Shown here: one piece after another, positions 1-64,000 of the stretch
Numbering within the stretch: position 1 is the stretch's first letter
Layout of the letters: each line of letters opens with the position of its first letter
Assembly (NCBI GenBank): GCA_003452935.1
Contig: DMMY01000005.1
Coordinates: forward strand, 57,858-121,857
Direction: 5' to 3'
DNA from: Elusimicrobiota bacterium
Lineage (GTDB): Bacteria; Elusimicrobiota; Elusimicrobia; UBA1565; UBA9628
Length of the DNA: 64,000 nt
Notes under the pieces: generated by a model
What the model was told of the DNA's origin: nothing
Seen by the model: the letters and a program-made list of their open reading frames with translations, nothing else
Databases searched by the model: none
Made by a program: the position numbers and the translations under genes

Positions 1-158
1 CCGAAATGTATTTGAGGAATATGAGCCCTAAAGCCACATGCTTATAATCGCCGGGGTTCATGTGCCCGCGCATCTTGTCCGCGGCCTGCCAAAGCTTTTC
101 CTCGAAACCCAGGTTGGCCCCGTTGTTCTTCTCTGCGGCGATCTTTCCTCGTGCCATA

Positions 159-368
159 TCAAGCCCTCTGGTACTTCAAGTCCTTGGCCTTCATCACTTC
201 GCTACGGATAAAAAGCCAGGACGCGCCGCCGGCCTTCATCCACGGCTTGATCCGGCCGCGTTCCATCCACGCATAAAGGGTTTGACGGGTGATCTGCAGC
301 AAGTCGCAGACCTCCGGCGTCGTCACGACCTCATCACGGGCGATCATTCGTGCGCTCATAGAGTCCAT
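159..368 (-). CDS. Small helix-turn-helix DNA-binding protein, AlpA/excisionase-like (HTH_17-type)
   Basis: 69-aa ORF whose central segment TTPEVCDLLQITRQTLYAWMERGRIKP looks like a MerR/excisionase-type HTH. It reads more naturally than the overlapping plus-strand ORF 60..371, which is Pro/Arg/Ala-rich. Confidence 0.45.
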   Translation of the reverse strand: MDSMSARMIARDEVVTTPEVCDLLQITRQTLYAWMERGRIKPWMKAGGASWLFIRSEVMKAKDLKYQRA

Positions 369-503
369 TAGGCCATAAATTTACTGCGCTGTCAAAAATT
401 GGCCAATCCCTCGTCGGAGAAATAACCATTTAAACGCTTTGTGGACTCCACGCGAAGGCCGCGGTAAACTATCAGTGACAGGATTCGAACCGGTGCCAGA
501 GGC

Positions 504-878
504 TTATGAGCCTTCAGGCCATTTCGCTCTAAGATCCCGGTCCGAAAACCCGAAGTGGTGCGCCAGTTCATGGCGCAGGGTGAGCTGAATTTGGCGCTTG
601 AGCTCCTCGCGGCCCTGGCAAAGGGATTCGATGTTGCGCTGGTAAAGCACGATGCGCGCGGGCTCGGCGGTCGGCGCCAGGGGGCCGGTCATGCCGCCGC
701 GTGACAAGCCCTGGTACAAGCCGAGCAATGACCTTGAGCCCCGCCATTTCCCGGCTTCCCGGCCCGGGACCGCGCGCACGGATATCTCCAGGTTCACGAT
801 CAAATCCCGGAATTGGCGGGGTATGGCCTTCAAGGCGGCTTCGGCCAGACGCTCGAATTCGCCCCTGGACGTTCGCAT
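504..878 (-). CDS. Zincin-like metallopeptidase family protein (HExxH-type motif HELAHHFG)
   Basis: 124-aa ORF with a C-terminal HELAHHFGFSD motif typical of small zincin-fold putative metallopeptidases. The overlapping plus-strand ORFs are low-complexity. Confidence 0.5.
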   Translation of the reverse strand: MRTSRGEFERLAEAALKAIPRQFRDLIVNLEISVRAVPGREAGKWRGSRSLLGLYQGLSRGGMTGPLAPTAEPARIVLYQRNIESLCQGREELKRQIQLTLRHELAHHFGFSDRDLRAKWPEGS

Positions 879-882
879 GGCG

Positions 883-1584
883 TTATCTTTTCAATAAGAT
901 GCGCGCCATGAGAACGGCGTGGCGCCAAAGCTCCCGCGGCGCGTTGAGCTTGGAGGCGCCTTGCCGACGACGGCCGAGTCTGGCCGGGACCTCGGCCACG
1001 GACATTCCCGCGGCCAGGAAGCGCGCCGCGATCTCGGCGTTGATCTCAAAGCCCTCGCTGCGCAGGCGAAGCTTGCGCAGGGCCGCGGCGCGATAGAGGC
1101 GGAAAATCGGGGTGTAGGCCGTGAGCTGCCGGCCGCAAAGGACGCGGTAGAGCGCGTTGATCAACGCGCTCGGCAGGCGGCGGCGCCAGGCCACCTCCGC
1201 CGAACCCTCCGGGGTCAAAAACGGCGAGCCGGCCACGAGGTCGGCTCCGGTCTCGCGCTGGCGCTCGAGCAGGGCCCGGATCTGGGAGGGATGAAAGCTC
1301 ATGTCCGCGTCCAGGGCCACGATCCAGTCTCCCTCGGCCGCGGCAAAGCCGGTGCGCAAAGCCGCGCCCAGGCCGCGGTTGCGGTCGTGGGAAACGGATT
1401 TTATCCCGGGCCGTTCGCCCGCGAGGGTGAGCAGAACGTCCGCGGTCTCGTCCTCCGAGCCGTCGTTGACGACGATCACTTCATGGCGCAGACCCAGCTC
1501 GTCGAGGGCCGGCAGCAGCTTCTCGGCGAAGAGAGACACGGAGCCGGCTTCGTTGCGGCAGGGGATTACGACCGAGAGGAGCAC
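883..1584 (-). CDS. Family 2 glycosyltransferase, polyprenol-phosphate sugar transferase-like (DPM1/ArnC-like)
   Basis: Starts VVIPCRNEAGSV, followed by VIVVNDGSEDET and DADMSFHP (the DXD region); 233 aa with no long C-terminal extension. This is the typical layout of polyprenyl-phosphate glycosyltransferases. Confidence 0.8.
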   Translation of the reverse strand: MLLSVVIPCRNEAGSVSLFAEKLLPALDELGLRHEVIVVNDGSEDETADVLLTLAGERPGIKSVSHDRNRGLGAALRTGFAAAEGDWIVALDADMSFHPSQIRALLERQRETGADLVAGSPFLTPEGSAEVAWRRRLPSALINALYRVLCGRQLTAYTPIFRLYRAAALRKLRLRSEGFEINAEIAARFLAAGMSVAEVPARLGRRRQGASKLNAPRELWRHAVLMARILLKR

Positions 1585-1589
1585 GGACT

Positions 1590-2534
1590 CTACGCCGAGC
1601 GGGCCGCCGACGGCTTGAAAAACTCGATGGTGCGGCGCAGTCCTTCCTCCAGGCTGACCTCGGGTTTCCAGCGCAGCTTGGATTGGGCCACGCGGATATC
1701 GGGCCGGCGCACCTTGGGATCGTCCTCGGGCAGGGGTTTGCGCGCGATGCGGGACTTGGAGTCCGTGAGCTTGATGATGGTGCGGGCGATTTCCAGGATG
1801 GTGAGCTCGTGGGGGTTGCCGATGTTGACCGGGGCGTTGATGTCCGAGTTGAGCAGCAGGCCGATGCCCCGCACAAGGTCAGACACGTAGCACAGGCTGC
1901 GGGTCTGCGAGCCGTTGCCGTAGACGGTCAGGGGCCGGTCCTTGAGCGCTTGGGTGATGAAGTTGGGCACGGCCCGGCCGTCGTTGAGGCGCATGCGCGG
2001 GCCATAGGTGTTGAATATGCGCACGATGCGCACCGGGATGCGGTGGAAGCGGTGGTAGGCCATGGCCATGGCCTCGGCGAAGCGCTTGGCTTCGTCATAG
2101 ACGCCGCGCGGGCCTATGGGATTGACGTTGCCCCAGTAGGTCTCGGGCTGCGGGTTGATTTTCGGGTCGCCGTAGACTTCCGACGTGGAGGCCAGCATGA
2201 AGACCGCCCCCTTGTCCTTGGCCAGGCCCAGGGCCTTATGCGTGCCCAAAGCGCCGACCTTGAGGGTGGGAATGGGGAAGTGGGCGTAATCTATGGGGCT
2301 GGCCGGGCTGGCGAAATGGAGCACCGCGTCGAGCTTGCCCGGGACATGGATGTAGTTGGTCACGTCCGCCTTGATGAAACAGAAGCCCGGATTGGAGAAG
2401 AGGTGGGAGATGTTGTCGAGAGAGCCGGTGAGGAGGTTGTCTATGACGATGACCTGGTGGCCTTGGCCCAGGAAATGGTCGGCCAAATGGCTGCCTAAAA
2501 AGCCCGCCCCCCCCGTGATCAGGATTCGCATCAC
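1590..2534 (-). CDS. UDP-glucuronate decarboxylase (UDP-xylose synthase), NAD-dependent SDR
   Basis: Begins [16 protein letters not shown] (Rossmann fold). Carries [45 protein letters not shown] and [11 protein letters not shown], which are near-identical to the conserved blocks of UXS enzymes. Its stop overlaps the ugd start (2531-2534). Confidence 0.85.
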
Positions 2535-3850
2535 GGCCGACCCACGCTGCAGTAAGTGAAGCCGGCGCCGCGCATTTGCCCGGCGTCGTAGAAGTTCCTG
2601 CCGTCCAGGATGATCGGGTTGCGCAGGACGCGGCGCAGGCGCTTAAGGTCCAGGGACCTGAACTCCTCCCATTCCGTGAGCAGCGCCAGGGCGTCGGAGC
2701 CTTTGGCGCAATCGTAGGGATCGCGGCAGAAAACCACTCCTTTCATGGCCGGCAGGGCCTTGGCGTTGGGCATGGCCACGGGGTCGTAGGCGCGCAAGCG
2801 CACGCCGCGGTCCTTGAGTTGGCGCACGATATCAACGCTGGGGGCGAAGCGCATGTCGTCCGTGTTGGGTTTAAACGCCAAGCCCAGCAAGGCCACGGTC
2901 TTGCCCTCGAGGTTCCATAGGTTTTCCTCGACCTTGCGCATGACCCAGGTCTTGGCGAACTCGTTGATGTCCTTGACGTTCTTCAAGAGCTGGAAGTCGT
3001 AGCCTTTCTGCTTGCTGATCCAATAAAACGCCTCCAGATCCTTGGGGAAGCAGAACCCGCCGAACCCCAGCCCCGGCCGCAGGAACATGTTCCCGATGCG
3101 GTGGTCGAGGCCCATGCCCTTGGCGACCAGGGCCACGTCGGCTCCCACCTTCTCGCAGACCGCGGCCACGGCATTGATATAGGATATCTTGGTGGCCAGG
3201 AAGGAGTTGGAGGCGTGCTTGATGATTTCGGCGCTCTTGACGTCGGTGACGAGGACGGGCGCCTTGATGCCGGCGTAGACCTTTCGCATCAGGGCCTCGG
3301 CTCGCGGCGAGGTCACGCCGAAGACCACGCGGTCGGGCTTGAGAAAATCGTCGACCGCCGTGCCTTCGGCGAGAAATTCGGGATTGGAGACCACGTCGAA
3401 GGGGACCGCGCCCTTGTTGAAGCGGGCTACGGTCTTGCAGACCCATTCTCCCGTCTCCACGGGTACGGTGGACTTGTCCACGAGCACCGTATACTCGCGC
3501 ATGTTCTTGGCCACGGCTTCGGCCACGGCCTCCACGGCCGAGAGGTCCGCCGATCCATCCGCCCGAGGCGGGGTTCCCACGGCGATGAAGACGACCTGGG
3601 CGCGGCGCCCCTTGTGGTTCATTCCCTCAGTGACGGAGCCCACGAAGCAGAGCCGGCCTTCCTTAATGTTGCGGTAAAAGAGCTTGTCCAGTCCGGGCTC
3701 GTAGATGGGAATTTTCTTGGCGCGCAGAGCCTTGAGCTTGCGCGGGTCGGAATCTACGCACACGACATGGTGGCCGAGCTCTGCCAGGCAGGTCCCGGTC
3801 ACTAGACCGACGTAGCCAGCGCCTACTACGCAAATATTGAACTTTTCCAT
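2531..3850 (-). CDS. ugd: UDP-glucose 6-dehydrogenase
   Basis: N-terminal [14 protein letters not shown] (NAD-binding), a catalytic-Cys motif [10 protein letters not shown], and a C-terminal UDP-binding domain; 439 aa. Confidence 0.9.
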
Positions 3851-4102
3851 TGGGAGCTATAGATTTTCTCAAAAAATGACTGGTATTTCAAGCAGAAGAA
3901 GGAGCGCGCGGCGCCTACTGGTAAGGGGCGCCGGATCCGTTGGGGCGGCCGTGTCTTGTTGTCATTGCCCGTTGTAAACCAAAGTTTTTATTGTAAAATC
4001 AAGGAACCATGGAGCTTGGCGCCAAATTCCGCGATGGTTCGGCACGCATGGGCATCCTGGGCATGGGTGATGTGGGTTTATCCCGGGTGGTTCGTCTCTG
4101 AA

Positions 4103-5974
4103 ATGACTGATCCCCAATACGCCGCTTTTGAGCGTCTGTCCATGGACGTCCTTCAATGGCTCGCCAAGACCTTAGGACAGATGAGTCTTTATAAGGTGGG
4201 GCATCCCGCCGTGGCCGCTACCCTGCAGCTGGCGGAAAAGCACCTCCGCGAAGCCCTGTCCCAGACCGATGGCGAGCTGACTTTCTCCATGGACCAGGGC
4301 AAGTGGCTGGTTAACGGCCGCATTATAGGCTCCACGAGCCAGACGCCGCGTTCGATTTCCGGTATTTTCAGCCGCTTCAAGCTGACCAGCATCACCTTCA
4401 AGGCCGGCGTCGCTAATGCGGAATTGGTGGCCTTTTGCGAACTGGCGGCCATGCGCCAGGACGCTCCCCAGGCCGGTGATCCTAAAGGGTATCTGGCCGC
4501 GCGTGGAGTCGAGAATATCTGCTTCAATGAGGCCGTTTACGCGAAGATGGACGCCGCCATGGCCAACCCGGCCGGCCAGCCTGAGGCCGCGTCAGAGGCG
4601 CCGGCCGCGGCGTCTGGCCCCGCGCCCGCGGCCGTAGAGCCTGTCGAGGCCGGGACCCTTAACCTGGAGGGCGTTTCATTGGAGGAAGCCATCCAGAGCC
4701 TGGTCACTCGAGCCGTGCCGCGGCCCGAGCACAGGGCGGATGTGATCGACCGGGTCATGCAACTGGTGTCGGAGGACATTCAGCGCCGGGTGGCTGAGGT
4801 GACAAAAACCCTGCGCCAGGAGAAAAATGTCCTCCAAAACGAGCAAACGCGGACCCAGGCCGTTCTTGAGAACATGGTCGAGGGCGTCGTGGTGGTCGAC
4901 GATCAAGGCAAGATCCTCATGATGAACCCCGCCGCCGAACAGATTTACGGCGTGACCTTGTCGCAGGCCGCGGGACAGCCCTTGGCTGAAAAGGCCGGAG
5001 AGGAGCATTTGGTCACCTTGGCGGCGGAGCTTACCACGCCGGCGGAACGGGAGATCGGCAAGGAGGTGCGGGTCAAGGCCCTTGATGAGACCCGCAGAAC
5101 CTTGATGTCCGCCGGGGCCGTGGTGCAAAACGAGGCCGGCAAGGTCGTGGGCATGGTCTCCAGCCTTCCGGACGTGGCCAAGCATAAGGCGCTGCAGAGG
5201 ATGCAGCGCGACTTCGTGGCCCACGTGACCCATGAACTGCGCGCGCCGCTCTCCTCCATCCGCGCGGCCTTGGAGATACTTGAGGGGCAATTCGCGGGCA
5301 AGCTCAAGGCGGATGAGGAGAAGATGCTCGGCACCGCGCTCAAGAACTCCGACCGCCTCGCCGACATGATCAGCAGCATCCTGGATTTCTCCAAGATCGA
5401 GTCGGGGCAGATGACGGTCGCGCCCCGGGCGGCCAACGCGGAAAAGCTGGCTCGCGAGGCGGTGGAAAGCGTGTCGCCCTGGGCTTCCCGCAAACGGCTG
5501 GGCCTTTCCCTTTCCGTGGTCCCGGGCCTGCCGCCGATCCGGGCGGATGAGAAACGAACCATCCAGGTGCTCATCAACTTGCTCTCCAACGCCATCAAAT
5601 TCACCCCGGCCGGGGGCAGCGTGACCGTGGCCCTGGCTTTCGCCCGGGAGTCGCCGGATAAGTTCGTCGAATTTTCCGTGACCGACACCGGCCCCGGCAT
5701 CGCCAAGGCCGACCAAAAAAAGATATTCGAGAAGTTCGTCCAGATCGCGGCCGGGGAGATGCAGACCGGCGGCACGGGGCTCGGGCTTTCCATCGCCAAG
5801 GCCTTGGCGCATTTGCAGGGCGGCAAGCTCTGGGTGGATAGCGACGAGGGCAAGGGCGCGCGGTTTGCCTTCACCTTGCCGGTTTATGTCGCGCCGCGGG
5901 AGGAAACGGGTCTGGCCCGGCCCGGCGCGAAGAGCGCCTTGCCTTGGTGGAAAAAGATGTTCGGCCTGAAATAG
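4103..5974 (+). CDS. PAS-domain sensor histidine kinase (HisKA + HATPase_c)
   Basis: H-box HELRAPLSSIRAALEIL, N-box LINLLSNAIKFT, G-boxes VTDTGPGI and GGTGLGLSIAK, with a central PAS-like region (VVVVDDQGKILMMNPAAEQIYG). The track ORF starts at a TTG at 3956, but codon 1-49 GC3 is low and AT-rich. The ATG at 4103 is where coding-like GC3 begins, so it is preferred as the start. Confidence 0.8.
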   Translation: MTDPQYAAFERLSMDVLQWLAKTLGQMSLYKVGHPAVAATLQLAEKHLREALSQTDGELTFSMDQGKWLVNGRIIGSTSQTPRSISGIFSRFKLTSITFKAGVANAELVAFCELAAMRQDAPQAGDPKGYLAARGVENICFNEAVYAKMDAAMANPAGQPEAASEAPAAASGPAPAAVEPVEAGTLNLEGVSLEEAIQSLVTRAVPRPEHRADVIDRVMQLVSEDIQRRVAEVTKTLRQEKNVLQNEQTRTQAVLENMVEGVVVVDDQGKILMMNPAAEQIYGVTLSQAAGQPLAEKAGEEHLVTLAAELTTPAEREIGKEVRVKALDETRRTLMSAGAVVQNEAGKVVGMVSSLPDVAKHKALQRMQRDFVAHVTHELRAPLSSIRAALEILEGQFAGKLKADEEKMLGTALKNSDRLADMISSILDFSKIESGQMTVAPRAANAEKLAREAVESVSPWASRKRLGLSLSVVPGLPPIRADEKRTIQVLINLLSNAIKFTPAGGSVTVALAFARESPDKFVEFSVTDTGPGIAKADQKKIFEKFVQIAAGEMQTGGTGLGLSIAKALAHLQGGKLWVDSDEGKGARFAFTLPVYVAPREETGLARPGAKSALPWWKKMFGLK

Positions 5975-5983
5975 TCCCCAGGG

Positions 5984-6637
5984 CTAAATTTTTACCGTCG
6001 GCCCCATCCTGAGGAATTCGGACGAGACTTTTTTCCAACGCTTGAGCACCGCGGGGTCCTGGGGCGGCAGGCGTTCCACCATGGAAATCGCGGGATTCTT
6101 GCCGGGTTTCTCGGAATTCCTTCCGGAGCGCACCCAAGAGCTGTGCTTGACCGCGAGCAGCTCGCCGTCGAGGGAAACGGTATATTCGTATTGCTCGACC
6201 GTTTCATTGCCCGAGGGCAAAGGCGCGACAGTCTCCTCAAAGCCGGTCAAGGCGATAAAAGAGCGCCGGTGCAGGGCGTATGCGGAAACGAGACCTTGTT
6301 TGGACTGGGCGGCCAGCTTTTGATCGTTGCTTTCTATCAATGTAACCCGCAGAGTTTTCGTGCTGCCGTTTTTATTTTTTTGGGTCAGTTCATGGCTGGG
6401 TCCGACCCATTTCTCAGATCCAGGTTCAACTTTTGCAAACTGAGATCCGTTCATCGCCAGATTCTCGAATAGTCGATCCACGACCTTCCGGTCCACGGCC
6501 GCGGGAGCCAGCTTGTTCTTGAAATCGTTGATGGATGACTGGGCCTGAGGGAACTGGTCGAGGCTCATTGGAAATGCCGCGGCCGATATGGGGCAGAGCG
6601 CGAGAGCGACGGCCAGATGGATTGTCTTCATGCCCAT
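5984..6637 (-). CDS. Hypothetical secreted protein (signal peptide MKTIHLAVALALCPISAAAF)
   Basis: ORF 5984..6682 with an internal MGMKTIHL start followed by a classic signal peptide. No recognisable catalytic motif. Lower GC than its neighbours. Confidence 0.4.
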   Translation of the reverse strand: MGMKTIHLAVALALCPISAAAFPMSLDQFPQAQSSINDFKNKLAPAAVDRKVVDRLFENLAMNGSQFAKVEPGSEKWVGPSHELTQKNKNGSTKTLRVTLIESNDQKLAAQSKQGLVSAYALHRRSFIALTGFEETVAPLPSGNETVEQYEYTVSLDGELLAVKHSSWVRSGRNSEKPGKNPAISMVERLPPQDPAVLKRWKKVSSEFLRMGPTVKI

Positions 6638-6702
6638 AGGGTAGCCCGAGTTCTTTCGTGTCCCCAGTGTCCTTGGGCCCATAAGCCTGCCGGCCTAAGG
6701 GC

Positions 6703-7446
6703 CTATTTGCCTGGTGGAGGCGCGCCGGCGAACAGAGTTTGGCGCGCCAGCACGAAGGCGTTGACCTCAGCCGCGCCGGCCCGGCGCAGGGCGCGGCCGC
6801 ACTCCTCAAGGGAAGTTCCGGACGTGCAGACGTCGTCTATGAGCAGCAGCCGCCGATTACGGGCCTGGGGCCGGGCCGCGAAGGCTCCGGACAGGTTGAG
6901 AAGGCGGGAATCCCGGTCCAGGTCCCATTGCGGCCGGGTGGAAACGGTCCTCTTCAGCAGGTTTAAGACCGGCAGCCCGGCCTCGGCCCCGAGAGCTTCA
7001 GCCAGAATCTCGGCCTGGTTATAGCCCCGTTGGCGCAGCTTGCGCCAGTGCAGGGGCACCGCAACCAAGGCTTCGGCGCCGGCCAGCTCCGGAAACCGGC
7101 ATAGATGCCGCGCCATCCAGCGTCCCGCCGCGCGCGCCGCGTCTTTTCGGCCGCGGTACTTAAAGCCGTGGATCAGCGCGGGCATCGGCCCGCGATAAAA
7201 GAACGCGGCTCGGATCAGCCGGCAGGCGAAGGGCCGGCCGGCGCAGGAGCGGCAAAGAAGTCGCCCCGCGGACATCGGCTCGCAGCAGCGCAGGCAGTAC
7301 GGAGGCTCGCAAGCGGCCAAGCCGCGCGAACAGTCCGGACAGAGGGACTGCGGCCAGCGGGCGGCAAGGTCTTGGCGGCAGTGCGCGCAGGTTTGAGGCA
7401 GCAGACATCGGCCGGCCAGAGCGGCAAGCGTCGCGAATATGCCCAC
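6703..7446 (-). CDS. comF: ComF family protein (double zinc-ribbon + phosphoribosyltransferase domain)
   Basis: N-terminal Cys pairs CAHC...CPDC...CLRC...CRSC and a C-terminal PRTase motif LLLIDDVCTSGTSL. Confidence 0.75.
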   Translation of the reverse strand: MGIFATLAALAGRCLLPQTCAHCRQDLAARWPQSLCPDCSRGLAACEPPYCLRCCEPMSAGRLLCRSCAGRPFACRLIRAAFFYRGPMPALIHGFKYRGRKDAARAAGRWMARHLCRFPELAGAEALVAVPLHWRKLRQRGYNQAEILAEALGAEAGLPVLNLLKRTVSTRPQWDLDRDSRLLNLSGAFAARPQARNRRLLLIDDVCTSGTSLEECGRALRRAGAAEVNAFVLARQTLFAGAPPPGK

Positions 7447-7478
7447 CTAGTCCTTACGAGCCGGACTTGAAAAAGTTC

Positions 7479-10400
7479 CTAGAACTGGAAGGTCAGGGTG
7501 GTTCCGAACTGGTAGGAGATGAAGTCCTCCTCCTTGAGGAAACGGTGCCACAGGCGCGAGGCGGCGCCGTTTAATGTCATGCGCAGGTTCTTGGCGATTT
7601 CATAGTCGCCGCTGGTGGTGAGACTGAAGAGATCCGAGTTGTCGGCCTGGGTGACGGGAGATTTGCGGTGCGCCAGGGAGAGAGTGGTCGTCCAGATGAT
7701 GCGGTTGGTGAACAAGAGGGGTTTTTTGGCTCCCGGCAGCATCAGGCCTCGGGGCAAGGCCACGTCCGTGCGGACCAGGAGGCTCGGGGTCAAAACCGTG
7801 ACATCCTGGGTCTTGATTCCGGTTCCCAACGTGGTCAGGTCGTGGGTGTAGTCGGTCTTCGGCGTCAAGTAGAACTTGCGCAGATTGAAATTGACCTGGG
7901 CCGTGGCGTCCTCGTGGGCCGTGCTCTGCGTATTGGCGTCGACGCGCAGGTCCCGGTTCTTGGACTGGCGGGTGTTGAAGCTCAGCAGGGTATCGAAGCG
8001 CTTGCGTACGATCGTGCGCAGGTCCATGCCCAAGGATTCGTCGGTGGCGATGGAGGAGTTGACGTTTTCCGTCTTGTGCGCCGAGAAACGTACGTTCATC
8101 TGGGTGTTGTTCATCCAGCGCTGAGTGAACCACAGCTGCTCCAGCTGGCTGATGCTGGCGACCAGGTCCGGGAAAGTCGTGGAGAGGGTCTTGGAGAGGG
8201 TCCCGGTCGTGTCCGAGCGCTGGATGCTGCGGACGTAGTTGTTGGAAATGGAGAAGGTCTTGAGCGCCGCGAGGCGGCCCCGGATATCGTAGGCGTCCAG
8301 CGGCGACCAGCGCTGCGTGGAATTGAACGTGTCGCGCACGGTCTGGCTCATGCGTTGGGCCGCTGGATTTTTCGGGCGCAGGGGCGAGCGCACCCAAAGG
8401 CCGGCGTTGGTCTGGTAGCCCCTTTCTATGTTGTTCCAGACGTCGCCGTCCTGGAGTTGATAGCCGGAAACGATGTTGAGGGAACGAAACAGCTTGGCGC
8501 GGGAATATATATCGGAGATGGTCAGGGGCAGGCTGATGGAGCCGTTGGCGGAGCGGTTGACGGTCTTGATGTCTCCGACGCCGAAGACGTAGGTCGAGTT
8601 CTGGACCACGAAGGTGGAGACGTTGAGGATGGAGTTTTCCAGGATGTCGATCTGGTAGTTGACCTGGGGATTGAGCCAGCGCAAGAGCTTGAAATTGGAG
8701 GAGAACCCGGCGGTCTGGCTCATGGACTTCGGATAAGAGAAGTTTTGCTCCACGTCGCCGGTGAAGTCGGAGCGGCGCTCCGTCACCTTGGTGAGGCTGT
8801 AGTTGGGGTTCAAGGAGGAGCCCTCCCAGGGATTGAGGGTCAGGCGCAGGCCCGCGGTCTGGCTGAGCTCCTCGGTGTTGACATTGCCCGGGAGTTTGCG
8901 CGCCGCGGGGGAATCAAACGCCACGATGGTGCGCTGATGGCTGTAGTTGGCGTCGATCGTGCGCGGCAGGACGCGCCAGCTCAGGGGAACGCCGTACTGC
9001 ATGGAACCGGCGTAGGCGATGCGGTCGTCGAGCCTCGTGAGCTGCTCGTATTCGACGCGGTTGCGCGTGTGGGACAGGGTCAGGCGCGGCCAGCTGCCCA
9101 GGGTGAAGTTGCCCTGGGCCGAGCCGTTCCAGGTGGTGACTTTCCCGCCTTGGAGCTGGTTGACCAGGTTGGAGAGGCTTCCGGTCAGGGCCGTGTTCGG
9201 GGTGTCCGTCATGGTGCGGGAGAGGTTGAAGCTCATGGGGAAGAATGCGAGACGCTGGAAGTTGAGGTAGGCGGAGTCGAGCCGGTTGTCCTGATTGGAG
9301 ACGACCGACGTGGGAGTCTGGAAGTTGCGGTCCACGAGCCGGTGCTTGGCTCCGAAGGTGCCCCAGCCCGCGAGCTCGAAGTCCGCGCTGAAGGTCTGGG
9401 CTTGTCCGACGCGCACCACCGGGTCGGCCAGGAAAAGTTCGTCGAGCCATACCCGTCCCTTGCTGACGGCCGCGGCGTTGTCGATTTTCCTGACACCGGC
9501 GACCAGTTGGGCGATCTGCTGCAGGCTGGGAGTTCCGGAGGTGACGATGGCGGCGAAGGCTTGGTCCGTGGACCAGGCTTCCATGACCGAATCCTTGTTG
9601 GTGTCGACTTGGTTGACCACGATCTTGCGCCAGCCCTGGAAATTGAGGGGCACGCGGACCTCGAAGAAATTCAAGTCGTTGCCGGCCCGCAGGAAAAACT
9701 CGTGGTCCGTCAGGTTGCATAGGGACTGGTCGGATTCGCAGCCGGCGTTGCCGTACAACAGGAAATTGAAATGGCGGTGCTGGCTGATGTCGATGGCGCG
9801 GGTGAAGATGCGCTTGGAATAGACCGTGGCCGAGGAGGTCCCCACGTTGGTCATGCTCGAGAAGTCCAGCTGCAGGGATTGCTCGGACAGGTTCTTGGTT
9901 CCGGACTGCCTCTGGAGATTGGAAAGGCTTCCATAAAGGTCGTTGAAAACCTGCGTGGCGTCCCCCCCGGCGTTGTAGATGGGCGCGTAAGTGGGATTGT
10001 CCACGGAGTTGACCGGCACGGCCACGAGGCTTTCCGCCTGTATCTGGCCCTGCGCCAGGGCAGGGTCTCCGGCGGCGCCGCGCAGCCAGGTCGTGCCCAC
10101 GGTGCCGACGCGGGCGATCTTGATGCCTCCCGAGGCCAGCCCGCCCGCGGCGCGGCGTATGGAGAGGCGCAAGTGCTTGATGGTGGTCCAACGGCTCATG
10201 GTGGCGGAGGATATGTTGAGCGGGATCTGGAAGGCCTGCCAGCCGGCGCTGCTGCCCGTCGCCCCCTGGCCGAAATCGAGCCTGGTATGAGTGCCGGAAT
10301 CGAGGCTGTAGAGCTGGTCGGCGGATGAGGACGTGCAGTGCCCGCCCAGGCTGCCCGCGGCGCACATGTAGCCGAAATCCCCGCCGTTGCCGTCGTCCGG

Positions 10401-13064
10401 GTCCAGGCGGCCGTTCTTGTTTAGGTCCACCGAGTCCAGGACTCCGTTGTTGGCGCCGTAGCGCGTGCTGTTGGCCGCGCCCGGCGGAGCGTAGGCGAAA
10501 CCGATGTCCTCGCCCGGCTGGAGGATGGCGTCATTGTTGGCGTCCTCGGTGCGCAGCAGGCCGGAGCCGTCCGCGTTCTCGTCGATGCCGCCCAGACGGA
10601 AGTTGATGAGGTTGTTGGAGTTGTCGCCCAGCATGACCACTTCCAGGACCGTCTTCTGCGAGAAGTCCAGGCCCGAGATGGAGAAGGGGAACGCGATGGA
10701 AACCTCTTGCGTGGAATTGGCGACGGAGGCGAAATCGTAGTTGATGTCGAGGACCTTCTGGGTCTCGTTGGAGCCGGCTTGGGCGCGCGGATTGATATCC
10801 AATACGCGGACATCCTCGTTGAACCAGTTGACGCTCGGGCTGCCGGAAGGGCCGGGGTCCGCGGGGGGCCGGCTGGGGTTGGAGGCGATCTGCCATTGCT
10901 GGTACATGATGCCCGCCGCGTCGTCTTGCCGGATGCCCTCCATGTTGTCGACGATGGCGAAATCGTTGAGGTTGAGGTTTTGCCGGCTCTGGGCGAACTC
11001 CCCGGCGAAGCTGGCCTTGAGCCGGGGCAGGAGGCGGATGTCCTTGAGCTTGAGGTCGAAGTCGTAGACCATGAGGCTGCGGGCCAGTTCGGTGATGTTG
11101 GGGACGGTCTGGGACTTGGCTCCGGCCTGGTAGAGCAGGGTCGAGCCCACGGAAACGTGCTTGTTTAGGTCGTAGGAGACCCGCGAGCCCAGCAGGGACT
11201 CATTCGAGATGCCGCCGAACGGGGAGACCTCGTAGCTGATGTCGATCTGGGATTGGGGATGGACCCGGTCGGGGTTGAAGAAGGTGATGAAGCCCGACTC
11301 GTAGTCTATGAAGTAATCCACGTTGCGGTTGAGCTTGACGTTATCGAGCAGGACCACCTCGCTTTGGACCACGATGGAGGGTTCCAGGAAGAAGGTCCGC
11401 AGACGGAAGCTGTATTCCACGTGGATGAGGCGTTTGGAGATGGGGGTGGGGGAGTAGAGGTCCGGATCCGGCGTGGCGGAGTCTCCTACGACGGCGAACG
11501 GCCTCTCCAGCCGGAAAGTCCCGTTTTCGAAGTCCACGGTGATGTTGTCCGGATATTTTTGAGCCGGGTTTAAGCTGGAGCCGGTCTCCCGGCGCTGCTG
11601 ATCGAGCACCTGGAGGATGAAGTTTCCGTGGCCGTCGTCGCGCACGATCTGGGGCTGGCCGATGTTGTAGACGGTCTTGAGCTCGCGGCTGAAGCCCAAT
11701 TCCTGGCTGCAGGTCGTGCAGGAGGTCAGATCGGACCGGATAGGGACGTCCGAGGGGGTCTTGATGAGCTTGAGGCGGCCCGTCCCGCCCGCCGCGTTCG
11801 TGCTGGTCTGGACCGACAGGCTGCGGCCGAGAGCGTCGGCGTACTCGATGGCCACCGCCCATTGCGGCTGCAGGGCGTTGCGGAACGAGATGATGCCCTT
11901 GACGTAGTCGATGGTGTAGTCCGTGCCGGCCGAGAGCTGGAAGAATTTCCCGGTGAAGGTGGCCGTGGCCAGGGCGATGTCGTCGACCGTCATCTCTATC
12001 TCGTTGACGTTGGCCTGGCCGAGATTTTGCTGGGCCAGGAATATCCTCTCGGTTCCGGACTGGATGGGCAGGCGCGCGACGTCGGACCCGAAGCTGATGT
12101 CATAGTGCTGCCGGCGGACATAGGATGTGTCGAGGATGTCGACGGCCTGGAACTGGGTGTTGCCCACGAACTGCTTGTACTTCGTGGTGCCCTTGGTGCG
12201 GCTGCCGATGAACGAGGCCTTGAGGCCGTTCCACTTGACGTCGGCGCGGATGCCGAAGAGCTGCTTGTTGTACGAGACGAACTCCGTGGGCGGCAGCGAG
12301 AGGTCTATGTCGCCGAAGGACACGTTCTGGACCACCTCGTTGGCGTAGCCTTGGTAGACGATGGAGATGTCCTGCTGGTTGGTCTTGGTGTCGTCGTAGT
12401 CCACGTTGACGGTGATCTTGGGCCCCACCTTGCCCTGCATGCGCAGCTGAAGCTCCTGCTGGATGTCGAAGAGGTTGGTCGAGGCCGGGCGGCCGGTCTT
12501 GGCCTGGTCGTTAAGAAAGCGCTTCTCCGAGAACTGGAATCCGATGATCTTGCGGCCCGTGATCGAGAGGCTCATTTGCTGGCCGGGCAGTTCCAGCTCC
12601 GGAGGCGGCGGCCTGAGGACGGGCGCCTCCGAGGCGGCGAGCTCCTCGATCTCGAGCTCCTCGCGGGGCGAGCGCTCGCGCGGGGCGCGGCCTTGCTCGA
12701 TGTTGCGGCGGGCGCGCAGGAAGCGCTCCGGGGAATAGGACATGGGCTTGAGGCCGCGCACGAAGTCCAAAAAATCGCCCGGGGTCTGGCCCGCGGGCTC
12801 CGGCTCCTCGACGGGTTCGAGGATATGGGCCGGATCCGGGCGGTCGATGAGCAAAAACGGGCCGGCGGCGGGGATGACGGCGGCGGGCGGGCCGCCGGCT
12901 TCGGGGGCGGGAGCCTCGGCCTGGGGCTTGGACGCTTGCGGCTGCTGGGCGAAATCCGGGTCGTAAGGCGTGGAGAATTGGGCTTGCGCCGCTTCACGCG
13001 CTGGCGCAAGCGACGATAACAAGGCGACCAAGCCCCATAGGCGCAGAAATCGAAGTCGCTGCAA
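7479..13064 (-). CDS. Giant (1861 aa) outer-membrane beta-barrel protein, SprA-like (type IX secretion translocon) candidate
   Basis: Single uninterrupted 5.6 kb ORF with a TTG start. It has an N-terminal signal peptide (MQRLRFLRLWGLVALLSSLAPAREAAQA). Composition is Asn/Gln/Ser/Thr/Gly/Tyr-rich with alternating hydrophobic patterning throughout. The C-terminus ends ...GTTLTFQF, an aromatic terminal residue typical of outer-membrane barrels. The size class and the T9SS context at the window end suggest SprA; this is not proven. Confidence 0.6.
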   Translation of the reverse strand: MQRLRFLRLWGLVALLSSLAPAREAAQAQFSTPYDPDFAQQPQASKPQAEAPAPEAGGPPAAVIPAAGPFLLIDRPDPAHILEPVEEPEPAGQTPGDFLDFVRGLKPMSYSPERFLRARRNIEQGRAPRERSPREELEIEELAASEAPVLRPPPPELELPGQQMSLSITGRKIIGFQFSEKRFLNDQAKTGRPASTNLFDIQQELQLRMQGKVGPKITVNVDYDDTKTNQQDISIVYQGYANEVVQNVSFGDIDLSLPPTEFVSYNKQLFGIRADVKWNGLKASFIGSRTKGTTKYKQFVGNTQFQAVDILDTSYVRRQHYDISFGSDVARLPIQSGTERIFLAQQNLGQANVNEIEMTVDDIALATATFTGKFFQLSAGTDYTIDYVKGIISFRNALQPQWAVAIEYADALGRSLSVQTSTNAAGGTGRLKLIKTPSDVPIRSDLTSCTTCSQELGFSRELKTVYNIGQPQIVRDDGHGNFILQVLDQQRRETGSSLNPAQKYPDNITVDFENGTFRLERPFAVVGDSATPDPDLYSPTPISKRLIHVEYSFRLRTFFLEPSIVVQSEVVLLDNVKLNRNVDYFIDYESGFITFFNPDRVHPQSQIDISYEVSPFGGISNESLLGSRVSYDLNKHVSVGSTLLYQAGAKSQTVPNITELARSLMVYDFDLKLKDIRLLPRLKASFAGEFAQSRQNLNLNDFAIVDNMEGIRQDDAAGIMYQQWQIASNPSRPPADPGPSGSPSVNWFNEDVRVLDINPRAQAGSNETQKVLDINYDFASVANSTQEVSIAFPFSISGLDFSQKTVLEVVMLGDNSNNLINFRLGGIDENADGSGLLRTEDANNDAILQPGEDIGFAYAPPGAANSTRYGANNGVLDSVDLNKNGRLDPDDGNGGDFGYMCAAGSLGGHCTSSSADQLYSLDSGTHTRLDFGQGATGSSAGWQAFQIPLNISSATMSRWTTIKHLRLSIRRAAGGLASGGIKIARVGTVGTTWLRGAAGDPALAQGQIQAESLVAVPVNSVDNPTYAPIYNAGGDATQVFNDLYGSLSNLQRQSGTKNLSEQSLQLDFSSMTNVGTSSATVYSKRIFTRAIDISQHRHFNFLLYGNAGCESDQSLCNLTDHEFFLRAGNDLNFFEVRVPLNFQGWRKIVVNQVDTNKDSVMEAWSTDQAFAAIVTSGTPSLQQIAQLVAGVRKIDNAAAVSKGRVWLDELFLADPVVRVGQAQTFSADFELAGWGTFGAKHRLVDRNFQTPTSVVSNQDNRLDSAYLNFQRLAFFPMSFNLSRTMTDTPNTALTGSLSNLVNQLQGGKVTTWNGSAQGNFTLGSWPRLTLSHTRNRVEYEQLTRLDDRIAYAGSMQYGVPLSWRVLPRTIDANYSHQRTIVAFDSPAARKLPGNVNTEELSQTAGLRLTLNPWEGSSLNPNYSLTKVTERRSDFTGDVEQNFSYPKSMSQTAGFSSNFKLLRWLNPQVNYQIDILENSILNVSTFVVQNSTYVFGVGDIKTVNRSANGSISLPLTISDIYSRAKLFRSLNIVSGYQLQDGDVWNNIERGYQTNAGLWVRSPLRPKNPAAQRMSQTVRDTFNSTQRWSPLDAYDIRGRLAALKTFSISNNYVRSIQRSDTTGTLSKTLSTTFPDLVASISQLEQLWFTQRWMNNTQMNVRFSAHKTENVNSSIATDESLGMDLRTIVRKRFDTLLSFNTRQSKNRDLRVDANTQSTAHEDATAQVNFNLRKFYLTPKTDYTHDLTTLGTGIKTQDVTVLTPSLLVRTDVALPRGLMLPGAKKPLLFTNRIIWTTTLSLAHRKSPVTQADNSDLFSLTTSGDYEIAKNLRMTLNGAASRLWHRFLKEEDFISYQFGTTLTFQF

Positions 13065-13158
13065 GATGTCGTCCAGATCCCCACGCCCTCGGCTCGCGCG
13101 TGGATAACGTTTGCGCGCGAATGTCTATATATAAACGTCCCAGCGCGCAAGCGTTGAG

Positions 13159-13187
13159 AGTATAACAGGGGGCCATGAGGCTGTCAA
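13159..13187 (-). promoter_or_regulatory. Sigma70-type promoter for the giant OMP gene: -35 TTGACA, 17-nt spacer, -10 TATACT (minus strand)
   Basis: On the minus strand the sequence reads cTTGACAgcctcatggccccctgtTATACTctcaa. That is a perfect -35 hexamer and a 5/6 -10 hexamer with a 17-nt spacer, about 90 nt upstream of the TTG start at 13064. It sits in the only sizeable non-coding gap there (13065-13229). Confidence 0.45.
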
Positions 13188-13229
13188 GGACAGGGCTATT
13201 TTTCGTAAAAATTTGTTAAAAACGGGAAA

Positions 13230-14354
13230 TTAGGGGGAGGGAGGCCCGCCGATGATTTCCCGGTAAACGGCTTCATACCTGGAGATCATGCCCGCGATGT
13301 CGAAGCGTTCATTGATGCGGGCCCGGGCGGCGTCCGTCAGGCGCCGGCGCAGGCCTGGGTCGGCGATAAGCCCGGCGACGGCTTGGCTCAGCGCCGCGCG
13401 ATCGCCCGGCGGGACCAGGAGGCACTCTTGCCCGGCCCGGGCGATCTCCAGCACTCCGTCTACGGCGGAGGCGACGGAGGGCAGGCCTGCGGCCATGGCC
13501 TCGAGGAGGGCGTTGGGCAGGCCTTCCCAGAGCGAGGGCAGAACGAAGATGTCGAAAGCCGAGAGCCAGGAAAAGAGGTCGTCGCGTTCCCCCAGCAGCC
13601 AGACGGATTGCTCGAGATGCAGGCGCCGGATCTGGTCCTCGAGCCGGCCGCGCAACGGTCCCTCCCCGATGATGGCGCAGCGCACCGGATGAAGGTCGAC
13701 CAGCCTGGCCATGGCGTCGATGAGAACGGAGTGTCCCTTCTGCTCGTCCAGGCGGCCCACGGCGCCGATCAAAACGTCGTCGAGGCCCAGGCGCATTTCC
13801 AAGCGCCTCTGCTGGCGGTCGAGCTTGGCGCAGGCCCAGCGCGAGATGTCCACCCCGTTGTGGATGGTCCTGACCTTGCGCTCATCGTAGCCCAGGCGGC
13901 GCACGAGAAATTCGCGGGAGGCTTCGGATTCCGAGATCAGAAGATCATCGTGCTTCTTGAGCAGCCGGTCCGCCAGCAAGGTCCAGAAAGGGCGGGTGCG
14001 GTAGTTCACGCGCGGGGAAGTGACGAGCTTGAAGGATGCCGTGCCGCGTCCCTTGACGAATCGACAAAGCTGGATGGCCTGATACATGATGGCGTGGACG
14101 ATGTCTGGGCGATGCTGCTGGATGATCAGCTCCAGGGCGTCGACCGCGGCCGGCAGGGGCCAGCGCCGGATGCCCAAGGATTGGGTTCTGTGGCCCTGTT
14201 CGGCAAGGCGCCGGCCGTAGTGGCCCAGGGGCTTGAGGCTGACTATCGTCCCGATCTCGAATTGGGCCGGGTCGAGCGAGGTCGCCAGGCAGAACAGGGT
14301 CTTTTCGGCTCCGCCCAACGTGGTCGACGTGGAGACGAAAACGATCTTGACCAC
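13230..14354 (-). CDS. Family 4 (GT-B) glycosyltransferase
   Basis: N-terminal KIVFVSTSTTLGGAEK and a C-terminal EGLPNALLEAMAAGLPSVAS (E-x7-E type GT4 motif). Confidence 0.85.
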   Translation of the reverse strand: MVKIVFVSTSTTLGGAEKTLFCLATSLDPAQFEIGTIVSLKPLGHYGRRLAEQGHRTQSLGIRRWPLPAAVDALELIIQQHRPDIVHAIMYQAIQLCRFVKGRGTASFKLVTSPRVNYRTRPFWTLLADRLLKKHDDLLISESEASREFLVRRLGYDERKVRTIHNGVDISRWACAKLDRQQRRLEMRLGLDDVLIGAVGRLDEQKGHSVLIDAMARLVDLHPVRCAIIGEGPLRGRLEDQIRRLHLEQSVWLLGERDDLFSWLSAFDIFVLPSLWEGLPNALLEAMAAGLPSVASAVDGVLEIARAGQECLLVPPGDRAALSQAVAGLIADPGLRRRLTDAARARINERFDIAGMISRYEAVYREIIGGPPSP

Positions 14355-14385
14355 TAGCCATCCCTCGTCGGCGCTGCCGGGCTTG

Positions 14386-15513
14386 TCATTTTCCGAAAAA
14401 ATCCTTCACGGCCCGGCAGACGAGATCCACCTCGGACGGCTCCAGCTCCGGGTACATGGGCAAGGCCAGGGCGGTTCGCGCCGCTTCCTCGGTCCTCGGC
14501 AGGCCGCGGGCCGCAAGACCCTGGTAGGCGGGCTGCTGGTGGATGGGGATGGGGTAATAGACGGCGTTGCCGATCCCCCGCTCGGTGAGATGCCTGGCCA
14601 GCTCGTCTCTTCGATCGCAGCGGATGACGAAGAGATGGAAGGAGTGGCGGCTGCCGCCCTGGCCGAGGTCCGGAAGGCGCAAGGGCAGTCCCGCAAGGCC
14701 CTCGATGTAGCGCGCCGCGGCCTGCCTGCGTCCCTCGGTCCATTTGGTCAAGTGCTTGAGCTTCACCCGGAGGACGGCGGCCTGGAGTTCGTCGAGGCGG
14801 CAGTTCTGCCCCACCCGGGCGTGGCGATAGGCGGGTCCGCCGGTGACCCGGCCGCAGTTGCGCAGCTGCCGGCAGGATTCCGCCAGAGCGTCGTCCTGGG
14901 CCGTGACCGCGCCGGCGTCGCCGACCGCGCCCAGGTTCTTGGAGGGATAGAAGCTGAAGGCGCCCGCGTCCGCGATGGCGCCGACCGTGCGGCCCTTGTA
15001 GGAGGTCAGGTGGGCCTGGGCGCAGTCCTCAACCACCTTCAGGCCTTTCTCGCGGGCCAGGGCGAGCAGGCCGTCCATATCCGCCGGCTGTCCGAAAAGA
15101 TGGACGGGCAAGATGGCCTTGGCGCGAGGGGTGACGGCTTGGGCCGCGTCCGCGGCGGCCATGGTCATGGTGTCCGGGTCGATGTCGACGAACACGGGCT
15201 TGGCGCCCAAGGCCGAGACCGCGGTGGCCGTGGCGATGAAGGTGAAGGAGGGCACGAGCACCTCGTCTTGCGGGCCCACGCCCACGGCTTCCAGGGCGAT
15301 GCGCAGGGCGTCCGTGCCGTTGGAAACCCCCACGGCGTGGCGCGAACCCAAGGCCGCGGCGAACTCGGTTTCGAACTGCCTGACCTCGGGGCCCAGGATA
15401 AAGGCGCCCGAGTCCAGGGCCCGCACCAAGGCTTGGCGCATATCGGCGCCGATGCGTTCATGCTGTTTCTTGAGGCTCAACAAGGGAATCTGAGTCTGCG
15501 TGGTCGGTTTCAA
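14386..15513 (-). CDS. DegT/DnrJ/EryC1/StrS-family PLP-dependent sugar aminotransferase
   Basis: Conserved blocks LLSLKKQHERIGADMRQALVRALDSGAFILGPEV, GVSNGTDALRIALEAVGVG and a PLP-lysine region FSFYPSKNLGA. The track ORF extends to 15585, but a TTG at about 15513 preceded by AAGGGGG is the likelier start and removes the overlap with the upstream gene. Confidence 0.85.
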   Translation of the reverse strand: MKPTTQTQIPLLSLKKQHERIGADMRQALVRALDSGAFILGPEVRQFETEFAAALGSRHAVGVSNGTDALRIALEAVGVGPQDEVLVPSFTFIATATAVSALGAKPVFVDIDPDTMTMAAADAAQAVTPRAKAILPVHLFGQPADMDGLLALAREKGLKVVEDCAQAHLTSYKGRTVGAIADAGAFSFYPSKNLGAVGDAGAVTAQDDALAESCRQLRNCGRVTGGPAYRHARVGQNCRLDELQAAVLRVKLKHLTKWTEGRRQAAARYIEGLAGLPLRLPDLGQGGSRHSFHLFVIRCDRRDELARHLTERGIGNAVYYPIPIHQQPAYQGLAARGLPRTEEAARTALALPMYPELEPSEVDLVCRAVKDFFGK

Positions 15514-16976
15514 TAAGCCCCCTTGGCCATGAGCATGGCCGGGACGGTCTTTAGGATTATTTCCAGGTCCAGGCCCAGGGACCAATGCTCGATGTAGAAC
15601 ATGTCCAGAGCGAAGCGCTGCTCGCTGGACACGTCCGAGCGTCCCGAGACCTGCCAGAGCCCGGTGATGCCGGGCAGGATGTTCATGCGCTTCTTTGCGG
15701 TTTCCCCGAATTCCCTGAGCAATTCCTCCATTTCTCCCGTGGTCACGGCCAAGGGCCGCGGGCCGACCACGCTCATCTCGCCCCTGAAAACGTTGATGAA
15801 CTGCGGAAACTCATCGAGGGAGAAGCGCCGCAGCCAGCGGCCGACCCGGGTGACGCGCGGGTCGTCCTTGGCCTTGAAGAACGCGCCTTGGTGGTTGTTG
15901 AGGGTTTTGACCGCTTTTATCCGGGATTCGGCGTCTACCACCATGGTCCTGAATTTGTAGGCATGGAATATCCGGCCCTTATAGCCGAACCTCTTTTGCT
16001 TGTAGAGGGCGGGTCCCTTGGAGTCCAGACGGATGAGCAGCGCGGCGAGCAGCCAGGGCAGGCCGGCGGCCAGGAAGACGAGAAGACAGAACGAAATATC
16101 AAAGGCCCGCTTGGCCATGAAATTGACCCTGGTCATGGAGCCGTGCTGGATGCGGTAGGCGGGCAGGCCCAGGCTGTGATCCATCTGGATCTCTCCCAGG
16201 CGCAGCTCCAGAAGATCCGGCAGCATCTTGAACGATATGCCCTGGGAATCGCAGATCTCGGCCGCGGCCAGGATGCGCTCATGCGCGAGCGCGGATTTAA
16301 AAAGGATCATCTCGTAGAAGGGTTGCCCGGCCAGCAGGCGCTTGAGGTCTTGGTCCGGGGGCAGATCGCGCAGCTCATGGATAACCGCCTCGGGGTGGCG
16401 CAGCCGGATCCGGTCCTTGACCACCTGGGCCACGGCGCCGCCGCCGATAAGCAGGACCGGGCGCGCGTTCTCATGCCGGGAGACCCAATCATCCACCCAC
16501 AAGACCACGGCCTGGCTCAAGGAGACCAGGATCACGGATATGGGCAGGACCAAGATCAGCATCATGCGGGAATACTCGAGCCGGGAATAAATATAAGTCG
16601 TCGCCATGGTGGCGACGGTGGCCAGAAGGCAGCCTTTGACGATCTTGAGGAAGCGGTCCGCGCCGCTTATCCAGGGGTTGCTGTAAAGCCGGGAGGAATA
16701 CCAGAAAATCATCAGCCACAAAGGCACCGCGACATAGAGCATGTTGCGGTACAGGTCCCAGTCCGGGGTGAGGCCAGGGATGGGAAAAGCCGAGACCCAT
16801 CTTTCCGAGCGGAAGCGCCACAGGTAGGCTAAGGCGTAAGAGGAACTCACGGCCGAGGCGTCGAAGGCGAGGTGCAGGAACGTGCGCAGGCCGTGGCGCA
16901 GCCAAAGAGGGAAAGCCGGCTTAAATGGTTTGTGGCTCGACTGGATGCGCTCGGTACCCGGCGCGAGAGTGGCCAT
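15510..16976 (-). CDS. Polyprenyl-phosphate sugar phosphotransferase (WbaP/bacterial sugar transferase family), the pathway-initiating enzyme
   Basis: N-terminal multi-TM region plus the C-terminal catalytic domain KRAFDISFCLLVFLAAGLPWLL...SLDEFPQFINVFRGEMSVVGPRP...PGITGLWQVSGRSD, which is diagnostic of the PF02397 family. Confidence 0.9.
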   Translation of the reverse strand: MATLAPGTERIQSSHKPFKPAFPLWLRHGLRTFLHLAFDASAVSSSYALAYLWRFRSERWVSAFPIPGLTPDWDLYRNMLYVAVPLWLMIFWYSSRLYSNPWISGADRFLKIVKGCLLATVATMATTYIYSRLEYSRMMLILVLPISVILVSLSQAVVLWVDDWVSRHENARPVLLIGGGAVAQVVKDRIRLRHPEAVIHELRDLPPDQDLKRLLAGQPFYEMILFKSALAHERILAAAEICDSQGISFKMLPDLLELRLGEIQMDHSLGLPAYRIQHGSMTRVNFMAKRAFDISFCLLVFLAAGLPWLLAALLIRLDSKGPALYKQKRFGYKGRIFHAYKFRTMVVDAESRIKAVKTLNNHQGAFFKAKDDPRVTRVGRWLRRFSLDEFPQFINVFRGEMSVVGPRPLAVTTGEMEELLREFGETAKKRMNILPGITGLWQVSGRSDVSSEQRFALDMFYIEHWSLGLDLEIILKTVPAMLMAKGAY

Positions 16977-16990
16977 CAGCAGCGATTATA

Positions 16991-19366
16991 TCAATTTTGC
17001 GCATACAGCTTTTCCAGGGCGCCGAGGGCCTGGGCCGGGGTGAATTCCAGGAGGATACGTTCCCGGCCCGCTTGCCCGAGCTTTCGGCGCAGGGAGGCGT
17101 CGTGGGCCAGGCGCAGGGCGGCCCGCAAAAGAGAAGCTTCATCGCGAGCCAGCAGCCCCGTGACATCCGGGATGACGGCGTCCTGGTTGCCCGGCGCGTC
17201 CGAGGCCACGACCGGCAGTCCCAGGGCCATGGCCTCCAGGACCGCGTTGGGCAAACCCTCCCAGCGGGAGTAATGGACCAGGATGTCGAGCTCGCGCATC
17301 TTCTCCAAGGCCTGTTCTGGCTTGAGCCAGCCGGTGATTTCCAGATTTCCTTGGAGGCCGCGCTCATGCGCGAGGCGCCGGATGTCTTCTTCCTGCTCGC
17401 CGCCGCCGATCCAGATAAAGCGCGCATCCGGCCGCGCCCGGCGCAGCCCGGCCGCCAGCCTGACGAAAGCCTCGGGATTTCGGGCCGCGGTCAGGCGGCC
17501 GCACGCGCCGAGCGCGAGGCCCTCATGGGGCAGCGGAGGCGGCGGCTCGGCGGGGCCGAGGTAGGGATCGCAGACCGTGTGTACGGGGTTTCCCCAGTTC
17601 AGGGAGCGGGCGAGTCTCGCCTCGCTCGGCGAGACCGCGACGATCTCTCCTATCCAGGACACGGACCATTCCGCGGCGCGGTAGAGCAGGCGGGAGGCCG
17701 GGCTCCGGTCCGTCTGGAGAAATGAATAGCCGTGGGGAGAGTAGAACACCCGCGGCGCCCCTGTAAGCCAAGCGGCCAGCCGGGCCAGGACTCCGGCCTT
17801 GGATGAGTGCGCGTGGACCGCGTCCGGGGCTTCCCGGCGCATGATGGAGCATAGCCGGACGAATGCTTTTAGGTCTCGCCCAAGGGAAATCTCCCGGACC
17901 ATGTCGGGCACGTGATAAGCGGTCTTGGCGCCGGGAACTTGGCCGCGGTATTGCTCCGGGTCTTCGCCGGGCCGGACCGCGTAGACCAGGACCGCGTCGA
18001 AGCGCCGGGGGTCGAGGCCGTTGCAGATGGCGGCCACCTGGTTGCCCGTGCCTCCGGGACCGCCGCACTCCAAGACTTCCAAGACCTTGGTTCGGCCTCC
18101 TTTTAAATTCGGACGCCGCGGCCCCAGGCTGGCGGCGAAAGGAAATAGGAGCGGGAGGTAGAGGATTTTATGCCGCGTGGCGCTGCCCAGGTCGAATTCC
18201 AGCAGCGCCGAACCCGCGGCCATGACCGCGAAAAGGCTCAAGAGAAGCCATCGCGCTATTGTTTTTGGCCCGCGCCAAGCCCCGAGCAAGCCGGCCAAGG
18301 CGAGGATCAGGAGCACGGAGTTCTCCAGGGCCGCCAACACGCGTCCGAGGTTTCCGTCCATGGCATAGAGGCCGGGCAGGGGCATGAAGAGGACGTAGAA
18401 AACCCCTTTGGGCAGAAACGCGAGAACATCCCACCAATTGTTGAATTCCAAATCAACGAAGAGCTGCGTGCCGATCTCGCGGCCGGCGTTGTCCTTGGCC
18501 CATATCCGGTCCGAAAGCTGGCGGACGCGCCGCGTTTCCGAGAGATTGCGCGGGCTGTAGGGCGCGACATACCGGTCGAGACTGGGACTGTAGGTGGGGG
18601 GCATGATGGCATGGATCACGGCCGGGTCCGGCACATCCGAGGGGGGCGGCTTGAGGCAATCAGTGAAGATCACGCGGCTTAGGTGCAGGTAAAGCACGGG
18701 GGCGCCTGCCACGAGCGCGGCCGTTGCCAGAACCTTTCCCCAGGGCAGGCCCCGGCGCAAGCGTCTGGCTGTTTCAGCGCATAAGCCGGCGGCCAGGACG
18801 CAGGCCGTGGTCGCGGCCAAATAGCTGCGCAGAAACCCGACTCCCACCAGGGCTCCTACAGCGGCCAGACCATCAGCCGGCCGGATGGGATTGTCGCGAA
18901 AAATCCTCAGGACGAAGGCCAGCGCCGCATAGGCCAGGAGCAGTATCCAGGAGTCCTTGAAGTTCTGGGACGTAAAGAAGATGTGCGAAGGCCATAAGGA
19001 GAGGCATAGGGCGCTTATGGCGGCGGGCCCCGCTCCAAATAAAGGAGCGCTGAATTTAAAGAAAACGACGATGACCAGGGCGCCGAAAAAGGAGTTGAGG
19101 ATCTTGGTCAGGAGCGGGTGGAAGCCGAAGGCTCTGTAGCAGCAGGCCAGCAGGAAGGCATGAGTGCGCTGTGACGGGTGGCGCGCCGAGAGATATTCCT
19201 CGCCCCGTTGCCAGGAGGAAACCATGTCCCGGGCCGTTTCCTCCATGAGCCGGGCATCGGTGTAGTAGTGGGCGGGGAAAACAGGCTTGACCTCGCTGAC
19301 CAATGCAAAGCCGACGCGCAGGCTCAGGGCCAGCAGGAACAGGAGGCGCGCCGGGGACTTGGTCAT
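16991..19366 (-). CDS. Fusion protein: N-terminal ~420-aa polytopic membrane domain (paralog of 28064..29404) plus a C-terminal GT4 glycosyltransferase
   Basis: The N-terminal half is hydrophobic multi-TM, ends in the motif FDLGSATRH and aligns with the standalone protein at 28064..29404 (VDLGSATRH). The C-terminal half has GT4 hallmarks: KVLEVLECGGPGGTGNQ, HAHSSKAG and EGLPNAVLEAMALGLPVVASD. Confidence 0.7.
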   Translation of the reverse strand: MTKSPARLLFLLALSLRVGFALVSEVKPVFPAHYYTDARLMEETARDMVSSWQRGEEYLSARHPSQRTHAFLLACCYRAFGFHPLLTKILNSFFGALVIVVFFKFSAPLFGAGPAAISALCLSLWPSHIFFTSQNFKDSWILLLAYAALAFVLRIFRDNPIRPADGLAAVGALVGVGFLRSYLAATTACVLAAGLCAETARRLRRGLPWGKVLATAALVAGAPVLYLHLSRVIFTDCLKPPPSDVPDPAVIHAIMPPTYSPSLDRYVAPYSPRNLSETRRVRQLSDRIWAKDNAGREIGTQLFVDLEFNNWWDVLAFLPKGVFYVLFMPLPGLYAMDGNLGRVLAALENSVLLILALAGLLGAWRGPKTIARWLLLSLFAVMAAGSALLEFDLGSATRHKILYLPLLFPFAASLGPRRPNLKGGRTKVLEVLECGGPGGTGNQVAAICNGLDPRRFDAVLVYAVRPGEDPEQYRGQVPGAKTAYHVPDMVREISLGRDLKAFVRLCSIMRREAPDAVHAHSSKAGVLARLAAWLTGAPRVFYSPHGYSFLQTDRSPASRLLYRAAEWSVSWIGEIVAVSPSEARLARSLNWGNPVHTVCDPYLGPAEPPPPLPHEGLALGACGRLTAARNPEAFVRLAAGLRRARPDARFIWIGGGEQEEDIRRLAHERGLQGNLEITGWLKPEQALEKMRELDILVHYSRWEGLPNAVLEAMALGLPVVASDAPGNQDAVIPDVTGLLARDEASLLRAALRLAHDASLRRKLGQAGRERILLEFTPAQALGALEKLYAQN

Positions 19367-20556
19367 GTCTGCGCCTCTGCCTTGACCCAGATGATGATAA
19401 GGAAGGTGGCGACCAGTTCATTCTGGAAGGATATTTCCGTCAGGTTCATGACCAGGAACGCGGCCATGGTCCCCAAAGCCCATAGATTCCAAGCGTTGGG
19501 CAGAGCCCTGACCCTTTGCCAGGCCCTTGCCAGCATGGCCGCGAACAAAGCCAGAAGCGCGGCCAGACCCAGCAGGCCTCTTTCCGCCAACTGGTGCAGA
19601 TACAGACTATGGGCCGAGCCCCACACGCGTTGGGTGGCGATCTCTCCGGAAAAATAGCGCGGAAACACCGTGCGGTAATTTCCCGGCCCCACGCCCAAGA
19701 CCGGGTGGTCGCGAAACGCGCGCCACGCCACGTCCCAGAGCGCAAGCCGGTCGAGTTGGGGGTTGGAGCCGGGTTTGGCTACGGTGGCGCCGAAATCGCG
19801 CAGGGAGCCCAGCAAGGATCTGTGTGTGGGCAGAAGCTCCAAGGCGACTGCGCCCAGCATGGCGGCCAAGAGGGCCCATTTGATCCAGCGGCGCAGTTCG
19901 CGGTCCGCGGCGCAGAGCGTCAGAAACCCGATGAACAAGGCCAGGAAAGCGGCCCGGGTTTGGTTGAGGATGAAGGCCAAAGTCCCGATCCCCAAAAAAA
20001 CGAGCAATTCCCTTTGCCGAGGCTGATTCTGGCCGGGACGCAGGAGAAAGCAGAGCGCCCCCAACAAGGCCAGGGCCAGCATGTCGCCGTAGGTCACCGG
20101 GTGCATGAACCCGGAGGCGCGGATCCAGAACCAGCCGTTGGCCGCGCTTTTCACCACGGACTGCGCGGCGCCGTAGCCCGCGACGGCGGTAAAGCCCAGG
20201 ACCAGGGCCGCGGCCGCCGGGGCTTCGGGCGCGCAGACGCAGGCGAGCAAAAGAGCGTAGAAGACGCCGATCTTGTGCAGTTCCTTGGGCAGGATGCGCA
20301 GGCTTTCCGCGGGCGCGACCCCGAGCGCGCCGGTCAAGGCGCACACGGCGACGTATATCCAAAGGCAGAGGGCGGCGGCTCCCCATGTCCTGCGCCAGGG
20401 CAGGCGGCCCGCGCTTAGGGCATGCCACATCAGCCCCGCGCACACCAGCCCCAGGGCTATATTGGTCCCGGCGATGGAAAAGGGCAGGGCCAGGCAGAGC
20501 GCCGTTACGGAGGCGGCCATGAGGCCCTTAGGGGACAACGGGATCTTATGCATCCC
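19363..20556 (-). CDS. O-antigen ligase/polymerase-like (Wzy_C-type) polytopic membrane protein
   Basis: ~10-12 predicted TM segments with a central loop region (LNQTRAAFLALFIGFL...) typical of Wzy/WaaL family proteins. The track ORF starts at 20634; an internal MHKIPL start at about 20556 is preferred because it only marginally overlaps the upstream gene. Confidence 0.65.
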   Translation of the reverse strand, partial: GMHKIPLSPKGLMAASVTALCLALPFSIAGTNIALGLVCAGLMWHALSAGRLPWRRTWGAAALCLWIYVAVCALTGALGVAPAESLRILPKELHKIGVFYALLLACVCAPEAPAAAALVLGFTAVAGYGAAQSVVKSAANGWFWIRASGFMHPVTYGDMLALALLGALCFLLRPGQNQPRQRELLVFLGIGTLAFILNQTRAAFLALFIGFLTLCAADRELRRWIKWALLAAMLGAVALELLPTHRSLLGSLRDFGATVAKPGSNPQLDRLALWDVAWRAFRDHPVLGVGPGNYRTVFPRYFSGEIATQRVWGSAHSLYLHQLAERGLLGLAALLALFAAMLARAWQRVRALPNAWNLWALGTMAAFLVMNLTEISFQNELVATFLIIIWVKAEAQT

Positions 20557-22630
20557 CGTCCCTGATTTCAGAGGATACGGTGGTTTCTCCGATCTTGCGG
20601 GAGTTCCGGCCGATCCCGATGCTGTAAATCTCAAGCCTGACCCGGCAAGGGCCTATGGGCAAAGTCCCTTTTGTGCGCAGGACATAGGATTCGCGCATCG
20701 CCCGGCCCGCGCGCCATGACGACGGCGGCTTTTGATCGTTGAAAAGAGGCCAGAGCACCGGGGTTTTTCGGCCCAACGTCGGCGAGGGATAGACCGGCTC
20801 GTAAAGGACGCGGCTGCGGTTGTCGTACACGGTGAGCAGCACGACGAAATCATCGGTTTGGCTGCGGCGCGCGATCCAGCCGAGGTCCAGGCGCAGGAGC
20901 TCCGGCTTGGCCTGCAGGGCAACCTCGGCGAGCTCCAAGCCCGGCATTCCGGGCACCGCGGAGCCTGACCGCGCGGAAGCGGGTTTTTCCTCGACTTTGT
21001 CCAGGGCCGCGGCCATGTCCAGCCGGACCAGGCTCTGACAGCCGGGCACTGGCCGCGTCTCGCGTTCAAAAGCCCGGCCTTGTGGGTCCCGCATGCGCAC
21101 TTCACGGATGCAGCGGAACTCCGTTCCGGAGATATAGGCGACGGCGTTGATGCGGGAATACGGCAGCCAGCGAAACGTGGAGCGGTTCCATATGGAAAGA
21201 TCGTTCAAATAGAACGCCCCTTCCCGCGTCGGCGTGAGCTGGTAATCGCCGTCTACGAGGTTCTTCCGGCCCGCGGCGCGGATAGCGGCCATGGGGGCGT
21301 CATGGTAGAGGTGGAAGGCCGGGGCTTTCTTGACGTAACGGGGCGCGCCTATGACGAAAATGTTTTCGAAATCCGGGAAGAATCGGGCGGCCTCCTTGAG
21401 ATATGCCTGGTGCAAGCGGTGCGTGTAGGCCCATTCGCTGCCTTCGTGAACATTGGCGACCACGGCGTTGGCGAAGAGAAGAACCGACAAGACCGTCAGC
21501 GTCCGGCCCGCGAGCGGACGGCTCTTTATCAGCCAGACGGCCGTCCCCACGCACAGGAAGGCCCAGCCCAGGGAAGGGAGATAATTGTGGCGGGGGTTCA
21601 TGTACCAGAAATAATTGGGCAGGTAGGCGAGAAAGAACCAGGCGCAGCCGAAAAACATAAGGCGCAGCGGAGCCGGGGAAACGCGCCAGGCATCCCATGA
21701 GGGCCGATCAGCCTCGGCCCAGCGGCGCACGAGGCGCGCGATCAGCCAGCCTGTGAGCAAGGCGGCCGCGGTCAGGGCCGCGGTCCAGCCCCAATGCGAA
21801 AGCCGTCCCGGGCTGGGCAGGGAAAACATCCCTTTGATTGGTTCAAGAATGCTCTGGGGCAGGCGTAATAGGATATTTTTCCACTGGATCACCGGCCTGC
21901 CGCCGAATGATTTTTCCGAGAAATGCCGCATGAGGACATGGGTCAGGTTGAGGCTCAAGACCAATGCCGCGGCCATCAGGAAAACACGAGGCCGGCGCTC
22001 CTGCGGAGAGCTTCGAAACCACAGCAGCATGAGAAGCAGCGGCCAAAGGAAAAACACTTGATCGTAGGTGAACAGTGCCGCGATATAAAGCCCGAGGCAT
22101 GCGAACAGCCTCCGCGGAAGGCTGGTCTTGCGCCGGGCGGCGAGCCAGAAAGCCAGGAGGCAAAGCAGCGTGGGGATCTCGCATTGAACGAATTGCGTGA
22201 ACCAGAAATGAGTTTCCCCGTGGTTGGGCAGGAGGGCGAAGATCAGGGCGATGGGCAGGGCCACGCAAGGCAAGGCCGTGAGCTCCCAGGCCAGAAGATA
22301 TGCCAGAATGGCGCTTAAAGCGTCGCCAAGGAGGATAATGCGGTGGAGCCAAAGCGCGGATTGGTTGGTGATTCCCGCCAAGATCCAGAAAAAAAATATT
22401 TGGAGGTTTCGCCCGGGAACATAATGAAGGAAATAGTCCCATACCTCGGCCGCGGGCTGGCGAACCGTCATCAAGAAGGAATGATCGTCCATGTAGAAAC
22501 CGGACCATAGGCCAGGGGCGAACGTGGCCAGGACTATGGCCACGACGATGAGCAGGGGCAGCCAGGATTTTTTATAGAGAGAATCAGACACTTGCAGGCG
22601 CCGGGAGGGATCGTGTCGTCCCTGAGGCAT
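20546..22630 (-). CDS. GT-C-fold-like polytopic membrane protein with a C-terminal soluble domain (ArnT/PMT-like glycosyltransferase candidate)
   Basis: 694 aa. The N-terminal ~400 aa has many TM helices and an early FYMDDHSFLM motif in the first loop (acidic DD resembles the GT-C catalytic loop). The C-terminal ~290 aa is soluble. It is a paralog of the divergently transcribed 22679..24265 (FYQDDWFTME). Confidence 0.5.
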   Translation of the reverse strand: MPQGRHDPSRRLQVSDSLYKKSWLPLLIVVAIVLATFAPGLWSGFYMDDHSFLMTVRQPAAEVWDYFLHYVPGRNLQIFFFWILAGITNQSALWLHRIILLGDALSAILAYLLAWELTALPCVALPIALIFALLPNHGETHFWFTQFVQCEIPTLLCLLAFWLAARRKTSLPRRLFACLGLYIAALFTYDQVFFLWPLLLMLLWFRSSPQERRPRVFLMAAALVLSLNLTHVLMRHFSEKSFGGRPVIQWKNILLRLPQSILEPIKGMFSLPSPGRLSHWGWTAALTAAALLTGWLIARLVRRWAEADRPSWDAWRVSPAPLRLMFFGCAWFFLAYLPNYFWYMNPRHNYLPSLGWAFLCVGTAVWLIKSRPLAGRTLTVLSVLLFANAVVANVHEGSEWAYTHRLHQAYLKEAARFFPDFENIFVIGAPRYVKKAPAFHLYHDAPMAAIRAAGRKNLVDGDYQLTPTREGAFYLNDLSIWNRSTFRWLPYSRINAVAYISGTEFRCIREVRMRDPQGRAFERETRPVPGCQSLVRLDMAAALDKVEEKPASARSGSAVPGMPGLELAEVALQAKPELLRLDLGWIARRSQTDDFVVLLTVYDNRSRVLYEPVYPSPTLGRKTPVLWPLFNDQKPPSSWRAGRAMRESYVLRTKGTLPIGPCRVRLEIYSIGIGRNSRKIGETTVSSEIRDGDA

Positions 22631-22678
22631 CCGGAATTATAACAAAAGCAGCCGAGCGTATTTTTTCCGTTTGGTATA

Positions 22679-24265
22679 ATGGTCGTCTCGAAATCCTTTA
22701 TGCTTATTGACTCGCGGCCTTGCCGGGCATGGCTCTTGGCCGCGGCCTTGATCGCGGCCGTGCTCGGGGCTTGGCTTGCCTTTCCTCCGACGGGTTTTTA
22801 CCAGGACGATTGGTTCACCATGGAGGACTCCGCGCGCGGCCGCACTCTGCTCGACGCCGTGCATGCCTTCGCCGCCCGCGGCTGGAACTGGCGGCGGCCC
22901 GCGCAGATCGTGCTCATGCCTCTGGCTCATAGAGCGGCTCTTAATCGGCCGGCCGTAGCCGCCGGCATCCTCGCGTTTCTCGTGGCCCTCGAGGCGTTGC
23001 TCCTTTATGGACTGGTGCGTCGCATGACCGGAAGAGCCGCAACGGCGTTGGCGGTTACGGGGTTCGTGCTTCTTTATCCGGGTAGGCCGTCTTTTCAGAT
23101 GTGGTTCGCCGACATACTGCAGACCACGGCTCAGCCTCTCGTGCTCGGGGGGCTCTGGCTTTATAGGGATTGGGTCGAGTCACGCCGGCCCGCCAGGCTG
23201 TTCCTGGCCCTGGGCCTTTATCTTGCCGGAGCATCATGTTATGAGGCCGCTTTTTTTCTGCCCCTGATACTTTTGGCTGATCCGGCCATTCTTCCAGGCG
23301 CTGGGCCCTGGCGGATGCGGCTGCGCCGCGTGGCCGCCCGGACCTGGCCTCTGGCCTTGGCCATGGCAGCGGCCGTTCTCTGGAATCAGGTGATTCTCGC
23401 GTGGATTACTTCAACGGCGCTGAGGCCCCCGAGTTGGTCCCTGGGTCTGGCGTTGAAAGGCTTGGGGGCCGGTTTTGAATGCGTCAGTTCGCGCGTCCTG
23501 CATGAGTGCCTGCGGTCCGTGGGCCCGGCCTTGCGGGGATTCTCGGCCGGGCATTGGCTCTTGGCCGCGGCCTTGGCGATTTTTTTCGCCTGGGCGCTGG
23601 AGTCCGCTTTGCGCCGCGAAGCCGAGGCTCTTCCCACGACCTGGTGGGTCGGCACGGCCGCCGCCTTCTTAGGGGCTTACCTGCCCTACGCTTTCTCAGG
23701 AGGCTACCAGCCGACCATGCACGGCATCATGAGCCGGACCAACGGCGCGGGCGCCTGGGTTTTCGGCATGCTGGCCGCGGGCATCCTGGCTTCCTGGCCC
23801 GCGTCATGGTCCCGGTTTCGGCCTTGGTGCTTGGGTCTGGCGGCCATGCTGCTTCTGCCGGCCAATTGGACGCAGCGGCAGGATTGGGCGAGAGCCTGGA
23901 GGGAACAGCAAAGGATACTCGACGATATCCGGATTCAAGCCAAGGATATTCCCGGCCCGGCCACGATCGTCCTTTCCTCATCGCTCTATGTCGGCGATGT
24001 GGTCGTGTTTGACGCTCCCTATGATTTCGATTCAGCCCTGCATTTGGCCATCAACCGCAAGGATTTGACCGGAGCCATCGATTCGTGGCGGTTTCGATTT
24101 CGCCCGGATCGAGCCTTGGAGGCGCCAGGGGGACAGTTCGTCAGAGAATATAGTTACGATCGGATGTTCCTTTATGATCCTCAAACGCGCGAGCTGCTCA
24201 GGGTCTCTGGGCCGCCGGATGCCCGTTGGGCCAAAGAACATCCGGCGCGCCTGATCCAGCTCTGA
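22679..24265 (+). CDS. GT-C-fold-like polytopic membrane protein (paralog of 20546..22630)
   Basis: 528 aa, multi-TM, with an early loop motif FYQDDWFTMED. The likely start is the internal M at about 22700, because an extended -10-like TGGTATAAT overlaps the 22679 ATG. First gene of a 4-gene plus-strand operon. Confidence 0.5.
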   Translation: MVVSKSFMLIDSRPCRAWLLAAALIAAVLGAWLAFPPTGFYQDDWFTMEDSARGRTLLDAVHAFAARGWNWRRPAQIVLMPLAHRAALNRPAVAAGILAFLVALEALLLYGLVRRMTGRAATALAVTGFVLLYPGRPSFQMWFADILQTTAQPLVLGGLWLYRDWVESRRPARLFLALGLYLAGASCYEAAFFLPLILLADPAILPGAGPWRMRLRRVAARTWPLALAMAAAVLWNQVILAWITSTALRPPSWSLGLALKGLGAGFECVSSRVLHECLRSVGPALRGFSAGHWLLAAALAIFFAWALESALRREAEALPTTWWVGTAAAFLGAYLPYAFSGGYQPTMHGIMSRTNGAGAWVFGMLAAGILASWPASWSRFRPWCLGLAAMLLLPANWTQRQDWARAWREQQRILDDIRIQAKDIPGPATIVLSSSLYVGDVVVFDAPYDFDSALHLAINRKDLTGAIDSWRFRFRPDRALEAPGGQFVREYSYDRMFLYDPQTRELLRVSGPPDARWAKEHPARLIQL

Positions 24266-24315
24266 TTTTTCCAGGTGCGGCCGTCAAGTCTCCAGAGTTG
24301 GTATGATATCGCAGG

Positions 24316-26502
24316 TTGGAAGGAACTAAGACGGCAGTAAATCCCCCTGATATGGGCCGGCGGATATGGGACCGCCAGCCGCTTTTGGCGGCGTGCGTTG
24401 TTTTGGGCTTGTTTCTGTTGTGGCAGGGATTTTCCCTTCATTCTTTCCTAAGAACGGAAACGAGGCCTCCGGCCTGGGACCAGGCCAATCATCTGGACGT
24501 CGCTTGGGAGTATAGGGACGCCCTGCTCCAGGGAGACTGGGGGCGCGTCTGGAACTTCGTCCCAAAGAGCGATATCCCGCCTTTCCCGCCGCTCTATCAC
24601 CTCGCCCTGGCCTCGGCGCTGAGTTCTGGGAACCAGACTTGGATTGTGCTCTGGGTCAATTGGGTCTATCTGGTCCTGTTGAGCTTTTCCCTGCTGGGCA
24701 TTGCCTGGGAAATGCGTCGGGAAGTCTCGGCCGCGGCCGCGCCGCTCATCTTGGCCGGGACTCCCATCGTGCTATGGCTTTTTTATAACCAGCTTCCGGA
24801 TCTGGCGTTGACCGCCTGCGCCGCCCTGGCCTACTGGATGCTGCTGCGCTGCGCGGGTTTTTCGCGCTGGCCCTGGGCTTTGGGATTCGGCGGAGCATTC
24901 GCCTTCGGCATGCTTCATAAATGGAGTTTTTTCAGCTATCTGTGGCCCGCCTATTGGCTGGCTTTTCAGGCCTGGCGGAGGCGTGAAAACCGGGCCCAGG
25001 TCTTGGCGGCTGCTGCCTTGGCGCTGGCCTTGGCCTTGCCGTGGTATGCTGTCCGTTTCCCCCTGGTTCTGACTCGTCTGGTCGCGGCTTCCTCTGATTT
25101 TGCCGTGCCGTTTTGGCGGCAGGGGGCTTTCTTCCAGTATTTCCGGGACATGATTCCAAACCTGGGGATATTCTTCTTCGCCCTGGCTTGGGCGGGAGCC
25201 TTTCGTCCCAAGGTCTTGCGGGAGTCCGCTCAGGCGCGAGTGCTGCTGGCCTGGGTCCTGTCTTCGTATCTGTTTTGGGCCATTGTCCCGAACCGACAGA
25301 TGCGCTACCTCCTGCCCGGGCTGCCCGGCTTGGCGGTTTTATGTTGGCTGGCCTGGCCCAAGAGGATCATATGGGGCTTGGCGGCTTTGCAGGTGTTGAC
25401 CGCGGCCAATTTCACGCGAGGTTGGATCAAGCCCGTGTCATTGCCTGCGCCGCTGGGCTTGGTTCAATTTTTTCCGCAAGGAATGCCGCGCCGGGAAGAC
25501 TGGCGCATCGAGGAGATACTGCGCGAAGCGTCCGGCAGGTCCCGCACGGATTTGGTCCTTGCGGCCAACCATCCGTTCTTCAATGAACTTAATTTTATTT
25601 GGACCGCGCGCCGGCTGGGCCTGGATTCGGTCCGATTGTCAGGCCCCGGCGCGTCCTTGTGGGAACTTTCCGATTTGGTCCTGCTCAAGGAAGGGGACCT
25701 TGGCCCGGCCGCAGTGACGGCCGGACTGCCTGAAATATCGGCCGAGATGAACCGGCCGGGCGGCTGGTTCGAGGCCGCGTACGGCGAAGCCAAGCGTTGG
25801 CCCCTGCCTGACGGGTCCGCGGCCGTGCTCTTCGAGAAGAAAAAATATTTGCAGAGACCTTTCCCGGCCAGGGCGTTGAATATGGACCGCCTCGATGCGG
25901 GGGCTCTGGCCATGTCCGGACTGCGCGTTATGTTTGGCGATTGGGACCCAAAGGCTTCGGTCTTTCGCCGCGTCTCCCTTTCCGCCAAGGAAGCGCTCTG
26001 GCGGGGTCTGCGGGTCCGTGACCTTAGACTGGACTTGGAAGATGCCCTGCCCTGGCCTGAAAGCCGGGATCTGGAGCGCGGCCGCTGGCGCTTGCTCAAG
26101 CTGGGACGGGTACGGATTGCCGCGGCCTCTGTTTCAGCCGGGGATTTGGAGCTCTTGCTGTTGAATCGCGGAGTGCGCGCGCGGCGGCTGGAACTCGAGG
26201 GAGGATTGCGCCTGGACGCTTCCTATCGCGGGTTGCCGGTTTCCATAAAGGCCGGGCTTGAGCAGGCTGATTCCGGAGAGTTCCTCCGCCTTGGCGTGAG
26301 CGAGTTCCGGTTGGGAGGCGTTTCCTTGCCGGCTGAGAGGATGGTCCGGTTTTTCCTGGGCGCGCCCCTGCTGGCGGCGCGCCGGCTTGGCCGCTCTACG
26401 GCGATCGAGACCGCGCTGCATCCCGGCGAGCCGAAGATCCTTCCCTTTGCCGTGGATTTGGCCGGATTTTCTTTTCATTCCGGGAGGATGACGGTCCCAT
26501 GA
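24316..26502 (+). CDS. ArnT/PMT-like (GT39/GT83-type) GT-C membrane glycosyltransferase with a C-terminal periplasmic domain
   Basis: 728 aa. The N-terminal ~400 aa resemble ArnT-type polyprenyl-phosphate-sugar-dependent transferases: early periplasmic loop PPAWDQANHLDVAWEY, 10+ TM helices and KWSFFSYLWPAYWLAF. A ~300-aa soluble C-terminal domain follows. Confidence 0.65.
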   Translation: MEGTKTAVNPPDMGRRIWDRQPLLAACVVLGLFLLWQGFSLHSFLRTETRPPAWDQANHLDVAWEYRDALLQGDWGRVWNFVPKSDIPPFPPLYHLALASALSSGNQTWIVLWVNWVYLVLLSFSLLGIAWEMRREVSAAAAPLILAGTPIVLWLFYNQLPDLALTACAALAYWMLLRCAGFSRWPWALGFGGAFAFGMLHKWSFFSYLWPAYWLAFQAWRRRENRAQVLAAAALALALALPWYAVRFPLVLTRLVAASSDFAVPFWRQGAFFQYFRDMIPNLGIFFFALAWAGAFRPKVLRESAQARVLLAWVLSSYLFWAIVPNRQMRYLLPGLPGLAVLCWLAWPKRIIWGLAALQVLTAANFTRGWIKPVSLPAPLGLVQFFPQGMPRREDWRIEEILREASGRSRTDLVLAANHPFFNELNFIWTARRLGLDSVRLSGPGASLWELSDLVLLKEGDLGPAAVTAGLPEISAEMNRPGGWFEAAYGEAKRWPLPDGSAAVLFEKKKYLQRPFPARALNMDRLDAGALAMSGLRVMFGDWDPKASVFRRVSLSAKEALWRGLRVRDLRLDLEDALPWPESRDLERGRWRLLKLGRVRIAAASVSAGDLELLLLNRGVRARRLELEGGLRLDASYRGLPVSIKAGLEQADSGEFLRLGVSEFRLGGVSLPAERMVRFFLGAPLLAARRLGRSTAIETALHPGEPKILPFAVDLAGFSFHSGRMTVP

Positions 26503-28067
26503 GCGGCGAACCTCTTTCCGCGTCCAACCTTGGCGCGTGGCGTTGCGCGGCCATGGCTTTGTGCGCGGCCGTGCTGGCGGCCAATGTTTGGCATTTGCTG
26601 GTCCAGACCGCGCCTCCGGCATGGGACGACGCCTGGTATCTTGAGGTAAGCTTCCGTCTTTATCAGGCTCTCAAAGCCGGCTTGATGAATTTTCTGCAAT
26701 CTTATGCGCATGCCTTCCGCATCAAGGCTCCTCTGATCGCGGTGCTGCCTCTGCCGCTCTACGCGGTTTTCGGGACCGGGGAGCGCATTGCCCTGTGGGT
26801 CAACATGCTGGCCCTGCCCCTGACGTGGTTGTTCGCCTTCCGGATCGGCCGGCTGTTTTACGGGGAGAGAGCAGGACTGGCCGCGGCCATGGCTTGCGCC
26901 TTGCTGCCCTTAAGCTACGGCCTTTCGCGGTTTTTTTATGTCGAGTGCGTTTTGACGGCGTTCGTGACTTGGTCGGTATGGGAAATCCTGCGGGTTCGCG
27001 CCGATGACCGCTGGGCCGGCGCCAGGCTGGGAGCGCTTCTGGGCTTGGGGCTTCTGGCCAAGTCCTCATTTTTGCTCTATGTCATAGGCCCTATCTGGCT
27101 GCGCCGCGAAGCATTGCGTCCTCACGCCAAGACCGCCTTGGTTTGCGGGGGGCTCCTGGCCTCCACTTGGTATGCCTGGAATCTTCCCTTTGTCGCGGGA
27201 TTCGGACTGAGCGCGGGTTTTGGGAGCATCTCCCATAGCTACGGCAGTCATGCTCTATCTTACGCGGCCTTGCGCGGCTTCGCCGTCCAAGTTGTTTTTC
27301 AAGCATTGTCCTGGCCATACGCTCTCGTGGCGGTCGTCTTGCTCGCGGCCGCCTGGCAGAGCCGGCCGCGCCCTTGGAACTGGGGTGATCGCGAATGGTT
27401 CTTGCTTTTCTGGCTGGGGCTTCCGTTTCTGTGCGTGGCCTTGGCGGTCAATAAACAAGTGCGCTATCTTGCGCCCATCCTTCCAGCCCTGGCCGTGGCC
27501 GTAGGCGCGGCCGCGGCCGCAGTGGCTTCGGGAACGCTGCGCACCGCCATGGCGGCCCTGCTGACGCTGGCTCCGGCAGCGGTTTTTTGCGGCCAGACTT
27601 TCGGAATTCCAGAATCCAGGCCGATGTTTTTCAATGGGCCGCCTTCGCGCGATCCGGGCTGGGACCGGCGAGCCGTGGTGGAAACTTTAGTAGCAAAGGC
27701 TCCTGAGGGAGCGGTCGTGGCCATAGGTTTTGAGCATGCGCTTTTCAACGCGAACAATTTGGCTTCCTTGTCCTTTGCTTTGGGGCATCGTTATGAATTC
27801 GTCAACCTGGTCCAAGGGAACAATACGGTTGAGGACGCGCTGATCCGGCTCAAGGATAAATCAGCGGCCTACCTTATCATGGTCCAGGGGGAGCTTCCCG
27901 CAGAGGTCGGGACGCCCCATGATTTCCTCAACCGGGCCAATGCCGGGATTCAAGCCCGCCTCGGTGACGGAAGGCTGAAGGCGACGCGCTTGGACGCGAT
28001 CCCGGTCAGCCACAAGGTTTCGGCGGTTCTTTATAAGCTCGGCGTTGGCCGCGGGGACGAGGAATGA
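26499..28067 (+). CDS. ArnT/PMT-like (GT39/GT83-type) GT-C membrane glycosyltransferase
   Basis: 522 aa. PPAWDDAWYLEVSFRLYQ occupies the same first-loop position as the preceding paralog. It has 11-13 TM helices, and its start overlaps the upstream stop (ATGA coupling). Confidence 0.65.
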   Translation: MSGEPLSASNLGAWRCAAMALCAAVLAANVWHLLVQTAPPAWDDAWYLEVSFRLYQALKAGLMNFLQSYAHAFRIKAPLIAVLPLPLYAVFGTGERIALWVNMLALPLTWLFAFRIGRLFYGERAGLAAAMACALLPLSYGLSRFFYVECVLTAFVTWSVWEILRVRADDRWAGARLGALLGLGLLAKSSFLLYVIGPIWLRREALRPHAKTALVCGGLLASTWYAWNLPFVAGFGLSAGFGSISHSYGSHALSYAALRGFAVQVVFQALSWPYALVAVVLLAAAWQSRPRPWNWGDREWFLLFWLGLPFLCVALAVNKQVRYLAPILPALAVAVGAAAAAVASGTLRTAMAALLTLAPAAVFCGQTFGIPESRPMFFNGPPSRDPGWDRRAVVETLVAKAPEGAVVAIGFEHALFNANNLASLSFALGHRYEFVNLVQGNNTVEDALIRLKDKSAAYLIMVQGELPAEVGTPHDFLNRANAGIQARLGDGRLKATRLDAIPVSHKVSAVLYKLGVGRGDEE

Positions 28068-29404
28068 ACTGTTCCAGGGCAAGGGTTTTGTCCGGGAAAT
28101 TCGGTGCATCAGCGCTTTGGGTTTTGTTGCTTTCGGCAATCGGGGTTCGGTGGATTTCGGCCGTGGTCATGGATCGGCATCCGATTTTCCCGGAATATTA
28201 CTATGCGGATGCCCATCTTTATGATGCTCAAGCTCGCGTTCACGCTGCGACCATGAGGGGGGGAGTCTTTCAGCCGTCGAATCTGACCCCGGGTCGGGAA
28301 CTCTATACCCGCTGGGTGGCTTGTCTTTACTATCTTGCGGGGCCGTGTCCTCTTTTGCCGATGCTTATCAATGGTGTCTTGGCGGGAGCGGCCATCCTGC
28401 TTTGGCACCGGATCGTCTTGTCCGCCAGCAGGGATAACGGACCGCCTGGACGGCGCGTTGCTTTTTGGGCGGTTTTATTCCTCGCTTTTTGGCCGACGCA
28501 TGTTTTTTATACGTCCCAGAATCTTAAGGAAGCCATGATGCTTTCGGCCTTGGCTGCCGCGTTTTTGTCCATTGCCGGCCGCCGGGATTCCAACGAGAAG
28601 AGTTGGATCGTGTTTTCGCGGATTGCCGCGGGAGGAGCGGCTCTTTTCTTTTGCGGCCTGCTGCGGGCTCATATCCTGCCTTTGGCAGCCGCGGCCTTGC
28701 TGGGGGGGGAGGTCTGGAGATTCCTTACGGTCCGCCGTCCGGAAGCGCGCAGAGTCGGGGCGCTGGTCTTTCTGGGTGTGATCGGGGTTGTTGTCTTGTT
28801 TCAAGTTGTCTCGCCTTTGATTTTCAACCGGCTTAAGTCCTATGGGCCGGATGCGTCGGTGCCTTTTGTCAGAGATTTGACGCAGTCCTCGGGCAATGTG
28901 AGGCCGTATAGCCAATGGAGCGCGGCGTGGTTGACGGATTTTCGCAAGATCCGGCAGCAGCGCGACCAGCAATGGGCCTTGCGCAAGGAAGCGCGGCAAA
29001 TTCAAACCCAGATTTTTCCCGACGCGGAATTCCGGGATTGGCAGGATATCTGTTTCTTTCTTCCTAAGGCCGCGTTCTACGTCCTTTTCATGCCTCTGCC
29101 CGGCCTCTACGACATGAGCGAAAATCTCGGCCGCTGGTTGGCCTCGTTGGAGAACTTGGCTCTGCTGACAATGTTCATCGCGGCGTTGTCCGGCCTGCGC
29201 CGGCGCTGGAATTGGGCCATGGCCGGGCCCTGCGCCTTGTTTTTCGCGTTAATGTGGCTGGCGAGTGCCTTGACCGAGGTTGACCTTGGCAGCGCTACCC
29301 GGCATCGTTTGATCTACTTTCCTTTTCTTTTGCCCTTTACCGCTGTACAGGCTTCAGCCTTCTGGGATTGGCTGCGCGAGCATATAAGGGAGAGGGTGGG
29401 CTAA
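28064..29404 (+). CDS. Polytopic membrane protein, paralog of the N-terminal domain of 16991..19366 (GT-C-like candidate)
   Basis: 446 aa, multi-TM. Shares with 16991..19366 the N-terminal motif HPIFPEYYYADAHLYD (vs KPVFPAHYYTDARLME) and the C-terminal motif VDLGSATRHRLIYFPFLLPF (vs FDLGSATRHKILYLPLLFPF). Start overlaps the upstream stop. Confidence 0.5.
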   Translation: MNCSRARVLSGKFGASALWVLLLSAIGVRWISAVVMDRHPIFPEYYYADAHLYDAQARVHAATMRGGVFQPSNLTPGRELYTRWVACLYYLAGPCPLLPMLINGVLAGAAILLWHRIVLSASRDNGPPGRRVAFWAVLFLAFWPTHVFYTSQNLKEAMMLSALAAAFLSIAGRRDSNEKSWIVFSRIAAGGAALFFCGLLRAHILPLAAAALLGGEVWRFLTVRRPEARRVGALVFLGVIGVVVLFQVVSPLIFNRLKSYGPDASVPFVRDLTQSSGNVRPYSQWSAAWLTDFRKIRQQRDQQWALRKEARQIQTQIFPDAEFRDWQDICFFLPKAAFYVLFMPLPGLYDMSENLGRWLASLENLALLTMFIAALSGLRRRWNWAMAGPCALFFALMWLASALTEVDLGSATRHRLIYFPFLLPFTAVQASAFWDWLREHIRERVG

Positions 29405-30396
29405 AGTCCGCGGCCGCGCAGGTCGTGGATCTGCACCAGGCCCACGGCCCGGCCGCGGCCGTCCACCACGGGCAGGACGTTGAAAGGCCTGCGCCGCAGC
29501 TCCATGATCTCGATGGCGCGCGAGGCCAGGGCTTCGGGCCGGATCGTGGTGGGGCGCGGGTTCATGATCCGCGGGATGGAAAGCTCCTGGAGGTTGCGGC
29601 CCTGCTCCAGCGGCTTGCGGATGTCGCAGTCCGTGACCAGGCCCTTGAGCCGGCCCTGCCGGTCCACCACGCACACGGCGCCCGCGTGCTGCCGGGTGAT
29701 CTCCACGAGCATGTGGGAGACCGCGTCGTCCTCGCGCACCAGCGGCAGGCGCTTGCCCGCGCGCATGACGTCGGCCACGGTCAGGGTCAGGCGCCGGCCC
29801 AGCTGTCCGGCCGGGTGGTTGCGCGCGAACTCGTCGCTTTTAAAATTCCTGAGCCTCATAAGGGCCACGGCCAGGGCGTCGCCCACGGCCAAAGCCGCGG
29901 TGGTGCTGCAAGTCGGGGTGAGGTTGAGCGGGCAGGCTTCCTGGGTGGCGGGCGTGACCAGGACCACGCAGGCGTGCCGGGCCAAGGTCGAGTGCGGGTC
30001 GGACGTGACGGCGATTACCTTGGCGCCGATGGCGCGCAGCCGGGGCAGTAGTTCATTGAGCTCGGCCGATTCGCCGGACTTGCCGATGGCCACGACCAGG
30101 TCCTGGCGCTGGACCACGCCGAGGCCGCCGTGCATGGCTTCGGCCGGGTCAAGGTGCAGGGCGGGAGTCCCGGTCGAGGCCAATGTGGCGGCTATTTTCT
30201 GGGCGATGAGCCCGGACTTGCCCACGCCGGTCATGATGACCTTGCCGCGGCAGCGGGCCATGAGGCGCGCCGCGGCCGCGTAGTCGCCGTTGACCGAGTC
30301 CCGCAGCCGGGCAAGGGTCCTGGCCTCGAGGCCGATGACCCGCCGCATCTCGGCGGCGATGTCCAAGGGCGCGGCGCGGCGTTTCTTGGCTTTCAT
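29401..30396 (-). CDS. kpsF: KpsF/GutQ-family arabinose-5-phosphate isomerase (SIS domain + tandem CBS domains)
   Basis: SIS motif VIMTGVGKSGLIAQKIAATL, the acidic sugar-isomerase core, and two C-terminal CBS repeats. 331 aa, the right size for KdsD/KpsF. Confidence 0.85.
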   Translation of the reverse strand: MKAKKRRAAPLDIAAEMRRVIGLEARTLARLRDSVNGDYAAAARLMARCRGKVIMTGVGKSGLIAQKIAATLASTGTPALHLDPAEAMHGGLGVVQRQDLVVAIGKSGESAELNELLPRLRAIGAKVIAVTSDPHSTLARHACVVLVTPATQEACPLNLTPTCSTTAALAVGDALAVALMRLRNFKSDEFARNHPAGQLGRRLTLTVADVMRAGKRLPLVREDDAVSHMLVEITRQHAGAVCVVDRQGRLKGLVTDCDIRKPLEQGRNLQELSIPRIMNPRPTTIRPEALASRAIEIMELRRRPFNVLPVVDGRGRAVGLVQIHDLRGRGL

Positions 30397-30953
30397 GAGA
30401 GGCGGAAATCTATGTCCTCGAAGTCCACGAGGCTCAGGTAGCGGCGGCCGTTGGCGGTCTTGGGCGGGGCTTCCAAGGTCGCGCAGAGCGCCAGATCCAC
30501 GCCTGGCGGGATCTCTTGGAACCGCGGCACGAAGGTGAAGGCGGCGTTAGGCAGGGGCAGGTCGGAGACGGTATCCCGCAGAAGCTCCAGTATCTCATCC
30601 TGGGCTACCAGCACGAACTCGCGCCTTCCCTGCCGGTACTCCTGGGTCAGGGCCGTGGTGATGTTCTCCTGGATCTGGCGGAAAATGCGCACGGTGTAGC
30701 GGGTATAAAAGTAGGCTTTGCGGGTCTTCTCCACCGCGCCTTTCAAGGTCAGCAAATACTGGGTTCGCTTCCAATCAAGCTGGGTGATCTTGATAAGGCC
30801 CTTGCGCGCCAGCCTGCGGATGAGCAGGTTGGTCATGCCCAGGGAGAGCCCTAGGCTTTCGGAGAGGTCGCGCTGCGTGCGGGTGGGCTTGCGGGATATC
30901 TCCTGGATGAGGAGGAATTCGTTTTCCTCTAAAGTCTCGGTGGAAGTAGGCAT
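30393..30953 (-). CDS. Winged helix-turn-helix transcriptional regulator (MarR/PadR-like N-terminus)
   Basis: LIQEISRKPTRTQRDLSESLGLSLGMTNLLIRRLARKGLI matches an HTH-plus-wing. The track ORF starts at a TTG at 30989, but that lies upstream of the predicted TSS, so the ATG at 30953 (MPTSTETLEENEF) is preferred. Co-directional and overlapping with kpsF. Confidence 0.55.
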   Translation of the reverse strand: MPTSTETLEENEFLLIQEISRKPTRTQRDLSESLGLSLGMTNLLIRRLARKGLIKITQLDWKRTQYLLTLKGAVEKTRKAYFYTRYTVRIFRQIQENITTALTQEYRQGRREFVLVAQDEILELLRDTVSDLPLPNAAFTFVPRFQEIPPGVDLALCATLEAPPKTANGRRYLSLVDFEDIDFRLS

Positions 30954-30979
30954 GGTCGGACTTTGTTCGAAGATTGAAC

Positions 30980-31008
30980 ATTGTACCAATTGGCCGTCGT
31001 CAGGTCAA
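30980..31008 (-). promoter_or_regulatory. Promoter/operator B: -35 TTGACC, 17 nt, -10 TACAAT, with an overlapping TGTTCgAAgaTTgAACA imperfect inverted repeat (30964-30980) just downstream
   Basis: The minus strand reads ctTTGACCtgacgacggccaattggTACAATgttcaatcttcgaacaaagtccgaccATG. It has the same architecture and about 30 nt of near-identity with the element upstream of pseB (57568..57596). Confidence 0.5.
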
Positions 31009-33429
31009 AGCCGCGTCCGGATTTCGGGGAACGTGCAGCAGGTAGTAAGAGAGACCCAGCAGATAGGCGCCGACAAGCGCCATGCCCGCTCCCCACACTC
31101 CCCAGCGGGGGATGAGCCAGAGTCCCAGTCCGACGTTTCCCAGCCCGGCCAGCAGGTTGCCGACGACCGAGACGCGCAGGCCTGAGAAGTCGCGGGCCAT
31201 GAACAGGGCGGCGCAGATTCCGTGGAGCAGGATAAGGGCCGCGGCCAGGGCAAAAGTCGCGATCCAGGCCCAGTGGAACGGATATTGCCGGCCGAATATG
31301 GACAGGGCCGCCACGGCGCTCAAGGAGAAAAGCAGGAGGGAGGCCGCGGCCAGGGCCGGGCGCAGGCGGCGCAGGCTGCGCCAGGCCTCGTTCTGGCCCT
31401 CGGGGTTGCTGGCCACCGGCACCAGGACAGAGGTGATGATGTAGAGAAACGCGAGGCTGATCTGCGCGGTGGACGTGAAATAGGCGCTGAATATGCCTAC
31501 CTGGTGCGCGTCGAAGAACCGGTTCAGGAAGAGCCGGCCCGGGCCCACGATGCAGGCCGCGGTCAGGAGGTTGAGCGCGGCCATCAAGGTGTAGCTGAAG
31601 ACGATTCGGATGGCGGCCGGATCAAAGATAGGCTTGAGGTAGGTCCTGAGGTTCCAGCCCGAATATACCGCGGCCAGGGCCAGGCTCAGGCACAAGGTCA
31701 GGATGATGGCGTGGTAGGTTCGGGTGCCGTGCAGCACGAAGACCAGGAAGAACAGGGGAGCGGAGAAGCCGTAAACGGCCTCGGACAAGCCGCGCTCCGC
31801 GAAGCGCTGCAGCCCCAGAAGGGGGCTGGAGATGACCACATAGAGGGCCGTGCAGAAGGAGAAAATAATGGAGTCCGTGATGATTTCCGCTGGCACATTG
31901 AGGGAGCCGGCGATGGCGCCTCGCAAAAATGTCAAGGCCGCCAAACAGAGGACGGCCCAAAGCCCGAACATGCTCAGGGTCGTGGAGACGAGTTTTTCCC
32001 GCGCCGGCCGGGAGGGTTCGCTGGAGGGGAACTTGCTCAAGGCCCATTGAAAACCCATCATGGGCAGGATCTGGATGAATGAGGCGATGGCGATGACGAG
32101 GTTGGCCTTCCCGAAATGTTGGGGTCCCAGCACCCGTCCGGCCAGTATCTGGGTCGCCAAGGTGGAGATTTTGGCCATGCCGTAAAGCAGTCCGATCCAG
32201 GTGAATCCCCGCAGAAACGAGCGGGCGTGCTTGCGCTCCCACCAGGGCCCGTCCGCGCACGCGGCGGCCTGACCGGACGCGGCGGGCCGCCGAACCTCTT
32301 GCCAGGCCTTGCGCATCGCCGCCCGGAAGCGGCCGAACTCGGCCGGGTAGGTGTGCTCCAGAGCCAGGCTTCGGCGCTCTTCGCGCAGTCCGGCGGTCTC
32401 GGTGGCGGGCAGGTTACGGGCGATGCGCACCCAGTCCTCGGGAGAGTCCGCCACGTAGACGAGGCGGCGCAGGGGAGCGAAGGCCGGCAGGGGGGTGGCG
32501 AGGATGGGCCGGCCCATGGCCAGGCATTCGTATATCTTGGCCGGGATCACGCCCAGCAGGAACGGGTTGATGCGGTAGGGCAGGATGAAGACGTCGAAAT
32601 TTTCGAGGCGCTGAACCAATTGCTCGCGCGGGACCGGCGGCAGTCGCCGTATGGCGGGGGGCAGGGGCGAAGCCGAGCCCTTGGAGAAGCCGCTTACCGT
32701 CACGCTGAAACCCGCCTCGGCAAGCGCGACGGGAAACCGTGGATCGAGGTCCTGGCCCCAGGTTCCGTAATAGCAGAACCTGAGAAACCTCTGCTCGGCG
32801 GGGCGGGCCGCGAAGAAAGACTCCGGCACCCCTTGATGGATCTGAACCACGTTGCCGTGCTCCGCCCTTTTCTGCTCATAGAGGAAGTCCGAATCGCAGA
32901 TTACGAGATCCGCGCGTCCGAGCAGTTCGGCTTCCTGCCGGGCGAAGTCCTTTGGGGCTCGGGGATGGGCGCGGAAATTGGAAGCGCAGTCGTAAATGAC
33001 CGCGGCGGGCTGCAGCTGGCGCACAAGCTCCAGCGTCGTGGCCGTTGGAAAATACGTTATGACCAGGGGATGGCGGCGCAGGCCCCGGCTGCGCAGGGAG
33101 GCGATGAGCTGCGGGATCAGAATGCCCGCGTTGAAACGCCGGAAGGGAGGGTAGGTCGGCGGCAAGAGCTGGGGCGGCATGACGCGCAGAGCATGCGGCA
33201 GGGACTCCTGGGACGACGGGTCGGGAGCGTCGGCCAATCTGCGCAGTTTGCGCCAGAGGCGCGGAAGGTCTTTGAGTCCCGGGTTTCTAAATCCGGAGTT
33301 TTCCACGAAAAAGACTTCATGCCCGGCTTGGGCCAGCTGCCAGGCGAATATCTGGTGGCGCTGCCAGGCCGCGTCCCAGTCGATGCTGCTCAGGACCACG
33401 ACTTGGGACTTTTCGAACTCTTCCATCAA
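31000..33429 (-). CDS. Bifunctional fusion: N-terminal TuaH-like GT4 glycosyltransferase plus a C-terminal Wzx-type (MOP superfamily) polysaccharide flippase
   Basis: Residues 1-~400 match the TuaH/WcaL-like GT4 pattern: VVVLSSIDWDAAWQRHQIFAWQLAQAGHEVFFVEN...IYECLAMGRPILATP. Residues ~410-809 are a 12-TM polysaccharide-biosynthesis (Wzx) type transporter: MAKISTLATQILAGRVLGPQHFGKANLVIAIASFIQILP... Last gene of the long operon. Confidence 0.7.
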   Translation of the reverse strand: MMEEFEKSQVVVLSSIDWDAAWQRHQIFAWQLAQAGHEVFFVENSGFRNPGLKDLPRLWRKLRRLADAPDPSSQESLPHALRVMPPQLLPPTYPPFRRFNAGILIPQLIASLRSRGLRRHPLVITYFPTATTLELVRQLQPAAVIYDCASNFRAHPRAPKDFARQEAELLGRADLVICDSDFLYEQKRAEHGNVVQIHQGVPESFFAARPAEQRFLRFCYYGTWGQDLDPRFPVALAEAGFSVTVSGFSKGSASPLPPAIRRLPPVPREQLVQRLENFDVFILPYRINPFLLGVIPAKIYECLAMGRPILATPLPAFAPLRRLVYVADSPEDWVRIARNLPATETAGLREERRSLALEHTYPAEFGRFRAAMRKAWQEVRRPAASGQAAACADGPWWERKHARSFLRGFTWIGLLYGMAKISTLATQILAGRVLGPQHFGKANLVIAIASFIQILPMMGFQWALSKFPSSEPSRPAREKLVSTTLSMFGLWAVLCLAALTFLRGAIAGSLNVPAEIITDSIIFSFCTALYVVISSPLLGLQRFAERGLSEAVYGFSAPLFFLVFVLHGTRTYHAIILTLCLSLALAAVYSGWNLRTYLKPIFDPAAIRIVFSYTLMAALNLLTAACIVGPGRLFLNRFFDAHQVGIFSAYFTSTAQISLAFLYIITSVLVPVASNPEGQNEAWRSLRRLRPALAAASLLLFSLSAVAALSIFGRQYPFHWAWIATFALAAALILLHGICAALFMARDFSGLRVSVVGNLLAGLGNVGLGLWLIPRWGVWGAGMALVGAYLLGLSYYLLHVPRNPDAALT

Positions 33430-34352
33430 TCGCCTGCCGGCTGCGCGGCCCGGGCCAGGGCCCAGTCATAGGTGTCGCGCAGGGTGCGCTCCAGGCTCAG
33501 GCGGGGCCGCCAGCCGGTGAGCCGGCGCAGCTTGCGGTAGGAGCAGGCCACGTGCAGGGCTTCGCCGCGGCGGCGCCTTGAGGCTTCGCCGCGCGCCTGG
33601 GCGCGAATCCCGGCGACGGTCATGAGCCGCCGCAGCATGGCTCCGGTTGAAACCGCCGCGCCGGAGGAGACGTTATAGATTTCTCCCGAAACGCCGCGCT
33701 CGGCCAGCATGGCCAGGGCGCGGGCCGCGTCTCGGACGTCGATGAGATCCCGGCTGGAACGGAGATTGCCGACTTTGATGAGCGGGGGCTGCGATCCCCG
33801 CTTGATGCGGGCCAGCTGCCGGGCGAACGTCCCGAGCGCCAGGTTTTCCGGCATGCCGGGACCTACGAGATTGGCGATGCGGGCCACGACTACGTCGAGG
33901 CCCGCGTGGCGGTAGGAAAGGGCGGTCAAGGATTGGCTGAGTTTCATGGCGCCATAAAGCGTCAGTGGCCGAGGGGGAAAATCCTCGGTCAGGAGGCCGC
34001 CGGCAGCGGCGCCGTACTCGGCCGACGAGCCTGCCGTCACGACCCTCACGCGCTCGGGCCGGGGCAGGCTCCTGACGGCTTCCAGAAGGTTCACGGTCGA
34101 GTTGGCAAAGGTTGCCCAAAGTTCGTCCCAGGGCCGGGCCAGCGTCGTTCCCGCCAGGTGAAAGATGACCGCGGGGGATACGCGGCGCACGGCCCGCCCC
34201 GCGGCCGCGGGATCGCGCAGGTCGCAGGTGATGATCCCCGGGCCCGGCACATGGTCGAGGCGGGCCACTCGGGCGCCGGGGCGACGGCGGCGCAGTTCCG
34301 CCGCAAGATGGCCGGCCAAGAAACCCCGGCCCCCGGTGATGAGGAAGGTCAT
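33426..34352 (-). CDS. NAD-dependent epimerase/dehydratase family protein (SDR)
   Basis: The real start is MTFLITGGRGFLAGHL (Rossmann). The 107 upstream codons of the track ORF are Arg/Pro-rich non-coding. Active-site YGAMK (YxxxK) is present. The ATG overlaps the upstream stop (ATGA). Confidence 0.75.
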   Translation of the reverse strand: MTFLITGGRGFLAGHLAAELRRRRPGARVARLDHVPGPGIITCDLRDPAAAGRAVRRVSPAVIFHLAGTTLARPWDELWATFANSTVNLLEAVRSLPRPERVRVVTAGSSAEYGAAAGGLLTEDFPPRPLTLYGAMKLSQSLTALSYRHAGLDVVVARIANLVGPGMPENLALGTFARQLARIKRGSQPPLIKVGNLRSSRDLIDVRDAARALAMLAERGVSGEIYNVSSGAAVSTGAMLRRLMTVAGIRAQARGEASRRRRGEALHVACSYRKLRRLTGWRPRLSLERTLRDTYDWALARAAQPAGD

Positions 34353-35062
34353 CGCCGCAGATACTTGGCGCGGCCTTGGGGCGACGAGAACAGGTCTTGG
34401 GCGGCTTGATAGTCCTCGGGCCGGCCGATGTCCAGCCACTCGGCGCCGTTGCGAAAGCCGATGACGGGCTCTCCGGCTTCGCGCAAGCGGGAGATGAGCT
34501 CTGGGATGCCGATGGCCTCCCCCGGCCGGATGAGGCCCAGGACCTTCCGGTCGAAGACGTTGACGCCCATGCTGACCAGGTAGCGGTAGGCGGGCTTTTC
34601 CACATAGGCCTGGAGCCGGTTCTCGGCGTCGAGGCGGATGGTTCCGAAATCCACGAGAGTCTGGCGCTGGCACACCGCGATCGTGGCCGCGGCCCGGGAG
34701 CGTCGATGGCCGGCGAAGAGCGCGCGAAAATCCAGGGTGGTGAGGATGTCTCCGTTGATGGTGAGAAAATCCTCGCGCAGGCCGCGGATAAGCTTGAGCG
34801 CGCCGGCCGTGGAGAGCGGCTTGTCCTCGCGCACGTAGCGGATGCGCAGCCGCCAGCGGCGGCCGTCGCCGCAGTAGGCCTCGATGAGCTCGGCCAGATG
34901 GCCGGTGGACACGATGACCTCGTTGAAGCCGAAGTGCTTGAGCTGGCGCAGCACGATCTCGATGATGGGATAGTCGCCCACCGGGACCAGGGGCTTGGGC
35001 AGGGAGGTGGTAAAAGGCCTCAACCGCGTGCCCTTGCCGCCCGCCAGGATGACCGCTTGCAT
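34349..35062 (-). CDS. Sugar-phosphate nucleotidyltransferase (NTP_transferase; glucose-1-P cytidylyl/thymidylyltransferase-like)
   Basis: N-terminal MQAVILAGGKGTRLRPFTTSLPKPLVPV signature of nucleotidyl transferases; 237 aa. Confidence 0.85.
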   Translation of the reverse strand: MQAVILAGGKGTRLRPFTTSLPKPLVPVGDYPIIEIVLRQLKHFGFNEVIVSTGHLAELIEAYCGDGRRWRLRIRYVREDKPLSTAGALKLIRGLREDFLTINGDILTTLDFRALFAGHRRSRAAATIAVCQRQTLVDFGTIRLDAENRLQAYVEKPAYRYLVSMGVNVFDRKVLGLIRPGEAIGIPELISRLREAGEPVIGFRNGAEWLDIGRPEDYQAAQDLFSSPQGRAKYLRR

Positions 35063-35063
35063 A

Positions 35064-36056
35064 TCAGACGTTGTAGAGGCCGGCCTTGAAGTCGGCGCGA
35101 TGTCTCGTCATGTAATCGATGGTCCGGGCCAGGCCTTCGTCGAAAGACCAGCTTGGTTTCCAGCCCAGCAAACGCCGTGCCTTGCGGTTGTCGCAGACCA
35201 GGCGCATGACCTCGCTGCGCTCCGGCCGCGTGCGCGCCGCGGACTTGGCGACGCGGGCTTGGCGGCCCATAAGGCGCATGATGGTTTGCGCGGTCTGGGC
35301 GATGCTCACGCCCCGGCCCGAGCCGATGTTGATGACCTCGCCCACGGACTTGGGCGAGGCGGCCACGGCCAAAAATCCCTCGACCGTGTCCGCCACGTAG
35401 TTGAAGTCCCGGATCGTCGAGGTCGAGCCCAGCTCCAGCGTGGGCCGGCCTTCCAGAAGCTGGGAGATGATGGTGGGGATCACGGCGCGGGCCGATTGTC
35501 TCGGCCCGAAGGTGTTGAAGGGCCGGATCACGGCCACGGGCAGGCCGAAGCAGCGGAAATAGCTTTCCGCCAGATGGTCGGCTCCGATCTTGGTCGCGGA
35601 ATAAGGGGATTGGCCCTGCAAGGGATGGGCTTCGTCGATGGGCACGTAGCGCGCCGTGCCGTAGACCTCGGAAGTCGAGGTCACCACGAGCTTGCGGGTC
35701 TTGCGGCCGCGGCAGGCTTCGAGCACGTTCAAGGTGCCGGCGAGGTTGGCCGCGACGTAGCTGGCCGGCGCCGCGTATGAGTAGGGGATGGCGATCAAGG
35801 CGGCCAAGTGGAAGACGATGTCCTGGCCCTCGACGAGCCGGGCCACGCACTGGGGATCCGTGACGTCGCCGGGGAGCACCTCGATGCGGCGCAGGGATTG
35901 GGCGTCGAGCTTTTCCAGGAGGCCCCAATGGCTGCGGGAATTGTAGCGGACCATGGCCCGGACCTTGGCTCCGCGCCGGGAAAGCTCCTCGGCCAGATGG
36001 CTGCCGATGAAGCCGCCGGCTCCGGTCACGAGCACGCGCGCGTCTTTCCAATTCAT
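35064..36056 (-). CDS. NAD-dependent sugar 4,6-dehydratase/epimerase (SDR; CDP/dTDP-glucose 4,6-dehydratase-like)
   Basis: The start MNWKDARVLVTGAGGFIGSHL is internal to the track ORF. TSTSEVYG and YSATKIGADHL (YxxxK) are present. Paired with the adjacent nucleotidyltransferase. Confidence 0.8.
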   Translation of the reverse strand: MNWKDARVLVTGAGGFIGSHLAEELSRRGAKVRAMVRYNSRSHWGLLEKLDAQSLRRIEVLPGDVTDPQCVARLVEGQDIVFHLAALIAIPYSYAAPASYVAANLAGTLNVLEACRGRKTRKLVVTSTSEVYGTARYVPIDEAHPLQGQSPYSATKIGADHLAESYFRCFGLPVAVIRPFNTFGPRQSARAVIPTIISQLLEGRPTLELGSTSTIRDFNYVADTVEGFLAVAASPKSVGEVINIGSGRGVSIAQTAQTIMRLMGRQARVAKSAARTRPERSEVMRLVCDNRKARRLLGWKPSWSFDEGLARTIDYMTRHRADFKAGLYNV

Positions 36057-37576
36057 TTTTTCGGCACCTCCGAGATGGCCGGGGGCAGGTCGAATCCCAT
36101 GTATTTTTCCCGGCACTCATCGCGCAGCTCCTGCCAGGCGCGGTCGCCCTCCGGGGTGAGCTTCTCGGCTTGGGCGATGCGGCTCCATCGCTCCTTGGGC
36201 ATCTTCACGTACAGCACAAAGCAGCGCCGCAGACCCTCGATGGCGTCCCGGGAGAACTGGGGCATGTCCAGGATCGTGGGCTTGGTGATGCAGCTGGCCA
36301 GGCTGTCGGGCTTGATGAAGCCCAGTGCTTCGGCTTGCGCGCGCAAGGGCGTTCCGTGAAACGGGGTGTAGGAGTAGGCGTTGTAGCCGTCGGCCAAAAC
36401 CTGGCGGTTGAGCTCTATGGTGTCGAAAGCGAGCTGCCGGGTCTCATGGGGAAAACCCAGGATGTTGTTGGTGCTGAAGGGAATGCCCAAGCGATTGAGT
36501 ATGGCCAGGCGCTCGACGATCGTGCGGTTGCTCACTCGGCGGGCCAGGTGCTTTTCCCGGAAAGCCTCGTTGCCGTGCTCGATGCCGAAGGACACGCGCA
36601 AAAGCCCGATCTCCTTCAAGCGGCGGAAGCGCTCCTCAATGACGGTCTCGGGCCGGGTCTGTATCCAGAAGGGAAGCTTGAACTCGGAGTACATGTCGCA
36701 GAAAGCCGCGAAATCCCGGTCATTGTAGGCCAGGAAGCTGTCGGCCCAGAAATAGAATGAATCCGCGCCATAGGCTCCGGCCAGATGCCTGAGCTCGGCG
36801 CGGACCTTGTCCGCGCTGCGCATGCGAAAGAAGCGATGCCCTGCCTGGCGATAGGCCTCGGTCTGGGCCGGGGAATTGCAGTAGGCGCAGGTGTAGGGGC
36901 AGCCGCGGATGGTCTCGACCGGAAGCATGCGCCAGAGCTTGCCCTGCATGGGCCGCAGGAACCTGCTTTCCTCGAAAAGACCGTAGTCGGGCAGGGGCAG
37001 GGTCTCCGTGTTGACGGGCCTGGGCAGGGGACTCGAGATTTTCGGGTTCAAGGACCAAAGCCCAGGGGTGCCGGCCGGGTCCTGGCCTTTTTCCAGGCGC
37101 CGGCAAAACTCGGGCAGGGAATCCTCGCCTTCGCCGATGAGGACATGGTCGATCAATCCTTGGGAAAGGCGCAGGGCGAGCTCAGGCGCGAATGTGGCGA
37201 AGACTCCTCCCAAGACCACGCGGGGCCGGTCCTTGGGAAGGGCGCAGAGCAGGCGCAGGGCAATGGGGTACATGTCCTCGGTGGCTGATATGGCGATGAG
37301 GCCGGGCTTCCAGGAGGCGACTTTTTGCGCGAAGTCCTGGGGCGCCGGGCTGTGCCGGTCATGTTGGCGCAAAAGGCTGTCGTCGAAAGGCCGGGCATTG
37401 AGATGCTCGGCCTTGGATTTGTCGCTGTCAAAGCCGTTGTCTAGGTCCGGGTAGTTGGTGGTGTCGAAGAGCGCGACTTCGTGGCCCGCGGATTTGAGGA
37501 TGGAGGTGAACAGTCCCAAGGCCGGGGGCAGCATGTTCATGCCCGCCATGTTTGGGTAGACGAGCAGGATTCTCAT
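36053..37576 (-). CDS. Cobalamin (B12)-binding-domain radical SAM enzyme (class B)
   Basis: N-terminal B12-binding-like Rossmann region (MRILLVYPNMAGMN...GHEVALFDTT). The radical-SAM cluster motif is GCPYTCAYCNS (CxxxCxxC). The track ORF continues to a TTG at 37675 across a 38-bp palindrome; the internal ATG (MRILLV) is preferred. Confidence 0.75.
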   Translation of the reverse strand: MRILLVYPNMAGMNMLPPALGLFTSILKSAGHEVALFDTTNYPDLDNGFDSDKSKAEHLNARPFDDSLLRQHDRHSPAPQDFAQKVASWKPGLIAISATEDMYPIALRLLCALPKDRPRVVLGGVFATFAPELALRLSQGLIDHVLIGEGEDSLPEFCRRLEKGQDPAGTPGLWSLNPKISSPLPRPVNTETLPLPDYGLFEESRFLRPMQGKLWRMLPVETIRGCPYTCAYCNSPAQTEAYRQAGHRFFRMRSADKVRAELRHLAGAYGADSFYFWADSFLAYNDRDFAAFCDMYSEFKLPFWIQTRPETVIEERFRRLKEIGLLRVSFGIEHGNEAFREKHLARRVSNRTIVERLAILNRLGIPFSTNNILGFPHETRQLAFDTIELNRQVLADGYNAYSYTPFHGTPLRAQAEALGFIKPDSLASCITKPTILDMPQFSRDAIEGLRRCFVLYVKMPKERWSRIAQAEKLTPEGDRAWQELRDECREKYMGFDLPPAISEVPKK

Positions 37577-37625
37577 GCTCGGCGCCAAGCCGCATGCTCG
37601 AAGATCAGGATTGCGCAGGGTCGAG

Positions 37626-37663
37626 TTATCCCCAAACATATCCCGGGATATGTTTGGGGATAA
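37626..37663. repeat. 38-bp perfect palindrome (19-bp inverted repeat, no spacer): TTATCCCCAAACATATCCC|GGGATATGTTTGGGGATAA
   Basis: Read directly from the sequence; the right arm is the exact reverse complement of the left arm. It lies just upstream of the preferred start of the rSAM gene, at the edge of a ~400-bp low-GC spacer (37676-38074). Confidence 0.8.
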
Positions 37664-38074
37664 GCGCCAAGGCAAAGAGGGCTAGAGCAAAGGTTGCGGA
37701 TATCTCGCATAAGACAAAGAAATTATACCAATTTGAGGCTATGACTCTTTGGCTAAAGGGAGGCGCGCCGGGCCTCCAGTCAAAGCTGAACTCCTGAAAT
37801 TCGATTATGAGCCGTTCGGGGCACTCCCAACGGAAAATATAATTTCCTTGACAACTACATATATCTATTCAGGCCGGGAGATCAACAGTTCGATGCGTGC
37901 CGAGTCCCTTTATCCCGCCCGCAACCCAGGCAGACCCGGATGCGCCAAAATCCAAAACCATGCTTCCCATATCCGGAATATCTTTGAGTCAATTCGAGAG
38001 CTTATGGCTCCCACTGAAAATTCAGAACGCGTGATCGGATTTTGAACTCCCGCCCTGTCGCCGCAGGCGCTTAT

Positions 38075-38986
38075 TTATCTGGCCGCGGCCAGGCGGAAAA
38101 GGCGCCGTTTGAGATCGCGCAGGGTGTCTGCCAGGCCGGGAAAGCAAGCCAGGGCGCAGAGCCCGAGAGCCTTGAGGCGCAGGGATGCCGGGCCTTTGCC
38201 GCAAAAGGCTTGGGCGAGTTCCGGACCGACCCATAACCCCGCTTCCTTGACCGCTACAAGGCGCGGCCCGATAGAGGCAACCAGGTCCGGGTTGCGGCGC
38301 AGGCATTCCGAATAGATAAGCTTGAGCTCGAGGCGTTCTTTCCTGAAATCCCAGCCCGCGCTGGCGGCATGGACTCGGATGCGCACGAGGGGTTCCGGGA
38401 TAAAATCGAACTCGCCTTTTTCAGCCAAGCGCAGGAAGAGCTCGTATTCCTCGGCAATGTGGAAATCCGGCCGGAAGAAGCCTCCGGCCTGCGCGATGGC
38501 TGATCTGCGCATGACCGCGGCCGCGCAAGGCACGAAGTTCTGCAAAAAAAGGTCCTTGAGTATCCTGCCGCGGCTCAGGACGATGCCGTCCGAATAGCGG
38601 CTTAAGCGGCGGCCTTGGGAATCGATGAAAACCGCGTCGCTGCCCGCGAAAGCGACTTGGGGGCGGTCAAAGAGGGGGATGATCTTGGCGAGCTTGTCAT
38701 GTTCCCAGACGTCGTCGTGATCGATGATGGCGATGAGCTCGCCGCTGGAGAGCTCCAGGGCCTTGTTGCGCGCGGCTCCGAGGCCGGCGTTGGCTTGGGC
38801 GTGGTAGATGACGGGCCGGCCCGCGTCCATGTGGCGGCGGATGATGGCGTCGGTCTGGTCCTTGGAGCCGTCATTGACGATGACGAGCTCGAAGTCCTGG
38901 AAGCTTTGGCCGAAGACCGACGCCAGGGTTTCCTCCAGGTAGGGCTCGGAGTTGTAGCAGCAGAGGTTGACGCTGACCTTGGGCAT
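38075..38986 (-). CDS. Family 2 glycosyltransferase
   Basis: The preferred start is MPKVSVNLCCYNSEPYLEETLASVFGQS. Also VIVNDGSKDQT and DHDDVW (DXD), the canonical GT2-A N-terminal domain. Confidence 0.85.
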   Translation of the reverse strand: MPKVSVNLCCYNSEPYLEETLASVFGQSFQDFELVIVNDGSKDQTDAIIRRHMDAGRPVIYHAQANAGLGAARNKALELSSGELIAIIDHDDVWEHDKLAKIIPLFDRPQVAFAGSDAVFIDSQGRRLSRYSDGIVLSRGRILKDLFLQNFVPCAAAVMRRSAIAQAGGFFRPDFHIAEEYELFLRLAEKGEFDFIPEPLVRIRVHAASAGWDFRKERLELKLIYSECLRRNPDLVASIGPRLVAVKEAGLWVGPELAQAFCGKGPASLRLKALGLCALACFPGLADTLRDLKRRLFRLAAAR

Positions 38987-38993
38987 TCTATTT

Positions 38994-40130
38994 TTAGATT
39001 TTGGCGGATTGCGCAGGCGTCTTGTCAAACGCCTGTACCGCCGAGATCACGGTCTCCACGTCCGCGTCGCTCATGGCGCAGTGCAGGGGGATGGTCACGA
39101 TCTCCTGCCAGAGCTTCTCCGAGCGCGGCAAGGGCCGGCCGCAGTGCTTCTTGAAATAGGGCTGCAAGTGGTTGGCGATGTAGTGCAGGCCCGTTCCCAC
39201 TCCCTTTGTCTTCAAAAACTCCATGAACTCGTCGCGGCGCTCGAGCGGCACGCGCACGATATAGATGTGCGGGGCCACATGGCTGTAGTCGATCTTAAGC
39301 GGCTGGACGCTTTTGAGGCCCTTGAAAGCCTCGTCATATTTTCGCGCGACGGCGCGGCGGCGCTCGATAAAGCCCGGCAATTTCTTGAGCTGCTCCAGGC
39401 CCACGGCCGCGCAGAAATTAGGCATGTGGTAGCGGAAACCGGGCGAGACCACTTCATAAAAATACGTCCGGGTGTTCTTGTAGCGGTGCCAGGTGTCCTT
39501 GTCTATGCCCAGGATGCGCTGGCGCCGGATTTCCTCGGCCACCTTGTCGTCCGAGAGCGCCACGGCTCCGCCTTCCCCGGTCGTGATGTTCTTGATCGGG
39601 TCGAATGAGAAGCAGGTCGCGTGGCCGTGCGTGCCCACCCGGCGGCCGCGGTATTCGGAGCCCAGGGCATGGGCCGCGTCCTCGATCACCAAGAATCCGC
39701 GTTTCTTGGCCAGGGCCATGAGCCGGTCCATGTCGCAGGGATTGCCGCAATAGTGCACGGGCATGACGACCTTGGTCTTAGGCGTGAGGCGGCGCTCAAC
39801 GTCGTCGATGTCCAGGAGCAAGGTGTCCTCGTGAGACTCGGCGAAGACCGGCTTGGCGCCCAGGGCCAGGACCGACTGCACGCAGGCCGCGAAGGTGATC
39901 GAGGGCAGGATGACCTCGTCTCCGGGCCCCACGCCGAAGCCGGAAAGCGCGATGTGCAAGGCCGAGGTGCCGGTGTTGACCGCGATCACGTGCTTGGCGC
40001 CCAGATATTCCTTGAGCTTCTCCTCGAACTCGAAGACCGTCGCGCCCAGGCCCAGCCAGGCGCTGGCAAAGACCTTTTCCATGGCGCGCATCTCTTCCGG
40101 GCCGGTCACGGGACGGGATATGGCTATCAT
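38994..40130 (-). CDS. DegT/DnrJ/EryC1/StrS-family PLP-dependent sugar aminotransferase (PseC-like candidate)
   Basis: NTGTSALHIALSGFGVGPGDEVILPSITFAA, FSFDPIKNITTGEGG (PLP-Lys region) and GTGLHYIANHLQPYF. 378 aa. Confidence 0.9.
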   Translation of the reverse strand: MIAISRPVTGPEEMRAMEKVFASAWLGLGATVFEFEEKLKEYLGAKHVIAVNTGTSALHIALSGFGVGPGDEVILPSITFAACVQSVLALGAKPVFAESHEDTLLLDIDDVERRLTPKTKVVMPVHYCGNPCDMDRLMALAKKRGFLVIEDAAHALGSEYRGRRVGTHGHATCFSFDPIKNITTGEGGAVALSDDKVAEEIRRQRILGIDKDTWHRYKNTRTYFYEVVSPGFRYHMPNFCAAVGLEQLKKLPGFIERRRAVARKYDEAFKGLKSVQPLKIDYSHVAPHIYIVRVPLERRDEFMEFLKTKGVGTGLHYIANHLQPYFKKHCGRPLPRSEKLWQEIVTIPLHCAMSDADVETVISAVQAFDKTPAQSAKI

Positions 40131-40142
40131 GTGATTTTCTCC

Positions 40143-41690
40143 TTAGCCGCCTTTGTTCACAAGGCGCAAATAAGCCAGCAGTCCGGAAGGGTCCTTGAGC
40201 TTGCGCAGGGCCCACTTGAAGGATTCCAGGGGATCGTGCAGGAGCCGCTGGAATTTTAGGTAGAGATGGCCCTTGAGCAACGTGCGCCGCAGAATTTCTC
40301 CGTCCCAGTCCGGGGTGCGAATGATGAAGCTGCGGATGAAAAGGTCGTCCAGGGAAAACTCCGTGGCGAAGAACCCCTTGTCGCGGCAGAGCTCGAAGAG
40401 CTCGGTGCCCGGGTAGGGCGTGGCCACGGATATGTGCGGGTTGAAGCAGCGGCACTGCGCGGCGAAGCGCAGCGAGGTCCGGATGTCGGTCAGGGTCTCT
40501 CCGGGCATGCCGATGACCAGGAACATGTCGCGCTCCAGGCTGATCTTGTCGCAGTGCGCGATCAAGGACTTGACCTTGCCCAGGTCCAGGGGCTTGCGGA
40601 TGACCGAGTCCAGGACCCTTTGGCTTCCGCTTTCCACCGGGAAATTGAGTTTGTAGCAGCCGGACTGCTTCATGAGGTCAACGAGTTCGTTGGTCAAGGA
40701 CCAGACGCCCACGCCGTTGGGCGTGTCCCATTGGAAGTTGAAGCCGGCCTCGATCATGCCGCGGAAAAGCTTCTCGGCGCGGCGCGCGTCGGCGGTCACG
40801 TTGTCGTCCTCGAACATGAGCTCGGTGACGCCGTAGCGCTCGTGCAGGAGCTTCATCTCGGCGAGCACGTTTTCCACGGAGCGGACGCGGTATTTGCGGC
40901 CCCACACGCGAAAAGCGCTGCAGAAGGTGCAGCGGGCCGGGCAGCCGCGGGAGGTGATGATGGGACAGAAGCGCGGGCTGCGCCGCGCGCCGTGCGACGA
41001 GGGCAGGCCGAAGTAGCGTTCCAGCTCCATGACGTGGTAGGCTGGAAAGGGGATGGAGTCCAGATCTCGGATCCATTCTTTTTTTTCGTTGATGATGACA
41101 CGGCCGTCTTCTTTTCGGCCTAAACCGTCTATTTTGCCGAGGTCCCCGCCGCTTTGCAGGGCCTCGAGGAGCTGTTTGAAGCCGGCCTCGGCCTCGCCTA
41201 TGAGCAGATAGTCGCAGTTCGGGTTCTGGAGGACCTCCTCCGGGACCACGGTGGCGTGGGCGCCGCCGGCTACGGTGATGCTTTCGGGCCGGGCCTGCTT
41301 GGCCAGGGCAAAGAGGCGATGGTATATTTTGTATTGTCGGCTGAACTGGCAGTTGATGCCGATCACGTCTGGCGCGAACTCGGCGATGCGTTTCGCGATT
41401 TCGTCGTCCGGCAGGCCCACGCGGATGAGGAGTCCGTCGACCGCCTCCTCGTGATTCCAGCCCTGGACCAAGCAGTCCAGGATGCGGACTTCCATGCCCA
41501 TGGACTCGGCCACCGCGGCCAGATAGCCCAGGCCCATGGGCGGCAAGGGGTTGATGTCCCGGAAGGACTTGAATGTGTAGGCCGGAGGCACGAGCAGCAG
41601 GATTTTCTTTATCTGCCGCAAGGAACCTCCCTTTGGCGGCTTTCGGTCCAGTATGAGGCCAGGGTTTGTTCGTTCTCCCGGGCGAAGCAT
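40143..41690 (-). CDS. Cobalamin (B12)-binding-domain radical SAM enzyme (class B)
   Basis: N-terminal B12-binding-like region (KKILLLVPPAYTFKS...GMEVRILD...VIGINCQFSR). The radical SAM motif is TSRGCPARCTFCSA. The start is uncertain; the first ~27 codons overlap the upstream gene end at 41609. Confidence 0.8.
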   Translation of the reverse strand: MLRPGERTNPGLILDRKPPKGGSLRQIKKILLLVPPAYTFKSFRDINPLPPMGLGYLAAVAESMGMEVRILDCLVQGWNHEEAVDGLLIRVGLPDDEIAKRIAEFAPDVIGINCQFSRQYKIYHRLFALAKQARPESITVAGGAHATVVPEEVLQNPNCDYLLIGEAEAGFKQLLEALQSGGDLGKIDGLGRKEDGRVIINEKKEWIRDLDSIPFPAYHVMELERYFGLPSSHGARRSPRFCPIITSRGCPARCTFCSAFRVWGRKYRVRSVENVLAEMKLLHERYGVTELMFEDDNVTADARRAEKLFRGMIEAGFNFQWDTPNGVGVWSLTNELVDLMKQSGCYKLNFPVESGSQRVLDSVIRKPLDLGKVKSLIAHCDKISLERDMFLVIGMPGETLTDIRTSLRFAAQCRCFNPHISVATPYPGTELFELCRDKGFFATEFSLDDLFIRSFIIRTPDWDGEILRRTLLKGHLYLKFQRLLHDPLESFKWALRKLKDPSGLLAYLRLVNKGG

Positions 41691-43414
41691 CGGCCGCGCA
41701 ATTGAGCGCCCTTTTCTTTTAGGAGCTGGCGCTCTGAATCGGACAAATTGAGAATCCGGCGAAGCTCTTGGGATATTTCTTCAGGGCCGCGGCAGACGCG
41801 GCAGATGTCCGGAAAATAGGCCATGGGATCGAAATCCAGATCCGCCAAGCGGCCCACGGCCATGACCGGAAGTCCCATGCAGGCCGCCTCGGCCAAGGCG
41901 CCTGAGCCCGCGGAAAGGACCACGCTGCTTTGACGCAGGGATTCCTGAAGAGGATGCGGGGAGACCTCCAACTGTGCGGGCCAGGGCCTTTTGCCCAAGG
42001 CTGAGCGCAGATCAGCCATGCCGTAATCCGGGTGGGGCCTGATCCACCAGCGCTCGATTCCTGTTTGTCCTGACAGCACGGGCCTGAGGCTTTCTATGAG
42101 CTCAACTGCTTCGCCCAATCTGCTGGGCAGGGGGATGAAAGCGGTCCTTGGCCCGGAGCTGATCGCGCCGGCGTTATCTTCCCAGAGGTATTGATAGCGC
42201 AGGGCCGCGCCCACGCTGATCGCAACGTTGGAGCCGAAAAGGTCAAGGACCTCGGCTTGATGGCTGCCGCAGCACACCACCCGGCCGGGCAGCGCGCCGC
42301 AGCGCGCCTCCGCGAGCGTCGGGAACATGGTCATGTAATTGGGATTGGGCAGGGCGCAGAGCACGCCCACATGGTCAGCCTTTGGAAACGCCTGGCGCGC
42401 GGCCAAGGCCAGGGCCTTGTCCTGTCTCTGGTTTTCAAACCAGGAGAGGACGAGGTCCGGGCAGAATCCCGCTTCCTTGAGCCGGGGCAGGAGGCGCAGG
42501 AGCAGCCGCGACTCGAAAGCCTCGGGAGAGCGCGCTTGGCGCAGGCGCATCTCCCGGGCCAGGGGCTTGATATCGAGCCCCTGGAAAGGGGGAGTTTGCC
42601 GCGGCAGAAACAGGCTGCGCGCGCCGCCCAGCAAGGCTCCGGCCACGTCCGTCCAAGTGATCCAATCTTCCTTGATGATTAACCGGGAGGGACTTTGCCT
42701 CAGCCAGCGCAAGAGCTCTGTTCTCGGCCGGCTGATCTCGCAGATGTAGGGAAGAATCCAGACCTCCAGGCCTTTTTCCTCAAGCCGCTTCGCCAGGTCC
42801 CGGAAGTAGCGGTCGCGGAATTTCCCGTCCTCTGCCAAGCATGAGTCATGGGCGAAGGTGGAGATAAGGGCTCGGGGTTTCTGGGTTTTGGGAAAAGCAG
42901 TGGGCGTCTGGCGCGTGGAGCGGGCCGCGTGAAAAGCGACCGCTGATGAGAGCAGTATCTGGGCCATGCGTATGATGAGCTTGGCCATGTCCATTAAGGG
43001 CTGCAGTCCGGGTCCGGGAGTCTGGCCCAGCATGGCCGCAAGGCTCCGGAGTTGCCCCCAACTCTCGCAGACGGCCAAGTCCGGCAAACGCTTTTCAGAG
43101 GCCAGCCGGCGCAGAAGGACCAGCTGGCAGAGGTGCAGGAAAAAAGGGCTGGAGAAGGAGTTGCGCTCGGCGAATTCCGTGGTCCACCAAGCCGGGTCAG
43201 CGCCATGAGCCGCGCTGAGGCTCTCCACCCACTCCGTGTAAGGCCGGCGCAGCGAGTCTGCCGTCTGGGCGAGCTCGCGGGACAGATCCAGCCGGTTCCA
43301 GCCCGAGCCGAGCTTGTCCTGCCAGGAAAACAGGCTTAGGCTGTCGCGGCCCAAAAACGCCCAGGTCCCTGCGGCCCCGGCGGTCCGGCCGGAGCGCGCG
43401 TGCAGGAGGATCAT
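41609..43414 (-). CDS. Hypothetical protein (~600 aa), possibly GT-B-like surface carbohydrate biosynthesis protein
   Basis: Coding-like composition. A C-terminal GxG-rich Rossmann-like segment (VVCCGSHQAEVLDLFG...VVLSAGSGALAEAACMGLPVMAVG) resembles GT-B or epimerase folds. No decisive motif. Start overlaps the HAD gene stop. Confidence 0.35.
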   Translation of the reverse strand: MILLHARSGRTAGAAGTWAFLGRDSLSLFSWQDKLGSGWNRLDLSRELAQTADSLRRPYTEWVESLSAAHGADPAWWTTEFAERNSFSSPFFLHLCQLVLLRRLASEKRLPDLAVCESWGQLRSLAAMLGQTPGPGLQPLMDMAKLIIRMAQILLSSAVAFHAARSTRQTPTAFPKTQKPRALISTFAHDSCLAEDGKFRDRYFRDLAKRLEEKGLEVWILPYICEISRPRTELLRWLRQSPSRLIIKEDWITWTDVAGALLGGARSLFLPRQTPPFQGLDIKPLAREMRLRQARSPEAFESRLLLRLLPRLKEAGFCPDLVLSWFENQRQDKALALAARQAFPKADHVGVLCALPNPNYMTMFPTLAEARCGALPGRVVCCGSHQAEVLDLFGSNVAISVGAALRYQYLWEDNAGAISSGPRTAFIPLPSRLGEAVELIESLRPVLSGQTGIERWWIRPHPDYGMADLRSALGKRPWPAQLEVSPHPLQESLRQSSVVLSAGSGALAEAACMGLPVMAVGRLADLDFDPMAYFPDICRVCRGPEEISQELRRILNLSDSERQLLKEKGAQLRGRCFARENEQTLASYWTESRQREVPCGR

Positions 43415-44061
43415 GAGAGCCGGCTGAGCGCCTCGGCCAGGGTGACGAGGTTCGGGACTTGCGCGACTCCGGCTTGTTGCCAGAACTCCTCTTTGCCGGG
43501 CGTCAGGCGCGCGATGAAGGGGATGCCGGTCTCTTTGGCCGCCTTCCAGTCCGCCTCGGCGTCGCCCACGAAGGCGCAGCGCTCGGGGTCGAGCTTGCGG
43601 CTGCCGACCGCGTCGCGCACGTTCTGGGTCTTGCTCTTTGGGGAGCCGAACACCCCGGCAAAATGCCGGGAAAGGCCGCGGGCCTCGATGATGCGGCGCA
43701 GTTCGGGCTCCGGGCTGGCCGAGACGATGAACATGGGGCAGCGTCGGGAGTGGGTTTCGAAGAATTCCTCGGCACCCTCCACCATGGGGCAGCTCAATAT
43801 CCTTTCAAAGACCAGCCGGGAGAACTCCTTGTCCAGGCGCTCCATCTCGCCTTCGGGCATGGGCCGTCGCAGGACCTCGTCGTAATAATAGCGGAACTTG
43901 TCGTAGCGCGACACTCCCAGGTTGGCGAGGTGGAAGCGCGTCATGCGCTCCCCGTGCTCCGGGGTGTCGGAGAAAAGATCGCGAAAAGCCTCGGTCTTGA
44001 TGTTGACCGACTCCAGGATCACGCCGTCGCAGTCGAAGAAAACGGATTGGGGGAACTTCAT
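43411..44061 (-). CDS. HAD-superfamily hydrolase (phosphatase)
   Basis: The real start is MKFPQSVFFDCDGVILES (the DxDG nucleophile motif I). It also has SASPEPEL and FVGDAEADWKAAKETGIPF (motif III/IV). The ~220 upstream codons of the track ORF are Arg/Pro/Gly-rich artefact. The ATG overlaps the upstream stop. Confidence 0.8.
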   Translation of the reverse strand: MKFPQSVFFDCDGVILESVNIKTEAFRDLFSDTPEHGERMTRFHLANLGVSRYDKFRYYYDEVLRRPMPEGEMERLDKEFSRLVFERILSCPMVEGAEEFFETHSRRCPMFIVSASPEPELRRIIEARGLSRHFAGVFGSPKSKTQNVRDAVGSRKLDPERCAFVGDAEADWKAAKETGIPFIARLTPGKEEFWQQAGVAQVPNLVTLAEALSRLS

Positions 44062-44954
44062 CGCGTCTTCTCCCCGACCTGGCGGTGGATATCCTCGATG
44101 CAGCGCAGCAGGCCCTGGCCCAGGTCGATGTACTGCCGGCCGATGAGCTTGCGTCCCAGTTTCGGGGTGAAAGCGTAGGGAGTGCGGTGGTAGCGGGTGT
44201 TGACCGGGGCCCAGCGGCTTGAGGCCTTGAATTCCAGCCGGATCTTTCCGCCCAGCATCTCGCGGAGCATCTCCATGAGCTCGCGCACCCGGATGGCCTG
44301 GTGGCCGGTGATGGTGACGTTCTGGTTGGCGAACTCGGGCGCGAGGATCTCCACGCTGTAGCGCGCCGCGTCGTCTACGTGGATGTACTCGCGCGTCTCC
44401 TCGCCGTCGCCGAAATAGGACATCTTGCCTTCTGAAAGGGCCTGCGTGATGAAGCGGTGCACGATGTTGCCGTCGGTCGCGCGGCTGCCGTAAAGCGAAC
44501 CGTAGCGCAGGATGGTGTAGTCCAGGCCGCGATAGCGCTGGTAGTTCTCGATGTAGTTCTCGCAGGCCTGCTTGGAGGCGCTGTAGAACGAGCCGGAGCG
44601 GCCGTAGACGTAGACCGTGCTGGCGAAGACATAGCGCTTGACCCGGGCCTTGGCGCAGGCCTCGAGTATGATGCTGTTGCCCAGGATGTTGACCCGGACC
44701 GTGTCCAAGGGCCGTTCGTGGCACTCGGCCAAATCCGCCAGGCCCGCGAAATTATATACGGCCTGGGAGCCGCGCACGGTCTTGGCCACGGCGGCCTGGT
44801 CCTGGATGTCGCCGACCACCATGCGCTGGCCGGGCTTGAGCGCGGTCGACGGCGCCAGGTCATAGATGGTCACGGACCAGCCCGCCTGGCTCAAGGCGTC
44901 GGCCACGTGGCTGCCCAAAAAGCCCGAGCCTCCGAAGACCACGGCCTTTTTCAT
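44058..44954 (-). CDS. NAD-dependent epimerase/dehydratase family protein (SDR)
   Basis: The real start is MKKAVVFGGSGFLGSHVADAL, with YSASKQACE (YxxxK). The ~175 upstream codons of the track ORF are low-complexity artefact. ATGA overlap with the upstream gene. Confidence 0.8.
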   Translation of the reverse strand: MKKAVVFGGSGFLGSHVADALSQAGWSVTIYDLAPSTALKPGQRMVVGDIQDQAAVAKTVRGSQAVYNFAGLADLAECHERPLDTVRVNILGNSIILEACAKARVKRYVFASTVYVYGRSGSFYSASKQACENYIENYQRYRGLDYTILRYGSLYGSRATDGNIVHRFITQALSEGKMSYFGDGEETREYIHVDDAARYSVEILAPEFANQNVTITGHQAIRVRELMEMLREMLGGKIRLEFKASSRWAPVNTRYHRTPYAFTPKLGRKLIGRQYIDLGQGLLRCIEDIHRQVGEKTR

Positions 44955-45883
44955 GAGAGCACTCCGGCCTGGCGCAGGCCCGCGAGCAGGTTGGCCGCGG
45001 CCTCGCGCTCCATGCGGCCGCGGCATTCCTTGGCCGCGGAGCCCATGTGAGCGGTCAAGACCGTGCTGGGAAGCTCCTTCAGCGGCCCGCCGTAGGGCTC
45101 CTGGTGGAAGGTGTCGATTCCGGCCCCGGAAAGCCGGCCCTGGCGCAGGGCCTCGGCCAAAGCGTCCTCGTCGACCAGGCCGCCGCGCGATGTGTTGATG
45201 AGCACGGCGCCGGGCCGCATCTGCGCCAGGGCCGCGGCGTCGATAAGGTGGCGGGTTTTCTCGCTTAAAGGCACGTGCAATGTGACGATGTGGCTGCTCT
45301 TGAGCAGTTCCGCGAAGGCCACCCGCCGCACGCCTTCGGCCTTGAATTCGCAGTCGTCGCAGGCCAGAACCGTGCAGCCGAAGCCGCGCAGGATGCGCGC
45401 CACGCGGCCGCCGATGCGTCCGTGGCCGACCACGCCCACGGTCTTGTCTCCCAAAAGCGCGCCCATGCAGGCTTCCCACTTGCCGCCCCGCACCCCGCGA
45501 TCCGACTCGGCGATGCGGCGCAGGACCGAGAGCATCAGGCCCACGGCCAGCTCGGCTACGGCCTGGCTGGGCGCCTCGGGCGTGTTGAAGACCAGGATGC
45601 CGCGCTGCTGCGCGGCCTTGAGGTCCACGTTGTTGAGTCCCGTGCCCACGCGGGAGATGACCTTGAGCCCCGGGACGCGGGAGAAGACTTCCTCGTTGAG
45701 GGGCTCGGTTCCGGCGATGAGCCCGCAGGCGCCTTGCAGCAGATCGATGCTTTCCGGTATCTGCAGGGTGCGGCCATGGGGGTTAAGGGTCCATTGGACC
45801 CCTGCGGCCTTGAGCTCTTCCAGGGGCGCGGGGTCGGCTTTCCCGAAGCTGCGCGTGGAGATGAGGACCTTTGGAGAAGACAT
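44951..45883 (-). CDS. D-isomer-specific 2-hydroxyacid dehydrogenase family protein (NAD-binding)
   Basis: KTVGVVGHGRIGGRVARIL (GxGxxG) and the catalytic region LINTSRGGLVDEDAL...GAGIDTFHQEP typical of PGDH/GHPR-type dehydrogenases. Confidence 0.85.
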   Translation of the reverse strand: MSSPKVLISTRSFGKADPAPLEELKAAGVQWTLNPHGRTLQIPESIDLLQGACGLIAGTEPLNEEVFSRVPGLKVISRVGTGLNNVDLKAAQQRGILVFNTPEAPSQAVAELAVGLMLSVLRRIAESDRGVRGGKWEACMGALLGDKTVGVVGHGRIGGRVARILRGFGCTVLACDDCEFKAEGVRRVAFAELLKSSHIVTLHVPLSEKTRHLIDAAALAQMRPGAVLINTSRGGLVDEDALAEALRQGRLSGAGIDTFHQEPYGGPLKELPSTVLTAHMGSAAKECRGRMEREAAANLLAGLRQAGVLS

Positions 45884-46626
45884 TATTCGCCTCCGGTGAC
45901 GGGCAGGATTTGGCCGGTGATGAAGCTGCCGGCTTGCGAGGCCAGATACAATGCGGCGCGGGCCACGTCCAGGGGCTCTCCGGCGCGGACCAGGGGAATG
46001 AGCGCGATGCGCTTGGCCATGTCCTTGGGAGCCTTGTCGTGGAAAGGGGTGAGGATTACGCCGGGGCGGATGGCGTTGACGAGAATGTTGTGCGCGGCCC
46101 CGGCCCGGGCAAAGGACAGGGTGAGGCTTTCCAGCGCGGCCTTGGCCGCGGCGTAGTGCGCGGAATTTGGAAAGCCCGCGAACTTGACGCCGATGGAGCT
46201 GATGTTGATGATGCGTCCGCCGCCGCGGCGCTTCATTATGGAGAAAGCGGCCTGGGAAAGGAGAAATGGAGCCTTGGCATGGAGCGCGAACGCCTCGTCA
46301 AAGGAACGCTCCGAGACCGCGTCCACCGGGGCTTGGCCAATGAGGGCTCCGGCGTTGTTGATCAGGATGTCGATATGGCCCAGGCGCCGGACGCAGTCAA
46401 CGATGAGCCGGCGGCAATCGGCGTTGCGGCGCAGATCAGCGCGCAGGGCCGCGTGCGGACCCGGAGCCGGGAGTTTTTTGAGCAAGGCGCGGGCCGCGGC
46501 CGCGCCCGCGTGATAGTGGAGCCCGATCTTGCAGCCGCGGGCCGCGAACTCCTGGGCCATGGCCGAGCCCAGGCCGCCCGAGGCGCCGGTGATGAGAACG
46601 ACCTTGCCCTTGAGGCCCTGGAACAT
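45883..46626 (-). CDS. Short-chain dehydrogenase/reductase (classical SDR; 3-oxoacyl reductase-like)
   Basis: GKVVLITGASGGLGSAMA (TGxxxGxG), NNAG, and YAAAKAALESL (YxxxK). Confidence 0.9.
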   Translation of the reverse strand: MFQGLKGKVVLITGASGGLGSAMAQEFAARGCKIGLHYHAGAAAARALLKKLPAPGPHAALRADLRRNADCRRLIVDCVRRLGHIDILINNAGALIGQAPVDAVSERSFDEAFALHAKAPFLLSQAAFSIMKRRGGGRIINISSIGVKFAGFPNSAHYAAAKAALESLTLSFARAGAAHNILVNAIRPGVILTPFHDKAPKDMAKRIALIPLVRAGEPLDVARAALYLASQAGSFITGQILPVTGGE

Positions 46627-47388
46627 TCAGCTTCCCTTTTCCGCGCCGGCCTCGACGTAGCCGTGCCGGCGCAGCCACAGCTCGACACCGGGCATCTGCC
46701 AGTCGTAGTCCACGTCGCAGCCGCCCCATTGCTTGAGCGGGAATATCCGGCGGCCCATCCATTTCTGCGGCAGGAGCCCGTTCTTGAGGTTTTCCAGGCA
46801 CTGCGGCCGCACGATGGAAACGCCCATGTCCGCGAACCAGACGTCGCCCTGGGAGTCTCGGTCGCAGTTGAGCGTGTTGGGATCGCCGAAGGTCCGAAAA
46901 GGCACGAAGGGTTCGAGCAGTCCCTCGGAGGTCTCGCGCCGCGCGCGCAAGGGGCTCCACATGTTGTAGCGCGACACGCTCACGGCCGAGTCTATATTGG
47001 GATTGGCGCGCAGGGCCGCGATGCCCTGGTCGATGAGTTCCCCGGTGACCGTGGGCGCGTTGCAGAACAGCAGGACCAGGAGCTCGAGCTCCTGGTTTTC
47101 CCGGCGCAGCTCGTCGCGGATGACGCGGTAGCCGTGGGCGAAAGCGTCCTCGCCCAAGGCCTGCGGGGTGCAGAGCTCGGCCGGGCGTTCGATGATCCGG
47201 GCTCCGTATTGCGCGGCCACGGCCTTGATGCCCGGAGAATCGGTGGAGACGTAGGACCTCGCCACGTGCCGGGACGCCTTGGCCGCGAGCAGGGGGTAGG
47301 CCATCATGGGACGGCCCAGGACCAGCGTGGTGTTCTTGCCGGGAAAGCCCCGGCTGCCGTCCCGGCCCAGCAATAAGGCGCAGATCAT
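46627..47388 (-). CDS. Acylneuraminate (CMP-nonulosonic/ulosonic acid) cytidylyltransferase-family protein (CTP_transf_3)
   Basis: N-terminal ICALLLGRDGSRGFPGKNTTLVLGRPMMAYPLLAA, the conserved start of NeuA/KdsB-like cytidylyltransferases; 253 aa. Confidence 0.75.
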   Translation of the reverse strand: MICALLLGRDGSRGFPGKNTTLVLGRPMMAYPLLAAKASRHVARSYVSTDSPGIKAVAAQYGARIIERPAELCTPQALGEDAFAHGYRVIRDELRRENQELELLVLLFCNAPTVTGELIDQGIAALRANPNIDSAVSVSRYNMWSPLRARRETSEGLLEPFVPFRTFGDPNTLNCDRDSQGDVWFADMGVSIVRPQCLENLKNGLLPQKWMGRRIFPLKQWGGCDVDYDWQMPGVELWLRRHGYVEAGAEKGS

Positions 47389-48404
47389 GGCGTATGGCCT
47401 CCGTTTTTGGCGCGTTTTTCGAGTTCCATGGCCCGATAGGAGCAGCGATCGCAGGCCGGCAGCTCGTGCGCCCGCCCGTCCCTGTGCAAATTACGGATCT
47501 CTTGGGCCCGGCCGCCGGTCCAGGCCTCGCTGATGGTCATTTGGGCCGCGTTGCCCAGGGCCATGAGGCTGAAATCGGAAACCCCGTGCATGAGGCAGGG
47601 CAGGATGGTTCCGTCCCAAAGGATGGTCATGCGCTGCCAGGGAAAAGGGCAGGCCCACTGCGCGCGACGGCCCCGGTGGTCGTCCTGGGGGCCTTCTCGC
47701 CGCGCGTCGAGATAAGCGACCTCGTCGGCATGGGCCTGCCACATGGCCATGAAGTCCTGGAATCGGGGCTTGAGCTCGGGCAAAAGCACGGTCTGTATCC
47801 GGATCTGGGGGTGGCTGGCCTGGCGCCTGGCCCGGATTCCCTTGAGCGCGCGGATGTTGGCGCAGACCTTGTCGAAGTCCGCGCCTACGCGCTGGCGCTC
47901 ATAGACTTCTTTGGTCGTGCCTTCGAAGGAAATCGATATTCGGTCCAGGCCCGCGTCGATGAGGCGGTTGAACTTGTCCGCGTCAAGCAGGGTCGCGTTG
48001 GTGTTGAAATACACGTCGAGTATTCCCCGCTTCTTGGCGTAGGCCACCATCTCGTCGAGCTTGGGGTGCAGGAGCGGCTCGCCGCGCAAGCTCAGCTTGA
48101 TCGCGGGCAGGCCGTGCTCCGCGCCCTCGTCGATGATGCGCTTGAAGAGTTCCAAGCGCATGTAGCCCGCGGCCTTGGGGCCCCAGTTGGCCTGGGTCGT
48201 GGCGCAGAAAGGGCAGCGCAGATTGCAGGCGCAGGTGGACTCCAGGTCGAGGTTCAGCGGAAAGTCCGCGACGTGGAATTTGCCGGGATTTTCCATCCAC
48301 TGGCGACGATACTCCTGGAAACGGTCCTCGGCCCGGCGGCGGTCGAAGACCGAGGTCTTGGTCAGGGAATGGAAGTTGCTGTTGGCTGATGTGGAGGCTT
48401 TCAT
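47385..48404 (-). CDS. Radical SAM/SPASM-domain protein
   Basis: Radical SAM cluster CACNLRCPFCAT, plus a C-terminal Cys-rich auxiliary-cluster region (ACPFPWQRM...CLMHG...CDRCSY) consistent with a SPASM/twitch domain. Confidence 0.8.
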   Translation of the reverse strand: MKASTSANSNFHSLTKTSVFDRRRAEDRFQEYRRQWMENPGKFHVADFPLNLDLESTCACNLRCPFCATTQANWGPKAAGYMRLELFKRIIDEGAEHGLPAIKLSLRGEPLLHPKLDEMVAYAKKRGILDVYFNTNATLLDADKFNRLIDAGLDRISISFEGTTKEVYERQRVGADFDKVCANIRALKGIRARRQASHPQIRIQTVLLPELKPRFQDFMAMWQAHADEVAYLDARREGPQDDHRGRRAQWACPFPWQRMTILWDGTILPCLMHGVSDFSLMALGNAAQMTISEAWTGGRAQEIRNLHRDGRAHELPACDRCSYRAMELEKRAKNGGHTP

Positions 48405-48444
48405 GGCATTGCCGGCGGCGCAGGGTTGACTACGATAATCGTCA

Positions 48445-48453
48445 TTATAGCAA
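48445..48453 (-). promoter_or_regulatory. Candidate internal extended -10 promoter (TGcTATAAT on the minus strand) upstream of the SPASM rSAM gene
   Basis: In the 63-bp gap 48405-48467 the minus strand reads ggttTTGcTATAATgacgattatcgtag, a perfect TGnTATAAT. A small inverted repeat ATAATcgtcATTAT overlaps it. Confidence 0.3.
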
Positions 48454-48467
48454 AACCTTTTTTGGGC

Positions 48468-49976
48468 TCACACGATCCTCTTGATCAGGCGCTTGACCGG
48501 GGCCGGAACCAGGCGGCGCAGATTCCCGGGCACCAAGCCCGACGCCTTGTAGGCCAGCATTGCCAGCACATAGCGCGGCAGGCCGGCCTTGCGCCGGCTG
48601 CGCAAGTCCACTTCCCGCTGGATGAGGAAGCACCAATTTGCCCATTCCCGATCCGGAGCCGCGGTGAGGTTGAGCAATGGGCCGCCTCCGCAGTCGGCGA
48701 CCTCATCGAGATAGGATTCCACGTCCTTGACCAGCCCCCGTTCCTCGATGGTTTTCCAGACCGGGGTCTCGGGCAAGGCTATGAGGTAATTGACCGAGAC
48801 TTGCGGGGCGCTGATTTCTTCCAAGAAACGGATAGTCTCGGAGATTGTTTCCCGGGTCTCGGCCGGAGCGCCTATGACAATTTGAATCGGCGCGTGGAGG
48901 CCGATTCTGCGGGCCAGCAGGGTCATATCTCGGTTTTGGGCGGCCGTGGCGCCCTTGCAGAATTGGCGTAAGACTTGGTCGGAGCCGGATTCGTGGCCGA
49001 ATCCTATTTCCAGGCAGCCGGTGTCGCGCAAACGGGACAATAGAGCCTCGTCGACCTTGTCCACGCGGGCTCCGGCCACGATGTAGAAAAGGCCGGGCAT
49101 TTCGCGCTCCAGGGCGGAGCAGAAATCCCGCACCCATTGCGTGTCCGAGTTGAAGAGTTCGTCGCTGACCAGGAAGCCCTGGAAGCCGTAGCGTTCCTTG
49201 AGCAGGCGCATGTGCGCCAGGACGTAGCCCACGCTGTGCCGGCGCACGCCCTTGACGTGGCGGTAGCAGAACAGGCAGCGGTGCGTGCAGCCCCGGGACG
49301 TGATGATGGGAATGTAGCGGTCCCCGTGCCGGGTCAGTTTCGCGGCGCGTTCGGCCAGGCCGGGAATCTCTTTAATAGCCTGGCCGTAGGAACCAGACCA
49401 GTCCGCAAGGCTGCGTCCGTAGGCCGCGACGTCGATGAGATGGTAGGCTGGCAAGGGGATGGAGTCGAGGTTTTCGATCTGGGGCGGCGGCGCATTGCGC
49501 TGCGCCTTGCCGTCCTTAAGCCAGGATATTCCCGGCACCTCGGTCCAGCTTTGTCCTTGGCTGACGCGCTCAAGGAATAAGGGCAGGCTTGTCTCGGTCT
49601 CGCCGTGAAAGACCGCGTCCAAGCCGGCTTGCTCCAGAAGCCAGGGAGCGGTCGAGGCCAAAGGGCCTCCGGCCACGTGGATGATCCCCGGGAACTTCTC
49701 GCGCAAATGGCGGCTCAAGCGCTTGGCCCGGCCGTAGGACGTGGCGATGCCGCCATAGCCTATGACCCGGGGACGCAGTTCCTCGACGGCCCGGTCGATT
49801 TCTTTGAAGTCGCCCCCATCGAAGCGCTCCAGCTCGCGGTCGTTGAGATAGGGGTCGATGATGCGCGCCTGATGGCCGCAGCGCTCCATGATGGCGCCGG
49901 CGTAGAGCAGTCCCATGGGCACCGAGAATCCGCCCGAGCCGCGGCGCGAGGGCGCGTTGACGAGGAGAATGTTCAC
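48468..49976 (-). CDS. Cobalamin (B12)-binding-domain radical SAM enzyme (class B)
   Basis: N-terminal MNILLVNAPS...GHQARIIDPY...VIGYGGIATS (B12-binding-like). The radical SAM motif is TSRGCTHRCLFCYR. 502 aa. Confidence 0.8.
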   Translation of the reverse strand: MNILLVNAPSRRGSGGFSVPMGLLYAGAIMERCGHQARIIDPYLNDRELERFDGGDFKEIDRAVEELRPRVIGYGGIATSYGRAKRLSRHLREKFPGIIHVAGGPLASTAPWLLEQAGLDAVFHGETETSLPLFLERVSQGQSWTEVPGISWLKDGKAQRNAPPPQIENLDSIPLPAYHLIDVAAYGRSLADWSGSYGQAIKEIPGLAERAAKLTRHGDRYIPIITSRGCTHRCLFCYRHVKGVRRHSVGYVLAHMRLLKERYGFQGFLVSDELFNSDTQWVRDFCSALEREMPGLFYIVAGARVDKVDEALLSRLRDTGCLEIGFGHESGSDQVLRQFCKGATAAQNRDMTLLARRIGLHAPIQIVIGAPAETRETISETIRFLEEISAPQVSVNYLIALPETPVWKTIEERGLVKDVESYLDEVADCGGGPLLNLTAAPDREWANWCFLIQREVDLRSRRKAGLPRYVLAMLAYKASGLVPGNLRRLVPAPVKRLIKRIV

Positions 49977-51484
49977 GCGCGCCGCTCCAGGCCCAGGAGC
50001 TTGTGGACTTCGGCGCGCTCTTCAGGGGAAAGCATGAGGAAGTAGTAGGCTGAGAGAGCCAGGCCGTAGGCCGCGGCCATCTCAGCCAAGGTCGCGATCA
50101 GGTTCGCGGGATAAGCGAAACGAAAAGCCAGGCCGCAAAACCCGGCCGCCAACGCGTAGAGCGGCAAATTGGGCCGCACCGAGCGGTTGAAGAACTCGGA
50201 GAACGGAACGGCCAGGCTGCGCAAGGACAGGCGCATGACCAGCGGGAAGCCGACGAGCACCATGGAGGCGCTCAGGCCCACGGCCATGGCCGTGACCCCA
50301 AGGGGACGGATCAGGGATACGCCGATGACCATGTTGGCCGCGGCCACGGCCGCGCTGATGAACATGGGCTCGCGCACGATTCCCTTGGCCGAGAGCATGG
50401 ACCCCGCCAACTCGCTGGTGCCGTTGAATAGCCAGAAGAAGATGATGATGCGCGCGGGCAGAACGCTCTCCTCGAATCCGGGTCCCATCCAGGTCAGGAT
50501 GAAGGGCTTGACGAAGAAGAGCATGATGACCACCACGGGCACGAACATGGCGCTCATGAGCTTGGTCCCGGTGAAGAGCAGGCGGCGCTGGCCCGCGAAG
50601 TCGCCCTGGCCTTCCATCTGGGAGGCGATGGTCCAGGGCGGGCCGCCGAGCGAGCCGTTGATGGTGCGGAATATGCTCTGCACGTTGAAGGCGATGGCGT
50701 AGACCGTGACCGCGGAGAGGGAAAGGAAGTGGCCGATGATCAGATTGTGGACCTGGAAGAGGAAGATGTTGATCAGCGCGCTTATGAATATGTACATGCT
50801 GAAGCTGAAGATGAGCCGGTAGGTGTCCATGTCGAGGCACGGAAAACGGAGCCGGAACCGAGCCCGGCCGCGGGAGACCAGGAAGAGCGCGAGGTTGCCC
50901 AGAATGGTCAGGGATTGCGACAAAAGCAGCAGTTCCACGATGCCGCGGCCGCTCTTGAGCAGCATGACCGCGCCCAGGGCGTTGGCGAGCTGGGCGATGA
51001 TGTTGACGAGGGAATCCGCGCCCCAGAGCTGCAGGCCTTGGGCCACGCCGCGGAAAGTGCTCGAAGGCCACATGAGCACGGCCGTGGCCGCGGCTACGAG
51101 GAAGAGCCGGCGCACGATCTCGCGGTTCTCCGCCCCGACCTGGAAGAAGTCCGTGAACCAATGGCCGCAGGCGAGCATCATCAGGGAGATGGCGATTCCC
51201 ACCAGGACGTAGAAAGAAAACGACGCGCTGATGATTCGGTCGACCCGGTCCTGGTCCCCCTTGCCCGTGTATTCGGCCACGTACTTGGTCAGGGCCGACA
51301 TGATCTTGAAGTCGAGCAGGCCCAGGTAGCCGGTCACGGTCAGGACGATGGTGTAGACTCCGTAGACGTCCTTGCCCACGTGGCGGACGATGAAGGGCAG
51401 GATGGCCAAATTGACCAGGACGGTCACGGCCCGGTTCATGGCCGTCAGGCGCATGTTGGCTCCGATGAGGCGTATCCGGGACAT
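49973..51484 (-). CDS. Wzx-type polysaccharide biosynthesis/export flippase (MOP superfamily, ~12-14 TM)
   Basis: The real start is MSRIRLIGANMRLTAMNRAVTVLVNLAILPFIVRHVGKDVYGVYTIVLT, the characteristic Polysacc_synt N-terminus. The ~227 upstream codons of the track ORF overlap the next gene in another frame and are artefact. Confidence 0.8.
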   Translation of the reverse strand: MSRIRLIGANMRLTAMNRAVTVLVNLAILPFIVRHVGKDVYGVYTIVLTVTGYLGLLDFKIMSALTKYVAEYTGKGDQDRVDRIISASFSFYVLVGIAISLMMLACGHWFTDFFQVGAENREIVRRLFLVAAATAVLMWPSSTFRGVAQGLQLWGADSLVNIIAQLANALGAVMLLKSGRGIVELLLLSQSLTILGNLALFLVSRGRARFRLRFPCLDMDTYRLIFSFSMYIFISALINIFLFQVHNLIIGHFLSLSAVTVYAIAFNVQSIFRTINGSLGGPPWTIASQMEGQGDFAGQRRLLFTGTKLMSAMFVPVVVIMLFFVKPFILTWMGPGFEESVLPARIIIFFWLFNGTSELAGSMLSAKGIVREPMFISAAVAAANMVIGVSLIRPLGVTAMAVGLSASMVLVGFPLVMRLSLRSLAVPFSEFFNRSVRPNLPLYALAAGFCGLAFRFAYPANLIATLAEMAAAYGLALSAYYFLMLSPEERAEVHKLLGLERRA

Positions 51485-51486
51485 GC

Positions 51487-53226
51487 CTAGGCTCCCAACT
51501 CCCGGCGCAAGGTCTCGGTCCAGACCCTTGGCCAGTCCGCCGAGGTGCGGGCGTAGCGCTCGACAAAGGCGGCGCGCGCGGCCCGGGTCTTGGGCTGTTG
51601 CCACCAAGCCTCGGGATCGTCCCATATCCGCAGCGCGTGGCGCGCCGCTGACTCGGGGTCCGGATGCACGACGCCCGCCTCGCGCAGAGCCTCGAAATAG
51701 GGCCGCGCTTCTTCGCGGCTTTCCCAAAGGCTGTCCTGCCAGAAGTGCACGCTGGGCTTGTCCAAGGCCAGTATCTCGGAGAAAGGCGTGCCGGGATAGT
51801 CCGTGACAGCCAGGCGCGTCGTTGAGAGACGTTGGCGCAGCGGAACCGAGGCTTGGTCGCGGCGCAGGTTCGGGAAGCGCCGGCTTAGACGCTGACGCAG
51901 GCCCCAGCCGTAGTCGTGAGGATAGGGCCGCAAGCAGGCCTGGCTGATCCGCGGGCCCAAGCCGGCCAGGAACCGCTCCAGCCACGAGAAATATTCTTCC
52001 CATTGCCAGCCCAGTGGGTGGGGAAAAAGGTGGTGCGCGTTGCGCACGTTCTCGACGGAGAAAATCAGGACGTCCTCGCCGCTGGACCGGGCCGGACTGG
52101 CGCCGGAGGATAATCGCGGGACCGGCAAGTCTTGGGCCCGGTTGTCTTGCGCCGAGGCGGACCAACCCCAGGTGAAAAACCGGTCGCAGACCTCGCGCTC
52201 GTGTCTTTCAGCCAGAGAATATTTCGCCGTTCCATATTGCCCGCCATGCTGAAGTCCCCAGAGCCGCGCGCCCCGTTCCACCCATTCCGCGGCCGCCAGC
52301 TTGAAGGTCTCATTGTAATAGAGCCCGGTGCTGGCCATGACGGCGCGCGGTACGTGGGAACTTTGACCCAAAGATGACTGCCGCGCCGCGGCAAAGCCTT
52401 CCAGCAAGATCGTCGGCAGAGCCCAAGGCAGGGAGCTGACGAGCAGCCGCTCGAACTCGTCTCGGGTCTTAAGTCCGCCCAGGCCCTGGTGGCGGGAGTC
52501 GTCGACAGGCGCCGCGCGCTGGGGGAAGCTGCCGGAAACCAGCAAAGGCAGGGCCTGGCCGCGCATCTTTTGGACCAATCGCCAAAGCAGGCGGCGGCCC
52601 GCGGGGTAGAGGTCGTCGGAAACTATTTTAGGCCTCAAAAGCGAGATCGCGCATCGGCTGGCAAATCCCAAAATGCGGTCGCTGGGATTGCGGGGCGGGA
52701 GCTTAGGCGTCGGAGGGGGCGCGTGCCTGCGAGCCGGGAAGTCCCGGCCCAGGAATCGGAATATGTGGGAGTAGAGCTGGAGATTGCAATGGTCCGTGTG
52801 GTAGAAGCGGTGGAAATCAGCCGCGTCGCGCGGGATGTAGAAGTCCTCAACGGCCAGGACCAAAGATCTTGCGTCCGGGTATTCCTTTAGAGCTTCCACG
52901 ATCTGGGTGTAGCGGTCAAAGAGCTGGTGCGTGTAATAGAGCAGCCAAGGGCCGGCGAGTATGCGCCAGTAGCGCGGGCTTAGCGCAACGCCATGAACCG
53001 CGTTGAGATAGTCGGCGAGCTTGGCCAAAAGTTCAGGCTGAAGATCGCCGCAATAGGCCGCGGCGCGCTCCAGGCGGGCTCTGTCGTCCCAGACATTGCC
53101 CAGCCGGCGGGAGCGGACGTCGGCGAGCCAGTCCGGATCATCGTAGCGGACGCACCAAGGGCCCAAGAGAAGCACCTCGTCTTGGGTGTCCCAGAACTCC
53201 TTGAGCGCCGTGGTGGCCAGGAACAA
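51487..53226 (-). CDS. Hypothetical protein (~580 aa) of a family seen in nonulosonic-acid/O-antigen loci; putative transferase
   Basis: Coding-like from LFLATTALKEFWDTQDEVLLLGPWC onward. A TTG about 10 nt downstream of an AGAAGGAGA Shine-Dalgarno is the likely start. The first ~84 track codons are Arg/Ser-rich and overlap the upstream gene. No catalytic motif is recognised. Confidence 0.4.
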   Translation of the reverse strand: MFLATTALKEFWDTQDEVLLLGPWCVRYDDPDWLADVRSRRLGNVWDDRARLERAAAYCGDLQPELLAKLADYLNAVHGVALSPRYWRILAGPWLLYYTHQLFDRYTQIVEALKEYPDARSLVLAVEDFYIPRDAADFHRFYHTDHCNLQLYSHIFRFLGRDFPARRHAPPPTPKLPPRNPSDRILGFASRCAISLLRPKIVSDDLYPAGRRLLWRLVQKMRGQALPLLVSGSFPQRAAPVDDSRHQGLGGLKTRDEFERLLVSSLPWALPTILLEGFAAARQSSLGQSSHVPRAVMASTGLYYNETFKLAAAEWVERGARLWGLQHGGQYGTAKYSLAERHEREVCDRFFTWGWSASAQDNRAQDLPVPRLSSGASPARSSGEDVLIFSVENVRNAHHLFPHPLGWQWEEYFSWLERFLAGLGPRISQACLRPYPHDYGWGLRQRLSRRFPNLRRDQASVPLRQRLSTTRLAVTDYPGTPFSEILALDKPSVHFWQDSLWESREEARPYFEALREAGVVHPDPESAARHALRIWDDPEAWWQQPKTRAARAAFVERYARTSADWPRVWTETLRRELGA

Positions 53227-53230
53227 AGAG

Positions 53231-53965
53231 CTATTTCTCCTTCTGGGGGACTCCGGCGTTGAGCGCGGAGAGTTCTGGATGCGCGCGCGCGTAAGCCAGG
53301 ACTTCCCGATAGGGCAGTATTTTGCGGTCCAGGCCCAGCTCAAGGTAGATCCGGCGGACCATGGCGAGGTCTTCCGGGGTGTCCACGGTCCAGCGCAAAT
53401 CCGAGTTGTCCTGCGCGTCGACGACGGAACAGGTCTTGAACAGCTCGGGCCTCTCCTTGAGCAGGAAATAGGTGACATGCTCGCGCGCCGGGGCGGAAGA
53501 GGCGAGAGAGTTCATGCGCTCGAGGGCCTCGCGGGTGAAGGCCTCGGCGTCAAGGCCGCGCGGAAACGTCCTGGGCAGGATATTGGAGGCGTAGTCGCAA
53601 GTTCCAGCGCTGTCTTCCAGAGCCTGGATGACGCGGTCGGTTTGCTCCGAGTCGATGAGGGGGCAGTCCGAGGTCACGCGGACCACGATGTCGGCGCAGG
53701 CTTCCCGCGCAGCCAAGGCGTAGCGGCTCAGGACGTCCGTTTCGCTGCCGCGAAAGGCCTGAGCGCCTTCGGCGCGGGCGATATCCGCGACCGGATCGTC
53801 GCTGGAATTGGTGGTGGTGGCCACCACGAGAGCGTCGGCCCGGCGGCAGTCGCGTAATCGGCGCAGCTGCTGGGCCAGCATGGGGCGGCCGGCCAAATCC
53901 ATGAGGACCTTGCCGGGCAGGCGCGTGGACGTCATGCGGGCCTGGACGATGATGACGCGCTTCAT
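53231..53965 (-). CDS. Cytidylyltransferase-family protein (SpsF/PseF-like, CTP_transf_3)
   Basis: N-terminal MKRVIIVQARMTSTRLPGKVLMDLAGRPML is the SpsF/FlmC-type signature; 244 aa. Confidence 0.75.
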   Translation of the reverse strand: MKRVIIVQARMTSTRLPGKVLMDLAGRPMLAQQLRRLRDCRRADALVVATTTNSSDDPVADIARAEGAQAFRGSETDVLSRYALAAREACADIVVRVTSDCPLIDSEQTDRVIQALEDSAGTCDYASNILPRTFPRGLDAEAFTREALERMNSLASSAPAREHVTYFLLKERPELFKTCSVVDAQDNSDLRWTVDTPEDLAMVRRIYLELGLDRKILPYREVLAYARAHPELSALNAGVPQKEK

Positions 53966-54462
53966 GAGGGCCGTTCTGGAGCCAGCTTAAGTTCGAGCCG
54001 GTACGCGACCGTTCCTTTGATTCGAACCAGCTTTTGAAATTGGAAGCCGGCCTTTATGAAAACAACGACAGAGGCGATATTCTCCGGCTTGATATGGGCG
54101 ACAAGGCGGCGCAGGCGTCTTCCTTTGATGAGGGAGGGAATGCGCTTGAGCATGGCGCCTGCAACGCCTTGGCCTCTGCAGGATGGCGCCACCGTGATGC
54201 TGACCTCGGCGACGCCGGCCGCGGCATGATCCAGGCGCAATTGGCCCAGGCTGTCGCCTTCAGGGCCGCAGGCCATGAGGATCAGGCTGCGCGGATCATC
54301 AAGTTTGGCCGCGAACCAGCGTTGATGGACCGGCCAGGAAATCCGCCCCGGGGTCAAGGAGTGGCGGCGGCTCAACGCGTCATTGCGCCAGGCCCAAATC
54401 GAGCGGCTGTCGCTTTCCTCGGCCGGACGCCAGTTGCGAAAAATATTGGGCTTAGCGCACAT
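53962..54462 (-). CDS. GNAT-family N-acetyltransferase (PseH-like candidate)
   Basis: 166 aa with an acetyl-CoA binding motif RGQGVAGAMLKRIPSLIKG (R/Q-x-x-G-x-G/A). Sits between the NeuB-like synthase and the cytidylyltransferase, as in Pse loci. Confidence 0.65.
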   Translation of the reverse strand: MCAKPNIFRNWRPAEESDSRSIWAWRNDALSRRHSLTPGRISWPVHQRWFAAKLDDPRSLILMACGPEGDSLGQLRLDHAAAGVAEVSITVAPSCRGQGVAGAMLKRIPSLIKGRRLRRLVAHIKPENIASVVVFIKAGFQFQKLVRIKGTVAYRLELKLAPERPS

Positions 54463-55501
54463 CGATTTTCTCCAGGAGATGGTGGGCGGGCAGGCTTTGC
54501 CGGGCGCGGCGTCCCAGAAGTTTTGGAAAGAGCCCGCAGTCCAGGCCCGTGTCGCGCCTGCCGCCCCGGCGCAGAACCGCGAGGTTGTCCCGCGTCAAGC
54601 GCGCGCCCTCGGGAATGGGAAGCAGGGTGAATATGCCGCGCCGGTACTCCCGCAGCTCGAGCTCGACGCTATGCGGGACCTTGACTCCGCTGCCCAGCAT
54701 GGACTCGGCTTGCCGGACGGACGCGACCATTCGGCCCAATTCGTCAGGCTCCAGTGCGTAGGAATGGTCCGGACCCCGCAGCCGGCGCGAAAGCGTGAAG
54801 TGCTTTTCCAGGAGATTGGCTCCCAAGGCCGCGGCCGCGACCGGGGCCACGGCGCAGTCCGCGCTGTGATCGGAGAGGCCCACCGGCACTTTGTAGCGGG
54901 CTTTGAGCCAAGGGATGACATTGAGGTTGAGCGATTTCGGCGGAGCCGGGTATTTGGCCGTGCACTGCATGAGGCAAACGCGGCTTCTGGGCAGGCCTTT
55001 CAGGGCGCGGTCGATCTCCCCGGCGTCCGCGGCTCCGGTCGAGAGAATCAGAGGCTTTCCCAGGCGCGCCACGTGGCGCAGCAAAGGGGCATGAGTCATC
55101 TCATAGGAAGCGATCTTGAAGGCCGGGACAAGCGCCCGGAGCCGGTCCGCGCAGTCCTCGTCAAAGGGCGTGGCCATGAACAGGATGCCGCGCCGTTGGC
55201 AGCGCTTGTAAAGCCTGGGCAGCCAGGACCAGGGCATCTCCATATCCTCGATGACGCGGTAGATGCTCTTCTGGACGCCTAGGCTCTTGAGATAGCGGGG
55301 CCGGACCTCGAGTTTTGGGTAGAGGGTTTGGGCGCGAAAGAGTTGGAATTTGACCGCGTCGGCCCCGGCCGAGGCCGCCACGTCGATGAGGCGCAAGGCT
55401 TGGCTGAGGTTGCCGTCGTGATTGGAGCCGGCCTCGGCGATGATGAAGCAGGGGTGGCCGTCGCCTACGCATCGCCCGCCGATGCGCACCGAGCGCGCCA
55501 T
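54452..55501 (-). CDS. pseI: NeuB-family nonulosonic acid synthase (pseudaminic/legionaminic/N-acetylneuraminic acid synthase) with a C-terminal SAF domain
   Basis: The internal start MARSVRIGGRCVGDGHPCFIIAEAGSNHDGNL is the canonical NeuB N-terminus. Also PFDEDCADRL and KIASYEMTH. The ATG at about 55501 overlaps the upstream stop. The symbol is assigned from Pse-pathway neighbours, not from intrinsic specificity. Confidence 0.85.
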   Translation of the reverse strand: MARSVRIGGRCVGDGHPCFIIAEAGSNHDGNLSQALRLIDVAASAGADAVKFQLFRAQTLYPKLEVRPRYLKSLGVQKSIYRVIEDMEMPWSWLPRLYKRCQRRGILFMATPFDEDCADRLRALVPAFKIASYEMTHAPLLRHVARLGKPLILSTGAADAGEIDRALKGLPRSRVCLMQCTAKYPAPPKSLNLNVIPWLKARYKVPVGLSDHSADCAVAPVAAAALGANLLEKHFTLSRRLRGPDHSYALEPDELGRMVASVRQAESMLGSGVKVPHSVELELREYRRGIFTLLPIPEGARLTRDNLAVLRRGGRRDTGLDCGLFPKLLGRRARQSLPAHHLLEKIDVR

Positions 55502-55502
55502 G

Positions 55503-56468
55503 TTATGGCCGCCTCGGCGATTGGCCAAGCACAAGGCGCGCCACGCGCAAAGCTCCATGGCCGTCGATGAGGCCCCGGCCGCTTTCGGACATGCGCGCGC
55601 GCAGGGCAGGGTCCCGGTCGATCCGGCGCAGGGCCGCGCGCAAATGGACGGCCAGTCCCGGGGCCGCGGCTTTTCCGGCCAACAGCACGGTCCCGGCCTC
55701 TGCCATGCCTAGGACGTTGCCCTTCTGGTCCGGGCCCCGCTCCACCACAGCCGCCGGCGTGCCGGTGAAAGCCAGTTCATAAATCGTCTGACCGCCGGCC
55801 GTCACGGCCGCGTCGCAAGACTCAAGCAGAGGGCGCAGGCTCATAAGCCCGCGATGCCAAACCACGGCCGTCGCGGCAACGGAAGCGGGTTTCGGTGCCA
55901 GCATCCCGATGGCAACATGTATTTCGGCCTGGGGTAAGGCTTGTTGCGCGGCTTTGATGACCGTCTCGGTCAGTGCCTCGCAAATGCCGCCTCCCAAGGT
56001 AATGAGCAGCCGTCGTATTCTGGGACTGATGCGGCGGCGAAGGCTCGGGCTCCAATACTCCTGGCGCAAGGGAAGAAATTTGGGCCCCAGGAGCAGGCCT
56101 GCGGCCGGGCCGGCTGAGAAGCGCAACCCGCGCGCGTAGACATGGCCGTTGAGAATCCAGTCCGCCGGGGCGCGGCATGTGCCGAGGTCATCGAAAGCGA
56201 GCAGGTTGCGGCTCTGGCGCCGCAAACGTTGCCAATCCTGGGGCGAGAAGCGATATGAGTCAGCCGCCAGGATGTCCCAGCGACGGCTGCTTAAGGCGGC
56301 CAGGTCAAAGCCTAAAGACCGCACCCAGAAGCGGCAGGAGGCGGGCACGTCCACGAAAACCGGGCGCGCGCCGAGCTCGCGAAAGGCCTGGGCCAGGGCG
56401 GCGCTGCGGCCCAGGTGCCCCAAGCCCACGTTCGGACCGCCGTCAGCGGCTAGGGCAACTGATCTCAT
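55503..56468 (-). CDS. pseG: PseG-like UDP-sugar hydrolase (UDP-2,4-diacetamido-2,4,6-trideoxy-beta-L-altropyranose hydrolase family, GT-B fold)
   Basis: N-terminal MRSVALAADGGPNVGLGHLGRSAALAQAF matches the PseG signature (R-x-D-x-x-x-x-x-G-x-GH-x-x-R). The C-terminal Gly-rich GT-B region is present. Confidence 0.65.
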   Translation of the reverse strand: MRSVALAADGGPNVGLGHLGRSAALAQAFRELGARPVFVDVPASCRFWVRSLGFDLAALSSRRWDILAADSYRFSPQDWQRLRRQSRNLLAFDDLGTCRAPADWILNGHVYARGLRFSAGPAAGLLLGPKFLPLRQEYWSPSLRRRISPRIRRLLITLGGGICEALTETVIKAAQQALPQAEIHVAIGMLAPKPASVAATAVVWHRGLMSLRPLLESCDAAVTAGGQTIYELAFTGTPAAVVERGPDQKGNVLGMAEAGTVLLAGKAAAPGLAVHLRAALRRIDRDPALRARMSESGRGLIDGHGALRVARLVLGQSPRRP

Positions 56469-57535
56469 GCGCGGGCGATTTGGGGCTGGGCTTCCTGAAT
56501 CAGCGGGCTGATCATTTGCCGCAGGTCGTCAGCCGTAAGCCAGGAGTCGTTGGCGTCGCTGGTATAGCGGAAACCCTCCGGCGGAGCCGAGCCGTTGTGC
56601 CGGCGGGCCTCTCCCCACCAGGGAAAGCTCGGCTTGACGAGGTACATGGGGCCCAGGTCCAGGGTCCGGGCCGCTTCTTCCTCGGTGAGCAGGGCCTCAT
56701 GAAGTTTTTCCCCGGGCCGGATGCCGATGACCTTGGTGCTGCATTCCGGGGCCATGGCCTTGATCAGGTCGAGTATGCGCATGCTCGGGATCTTGGGCAC
56801 GAAGACCTCCCCGCCCTGCATGAGCTCCAGGGCCCGCAGGACCAGGCGCACCCCGCCGTCCAGTGTGATCCAGAAGCGGGTCATGCGCTCGTCGGTCACC
56901 GGCAGAACGCCTTGGGAGCGCTGGCGCAGGTAAAGCGGGATGACGCTGCCCCGGCTGCCCACCACGTTGCCGTAGCGCACCACGCTCAGCCGGGTCTGCG
57001 TGGCCGCGGCATAGGAGTTGCCGGCGATGAAGAGCTTCTCGGCGCAGAGCTTGGTCGCGCCGTAGAGGTTGATGGGATTGACCGCCTTGTCCGTGGAAAG
57101 GGCCACGACTTTGGAGACCTTCTCGTCGATGGCGGCGTTGATGATGTTCTCGCTGCCCATGACGTTGGTGAGTACCGCCTCGAAGGGATTGTACTCCAGG
57201 GTAGGCACCTGCTTGAGGGCCGCGGCGTGCACCACGAAGTCCACCCCGTGAAAAGCGCGCCGCAGGCGCGGCAGGTCGCGCACATCGCCGATGAAAAAGC
57301 GCAGGCGGGAGTCCTTGAAGGCCGCGGCCATCTCGGACTGCTTGAGCTCGTCGCGGCTGAAGACTATGAGCTTGCGCGCCTTGGAGAGCTCAAGAGCCGC
57401 GCCTATGAAGCGTTTGCCGAAGGAGCCGGTGCCGCCCGTGACCAGAACGGTGCGGCCGTCCAGTATTTTGAAATCCGCGCGCGTGAGGGAGCGGATAAAG
57501 TCCGGGGAATCGGCGCGGCGGGCGGGTTTCGTCAT
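56465..57535 (-). CDS. pseB: UDP-N-acetylglucosamine 4,6-dehydratase (inverting), PseB/FlaA1/CapD-type
   Basis: FKILDGRTVLVTGGTGSFGKRFI and later YGATKLCAEKL (YxxxK) are both characteristic. First gene of the long operon, with a GAGAGG Shine-Dalgarno 6 nt upstream. Confidence 0.9.
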   Translation of the reverse strand: MTKPARRADSPDFIRSLTRADFKILDGRTVLVTGGTGSFGKRFIGAALELSKARKLIVFSRDELKQSEMAAAFKDSRLRFFIGDVRDLPRLRRAFHGVDFVVHAAALKQVPTLEYNPFEAVLTNVMGSENIINAAIDEKVSKVVALSTDKAVNPINLYGATKLCAEKLFIAGNSYAAATQTRLSVVRYGNVVGSRGSVIPLYLRQRSQGVLPVTDERMTRFWITLDGGVRLVLRALELMQGGEVFVPKIPSMRILDLIKAMAPECSTKVIGIRPGEKLHEALLTEEEAARTLDLGPMYLVKPSFPWWGEARRHNGSAPPEGFRYTSDANDSWLTADDLRQMISPLIQEAQPQIARA

Positions 57536-57567
57536 GTCTAGCCTCTCTTATAAGGAAAGCATGTTCA

Positions 57568-57596
57568 AACTTTGAACATTGTACGAATTAGCCGCT
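57568..57596 (-). promoter_or_regulatory. Promoter/operator A for the pse/radical-SAM operon: -35 TTGACC, 17 nt, -10 TACAAT, overlapped by a perfect 9-bp inverted repeat ATGTTCAAAcTTTGAACAT (57551-57569) at the TSS
   Basis: The minus strand reads ccTTGACCccaaagcggctaattcgTACAATGTTCAAAGTTTGAACATgctttccttataagaGAGAGGctagacATG. It is near-identical in layout to the element upstream of the wHTH regulator gene (30980..31008). Confidence 0.5.
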
Positions 57597-57608
57597 TTGG
57601 GGTCAAGG

Positions 57609-59105
57609 CTAAGGACGGGAACGGTTTTTGAGGCCGGGTTGAAACCCCGCCCTCCGCAATTCCCGGCTGATGACCTTTGCAGCGACCGCAGTGCCGGCCG
57701 CGGACCAGTGGACCGGGTCGGACTTGCCGTAAAGCCAGACCGGCTGAGGCCCTGCTACGACTTTCCGTAGTGCCGGAAGAAGGTCAATAAAAAAAAAGCC
57801 GTTTTTTGAAGCGAAGTCCTGGAGCCCGTTGCGCTGCGCTTCGGCGCGCCGATCCTGCGCGGCGTCGGCCGGGACAAGCAAGTCCCGGTATATCTCGTAT
57901 GACGAGGGGTTGTACATGATGGCGAGCCGGGGCGGCTTCGGCAGACCGCGGACCCGGTCCGCCAAAACGCGATACTGAGCCAAGGTCTCATCCAAACCCG
58001 CGGAAATCCATTTATCGTAAAGTTCGGGCCTTAGAGCGAAATGGGAATAGGCCGGATAAGCGAATAAATGGTCGATTTTTCCAGCAGTTGCTGATCCGCC
58101 CAGGGGCGCCTCGGAACTTGAATGGCGGCCTATCATCCGGGCTAAGCGGTCCTTGAGCTGGCGCACTATGTAATAGGAAAGGGCCAAGGTTAAATCGCGG
58201 CTGCGCAGGCGCAGGAGGATATCCGGTCCTTGCGGGATGATCAGGGAGCGAAAGCGCGGATCGCGCAGGAGCCGGAGGTTCAAATCCGCAAAAGCAAATC
58301 GATCGGTGAAGCTTCCTTGGCCGGCCAATGCCGCATCCTCGTTGATTTCGCTGGCGTCGTTGCCCGAATAGAACTCGACGATCAAGAGACGCGGTTTTTT
58401 GACGAGCGCATAAGCGAGCAAGGCTTGAACTTTTTGGCGGGGACTGTAGCTGCTGGAGGAGAGGTTCCAGAGGGATGGATAGTCCTTCTTGACCGTCTCC
58501 AAGCAAGAGGGCATGCCTGTTCCTTGCAGGACCGAGTCCCCGCTGAAGAAGATGTCGACGTTCGGGGCGCCATTATAGAAGCCTCGATTGAGATTGAGAT
58601 AGCCGGTCTCGTCGACTGTCGTCTCGTAGAGGGGGTTTCGGGGGTCGTGATCGTAGCGGTAACGGTGCAGGGACCCAGGCGTACGTCTGAAGAATAGGGG
58701 ATCGTCCGTGGCGTTTTCGAAGAAGTCGTAACGAGCCTCTTGAAGCACGGACATGACCCGCTTCTGAAGAGACTTTCCGAGTTCCAGGCTGGGGGAAATC
58801 CGCAGATGCAGGGCTTTTTCCCAATAAGGAAGAGTTTCCGCCGCTAGGACGTAGAAGACCAGGGTCTGGGCCAGGATGATGCCGGCCTGCAGAAACCAGG
58901 GCCGGCGCCCTAAGCGCAGCCATGCAATTATGCTTGCGCCCATGCCTGTCAGAATGAATATGGAATCCCGCCAGGGATGAACAATGAAGCTGACGCCGAA
59001 GATCAGCCAGGAGGCGAGGATGGCGGTCAGGGTCGCGAATGCGGCCGCCCTGCCGGGCTGCGGCGGAGGGGAAGTCATAGGCGTTTGTTTAGACGACAGG
59101 TCCAT
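57609..59105 (-). CDS. Membrane-anchored SGNH/GDSL-like hydrolase family protein (possible glycan O-acyl esterase/transferase)
   Basis: 3 N-terminal TM helices, then block I FFSGDSVLQGTG (GDS) and a C-terminal DPVHWSAAG (the DxxH-like block), characteristic of the SGNH fold. Confidence 0.45.
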   Translation of the reverse strand: MDLSSKQTPMTSPPPQPGRAAAFATLTAILASWLIFGVSFIVHPWRDSIFILTGMGASIIAWLRLGRRPWFLQAGIILAQTLVFYVLAAETLPYWEKALHLRISPSLELGKSLQKRVMSVLQEARYDFFENATDDPLFFRRTPGSLHRYRYDHDPRNPLYETTVDETGYLNLNRGFYNGAPNVDIFFSGDSVLQGTGMPSCLETVKKDYPSLWNLSSSSYSPRQKVQALLAYALVKKPRLLIVEFYSGNDASEINEDAALAGQGSFTDRFAFADLNLRLLRDPRFRSLIIPQGPDILLRLRSRDLTLALSYYIVRQLKDRLARMIGRHSSSEAPLGGSATAGKIDHLFAYPAYSHFALRPELYDKWISAGLDETLAQYRVLADRVRGLPKPPRLAIMYNPSSYEIYRDLLVPADAAQDRRAEAQRNGLQDFASKNGFFFIDLLPALRKVVAGPQPVWLYGKSDPVHWSAAGTAVAAKVISRELRRAGFQPGLKNRSRP

Positions 59106-59249
59106 TATACTTGATCAAAAGCGAAATTTTTTGTGGCTTGAGTTTTAGCATTGTCCGCGACAAATATCAGGCGTAGATGGTGGTTCGGATATCGTCCGCG
59201 AGATATCCTTGATATTTTTAGCAGAGTTGCGTCTTGGATTTTGCGGCTA

Positions 59250-59277
59250 TTGACAATAATTGTCCGATTGGTATAGA
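59250..59277 (+). promoter_or_regulatory. Candidate sigma70 promoter for the response-regulator gene: TTGACA, 16 nt, TATAGA
   Basis: ctaTTGACAataattgtccgattggTATAGAttgcaataattatatttcATG. Perfect -35, 4/6 -10, in an AT-rich ~190 bp gap. Confidence 0.35.
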
Positions 59278-59295
59278 TTGCAATAATTATATTTC

Positions 59296-59997
59296 ATGTT
59301 TAAAATTAAACGCATCCTCATCATTGATGATGACGCCGACTATGGGCCTATGCTTTGCCGCAGGTTCCAGACCATTGGTTTTAAAACCATGCTGGCGGCC
59401 GAGGGGCAGGAGGGTCTAGACAAGGCCGAGTCTTTTCGACCGAGCGTTATCCTCTTAGATATCCATATGCCGGAGATGGATGGCTTGAAGGTTTTGCAAC
59501 AATTGAAGCGAGATTGGTGCTTGTCTGCAATTCCCGTCATCCTGATCACCGGCCAGGAAATCATAGATAGCGTTCTGGATGCCGTTGCTGAACGCTTTCA
59601 AACCGGGCCAATATACCGTAAGAGCGAACCTCTCGCTGCTCTGACGCAGAGGGTGGAAAAGATTATCTCATTGTTGTCTTGCGAGCGACAGGCTTTGCCA
59701 AATGGGCTTCGGCGCCGGGATGTCGTTCAGATTGACACGCGCCGCAAAGCGGTGAAATTGGGAAGCCAGCCATTGCTTCGTTTGGCAGGAAAACGCTTCG
59801 ATTTGTTCTGCGCCTTGTTGTGCAAGGAGAGGCGCGTGAGTCGGCAGGAACTTTTGATGGAAGTCTGGGATGAGAACACGGATATCAATACGGTCGGCGT
59901 CACCATGCAGCGGCTGCGCGAGGATTTAAGGGGGTTTCCCTGCTTTTGCATCAAGTCATATCGAGATGGTTATGAGTTGGTCCTGCGCTTTGGGTAG
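59296..59997 (+). CDS. OmpR/PhoB-type response regulator (receiver + winged-helix DNA-binding domain)
   Basis: Receiver with ILIIDDDADYG, the phospho-acceptor LLDIHMPEMDGLKV and IPVILITG. C-terminal trans_reg_C-like winged helix (RQELLMEVWDENTDINTVGVTMQRLREDL). AT-rich codon usage, unlike the rest of the window. Confidence 0.8.
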   Translation: MFKIKRILIIDDDADYGPMLCRRFQTIGFKTMLAAEGQEGLDKAESFRPSVILLDIHMPEMDGLKVLQQLKRDWCLSAIPVILITGQEIIDSVLDAVAERFQTGPIYRKSEPLAALTQRVEKIISLLSCERQALPNGLRRRDVVQIDTRRKAVKLGSQPLLRLAGKRFDLFCALLCKERRVSRQELLMEVWDENTDINTVGVTMQRLREDLRGFPCFCIKSYRDGYELVLRFG

Positions 59998-60032
59998 TCT
60001 CCCGACGTGAGCCTGCCGAAATCCGGCGATAC

Positions 60033-60047
60033 ATAACAAGTTGTTAT
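60033..60047. promoter_or_regulatory. Perfect palindrome ATAACAAgTTGTTAT between the response-regulator and NHL genes (operator or weak hairpin candidate)
   Basis: 7-bp arms with a 1-nt spacer, read directly from the sequence. 36 nt after the response-regulator stop and about 40 nt before the GTG start of the NHL gene. Confidence 0.4.
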
Positions 60048-60083
60048 CGACCGGGCAGAGCTTTTCCTTTTAGAATTTGCGCA

Positions 60084-63000
60084 GTGGAAAAAGATGAGCG
60101 CGGTTGGGCGTCGAATTCGGGCCGTGGCGCAAAGGTTGATTTAAGTTTTTGGTCTTCCTTAATAATGGGCGCGGTTCTTGCCGTGCTTTTTCCTCAATCG
60201 TTGGCCGCTCAGACATTGGAAGCCCATGTCATTGATGAGTCCGGGGCTCGGATTTCCGCGGGAACGACCGAGCTTGTCTTCTCGCAAGGACAGGCTCTTG
60301 TAGGGACGAGCCAGTCTGGATCAACAAGTATTGATTTTGGGTTCCTTAATGGGCTGCCCGTAGAAGCTATTTCCCCTATGGCGGGCAATCCTCCTTTCAG
60401 CATGGTGGGAGTAAGTTCTGTTGCGGTCAATTGGCTTGCCAACGGAAACCCAGCAGGGACCTTGTATTATGCCCAAATATCCCCATCGGCTGATTTCTCA
60501 TCCGTAACGGCCTCCTCGCAGACCTATAATGAAAGCGCGGCCTTTATTGGCCTGAACGCGAATACCCTATACTATGTTCATGCTGCGGCTTATTCCATCT
60601 TAACGTCCACGTGGTGCATGTTTTCGCCAATCGGTTCGACATACACCTTAGCCGTGGCCCCCGGTTCGCCGCCAGATGGAATTTCGACTTTTACGGCGGT
60701 CTATACGAGCAGCTTCACGTTGAATTGGTCCTCTGGGACCCAGTCAACCGGCTATAACTCTGATGATACCCTCTATCTTGCCCAAATTTCTACCAAGGCG
60801 AGTTTTGTGCCGCTTTGGGCATCGAGCCAGACCCTCAATTTGAATGCAATTTTTACCAATCTTAATGAGAGTAAGAAATATTATGCCCAGGTGCAGGCAG
60901 TAAACGCCAATAATATACCGAGTAGCTTTACGATTCTTGGGTCAGCGTTCACCCAATCTTTTCCCATGCCGCTTGGAATTATCAATACCGTTGCTGGTAA
61001 TGGAGACTATAGTGATAGTGGCGACGGTGGCCCTGCTACTAGTGGTGCAATGTATGACCCTCAGGGTGTGGCTGTGGATTCAACTGGAAATGTTTATATT
61101 GCGGATTCGCTTGGCCAACGTGTCCGCAAGGTTGACACAAGCGGAATCATCACGACCGTTGCCGGCAATGGACAATCGGGTTCTTGGGGTGACGGCGGTT
61201 TAGCTACCAGCGCTACATTAAATGGTCCTCGTGGCGTAACCGTGGATTCCATTGGGAACTTCTATATCGCCGATGAGTGGAATCACCGTATCCGCAAGGT
61301 GGATGCATCCGGAATCATTACGACAGTTGCAGGTAATGGAAGTCAAGGTTTTAGCGGTGATGGCGATCAAGCTACTAGCGCCAGCCTTCATAACCCATTT
61401 AGTGTTGCCGTGGATGAGATTGGAAATATCTATATTGGAGATTTAAGTTTTCACGTACGTAAAGTGGGCACCGACGGCGTCATTCATACAGTTGCCGGTA
61501 ATGGCAGTCGTGGGTATAGCGGTGACGGGGGACCGGCTACCAGCGCAGCGATGGGCCCTCCCCATATCGCGGTAGATGAATATGGGAATATTTATATAGC
61601 GGATGGAGACAATAACCGTATCCGTAAAGTGGACACTAATGGAATCATTGAAACTATTGCCGGCACTGGAAATTGGGGCTATAGCGGAGACGGCGGGCAG
61701 GCGACTAGCGCCGAACTATACAACCCCGTAGCTGTGGCCGTGGATTCACACGGGGATGTCTATATGTCGGATAATGCGAACGTGATCCGCAAAGTGGATG
61801 CCAATGGAATCATTAATACTATTGCCGGTACTTTCCCATATCCAGGTTATAGCGGAGATGGCGGCTTAGCTACCAGCGCTAAATTTAGTTTCGCATATGG
61901 TGTGGCCATAGATGCGTTCCGGAATATCTATGTCTCGGACCGGTACAATCGCCGTATTCGGCAGGTGGCTGTTTCCTCTTCCACACTCTCTCTGCCAGTT
62001 CTTAGTGCCTCGGCACAAAGCCCAACCTCAATACAGTGGTCTTGGAGCGGCTTGAACTATGCTGCGGCTTACAGGATGGTAAGCTCAACAGGTGGTGCCA
62101 TCTCAAGCGTCTTAAGCAATCGGACCACTTACTTTATTGAGACTAACATTTCGACCAACACGCTTTATGCCCGCGAATTGGTGGCTATCAATTCAATGGG
62201 TTCATCCACATCTGCCGTGGTTTCCACATACACACTCTCCGCCGCCCCCATTGATTTGGCCATGGTCAGCGTGGCCTCATCTGCGGTTCACCTGACTTGG
62301 AACGCCAACGGCAATCCAAACACGACCAACTTCGAGGTGTCCTATACGACTTCGACTGGCTTTGCTGTAGACTCGGATATCTCTACTGCACCTTTAGTCA
62401 CGTCGACCTTTACCACGGTGGATAGCTTGGCCAGCGGAACTTCTTATTATTTTCGTGTGCGCGCCTACAATGGCGGCGGCTTTGCCACGGCTTTCTCCTT
62501 AATCGTTTCGACCTACATGCCGGTCCTGCAATCTTCAGTGACGGCAATGACGCCGTCTTCCGGCACCATAGGAGCCACCCTCGCAATTTTCGGCTCAGGG
62601 TTCGGGACTGGCGACGGCGACAATACGCGGGTGCGTTTCGGCATAAATGGTTCGACGGCCCCGATCTCTTTGTGGACCGATACCCAAATATCAGCGATAG
62701 TTCCGTTGCTCTCTTCAGGGGCCTATGCCGTGGCTATCGAGCGTCAGACCGGCTCTACTGTGACCATAACCAGCGCCGGAACTTTTACGGTGGCGACTCC
62801 GCATATTTCCACCATAACGCCGTCTTTTGGCAATGCGAGTTTCGATATCGAAGGCTCCGGCTTCGGCGAATATGTGGATACAGGCACTACAAAGGTGACT
62901 TTCAACGGTACGCCCGTGGATTTATCTGCCTGGCACGATGCCATGATCCGGGTGGTGCCGGACGATATCTCGGTGGGAACCTATACCGTTGTCGTGGTTC

Positions 63001-63890
63001 TGTCGCCTTCAGTCGGGACCGTGCAAAGCAACGAATTTTTGTTCGAAGTCACGGAAGGGATGAAGAGCCTCGGGTTGCTGGCGGGGGGATCGAGTGGTGT
63101 GGTCGCTAGGCCGCCCGCGTTCTATCAGGCCAACTTGCGCTTGAGGGTCTTGCACGGCGGCAAAGTGACGGCGCCTAGCCGTGCCTCCGTGACCGTGCCG
63201 CCATGGGCCCTGGACGCCGACACGAGCGTGACCATTGATCGCGGCGCGGCGTCGGGAGCGGCTCATGACGCGCGCGAGCAGGCCCGGATATCCGGCGCTT
63301 TGGGCGGCGTGGGCGTCCCGGTAGAGTTCGGGCCCCGGGGCGCGCGCTTCTCGGTTCCCGTGATCATCGAATTGCCCTACGACCCGGCGGATATCCCGCT
63401 GGGGCAGGAATATAAGATCGCGGTGCACTATTGGGACCAAGCGGCCGGCGTGTGGCTGGCCCTGCAAAGCGATGTGGACACGGCGCGCCACCGCGTGCGC
63501 GCCAGGACGGATCATTTCTCGGTGTATCAGCCGCTTTTGCCGGGCGTCTATTCCGCGGCCAACGCGTCGGCGGCGTTCGGTCTTCGCGATGTGTACGCAT
63601 TCCCGAATCCGGCGCGGAACAACCGTTCCGTGACGATCCGCAGCCAAGTGGGCTTGGCCGATCAGGTGGACGTCAATATCTACGATATCGCAGGGCGCGT
63701 CATGCGTTCAGGAAACATCAGTTCGTGGCAGATTCTCGATGACGGCAACGGCAAAGGCCCTCAATTTACCTATGACTATGTTTGGGACACAGGAGGCATC
63801 GGCTCTGGTGTCTACATCTACTCTATTACCGCCAGGAAGGCCGGGTCTTCACCCATTCGTAAAACCGGCAAGGTGGGGGTGATCAAGTGA
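60084..63890 (+). CDS. Secreted NHL-repeat / fibronectin-III-like multidomain protein with a type IX secretion (Por_Secre_tail/FlgD-Ig-like) C-terminal sorting domain
   Basis: Signal peptide (…LIMGAVLAVLFPQSLAAQ). Two Fn3-like modules (…NWSSGTQSTGYNSD…). Six tandem NHL repeats (I-TVAGNG…SGDGG-ATSA-L-P-GVAVD--GN-YIAD--N-RIRKVD). More Fn3/IPT-like modules follow (GSGFG…RVRFG). A C-terminal ~90-aa CTD YAFPNPARNNRSVTIRSQ…VDVNIYDIAGRVMRS…GVYIYSITARKAGSSPIRKTGKVGVIK matches the T9SS sorting domain consensus. The start is a GTG at 60084 or the ATG at 60165. Confidence 0.8.
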   Translation: MEKDERGWASNSGRGAKVDLSFWSSLIMGAVLAVLFPQSLAAQTLEAHVIDESGARISAGTTELVFSQGQALVGTSQSGSTSIDFGFLNGLPVEAISPMAGNPPFSMVGVSSVAVNWLANGNPAGTLYYAQISPSADFSSVTASSQTYNESAAFIGLNANTLYYVHAAAYSILTSTWCMFSPIGSTYTLAVAPGSPPDGISTFTAVYTSSFTLNWSSGTQSTGYNSDDTLYLAQISTKASFVPLWASSQTLNLNAIFTNLNESKKYYAQVQAVNANNIPSSFTILGSAFTQSFPMPLGIINTVAGNGDYSDSGDGGPATSGAMYDPQGVAVDSTGNVYIADSLGQRVRKVDTSGIITTVAGNGQSGSWGDGGLATSATLNGPRGVTVDSIGNFYIADEWNHRIRKVDASGIITTVAGNGSQGFSGDGDQATSASLHNPFSVAVDEIGNIYIGDLSFHVRKVGTDGVIHTVAGNGSRGYSGDGGPATSAAMGPPHIAVDEYGNIYIADGDNNRIRKVDTNGIIETIAGTGNWGYSGDGGQATSAELYNPVAVAVDSHGDVYMSDNANVIRKVDANGIINTIAGTFPYPGYSGDGGLATSAKFSFAYGVAIDAFRNIYVSDRYNRRIRQVAVSSSTLSLPVLSASAQSPTSIQWSWSGLNYAAAYRMVSSTGGAISSVLSNRTTYFIETNISTNTLYARELVAINSMGSSTSAVVSTYTLSAAPIDLAMVSVASSAVHLTWNANGNPNTTNFEVSYTTSTGFAVDSDISTAPLVTSTFTTVDSLASGTSYYFRVRAYNGGGFATAFSLIVSTYMPVLQSSVTAMTPSSGTIGATLAIFGSGFGTGDGDNTRVRFGINGSTAPISLWTDTQISAIVPLLSSGAYAVAIERQTGSTVTITSAGTFTVATPHISTITPSFGNASFDIEGSGFGEYVDTGTTKVTFNGTPVDLSAWHDAMIRVVPDDISVGTYTVVVVLSPSVGTVQSNEFLFEVTEGMKSLGLLAGGSSGVVARPPAFYQANLRLRVLHGGKVTAPSRASVTVPPWALDADTSVTIDRGAASGAAHDAREQARISGALGGVGVPVEFGPRGARFSVPVIIELPYDPADIPLGQEYKIAVHYWDQAAGVWLALQSDVDTARHRVRARTDHFSVYQPLLPGVYSAANASAAFGLRDVYAFPNPARNNRSVTIRSQVGLADQVDVNIYDIAGRVMRSGNISSWQILDDGNGKGPQFTYDYVWDTGGIGSGVYIYSITARKAGSSPIRKTGKVGVIK
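60979..61965 (+). repeat. Six tandem ~174-nt coding repeats (NHL repeats) inside the 60084..63890 gene
   Basis: Repeated peptide units IINTVAGNG.../IITTVAGNG.../VIHTVAGNG.../IIETIAGTG.../IINTIAGTF... with a period of about 58 aa. The nucleotide units are imperfect copies (gttgc[ct]ggtaatgg…cgtatccg[ct]aa[ag]gtgga). Confidence 0.7.
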
Positions 63891-64000
63891 AGAGGATCAT
63901 CCTGTTGGGCTGGCTCGTGATTCTGCCCAAACTGGCCTGGGCTGGCGAAACGGCCGCTTTCCTCAAGATAGGCGTGGGCGCCCGTCCCCTGGGCTTGGGC
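63887..64000 (+). CDS. Partial (5' end only) PorV/PorQ-family outer-membrane protein candidate (T9SS-associated), truncated by the window end
   Basis: GTG start overlapping the upstream stop (GTGA). Signal peptide MKRIILLGWLVILPKLAWA, then ETAAFLKIGVGARPLGLG, which matches the conserved N-terminal FLKIGVGARA-GMGGA block of PorV/PorQ/UPF0164-type barrels. Only 38 codons are visible. Confidence 0.4.
   Translation, partial: MKRIILLGWLVILPKLAWAGETAAFLKIGVGARPLGLG

Follow-up and report, generated by a model that had tools for sequence, protein, structure and literature searches.

Among the nearest solved or characterised relatives of the radical SAM proteins described here, several are non-methylating sugar enzymes (AprD4 and HpnJ), and AprD4 is not known to use cobalamin. 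In the literature searched, no paper connected radical SAM enzymes with nonulosonic acid (NulO) pathways. A cultured sulfate reducer carries a more distant version of the gene composition reported here on a plasmid, and distant homologues belong to a true RiPP cluster on a Clostridium estertheticum plasmid, unlike this locus.

The window (the whole stretch of 64,000 nucleotides analysed, from an Elusimicrobiota bacterium) contains a block for a NulO-type, sialic-acid-like surface sugar at 31000-57535 on the minus strand (26.5 kb) with 23 same-strand genes (g01 to g23). The block combines a Pse-type NulO gene set and two CMP-transferases with three B12-binding-domain radical SAM proteins and one radical SAM protein with a C-terminal Fe-S domain. 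Domain searches and an ORF check found the genes listed in a sequence-only reading at their coordinates on the minus strand; its count of about 24 genes is reached only if an ALGX-like gene at 57609-59105 is included with the block. The arrangement is not interleaved, as that reading had it, but consists of four modules: g01-g08, g09-g15 with the displaced g19, g16-g18, and g20-g23. Its tight packing stood, with 20 of the 22 junctions overlapping or no longer than 12 bp and the radical SAM genes joined to sugar genes by overlapping start and stop codons. Only two junctions are longer: one of 63 bp between g08 and g09, and a non-coding gap of 498 bp between g18 and g19 (37577..38074, minus strand), which makes a single uninterrupted operon doubtful. 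The GC content of this gap is 0.51, compared with 0.63 for the window, and it contains a perfect 30-bp palindrome (37630-37659) and TGGTATAAT (37730-37722), an extended -10-like element, so that g19-g23 may have a separate promoter inside it. A sigma-70-like promoter-like site (TTGACC-17-TACAAT, 10/12 matches) is located just upstream of pseB at 57578..57606 on the minus strand. The same hexamer pair is found again at 31008-30980, beyond the last gene. Wzy_C, Bac_transf, GT4 and PMT_2 genes flank the block and point to a polysaccharide locus. We consider that the locus, from an uncultured bacterium, probably directs the biosynthesis of a surface polysaccharide of the O-antigen or EPS type, through four conserved modules and with radical SAM tailoring.

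All genes given below are on the minus strand. Module 1 starts with PseB (g01, UDP-GlcNAc inverting 4,6-dehydratase, 56465..57535; PF02719), whose NCBIfam equivalog score (TIGR03589, 485 bits) exceeds the cut-off of 407.75. It also contains a PseG-like UDP-sugar hydrolase (g02, 55503..56468; TIGR03590, 102.7 bits, below the cut-off of 153.55), a NeuB-family nonulosonic acid synthase (g03, 54452..55501; PF03102, 265 bits), a GNAT N-acetyltransferase with a PseH-like role (g04, 53962..54462; PF13302; TIGR03585, 26.5 bits, below 93.1), a CTP_transf_3 cytidylyltransferase as partner of the Pse set (g05, 53231..53965; PF02348, 90 bits), a LIC12162-family protein that is a putative NulO transferase (g06, 51487..53226; TIGR04331, 433 bits, above the cut-off of 225) and a Wzx/MOP flippase (g07, 49973..51484; PF01943, PF13440 and PF01554). 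The synthase g03 stays below the cut-offs of both NeuB (303.7 bits, cut-off 400) and PseI (267.2 bits, cut-off 340), and neither of the two CTP_transf_3 proteins, g05 and g10, reaches that of PseF (26 and 65.8 bits, respectively; cut-off 205.7). Among the proteins with Pse roles, only PseB attains a curated equivalog cut-off, and the sole PseC candidate nearby, the DegT protein g17, is 14 kb distant, in a g16-DegT-GT2 block that travels elsewhere as its own unit. A complete Pse pathway is therefore a reading of gene content, in which Pse stereochemistry, as opposed to Leg or another, is putative. In an archaeal Pse cluster (locus L004, Methanoregulaceae), a 27% homologue of g02 stands in the PseG position and the sole cytidylyltransferase is a 43% homologue of g05. 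Module 1 would convert UDP-GlcNAc into a Pse-type 5,7-diamino nonulosonic acid via PseB, an aminotransferase, the GNAT protein, the PseG-like hydrolase and the NeuB-family synthase; g05 would then CMP-activate the NulO, g06 transfer it and g07 flip the lipid-linked unit.

The module also includes g08 (48468..49976), a B12-binding-domain radical SAM protein of a NulO-associated family (PF02310 49.7 bits, PF04055 57.5 bits). Both scores are above the Pfam gathering scores, and PF02310 is likewise above its gathering score in g16 and g19, in line with the earlier description of three B12-type proteins. The AlphaFold model of g08 (pLDDT 88.9) matches all solved cobalamin radical SAM enzymes at a Foldseek probability of 1.0 (MgmA, AprD4, TsrM, OxsB, CysS and TokK). 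Since AprD4 scores as well as true cobalamin enzymes, the PF02310 domain and the fold are insufficient as proof of cobalamin use. Full-length orthologues of g08 with about 50% identity (45-53%) occur across about ten bacterial and archaeal lineages (hosts include Omnitrophota, Planctomycetota, Syntrophorhabdus, Acidobacteria, Altiarchaeota, Methanoregula, Hydrothermarchaeota and Micrarchaeia). NeuB and/or a LIC12162 transferase is encoded near the g08-family gene, within the flank covered, in 22 of 26 loci; the gene directly upstream is LIC12162 in 6 loci and NeuB in 2, and g07 orthologues (38-52% identity) are directly downstream of g08 orthologues in 12. In the Methanoregulaceae locus, the g08 homologue is the sole additional gene after PseB, DegT, CTP_transf_3, PseG-GNAT and NeuB. 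This class-B-type radical SAM protein would tailor the module 1 sugar or its precursor.

Module 2 comprises a radical SAM protein with a twitch-like (4-Cys) auxiliary cluster domain (g09, 47385..48404; PF04055 80.9 bits), a second CTP_transf_3 cytidylyltransferase, NeuA/PseF-like (g10, 46627..47388; PF02348), a classical SDR (g11, 45883..46626; PF13561 and PF00106), a D-2-hydroxyacid dehydrogenase (g12, 44951..45883; PF02826 and PF00389; PGDH-like, 229 bits, below cut-off), an extended-SDR NAD-dependent epimerase/reductase (g13, 44058..44954; PF01370), a HAD-IA phosphatase (g14, 43411..44061; PF00702 and PF13419), a 601-aa LIC12162-like putative transferase (g15, 41609..43414; TIGR04326, 42.5 bits, below the cut-off of 250) and the displaced g19 (36053..37576), the usual B12-binding-domain radical SAM protein of this cassette (PF02310 45.1 bits, PF04055 72.5 bits, both above the gathering scores). 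The SPASM label given earlier to g09 agrees with its PF13186 match (47.8 bits) but not with a full SPASM domain, since only four conserved C-terminal cysteines are present (C252, C270, C318 and C321, invariant among homologues) and these align with Cys positions of the BtrN C-terminal domain. A Pfam search gave no match for g15; comparison of its family with the LIC12162 family using hhalign (probability 88.8%, E 2.5e-6) identifies it as an apparent remote homologue of LIC12162.

The cassette typical of the g19 family consists of a twitch radical SAM protein, CMP-transferase, SDR, 2-hydroxyacid dehydrogenase, epimerase, HAD and LIC12162-like transferase. Orthologues of g19 (57-70% identity) lie within groups of g09-g15 homologues; in 21 loci, each at least 8 kb and with at least 57% identity, we counted homologues of g13 in 14, g09 in 14, g14 in 13, g12 in 11, g10 in 10, g11 in 9 and g15 in 8. 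An Elusimicrobia locus (L038) shares the order of the window from B12 radical SAM protein through twitch radical SAM protein, CMP-transferase, SDR, 2-hydroxyacid dehydrogenase and epimerase to HAD, and there the cassette begins directly after NeuB and NeuC. The nearest solved structures of g10 are NeuA; its identity to the Elusimicrobia protein is 80%, and in cassettes from metagenomes it lies mostly at 59-70% (range 48-70%). Module 2 does not include its own NeuB, KdsA or aldolase gene that would account for its acid substrate; in sister cassettes, an HpcH_HpaI aldolase takes the place of the SDR/2-hydroxyacid dehydrogenase set. We propose that module 2 would yield a second CMP-activated acidic sugar, in which the BtrN-like g09 would oxidise or epimerise an unactivated secondary carbon, g11 to g14 would set redox state, stereochemistry and phosphorylation, g10 would add CMP and g15 would transfer the product.

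The missing aldolase bears on an alternative that we judge unlikely, namely that the B12-domain proteins are radical enzymes, cobalamin-independent or rearranging, of the AprD4, HpnJ or OxsB type rather than methyltransferases, performing 1,2-diol dehydration, deoxygenation or ring contraction, with module 2 as an aldolase-free route to an ulosonic acid. In such a route, the SDR would oxidise the sugar C1 to an aldonic acid, the 2-keto-3-deoxy function would be introduced either by a radical dehydratase or by the 2-hydroxyacid dehydrogenase, and g10 would add CMP. The sister cassettes with their aldolase fit this, as does the top NCBIfam match of g11, glucose 1-dehydrogenase (188 bits). Among solved structures, AprD4, which ties with the methylases by fold, is the best sequence match for both g08 and g16, and the best NCBIfam scores of g08 and g19 are to non-methylating or uncharacterised families (ApyD, HpnJ, BchE and MJ_1487). 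However, AprD4 and HpnJ are only distantly similar (16-18% identity in structural comparison, with scores far below family cut-offs), all three proteins keep the B12-binding domain, g16 is clearly nearest to a demonstrated methyltransferase family, and we know of no precedent for an aldolase-free ulosonic acid route.

That third B12-binding-domain radical SAM protein, g16 (40143..41621; PF02310 77.1 bits, PF04055 73.1 bits, above the gathering scores), opens module 3 and probably starts at 41621 (492 aa, JGI gene call) instead of 41690. Its best family match is the Sden_1168 P-methyltransferase model NF038361 (310.7 bits, E 2e-92, below the cut-off of 575). It is accompanied by a DegT-family sugar aminotransferase (g17, 38994..40130), for which PseC (334.5 bits, below the cut-off of 423.5) and ArnB (336 bits) score alike, and a GT2 glycosyltransferase (g18, 38075..38986; NCBIfam GT2 families, best TuaG at 96.8 bits, and Pfam GT2 matches on the JGI gene call). 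DegT and/or GT2 follow the g16 family in 5 of 5 other contexts, and a g15-like protein precedes it in 3. Module 4 contains a LegB-like NDP-sugar 4,6-dehydratase (g20, 35064..36056, reading frame picked by GC3; TIGR04180, 455.3 bits, just below the cut-off of 475), a sugar-1-phosphate nucleotidylyltransferase (g21, 34349..35062; NCBIfam nucleotidyltransferase families, all below cut-off), an NAD-dependent epimerase/reductase (g22, 33426..34352) and a protein in which a GT1-like domain is fused to a flippase-like Polysacc_synt membrane domain (g23, 31000..33429; PF01943 59 bits, PF13692 weak; 10 hydrophobic segments). The g20-g21-g22 trio is kept in two other loci (L007 and L032). In module 3, g16, as a relative of P-/C-methyltransferases, would act with the aminotransferase and the GT2, and module 4 would make and export an NDP-6-deoxyhexose.

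These contexts also speak to whether the radical SAM enzymes act on non-NulO parts of the glycan only (an NDP-4-amino-6-deoxyhexose, N-acyl side chains or the lipid-linked repeat unit), with the NulO as ordinary Pse5Ac7Ac. Members of the g16 family are accompanied by DegT-GT2 and NDP-hexose genes and not by NeuB, NeuB is found in the flanks of just 5 of 46 g19-family loci, the nearest solved structures of g13 are nucleotide-sugar 4-epimerases, and distant B12 radical SAM homologues are present in non-NulO glycan clusters on Azospirillum and S. magneticus plasmids. We nevertheless regard this as distinctly improbable, given the NeuB or LIC12162 neighbours of most g08 genes, the position of g08 directly after NeuB in archaeal loci with no other sugar pathway nearby, and the NeuA/PseF-like CMP-transferase, conserved mostly at 59-80% identity, on which the g19/g09 cassette is centred.

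The synteny search showed that the association of radical SAM with NulO genes is conserved across phyla and both prokaryotic domains. The composition is not confined to the window but recurs widely in environmental genomes, and its conservation in dozens of unrelated genomes indicates that the linkage is not chance. We consider it extremely unlikely that the radical SAM genes lie among sugar genes by accident and serve an unrelated pathway (RiPP maturation, or modification of hopanoids, bacteriochlorophyll or lipids), a reading contradicted by this synteny and by the start/stop overlaps. RiPP, hopanoid, BchE and lipid families are among the weak NCBIfam matches, and the Clostridium estertheticum homologues could be read the same way, but all four proteins stay below the cut-offs of characterised families, equivalog scores being far below, and none belongs to a characterised non-sugar family. 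A RiPP-maturase role was checked as well, and the locus was found to contain neither a precursor-like ORF nor PqqD, a peptidase or an ABC exporter.

For the surface-polysaccharide reading with radical tailoring, the analysis established the gene content and domain architecture, the fold, the conserved Cys ligands and synteny, and the two pairs of CMP-transferase and transferase; all substrates, the chemistry of methylation and even the use of cobalamin are inferred. The most likely chemistry is cobalamin-dependent C-methylation together with radical oxidation or epimerisation of the NulO or a co-synthesised sugar. The B12-domain enzymes would cleave SAM reductively to a 5'-deoxyadenosyl radical that abstracts hydrogen from an unactivated carbon of the sugar, after which methylcobalamin would supply a methyl group. 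The product of the locus may be a C-methylated or cross-linked sugar. In many uncultured bacteria and archaea these radical SAM families stay beside NulO genes, which points to a radical tailoring step not yet described; this step may give rise to the unexplained ten-carbon "sialic acids" detected by mass spectrometry.

The 23 minus-strand genes between 31000 and 57535, whose overlapping ORFs were resolved to frame by GC3, are numbered here from the pseB end (g01 to g23) and fall into four modules (g01-g08; g09-g15 with g19; g16-g18; g20-g23). Twenty of the 22 junctions overlap or measure at most 12 bp; a spacer of 63 bp separates g08 from g09, and one of 498 bp separates g18 from g19. A sigma-70-like site (TTGACC-17-TACAAT, 57606-57578) lies immediately 5' of pseB, the first gene, and a second copy of the hexamer pair (31008-30980) lies directly past g23, the last gene, and upstream of a MarR-like gene (30393-30989) and a KpsF gene. 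The 498-bp gap, the sole long non-coding one in the block, has a GC content of 0.51 and contains an extended -10-like element (TGGTATAAT, 37730-37722) about 150 bp before the start of g19 and, 54 bp before it, a perfect 30-bp palindrome (CCCCAAACATATCCCGGGATATGTTTGGGG, 37630-37659). The low GC and these two elements suggest that g19-g23 may be a separate transcription unit, for which the palindrome could be an operator or a 5'-UTR hairpin and the -10-like element an internal promoter. GC content varies little from gene to gene (0.61-0.71) and thus gives no hint of a recent mosaic acquisition. We detected no tRNA genes in the window and, at Rfam gathering thresholds, no known RNAs, cobalamin riboswitches included. 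All genes that the window has in common with contig Ga0103681_1000010 (156 kb) of JGI metagenome 3300009296 are 100% identical.

The sequence-only reading had seen in this block a complete pseudaminic acid (Pse)-type gene set for a nonulosonic acid (NulO). PseB (g01) indeed exceeds its equivalog cut-off (TIGR03589, 485 bits against 407.75), and the NeuB, CTP_transf_3 and GNAT proteins match these broader Pfam families, while the other five roles fall below the curated Pse cut-offs. The DegT aminotransferase g17 scores 334.5 bits on the PseC model (TIGR03588, cut-off 423.5) and much the same on ArnB (336); a second DegT protein (14386-15585) scores 240.7 bits on the PseC model. The GNAT protein g04 obtains 26.5 bits on PseH (cut-off 93.1) and the PseG-like protein g02 obtains 102.7 bits on PseG (cut-off 153.55). 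The NeuB-family synthase g03 lies below both PseI (267.2 against 340.25) and NeuB (303.7 against 399.65), and the cytidylyltransferases g05 and g10 reach 26 and 65.8 bits on PseF (cut-off 205.7). Thus, all six roles of the Campylobacter jejuni and Helicobacter pylori pathway (PseB/C/H/G/I/F) have candidates in the block and the gene order is partly the same (PseB, PseG-like, NeuB-family synthase, GNAT, cytidylyltransferase); five of the six candidates score under the curated cut-offs. The LegB-like protein g20 is also under its cut-off (455 against 475 bits), and NCBIfam profiles identified g21 as a nucleotidyltransferase and g22 as a reductase/epimerase.

The setting differs as well. The block encodes a Wzx/MOP flippase (g07) and a fusion of a glycosyltransferase with a flippase (g23), and is flanked by Wzy_C, GT4, Bac_transf, the second DegT and three PMT_2 (GT-C) proteins, which together point to an O-antigen or EPS-type locus with Wzx/Wzy genes, and not to a flagellin glycosylation island. 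A LIC12162 transferase is encoded in place of the Maf proteins of canonical Pse loci. To our knowledge, canonical Pse and Leg loci have no counterpart of the four radical SAM (rSAM) genes of the block. Two-component system and MarR genes were also found in the window, as was a KpsF arabinose-5-phosphate isomerase gene (29401-30396; TIGR00393, 289 bits against a cut-off of 204); with Wzy_C and Bac_transf, these genes mark the source as bacterial.

The three PMT_2 proteins (16991-19366, 24316-26502 and 26499-28067) are membrane glycosyltransferases of the ArnT-like kind, and one of the three is a fusion with a GT4 domain. Their presence suggests that polyprenyl-phosphate carriers donate some of the sugars outside the cytoplasm. 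A minus-strand ORF of 1861 aa (7479-13064) has a strong coding signal (GC3 0.88), no Pfam match and an outer-membrane-protein-like C-terminus (...TLTFQF); it adjoins polysaccharide genes and probably encodes a beta-barrel protein. Just upstream of the promoter-like site of pseB, a minus-strand gene of lower GC (0.58; 57609-59105) encodes a protein of 498 aa that weakly matches an AlgX-type SGNH domain and may be a glycan O-acetyltransferase; a similar ALGX-like gene is present in a Syntrophorhabdaceae locus (L009). On the plus strand, a 1268-aa NHL/fn3/TIG repeat protein (60084-63890) shows a weak match to Por_Secre_tail, a type IX secretion sorting domain, which may be a clue to the phylum.

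In agreement with what had been read from the sequence, three of the rSAM proteins carry a B12-binding domain: g08, g16 and g19 score 57.5, 73.1 and 72.5 bits on PF04055 (gathering score 29.5) and 49.7, 77.1 and 45.1 bits on PF02310 (gathering score 32.1). In the family alignments, the CxxxCxxC motif does not vary. None of the four rSAM proteins (g08, g09, g16 and g19) reached the cut-off of a characterised NCBIfam rSAM family, the subfamilies tested including HpnJ, HpnR, BchE, PhpK, Sden_1168, AprD4, MgmA and the RiPP C-methylases, which bears out the expectation that they lie outside the characterised non-sugar families. Membership of hopanoid, bacteriochlorophyll, ladderane, MCR-methylase and phosphinothricin families was rejected, the scores being far under cut-off. 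The best score was that of g16 on NF038361, the Sden_1168 family of B12-binding rSAM P-methyltransferases (310.7 bits against an equivalog cut-off of 575); g16 is not a member, and by profile score this family is its closest characterised relative. Since methyltransferases make up the characterised family nearest to g16, we predict methylation as its most likely reaction. SD_1168 of Shewanella denitrificans is described as a cobalamin-dependent rSAM methyltransferase in the passage of PMC9204698 that cites Allen and Wang 2014.

The predicted model of g08 (pLDDT 88.9) superposes on MgmA, TsrM, OxsB, CysS and TokK in a fold search, which confirms the class-B rSAM fold at the level of the model. 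This fold makes methylation the default prediction for g08 and g19. Cobalamin-dependent rSAM methyltransferases that act on sugars or CMP-linked substrates include GenK, GenD1, MoeK5 and Fom3, the last being a precedent for a cytidylylated substrate. The three B12-type proteins of the window share with these enzymes and with SD_1168 the B12-binding Rossmann domain and the CxxxCxxC rSAM barrel; GenK, GenD1, MoeK5 and Fom3 belong to antibiotic pathways, whereas the families described here are found in cell-surface glycan loci of anaerobes and archaea. Among solved structures, however, the best sequence match for both g08 and g16 is AprD4, the rSAM 1,2-diol dehydratase of apramycin biosynthesis, which acts on an amino sugar and is not known to need cobalamin. 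AprD4 superposes on the g08 model with a TM-score of 0.65-0.71 at 18% identity, and the NCBIfam AprD4 model gives the window proteins 54-107 bits against a cut-off of 500. It matches the B12-type proteins of the window as well as true cobalamin enzymes do, and the fold scores of g08 are similar for all solved cobalamin rSAM enzymes and AprD4, so that the fold separates neither methylases from AprD4 nor enzymes that bind cobalamin from those that do not. The main rival reading, in which g08 and g19 are rearranging or dehydrating radical enzymes and not methyltransferases, draws on the presence of such enzymes among their nearest families; we regard it as unlikely, and methylation is kept as the default.

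The fourth protein, g09, had been called a SPASM rSAM protein. It does match PF13186 (47.8 bits, gathering score 21.5) and PF04055, and the assignment needs narrowing, in that exactly four C-terminal cysteines (C252, C270, C318 and C321) are invariant with four homologues from other loci, and not the seven of the SPASM motif that binds two auxiliary [4Fe-4S] clusters. In a HMMER alignment these four align to the cysteine positions of the C-terminal domain of BtrN (butirosin 2-deoxy-scyllo-inosamine dehydrogenase), which is a single-cluster twitch domain, and g09 is thus better described as twitch-like. The nearest relative of its rSAM core is DesII (E 7e-9). The similarity to BtrN, with which it has the C-terminal domain in common, is low, and g09, at 339 aa, exceeds the BtrN chains (269-270 aa) by about 70-90 residues; unlike BtrN and DesII, it belongs to a conserved family of its own that adjoins a CMP-transferase. 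The substrates of BtrN and DesII are both amino sugars or cyclitols, and the analogy therefore suggests a radical dehydrogenase or epimerase rather than a peptide cross-linker. A role as RiPP maturase was also considered and rejected: among the neighbours and small ORFs we found no precursor-like ORF, PqqD/RRE, protease or exporter, and the genuine RiPP context of distant rSAM homologues is quite unlike that of the window.

Two proteins of the block are related to LIC12162-type transferases. The first, g06, spans the whole family model (TIGR04331/PF27859, positions 1-585 of 585) with 433.2 bits against a cut-off of 225. The second, the 601-aa protein g15, scores 42.5 bits on TIGR04326 (cut-off 250) and has no significant BLASTP similarity to g06 (E 0.59); the relationship is visible solely by profile-profile comparison, in which hhalign aligned the C-terminal 178 columns of the g15 and LIC12162 families with a probability of 88.8% (E 2.5e-6). 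Judging from this comparison, g15 is a remote relative of the LIC12162 transferases. Neither profile had a significant match among PDB sequences, the best being the C-terminal regions of GT-B proteins (E 0.2-0.5). As a g15-family gene immediately follows the CTP_transf_3 gene in several loci, the block holds two pairs of CMP-transferase and transferase, g05-g06 and g10-g15.

A search for the g08 family in 185,579 species genomes yielded 26 distinct loci, all in MAGs, whose genes were labelled by tblastn with the window proteins. The closest relatives are full-length and about 50% identical and come from many lineages: the bacterial carriers include Omnitrophota, Planctomycetota, Syntrophorhabdus, Solibacteraceae and Nitrospinales, the archaeal ones Altiarchaeota, Methanomicrobiales/Methanoregula, Hydrothermarchaeota and Micrarchaeia. 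Within the flanking sequence analysed, 22 of the 26 loci encode NeuB and/or LIC12162 homologues. Directly downstream of the g08 homologue, 12 loci have a Wzx (38-52% identity); directly upstream, six have LIC12162 and two have NeuB. In a Methanoregulaceae locus (L004), PseB, an amidotransferase set, DegT, CTP_transf_3, PseG-GNAT, NeuB and the g08 orthologue stand in a row with no other genes near, and in an Omnitrophota locus (L010) the g08 orthologue lies among Leg-type genes; g08 is therefore tied to both types of 5,7-diamino NulO pathway, and in both domains.

The g19 family (57-70% identity) marks a second conserved cassette. Of its 21 loci of at least 8 kb, 14 contain g13 (epimerase), 14 g09, 13 g14 (HAD), 11 g12 (2-hydroxyacid dehydrogenase, 2HADH), 10 g10, nine g11 (SDR) and eight g15 homologues, frequently in the order CMP-transferase, twitch rSAM, SDR, g19-type rSAM, 2HADH, epimerase, HAD and g15-like protein. 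In an Elusimicrobia locus (L038), the g09-g14 homologues stand in exactly the order of the window, and the g19 orthologue takes the position that g08 occupies in the window; its CMP-transferase is 80% identical to that of the window and the cassette directly follows NeuB and NeuC. Thus, by gene order, g19 is the usual B12-type rSAM protein of the g09-g15 cassette, merely displaced in the window. In the g16 family (60-66% identity), DegT and/or a GT2 protein of about 311 aa follow in all five contexts, an approximately 600-aa g15-like protein precedes in three, and NulO genes are nearby.

The association of rSAM and sugar genes noted from the sequence is hence conserved for the g08, g19 and g16 families across unrelated genomes. 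With its modules found again in hundreds of environmental contigs, the locus is no isolated oddity and belongs to a widespread class of NulO loci that has yet to be characterised. The sequence-only observation is confirmed and its interpretation supported in part: on comparative grounds, the functional link between the rSAM and sugar genes and the placement of the rSAM proteins outside any known family are well supported.

Some of the comparison loci depart from the window in content. Five B12-binding and one SPASM-type rSAM protein are encoded in a 21-kb glycan locus on a Gallionella-like contig (L037, 21.5 kb), the most rSAM-dense example seen, together with LIC12162, CTP_transf_3, 2HADH, SDR, HAD and DegT-GT2. 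The unit of g16, DegT and GT2 is followed by PMT_2 genes in L007 and L009. In L038, an Fe-ADH and aminotransferase pair (4392-6735) directly precedes CTP_transf_3, NeuB and NeuC; we take it to resemble KdnB/KdnA, which aminate Kdo to Kdo8N in Shewanella, and the analogy hints that the NulO of this locus carries an extra amino group. Four loci (L001, L003, L009 and L036) have, instead of the SDR/2HADH/epimerase set, an alternative cassette of HMGL-like (about 560 aa), LdpA-like 4Fe-4S, HAD, HpcH_HpaI aldolase and CTP_transf_3 proteins, adjoining B12-type rSAM and g15-like genes. The cassette has the look of a route that uses a pyruvate aldolase to make a further CMP-activated ulosonic acid.

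A distant analogue was found in a cultured sulfate reducer, Solidesulfovibrio carbinolicus DSM 3852, on plasmid pDCAR1 (L119, record 66-92 kb). Here, a NeuB-family synthase, pseF, a second acylneuraminate cytidylyltransferase and FabG are encoded beside three B12-type and one SPASM-type rSAM genes. The proteins are only 24-34% identical to those of the window, the gene order differs, and PfkB kinase, transketolase and sialate O-acetylesterase genes are additional.

Taken together, the evidence best supports reading the block as a glycan locus of four modules, whose rSAM enzymes would tailor the NulO and co-synthesised sugars. A full-text search of the literature returned no paper that connects rSAM enzymes with the pathways of nonulosonic, pseudaminic or legionaminic acid; the few co-mentions with pseudaminic, legionaminic or NeuB are incidental. 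One paper, on Campylobacter fetus, describes phase-variable MoaA/PqqE-type rSAM genes beside SDR, methyltransferase and formyltransferase genes and gives no function.

CMP-activated ulosonic acids with a backbone marker fragment of 311.10 instead of 297.09 were reported from Magnetospirillum gryphiswaldense and, in traces, from Methanococcus, and the authors proposed an elongated (C10) chain (Kleikamp et al. 2020, PMC8157484; bioRxiv 10.64898/2026.04.20.719630); neither paper names a biosynthetic route or mentions rSAM enzymes. The compounds in question are diamino ulosonic acids of the Pse/Leg-like type, with a backbone marker that is 14 Da heavier. We noted that the formulae of the three CMP-sugar ions in these reports (C15H25N3O8, C16H27N3O8 and C17H29N3O8) differ by steps of CH2, a series that would match the expected output of backbone C-methylation by a NulO-linked class-B rSAM enzyme. 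Such a step could, for example, convert the C9 methyl to an ethyl group, possibly in repeated steps. Module 2 (g09-g15 and g19) itself encodes neither a synthase nor an aldolase; sister cassettes in other genomes have, where module 2 has its SDR/2HADH set, an HpcH_HpaI aldolase along with HMGL-like and Fe-S proteins. We tentatively propose, as a possibility short of a probable one, that NulO-linked class-B rSAM enzymes, g08 foremost, C-methylate a Pse/Leg-type backbone to yield the CMP-ulosonic acids of at least C10 seen in Magnetospirillum and Methanococcus, and that g09-g15 with g19 provide a second route, based on radical chemistry, to an acidic sugar activated with CMP; this route would be common to anaerobic bacteria and archaea.

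The locus defines three large B12-type rSAM families, one twitch-rSAM family and one LIC12162-like transferase family, all with no assigned functions, and the pDCAR1 locus offers a tractable experimental entry point to them in a cultured organism. If the proposal is true, it would supply candidate genes for the "higher-carbon" CMP-ulosonic acids and turn an analytical observation into a testable gene-function hypothesis. NulOs cap bacterial and archaeal surfaces and shape phage, immune and biofilm interactions, and their known diversity consists of N- and O-substituents added by conventional enzymes; we know of no description of carbon-level radical tailoring of sialic-acid-like sugars. If the rSAM set is wired into NulO pathways, it would bring carbon-level tailoring to these sugars, which would be new for the class.

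Follow-up and report, generated by a model that had tools for sequence, protein, structure and literature searches.

A conserved gene pair for a T9SS-like C-terminal tail and a PorV/PorQ-family barrel in Elusimicrobia, a candidate surface-display module

We found that a gene whose product ends in a type IX secretion system (T9SS)-like C-terminal domain (CTD), followed at once by a gene for a PorV/PorQ-family barrel, forms a conserved two-gene unit in Elusimicrobia, with several units per genome. The pair discussed here lies at positions 60084–64000 of the window (the whole 64,000-nucleotide stretch analyzed), where the tail and barrel matches far exceed chance. Its host is an uncultured groundwater Elusimicrobia metagenome-assembled genome, outside the FCB phyla. 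Reviews place no T9SS genes or CTD proteins beyond the FCB phyla, and a survey of 1,528 diderm genomes likewise confines T9SS to Bacteroidota/FCB phyla; Elusimicrobiota is a phylum without a reported T9SS. With somewhat better than even confidence, we read the pair as a surface-display module consisting of a dedicated tail–barrel anchor and a self-cleaving release joint, probably under the control of a regulator encoded upstream. The features of the window are as follows.

59296..59997, + strand: OmpR-family response regulator, 233 aa (Response_reg and Trans_reg_C), ending 86 nt before the cargo ORF
60084..63890, + strand: cargo gene; a GTG start gives 1268 aa
60084..60209, + strand: predicted Sec signal peptide, aa 1–42 (...FPQSLAA↓QT), as read from the sequence
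60969..61973, + strand: NHL beta-propeller, aa 296–630, six repeats
61992..63059, + strand: two Fn3 (aa 637–808) and two IPT/TIG domains (aa 819–992), from Pfam
63153..63536, + strand: ZU5/GAIN-like (MAIN-like) beta-sandwich domain, aa 1024–1151
63513..63521, + strand: predicted autoproteolytic HF↓S site, His1144-Phe1145-Ser1146 (cat ttc tcg)
63576..63887, + strand: T9SS type-A-like C-terminal domain, aa 1165–1268, ~105 aa
63887..64000, + strand: 5' part (38 codons) of the PorV/PorQ-family barrel gene, whose GTG start lies in the GTGA overlap; the window end cuts the gene

The ORF reading and Pfam domains bore out the initial annotation of 60084..63890 (+) as a 1268-aa NHL/Fn3 protein. The start codon is ambiguous: public gene callers take the ATG at 60165, and the exact 1241-aa product that results is recorded on 13 contigs, whereas the 1268-aa form was not on record among public products. 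The product comprises, in order, the signal peptide, two Fn3-like domains, a six-bladed NHL propeller, two Fn3 domains, two TIG domains, the ZU5-like domain, a linker and the CTD. The propeller repeats follow the pattern ...TVAGNG...GDGG.ATSA......VAVD..GN.YI.D..N..IRKV and match PF25021 TEN_NHL (173.9 bits) and PF01436 NHL (73.2 bits; E = 6e-51 for TEN_NHL/NHL). PF00041 fn3 reached 65.7 bits (E = 4e-18; best stretch 721–808) and PF01833 TIG 49.3 bits (E = 5e-13) over two stretches, the best being 818–902.

The C-terminal sequence quoted in the initial annotation was located at aa 1165–1268 (63576–63887). Its motifs are FPNP, IYD..GR and GSGVYIY; it also has an additional insert, DDGNG.G.Q.TYD..WD, and ends in basic KTGKVGVIK. 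Its assignment as a T9SS type-A-like CTD held, narrowly: TIGR04183 (Por_Secre_tail; cut-off 23 bits) was passed by the whole cargo (25.6 bits, E = 9e-6) and by the tail alone (31.9 bits, E = 9e-8), and Pfam PF18962 stayed below its gathering score (21–25.5 vs 27 bits). All six cargo tails tested, that of the window and five others, passed TIGR04183. The tail was modeled as a beta-sandwich (pLDDT 88–96) that matches the PorU CTD (6za2_A). The tail, searched against 1.84 billion representative proteins, gave 500 matches at E ≤ 1e-10; among the 150 matches listed, the tail match always ended a few residues from the C-terminus, and the proteins bearing it spanned 118–5827 aa.

The junction had been described as a GTGA overlap, and in fact the stop TGA (63888–63890) overlaps a GTG at 63887. 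The 38 aa encoded within the window (MKRIILLGWLVILPKLAWAGETAAFLKIGVGARPLGLG) gave no profile match on their own. The full gene (915 nt, 304 aa) was read at L001:13723-14637; contigs L001 and L002 agree with the window in every one of the 597 bases compared at its 3' end. The full product matched NF033709 ("PorV/PorQ family protein") over the whole profile length with 161.4 bits against a cut-off of 90 (E = 4e-47), which makes it a PorV/PorQ-family barrel, as proposed. The cargo–shuttle pair of the initial annotation stands as a CTD with a barrel of this family. The barrel is not an orthologue of PorV, PorQ or PorV2: it fell below all three orthologue cut-offs (60 vs 250, 108 vs 220, and 82 vs 325 bits, respectively). 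The AF2 model (pLDDT 90.3) has 14 strands and an N-terminal plug-like segment, and its top PDB structure matches are PorV (8gl6_F; E = 4e-14, TM 0.77), 6h3i_F, TodX and FadL, in that order. The N-terminal AAFL...G.GAR..G.G...NPAG motif aligns with the same segment of Flavobacterium johnsoniae PorV (6h3i_F).

The fold with its plug is also that of FadL/TodX and treponemal UPF0164 proteins, in Pfam the barrel falls under UPF0164 and has a weak Toluene_X match, and "long-subunit fatty acid transport protein" is the JGI name of some homologues. The barrel could on these grounds be an ordinary channel for hydrophobic small molecules, the tail being merely Ig-like and the adjacency meaningless. We regard this as highly improbable: PorV surpasses FadL/TodX in both sequence (E = 2e-25 vs 6e-5) and structure (TM 0.77 vs about 0.6), FadL, TodX and UPF0164 have no paired tail-bearing cargo gene, and the tail closes very different proteins in all of the 150 matches listed. 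The recurrence of the pair argues against it as well. In 70 of 72 informative Elusimicrobia-type loci, the barrel gene follows the tail gene at once on the same strand, with a 4-bp ATGA/GTGA overlap at 52 junctions and a gap of 0–9 nt at the others, except for one 1-bp and one 19-bp overlap. Tail and barrel have also diversified together (r = 0.67 between their distances; attained by none of 2000 within-genome partner shuffles), although inheritance as a tandem unit alone would equally give adjacency and co-diversification. Genomes have up to six pairs (three in a closed 3.1-Mb genome), the passengers range from 136 to more than 2400 aa and cover 58 different Pfam families, and the tail is constant. 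Tail matches in FCB phyla (Gemmatimonadota, Cloacimonadota, Bacteroidales and Flavobacteriales) had no adjoining barrel.

These features bear on whether the pair belongs to a canonical T9SS, which the genome would encode in full elsewhere. In it, the barrel would be a PorV-type shuttle that picks up the tail at a SprA/Sov translocon, and the sortase PorU would remove the tail and maybe link the cargo to a surface glycan, possibly of the Pse type. We consider this possible, though rather unlikely. It accords with the family-level matches of tail (TIGR04183) and barrel, with PorV in the substrate-bound translocon complex as the best match among solved structures (6h3i, 8gl6), and with the surrounding glycan locus, which includes a bona fide PseB (485 vs 408 bits). 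However, PorV acts together with SprA and, from a single gene in each genome, handles dozens of cargoes; the corresponding expectation here, a single shuttle for many dispersed cargoes, is contradicted, because each cargo has its own coupled barrel. The barrel's orthologue scores, the reported restriction of T9SS to Bacteroidota/FCB phyla and the absence of PorU-like and PorZ-like genes from every gene neighborhood read also weigh against it. Glycan anchoring through the adjoining Pse-type locus, suggested in the initial annotation, found no support: homologues of the Pse-type genes occurred within 6 kb in none of the 72 related loci, so this adjacency is particular to the present genome. Should the genome encode SprA, GldKLMN, PorU or PorZ, the barrel's role could be shuttling instead of permanent anchoring.

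A sortase would also be unnecessary, because the cargo has a predicted autoproteolytic site built in. The domain that holds it scored 19.3 bits with Pfam ZU5, below the gathering score of 21, and two homologues reached 23.7 and 28.4 bits; a local HMM of the domain gave 133 bits on the cargo. Its profile matches the ZU5 domains of ZO-1 and ankyrin in the PDB, and the top Foldseek matches of its AF2 model (pLDDT 85) are UNC5b and ankyrin ZU5 (E = 2e-7), with TM scores of 0.6–0.65 against single ZU5 domains. Across 42 homologues, F and S of the HFS motif are invariant and H is conserved in at least 90%; the motif was found in all 61 genome loci possessing the domain. In the 300-aa AF2 model, it sits in the turn that joins the last two strands (169–176 and 179–185). 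Cleavage at HF↓S in bacterial GAIN-like domains has been demonstrated by Edman degradation (bioRxiv 10.64898/2026.05.12.724683). The presence of this domain, with its invariant HFS, between passenger and tail suggests self-cleavage instead of sortase processing, and we infer that the cargo cleaves itself at this site. At 62 of the 73 loci, the domain immediately precedes the tail. It was not seen in 11 of the 73 cargoes (in two of these only through a contig end), and cleavage is thus not obligatory. This domain and its HFS, the Elusimicrobia host and the conservation of the pair had not been part of the initial annotation.

In the surface-display module that we favor, Sec would export the cargo, and the CTD beta-sandwich would dock on its cognate 14-stranded barrel. 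The tail would remain barrel-bound and thereby hold the Fn3/NHL/TIG passenger at the outward-facing side of the outer membrane. The ZU5/GAIN-like domain would cut its own chain at His-Phe↓Ser, after which the shared beta-sheet alone would join passenger to anchor, and the passenger could be shed, e.g., under force. A translocon is missing from this model because a plugged 14-strand barrel is implausible as a passage for a folded 130-kDa protein; the passenger could cross the outer membrane through a SprA-like translocon that escaped detection, by type II secretion or by means of the pair itself. Self-contained two-partner export, with the barrel as translocator and anchor of its own cargo and no other T9SS parts, possibly through BAM help and FadL-type lateral opening, would make the pair a version, minimal or ancestral, of the module with which the T9SS handles its substrates. 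The tight translational coupling is consistent with this, as are the host phylum, the pair being the only constant unit (no universal third gene across the 72 loci), and tiny cargoes of 136–219 aa with little beyond a signal peptide and the tail. The barrel, predicted to have only 14 strands, and its conserved N-terminal plug-like segment speak against it, and no PorV or FadL relative is known as a protein translocator; we judge this route unlikely.

The order of cargo and barrel genes is that of porU and porV, the former of which lies directly upstream of the latter in Porphyromonas gingivalis and F. johnsoniae. In PorU–PorV and PorZ–PorQ, a type A CTD protein keeps its tail and is held at the surface by a 14-strand PorV/PorQ-family barrel (PMC10202324), and the attachment proposed here would be of the same kind. 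The tails match the CTD regions of PorZ and PorU, and the barrel's highest orthologue score is for PorQ. Conversely, PorU and PorZ are machinery parts, whereas the present cargoes have adhesin- or enzyme-like passengers and occur as many pairs per genome, each with its own barrel; the barrel is shorter (304 vs 345–402 aa), the tail has an extra invariant DDGNG loop and the host is an elusimicrobial one. Dedicated barrels are also known for type B CTDs (e.g., SprB–SprF), where a PorV-like PorP/SprF barrel, encoded in one cluster with the cargo, is required for that specific cargo and has been proposed as its anchor, and where the CTD is probably uncleaved (PMC10202324). The clustering is shared, but the tail here is type-A-like (TIGR04183) rather than type B (TIGR04131/PF13585; a weak sub-threshold PF13585 match came from one homologue only), and the barrel is of the PorV/PorQ, not the PorP/SprF, family.

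The cargo also resembles MAIN (microbial GAIN)/bacterial ZU5-superfamily proteins in its signal peptide, adhesion/enzyme domains, autoproteolytic beta-sandwich with HFS in its last turn, and surface anchor (Brogan and Rudner 2026 preprint; Zhang et al. 2012). The position of the ZU5-like domain supports our model, because autoproteolytic MAIN domains likewise sit between passenger and cell-surface anchor. The anchors described in these two studies are sortase signals and cell-wall-binding or SLH domains, mostly in Bacillota, whereas in the present case a T9SS-like tail with an outer-membrane barrel would do the anchoring, in a diderm; neither study mentions such a combination or Elusimicrobia. 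As for the regulator, its NCBIfam matches are of the RpaB/MtrA/PhoB type, every one below the orthologue cut-off, and it probably controls the cargo–barrel pair. In 9–12 related Elusimicrobia loci, a homologous regulator is likewise encoded upstream of the cargo.

The cargo gene lies on the forward strand and ends in the C-terminal domain (CTD, or tail) considered here. Its layout, from profile searches and sequence, is as follows.

60084-63890, + strand: cargo ORF, 1268 aa from GTG, or 1241 aa from the ATG at 60165 used by public gene callers
Cargo N-terminus, + strand: predicted signal peptide
Cargo aa 104-295, + strand: two Fn3-like domains
Cargo aa 296-630, + strand: six-bladed NHL propeller (TEN_NHL, 174 bits)
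Cargo aa 637-808, + strand: two Fn3 domains
Cargo aa 819-992, + strand: two TIG domains
Cargo aa 1024-1151, + strand: ZU5-like domain
Cargo aa 1165-1268, + strand: CTD, 105 aa (TIGR04183)

The cargo start is ambiguous between GTG 60084, which places a long n-region ahead of the hydrophobic core, and ATG 60165, which leaves a very short signal peptide without a basic residue. A database look-up found the exact 1241-aa product recorded on 13 contigs and no record of the 1268-aa product. A promoter-like match lies at 60047-60076, directly 5' of the GTG; a promoter and terminator scan was otherwise uninformative.

The cargo stop codon (TGA, 63888-63890) overlaps the GTG at 63887 that opens the next gene, here called the barrel gene, of which the window holds the first 38 codons; this 38-aa fragment alone gave no profile match. 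The complete barrel (304 aa) was obtained from two contigs that agree exactly with the 3' end of the window across the 597 bases compared: the 80-kb groundwater contig L001, and L002 (GCA_003509925.1). Over positions 3-326 of the 326-position profile NF033709 ('PorV/PorQ family protein', cut-off 90) it scored 161.4 bits, and it fell below all orthologue (equivalog) cut-offs: 60.4 vs 250 for PorV (NF033710), 107.7 vs 220 for PorQ (NF033711), and 81.7 vs 325 for PorV2 (NF052325). The predicted structure (AlphaFold; pLDDT 90.3, pTM 0.86) is a FadL-like barrel of 14 strands with an N-terminal plug-like segment, a shape that an unrelated FadL-type channel would also have. Such a channel is nevertheless very improbable: the top PDB matches of the model were PorV in T9SS translocon complexes (8gl6_F and 6h3i_F, TM 0.76-0.77), with FadL and TodX ranking lower, and a profile of 46 barrel homologues gave E 2e-25 for PorV of Flavobacterium johnsoniae (6h3i_F) but only 6e-5 for TodX. 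The barrel is a genuine member of the PorV/PorQ family, yet the orthologue of no named T9SS barrel.

The CTD passed TIGR04183, 'T9SS type A sorting domain', narrowly (25.6 bits in context and 31.9 alone, cut-off 23), and five homologous tails were also above this cut-off (23.8-31.5 bits). It was below the gathering score of Pfam PF18962 (21-25.5 bits vs 27). The predicted CTD structure (AF2) is a compact Ig-like beta-sandwich of eight strands (model residues 201-298, pLDDT 88-96), and the CTD of PorU (6za2_A) was matched both by Foldseek with the model and by the sequence profile. The profile scores are marginal because the Elusimicrobia-type tail has an additional near-invariant loop, DDGNG.G.Q.TYD..WD (window 63738-63800, aa ~1219-1239), which stays unaligned in the T9SS type A profiles. 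The loop could be a determinant of cognate-barrel recognition or a metal-binding site. The initial annotation had described a T9SS-like CTD joined by a GTGA overlap to a PorV/PorQ-type gene, and both parts proved accurate, the latter on the full gene; the ZU5-like domain ahead of the CTD had escaped it.

The tail family became visible only by exhaustive phmmer search. Across 1.84 billion representative proteins there were 809 matches at E<=1e-3 and 500 at E<=1e-10, whereas a word-indexed search with a 116-aa tail returned only 11 fragments. Among the best 150 phmmer matches, in proteins of 118-5827 aa, the alignment stopped at most a few residues from the C-terminus in every case (150/150). 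At least 500 distinct protein clusters carry one tight subtype of T9SS-like tail; the genomes sampled for its pairing with a barrel were almost all from Elusimicrobiota, and in them such a gene comes coupled to a PorV-like barrel of its own.

This pairing of cargo and barrel is conserved. Six neighbourhoods were inspected around barrels 44-58% identical to that of the window, and the upstream gene was visible in five, the sixth contig beginning just ahead of the barrel. The five upstream proteins were all different (197 aa; 219 aa; a 724-aa Kelch propeller; a 1123-aa malectin/glycoamylase/discoidin protein; a 2408-aa TIG protein), but all five ended in the same CTD and passed TIGR04183. We then scanned one genome per species with a CTD profile of seven closer sequences, a broader alignment having proved too heterogeneous, and used local HMMs of barrel, CTD and ZU5-like domain to score every locus. 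The scan gave 79 loci, ~70 of them from Elusimicrobia MAGs, with several per genome: the four richest had 6, 5, 4 and 4, and a closed genome of 3.1 Mb (CBDIQC010000001.1) had 3. A barrel gene lay immediately 3' on the same strand in 70 of the 72 informative Elusimicrobia-type loci, and 52 junctions were 4-bp ATGA/GTGA overlaps, the others being 0-9 nt apart except for one 1-bp and one 19-bp overlap. This is also the order of porU and porV, which directly adjoin each other, porU upstream, in Porphyromonas gingivalis and F. johnsoniae. The two exceptions to adjacency were L033:762-2590, where two genes (175 and 436 aa) separate cargo from barrel, and L066:329-3435, where the tail-bearing gene is followed by a C39-like protein and a barrel is absent within 6 kb. 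Complete cargoes ranged from 136 to 2408 aa, and 43 cargoes contained 58 Pfam families, including NHL, Kelch, Fn3, Big_13, TIG, Big_7 and polysaccharide deacetylase. Weaker CTD matches in phyla with T9SS (Gemmatimonadota, Cloacimonadota, Bacteroidales and Flavobacteriales) had no adjacent barrel.

CTD and barrel distances were correlated (r 0.67), a value reached by none of 2000 within-genome partner shuffles. The correlation is compatible with cognate pairs, and would equally be expected from tandem duplication of both genes as a unit. Clustering of neighbours was also used to look for a universal third component. It yielded just two candidates, a response regulator in 12 loci and a ~700-aa C39-like protein in 10; both are non-universal, so the pair itself is the unit.

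A ~130-aa ZU5-like domain stands directly N-terminal to the CTD in 62 of 73 loci (local HMM). Pfam ZU5 scored 19.3 bits in the window cargo against a gathering score of 21, and 23.7 and 28.4 bits in homologues; 26 of 43 cargoes matched it at E<=1e-3. The profile of the domain matches the ZU5 domains of ZO-1 and ankyrins, and the fold is clear in the AlphaFold model (pLDDT 85), with UNC5b and ankyrin ZU5 as top matches (E 2e-7). The cargo has His-Phe-Ser (HFS) at aa 1144-1146 (nt 63513-63521), where the model places the turn that joins its last two strands. HFS was kept in 61/61 loci, 23-37 residues N-terminal to the PNP motif of the CTD, and its F and S were invariant among 42 homologues. The same tripeptide is the autoproteolytic site in PIDD-type ZU5 domains, Nup98 and GAIN domains. 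Autopeptidases of the ZU5 superfamily have been predicted in bacterial surface proteins (Zhang et al. 2012), and bacterial GAIN-like 'MAIN' domains are cut at HF↓S, as determined by Edman degradation (bioRxiv 10.64898/2026.05.12.724683). In that work, MAIN domains lie between passenger domains and a cell-surface anchor, and cleavage permits passenger release. We infer self-cleavage at HF↓S in the window cargo, and the position of its ZU5-like domain, as in MAIN proteins, argues that CTD and barrel form the anchor. A self-sufficient two-partner export system, in which the pair itself would carry out export, would suit the absence of a universal third component; we regard it as distinctly unlikely.

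An 'Elusimicrobia bacterium' MAG encodes a protein 100% identical to the barrel, and all named homologues are from Elusimicrobia or Elusimicrobiota, which NCBI taxonomy places outside the FCB group, as a phylum of its own. According to surveys and reviews (including PMC10202324), T9SS genes, and with them CTD proteins, are restricted to Bacteroidota and allied FCB phyla; T9SS reviews find CTD-bearing cargo and T9SS genes always together. Our literature search yielded nothing connecting Elusimicrobia with T9SS or PorV, and a preprint on groundwater Elusimicrobia genomics mentions neither secretion nor surface proteins. The NCBI pipeline already names some homologues 'PorV/PorQ family protein' or 'T9SS type A sorting domain-containing protein', and these labels are therefore public; the same search found no description of the biology behind them. 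T9SS-type parts thus probably serve here as dedicated, operon-encoded cargo-anchor pairs with a predicted self-cleaving joint, in a phylum without a reported T9SS. Typical Elusimicrobia-type pairs were also seen in two MAGs labelled Armatimonadota, L047 (JAUSGG010000248.1) and L061 (JBFMFD010000145.1), and in several labelled just 'bacterium'. Their CTD identity is 51-53%, and mis-binning, mislabelling or horizontal transfer could account for them.

We favour a dedicated display pair, for which we see a slightly better than even chance. The cargo would be exported by Sec, and its CTD would dock on, and then stay at, the cognate barrel from the coupled gene, so that the passenger would be displayed on the cell surface; self-cleavage at HF↓S would make the link between passenger and anchor non-covalent and releasable. 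Close precedents are PorU and PorZ, held on PorV and PorQ, respectively, via retained CTDs, and type B CTD cargoes, clustered with cognate PorP/SprF anchors (PMC10202324). A bolder version, in which the T9SS core is absent from Elusimicrobiota and tail and PorV-like barrel form a free-standing secretion/display system, the barrel both exporting and retaining its cargo and the ZU5/GAIN-type joint replacing the PorU sortase, seems to us unlikely. If free-standing, the pair would represent the T9SS cargo-handling module in minimal or ancestral form, and would be a new route of outer-membrane anchoring in diderm bacteria. Absence of the core would make the tail-barrel interaction an independent, older module later recruited by T9SS, and the origin of T9SS cargo recognition would become testable; its presence would add a new phylum to the range of T9SS, there with the unusual layout of one barrel per cargo. 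In either case, the pair would provide the first outer-membrane anchor of a diderm to be found beside the newly described autoproteolytic MAIN/ZU5 release joint, and the two genes could act as a compact surface-display cassette.

The pair is located within a glycan locus, with further sugar-modifying genes downstream and the following genes upstream.

51487-57535, - strand: nonulosonic-acid gene set (PseB 485 bits, orthologue cut-off 408)
57609-59105, - strand: 498-aa protein; membrane segments at the N-terminus, only a weak Pfam match to ALGX (SGNH-like), no NCBIfam family
59296-59997: OmpR-family response regulator, directly upstream of the cargo gene

The cytidylyltransferase and the PseG-like, PseI/NeuB-like and PseH-like proteins score well under their own orthologue cut-offs, and the set may make a sugar other than canonical pseudaminic acid. 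It is accompanied by a LIC12162-family transferase (433 bits), and the gene for the 498-aa protein is flanked by the Pse genes and the response regulator gene. From this adjacency the initial annotation had raised the question, beyond the CTD and PorV/PorQ barrel upheld here, whether the cargo is anchored to the Pse-type glycan. Homologues of PseB, the PseG-like, NeuB/PseI-like and PseH-like proteins, the cytidylyltransferase and LIC12162 were found within 6 kb in 0 of 72 related loci, on which ground we rejected a functional link of the pair to the glycan locus. Surroundings of related pairs differed widely in the six neighbourhoods, and neighbour clustering revealed no recurring glycan or C25-peptidase families, so that a conserved link to glycan or sortase genes found no backing either. 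The adjacency of pair and glycan genes is particular to this genome and lends no support to glycan anchoring. We regard a full canonical T9SS with glycan anchoring as unlikely.

Homologues of the response regulator precede the cargo gene in 9-12 other Elusimicrobia pair loci, at the position seen in the window, suggesting that regulator, cargo and barrel form a regulated module of three genes; no histidine kinase gene was present among the inspected neighbours of the regulator. Two further neighbours were recorded.

L001:14634-16220, just past the 3' end of the window and 3' of the barrel: third gene of the apparent operon, encoding a 475-528-aa secreted protein
L008:8912-10933, L010:8906-10954, L019:1918-4296 (pair-bearing loci) and 7 further loci: ~700-aa C39-like protein

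The third gene is not kept beside other pairs. Its product has two near-identical ~57-aa repeats, TL.(D/N)ST.TVLGADATGQSAKFAYGVSAGSITASS..FTATG..QYSLTTSSG..VGG, and its N-terminus weakly matches a Bdellovibrio 'mosaic adhesive trimer' fibre protein (29 bits, cut-off 60). The C39-like protein has a beta-propeller-like N-terminus and an Fn3/Ig domain, and its C-terminal part is a Peptidase_C39_2-like cysteine peptidase domain (25.7 bits vs 24). In 10 loci it adjoins the smallest pairs, with minimal ~350-aa cargoes of signal, ZU5 and CTD, and could be a processing protease for this subtype.
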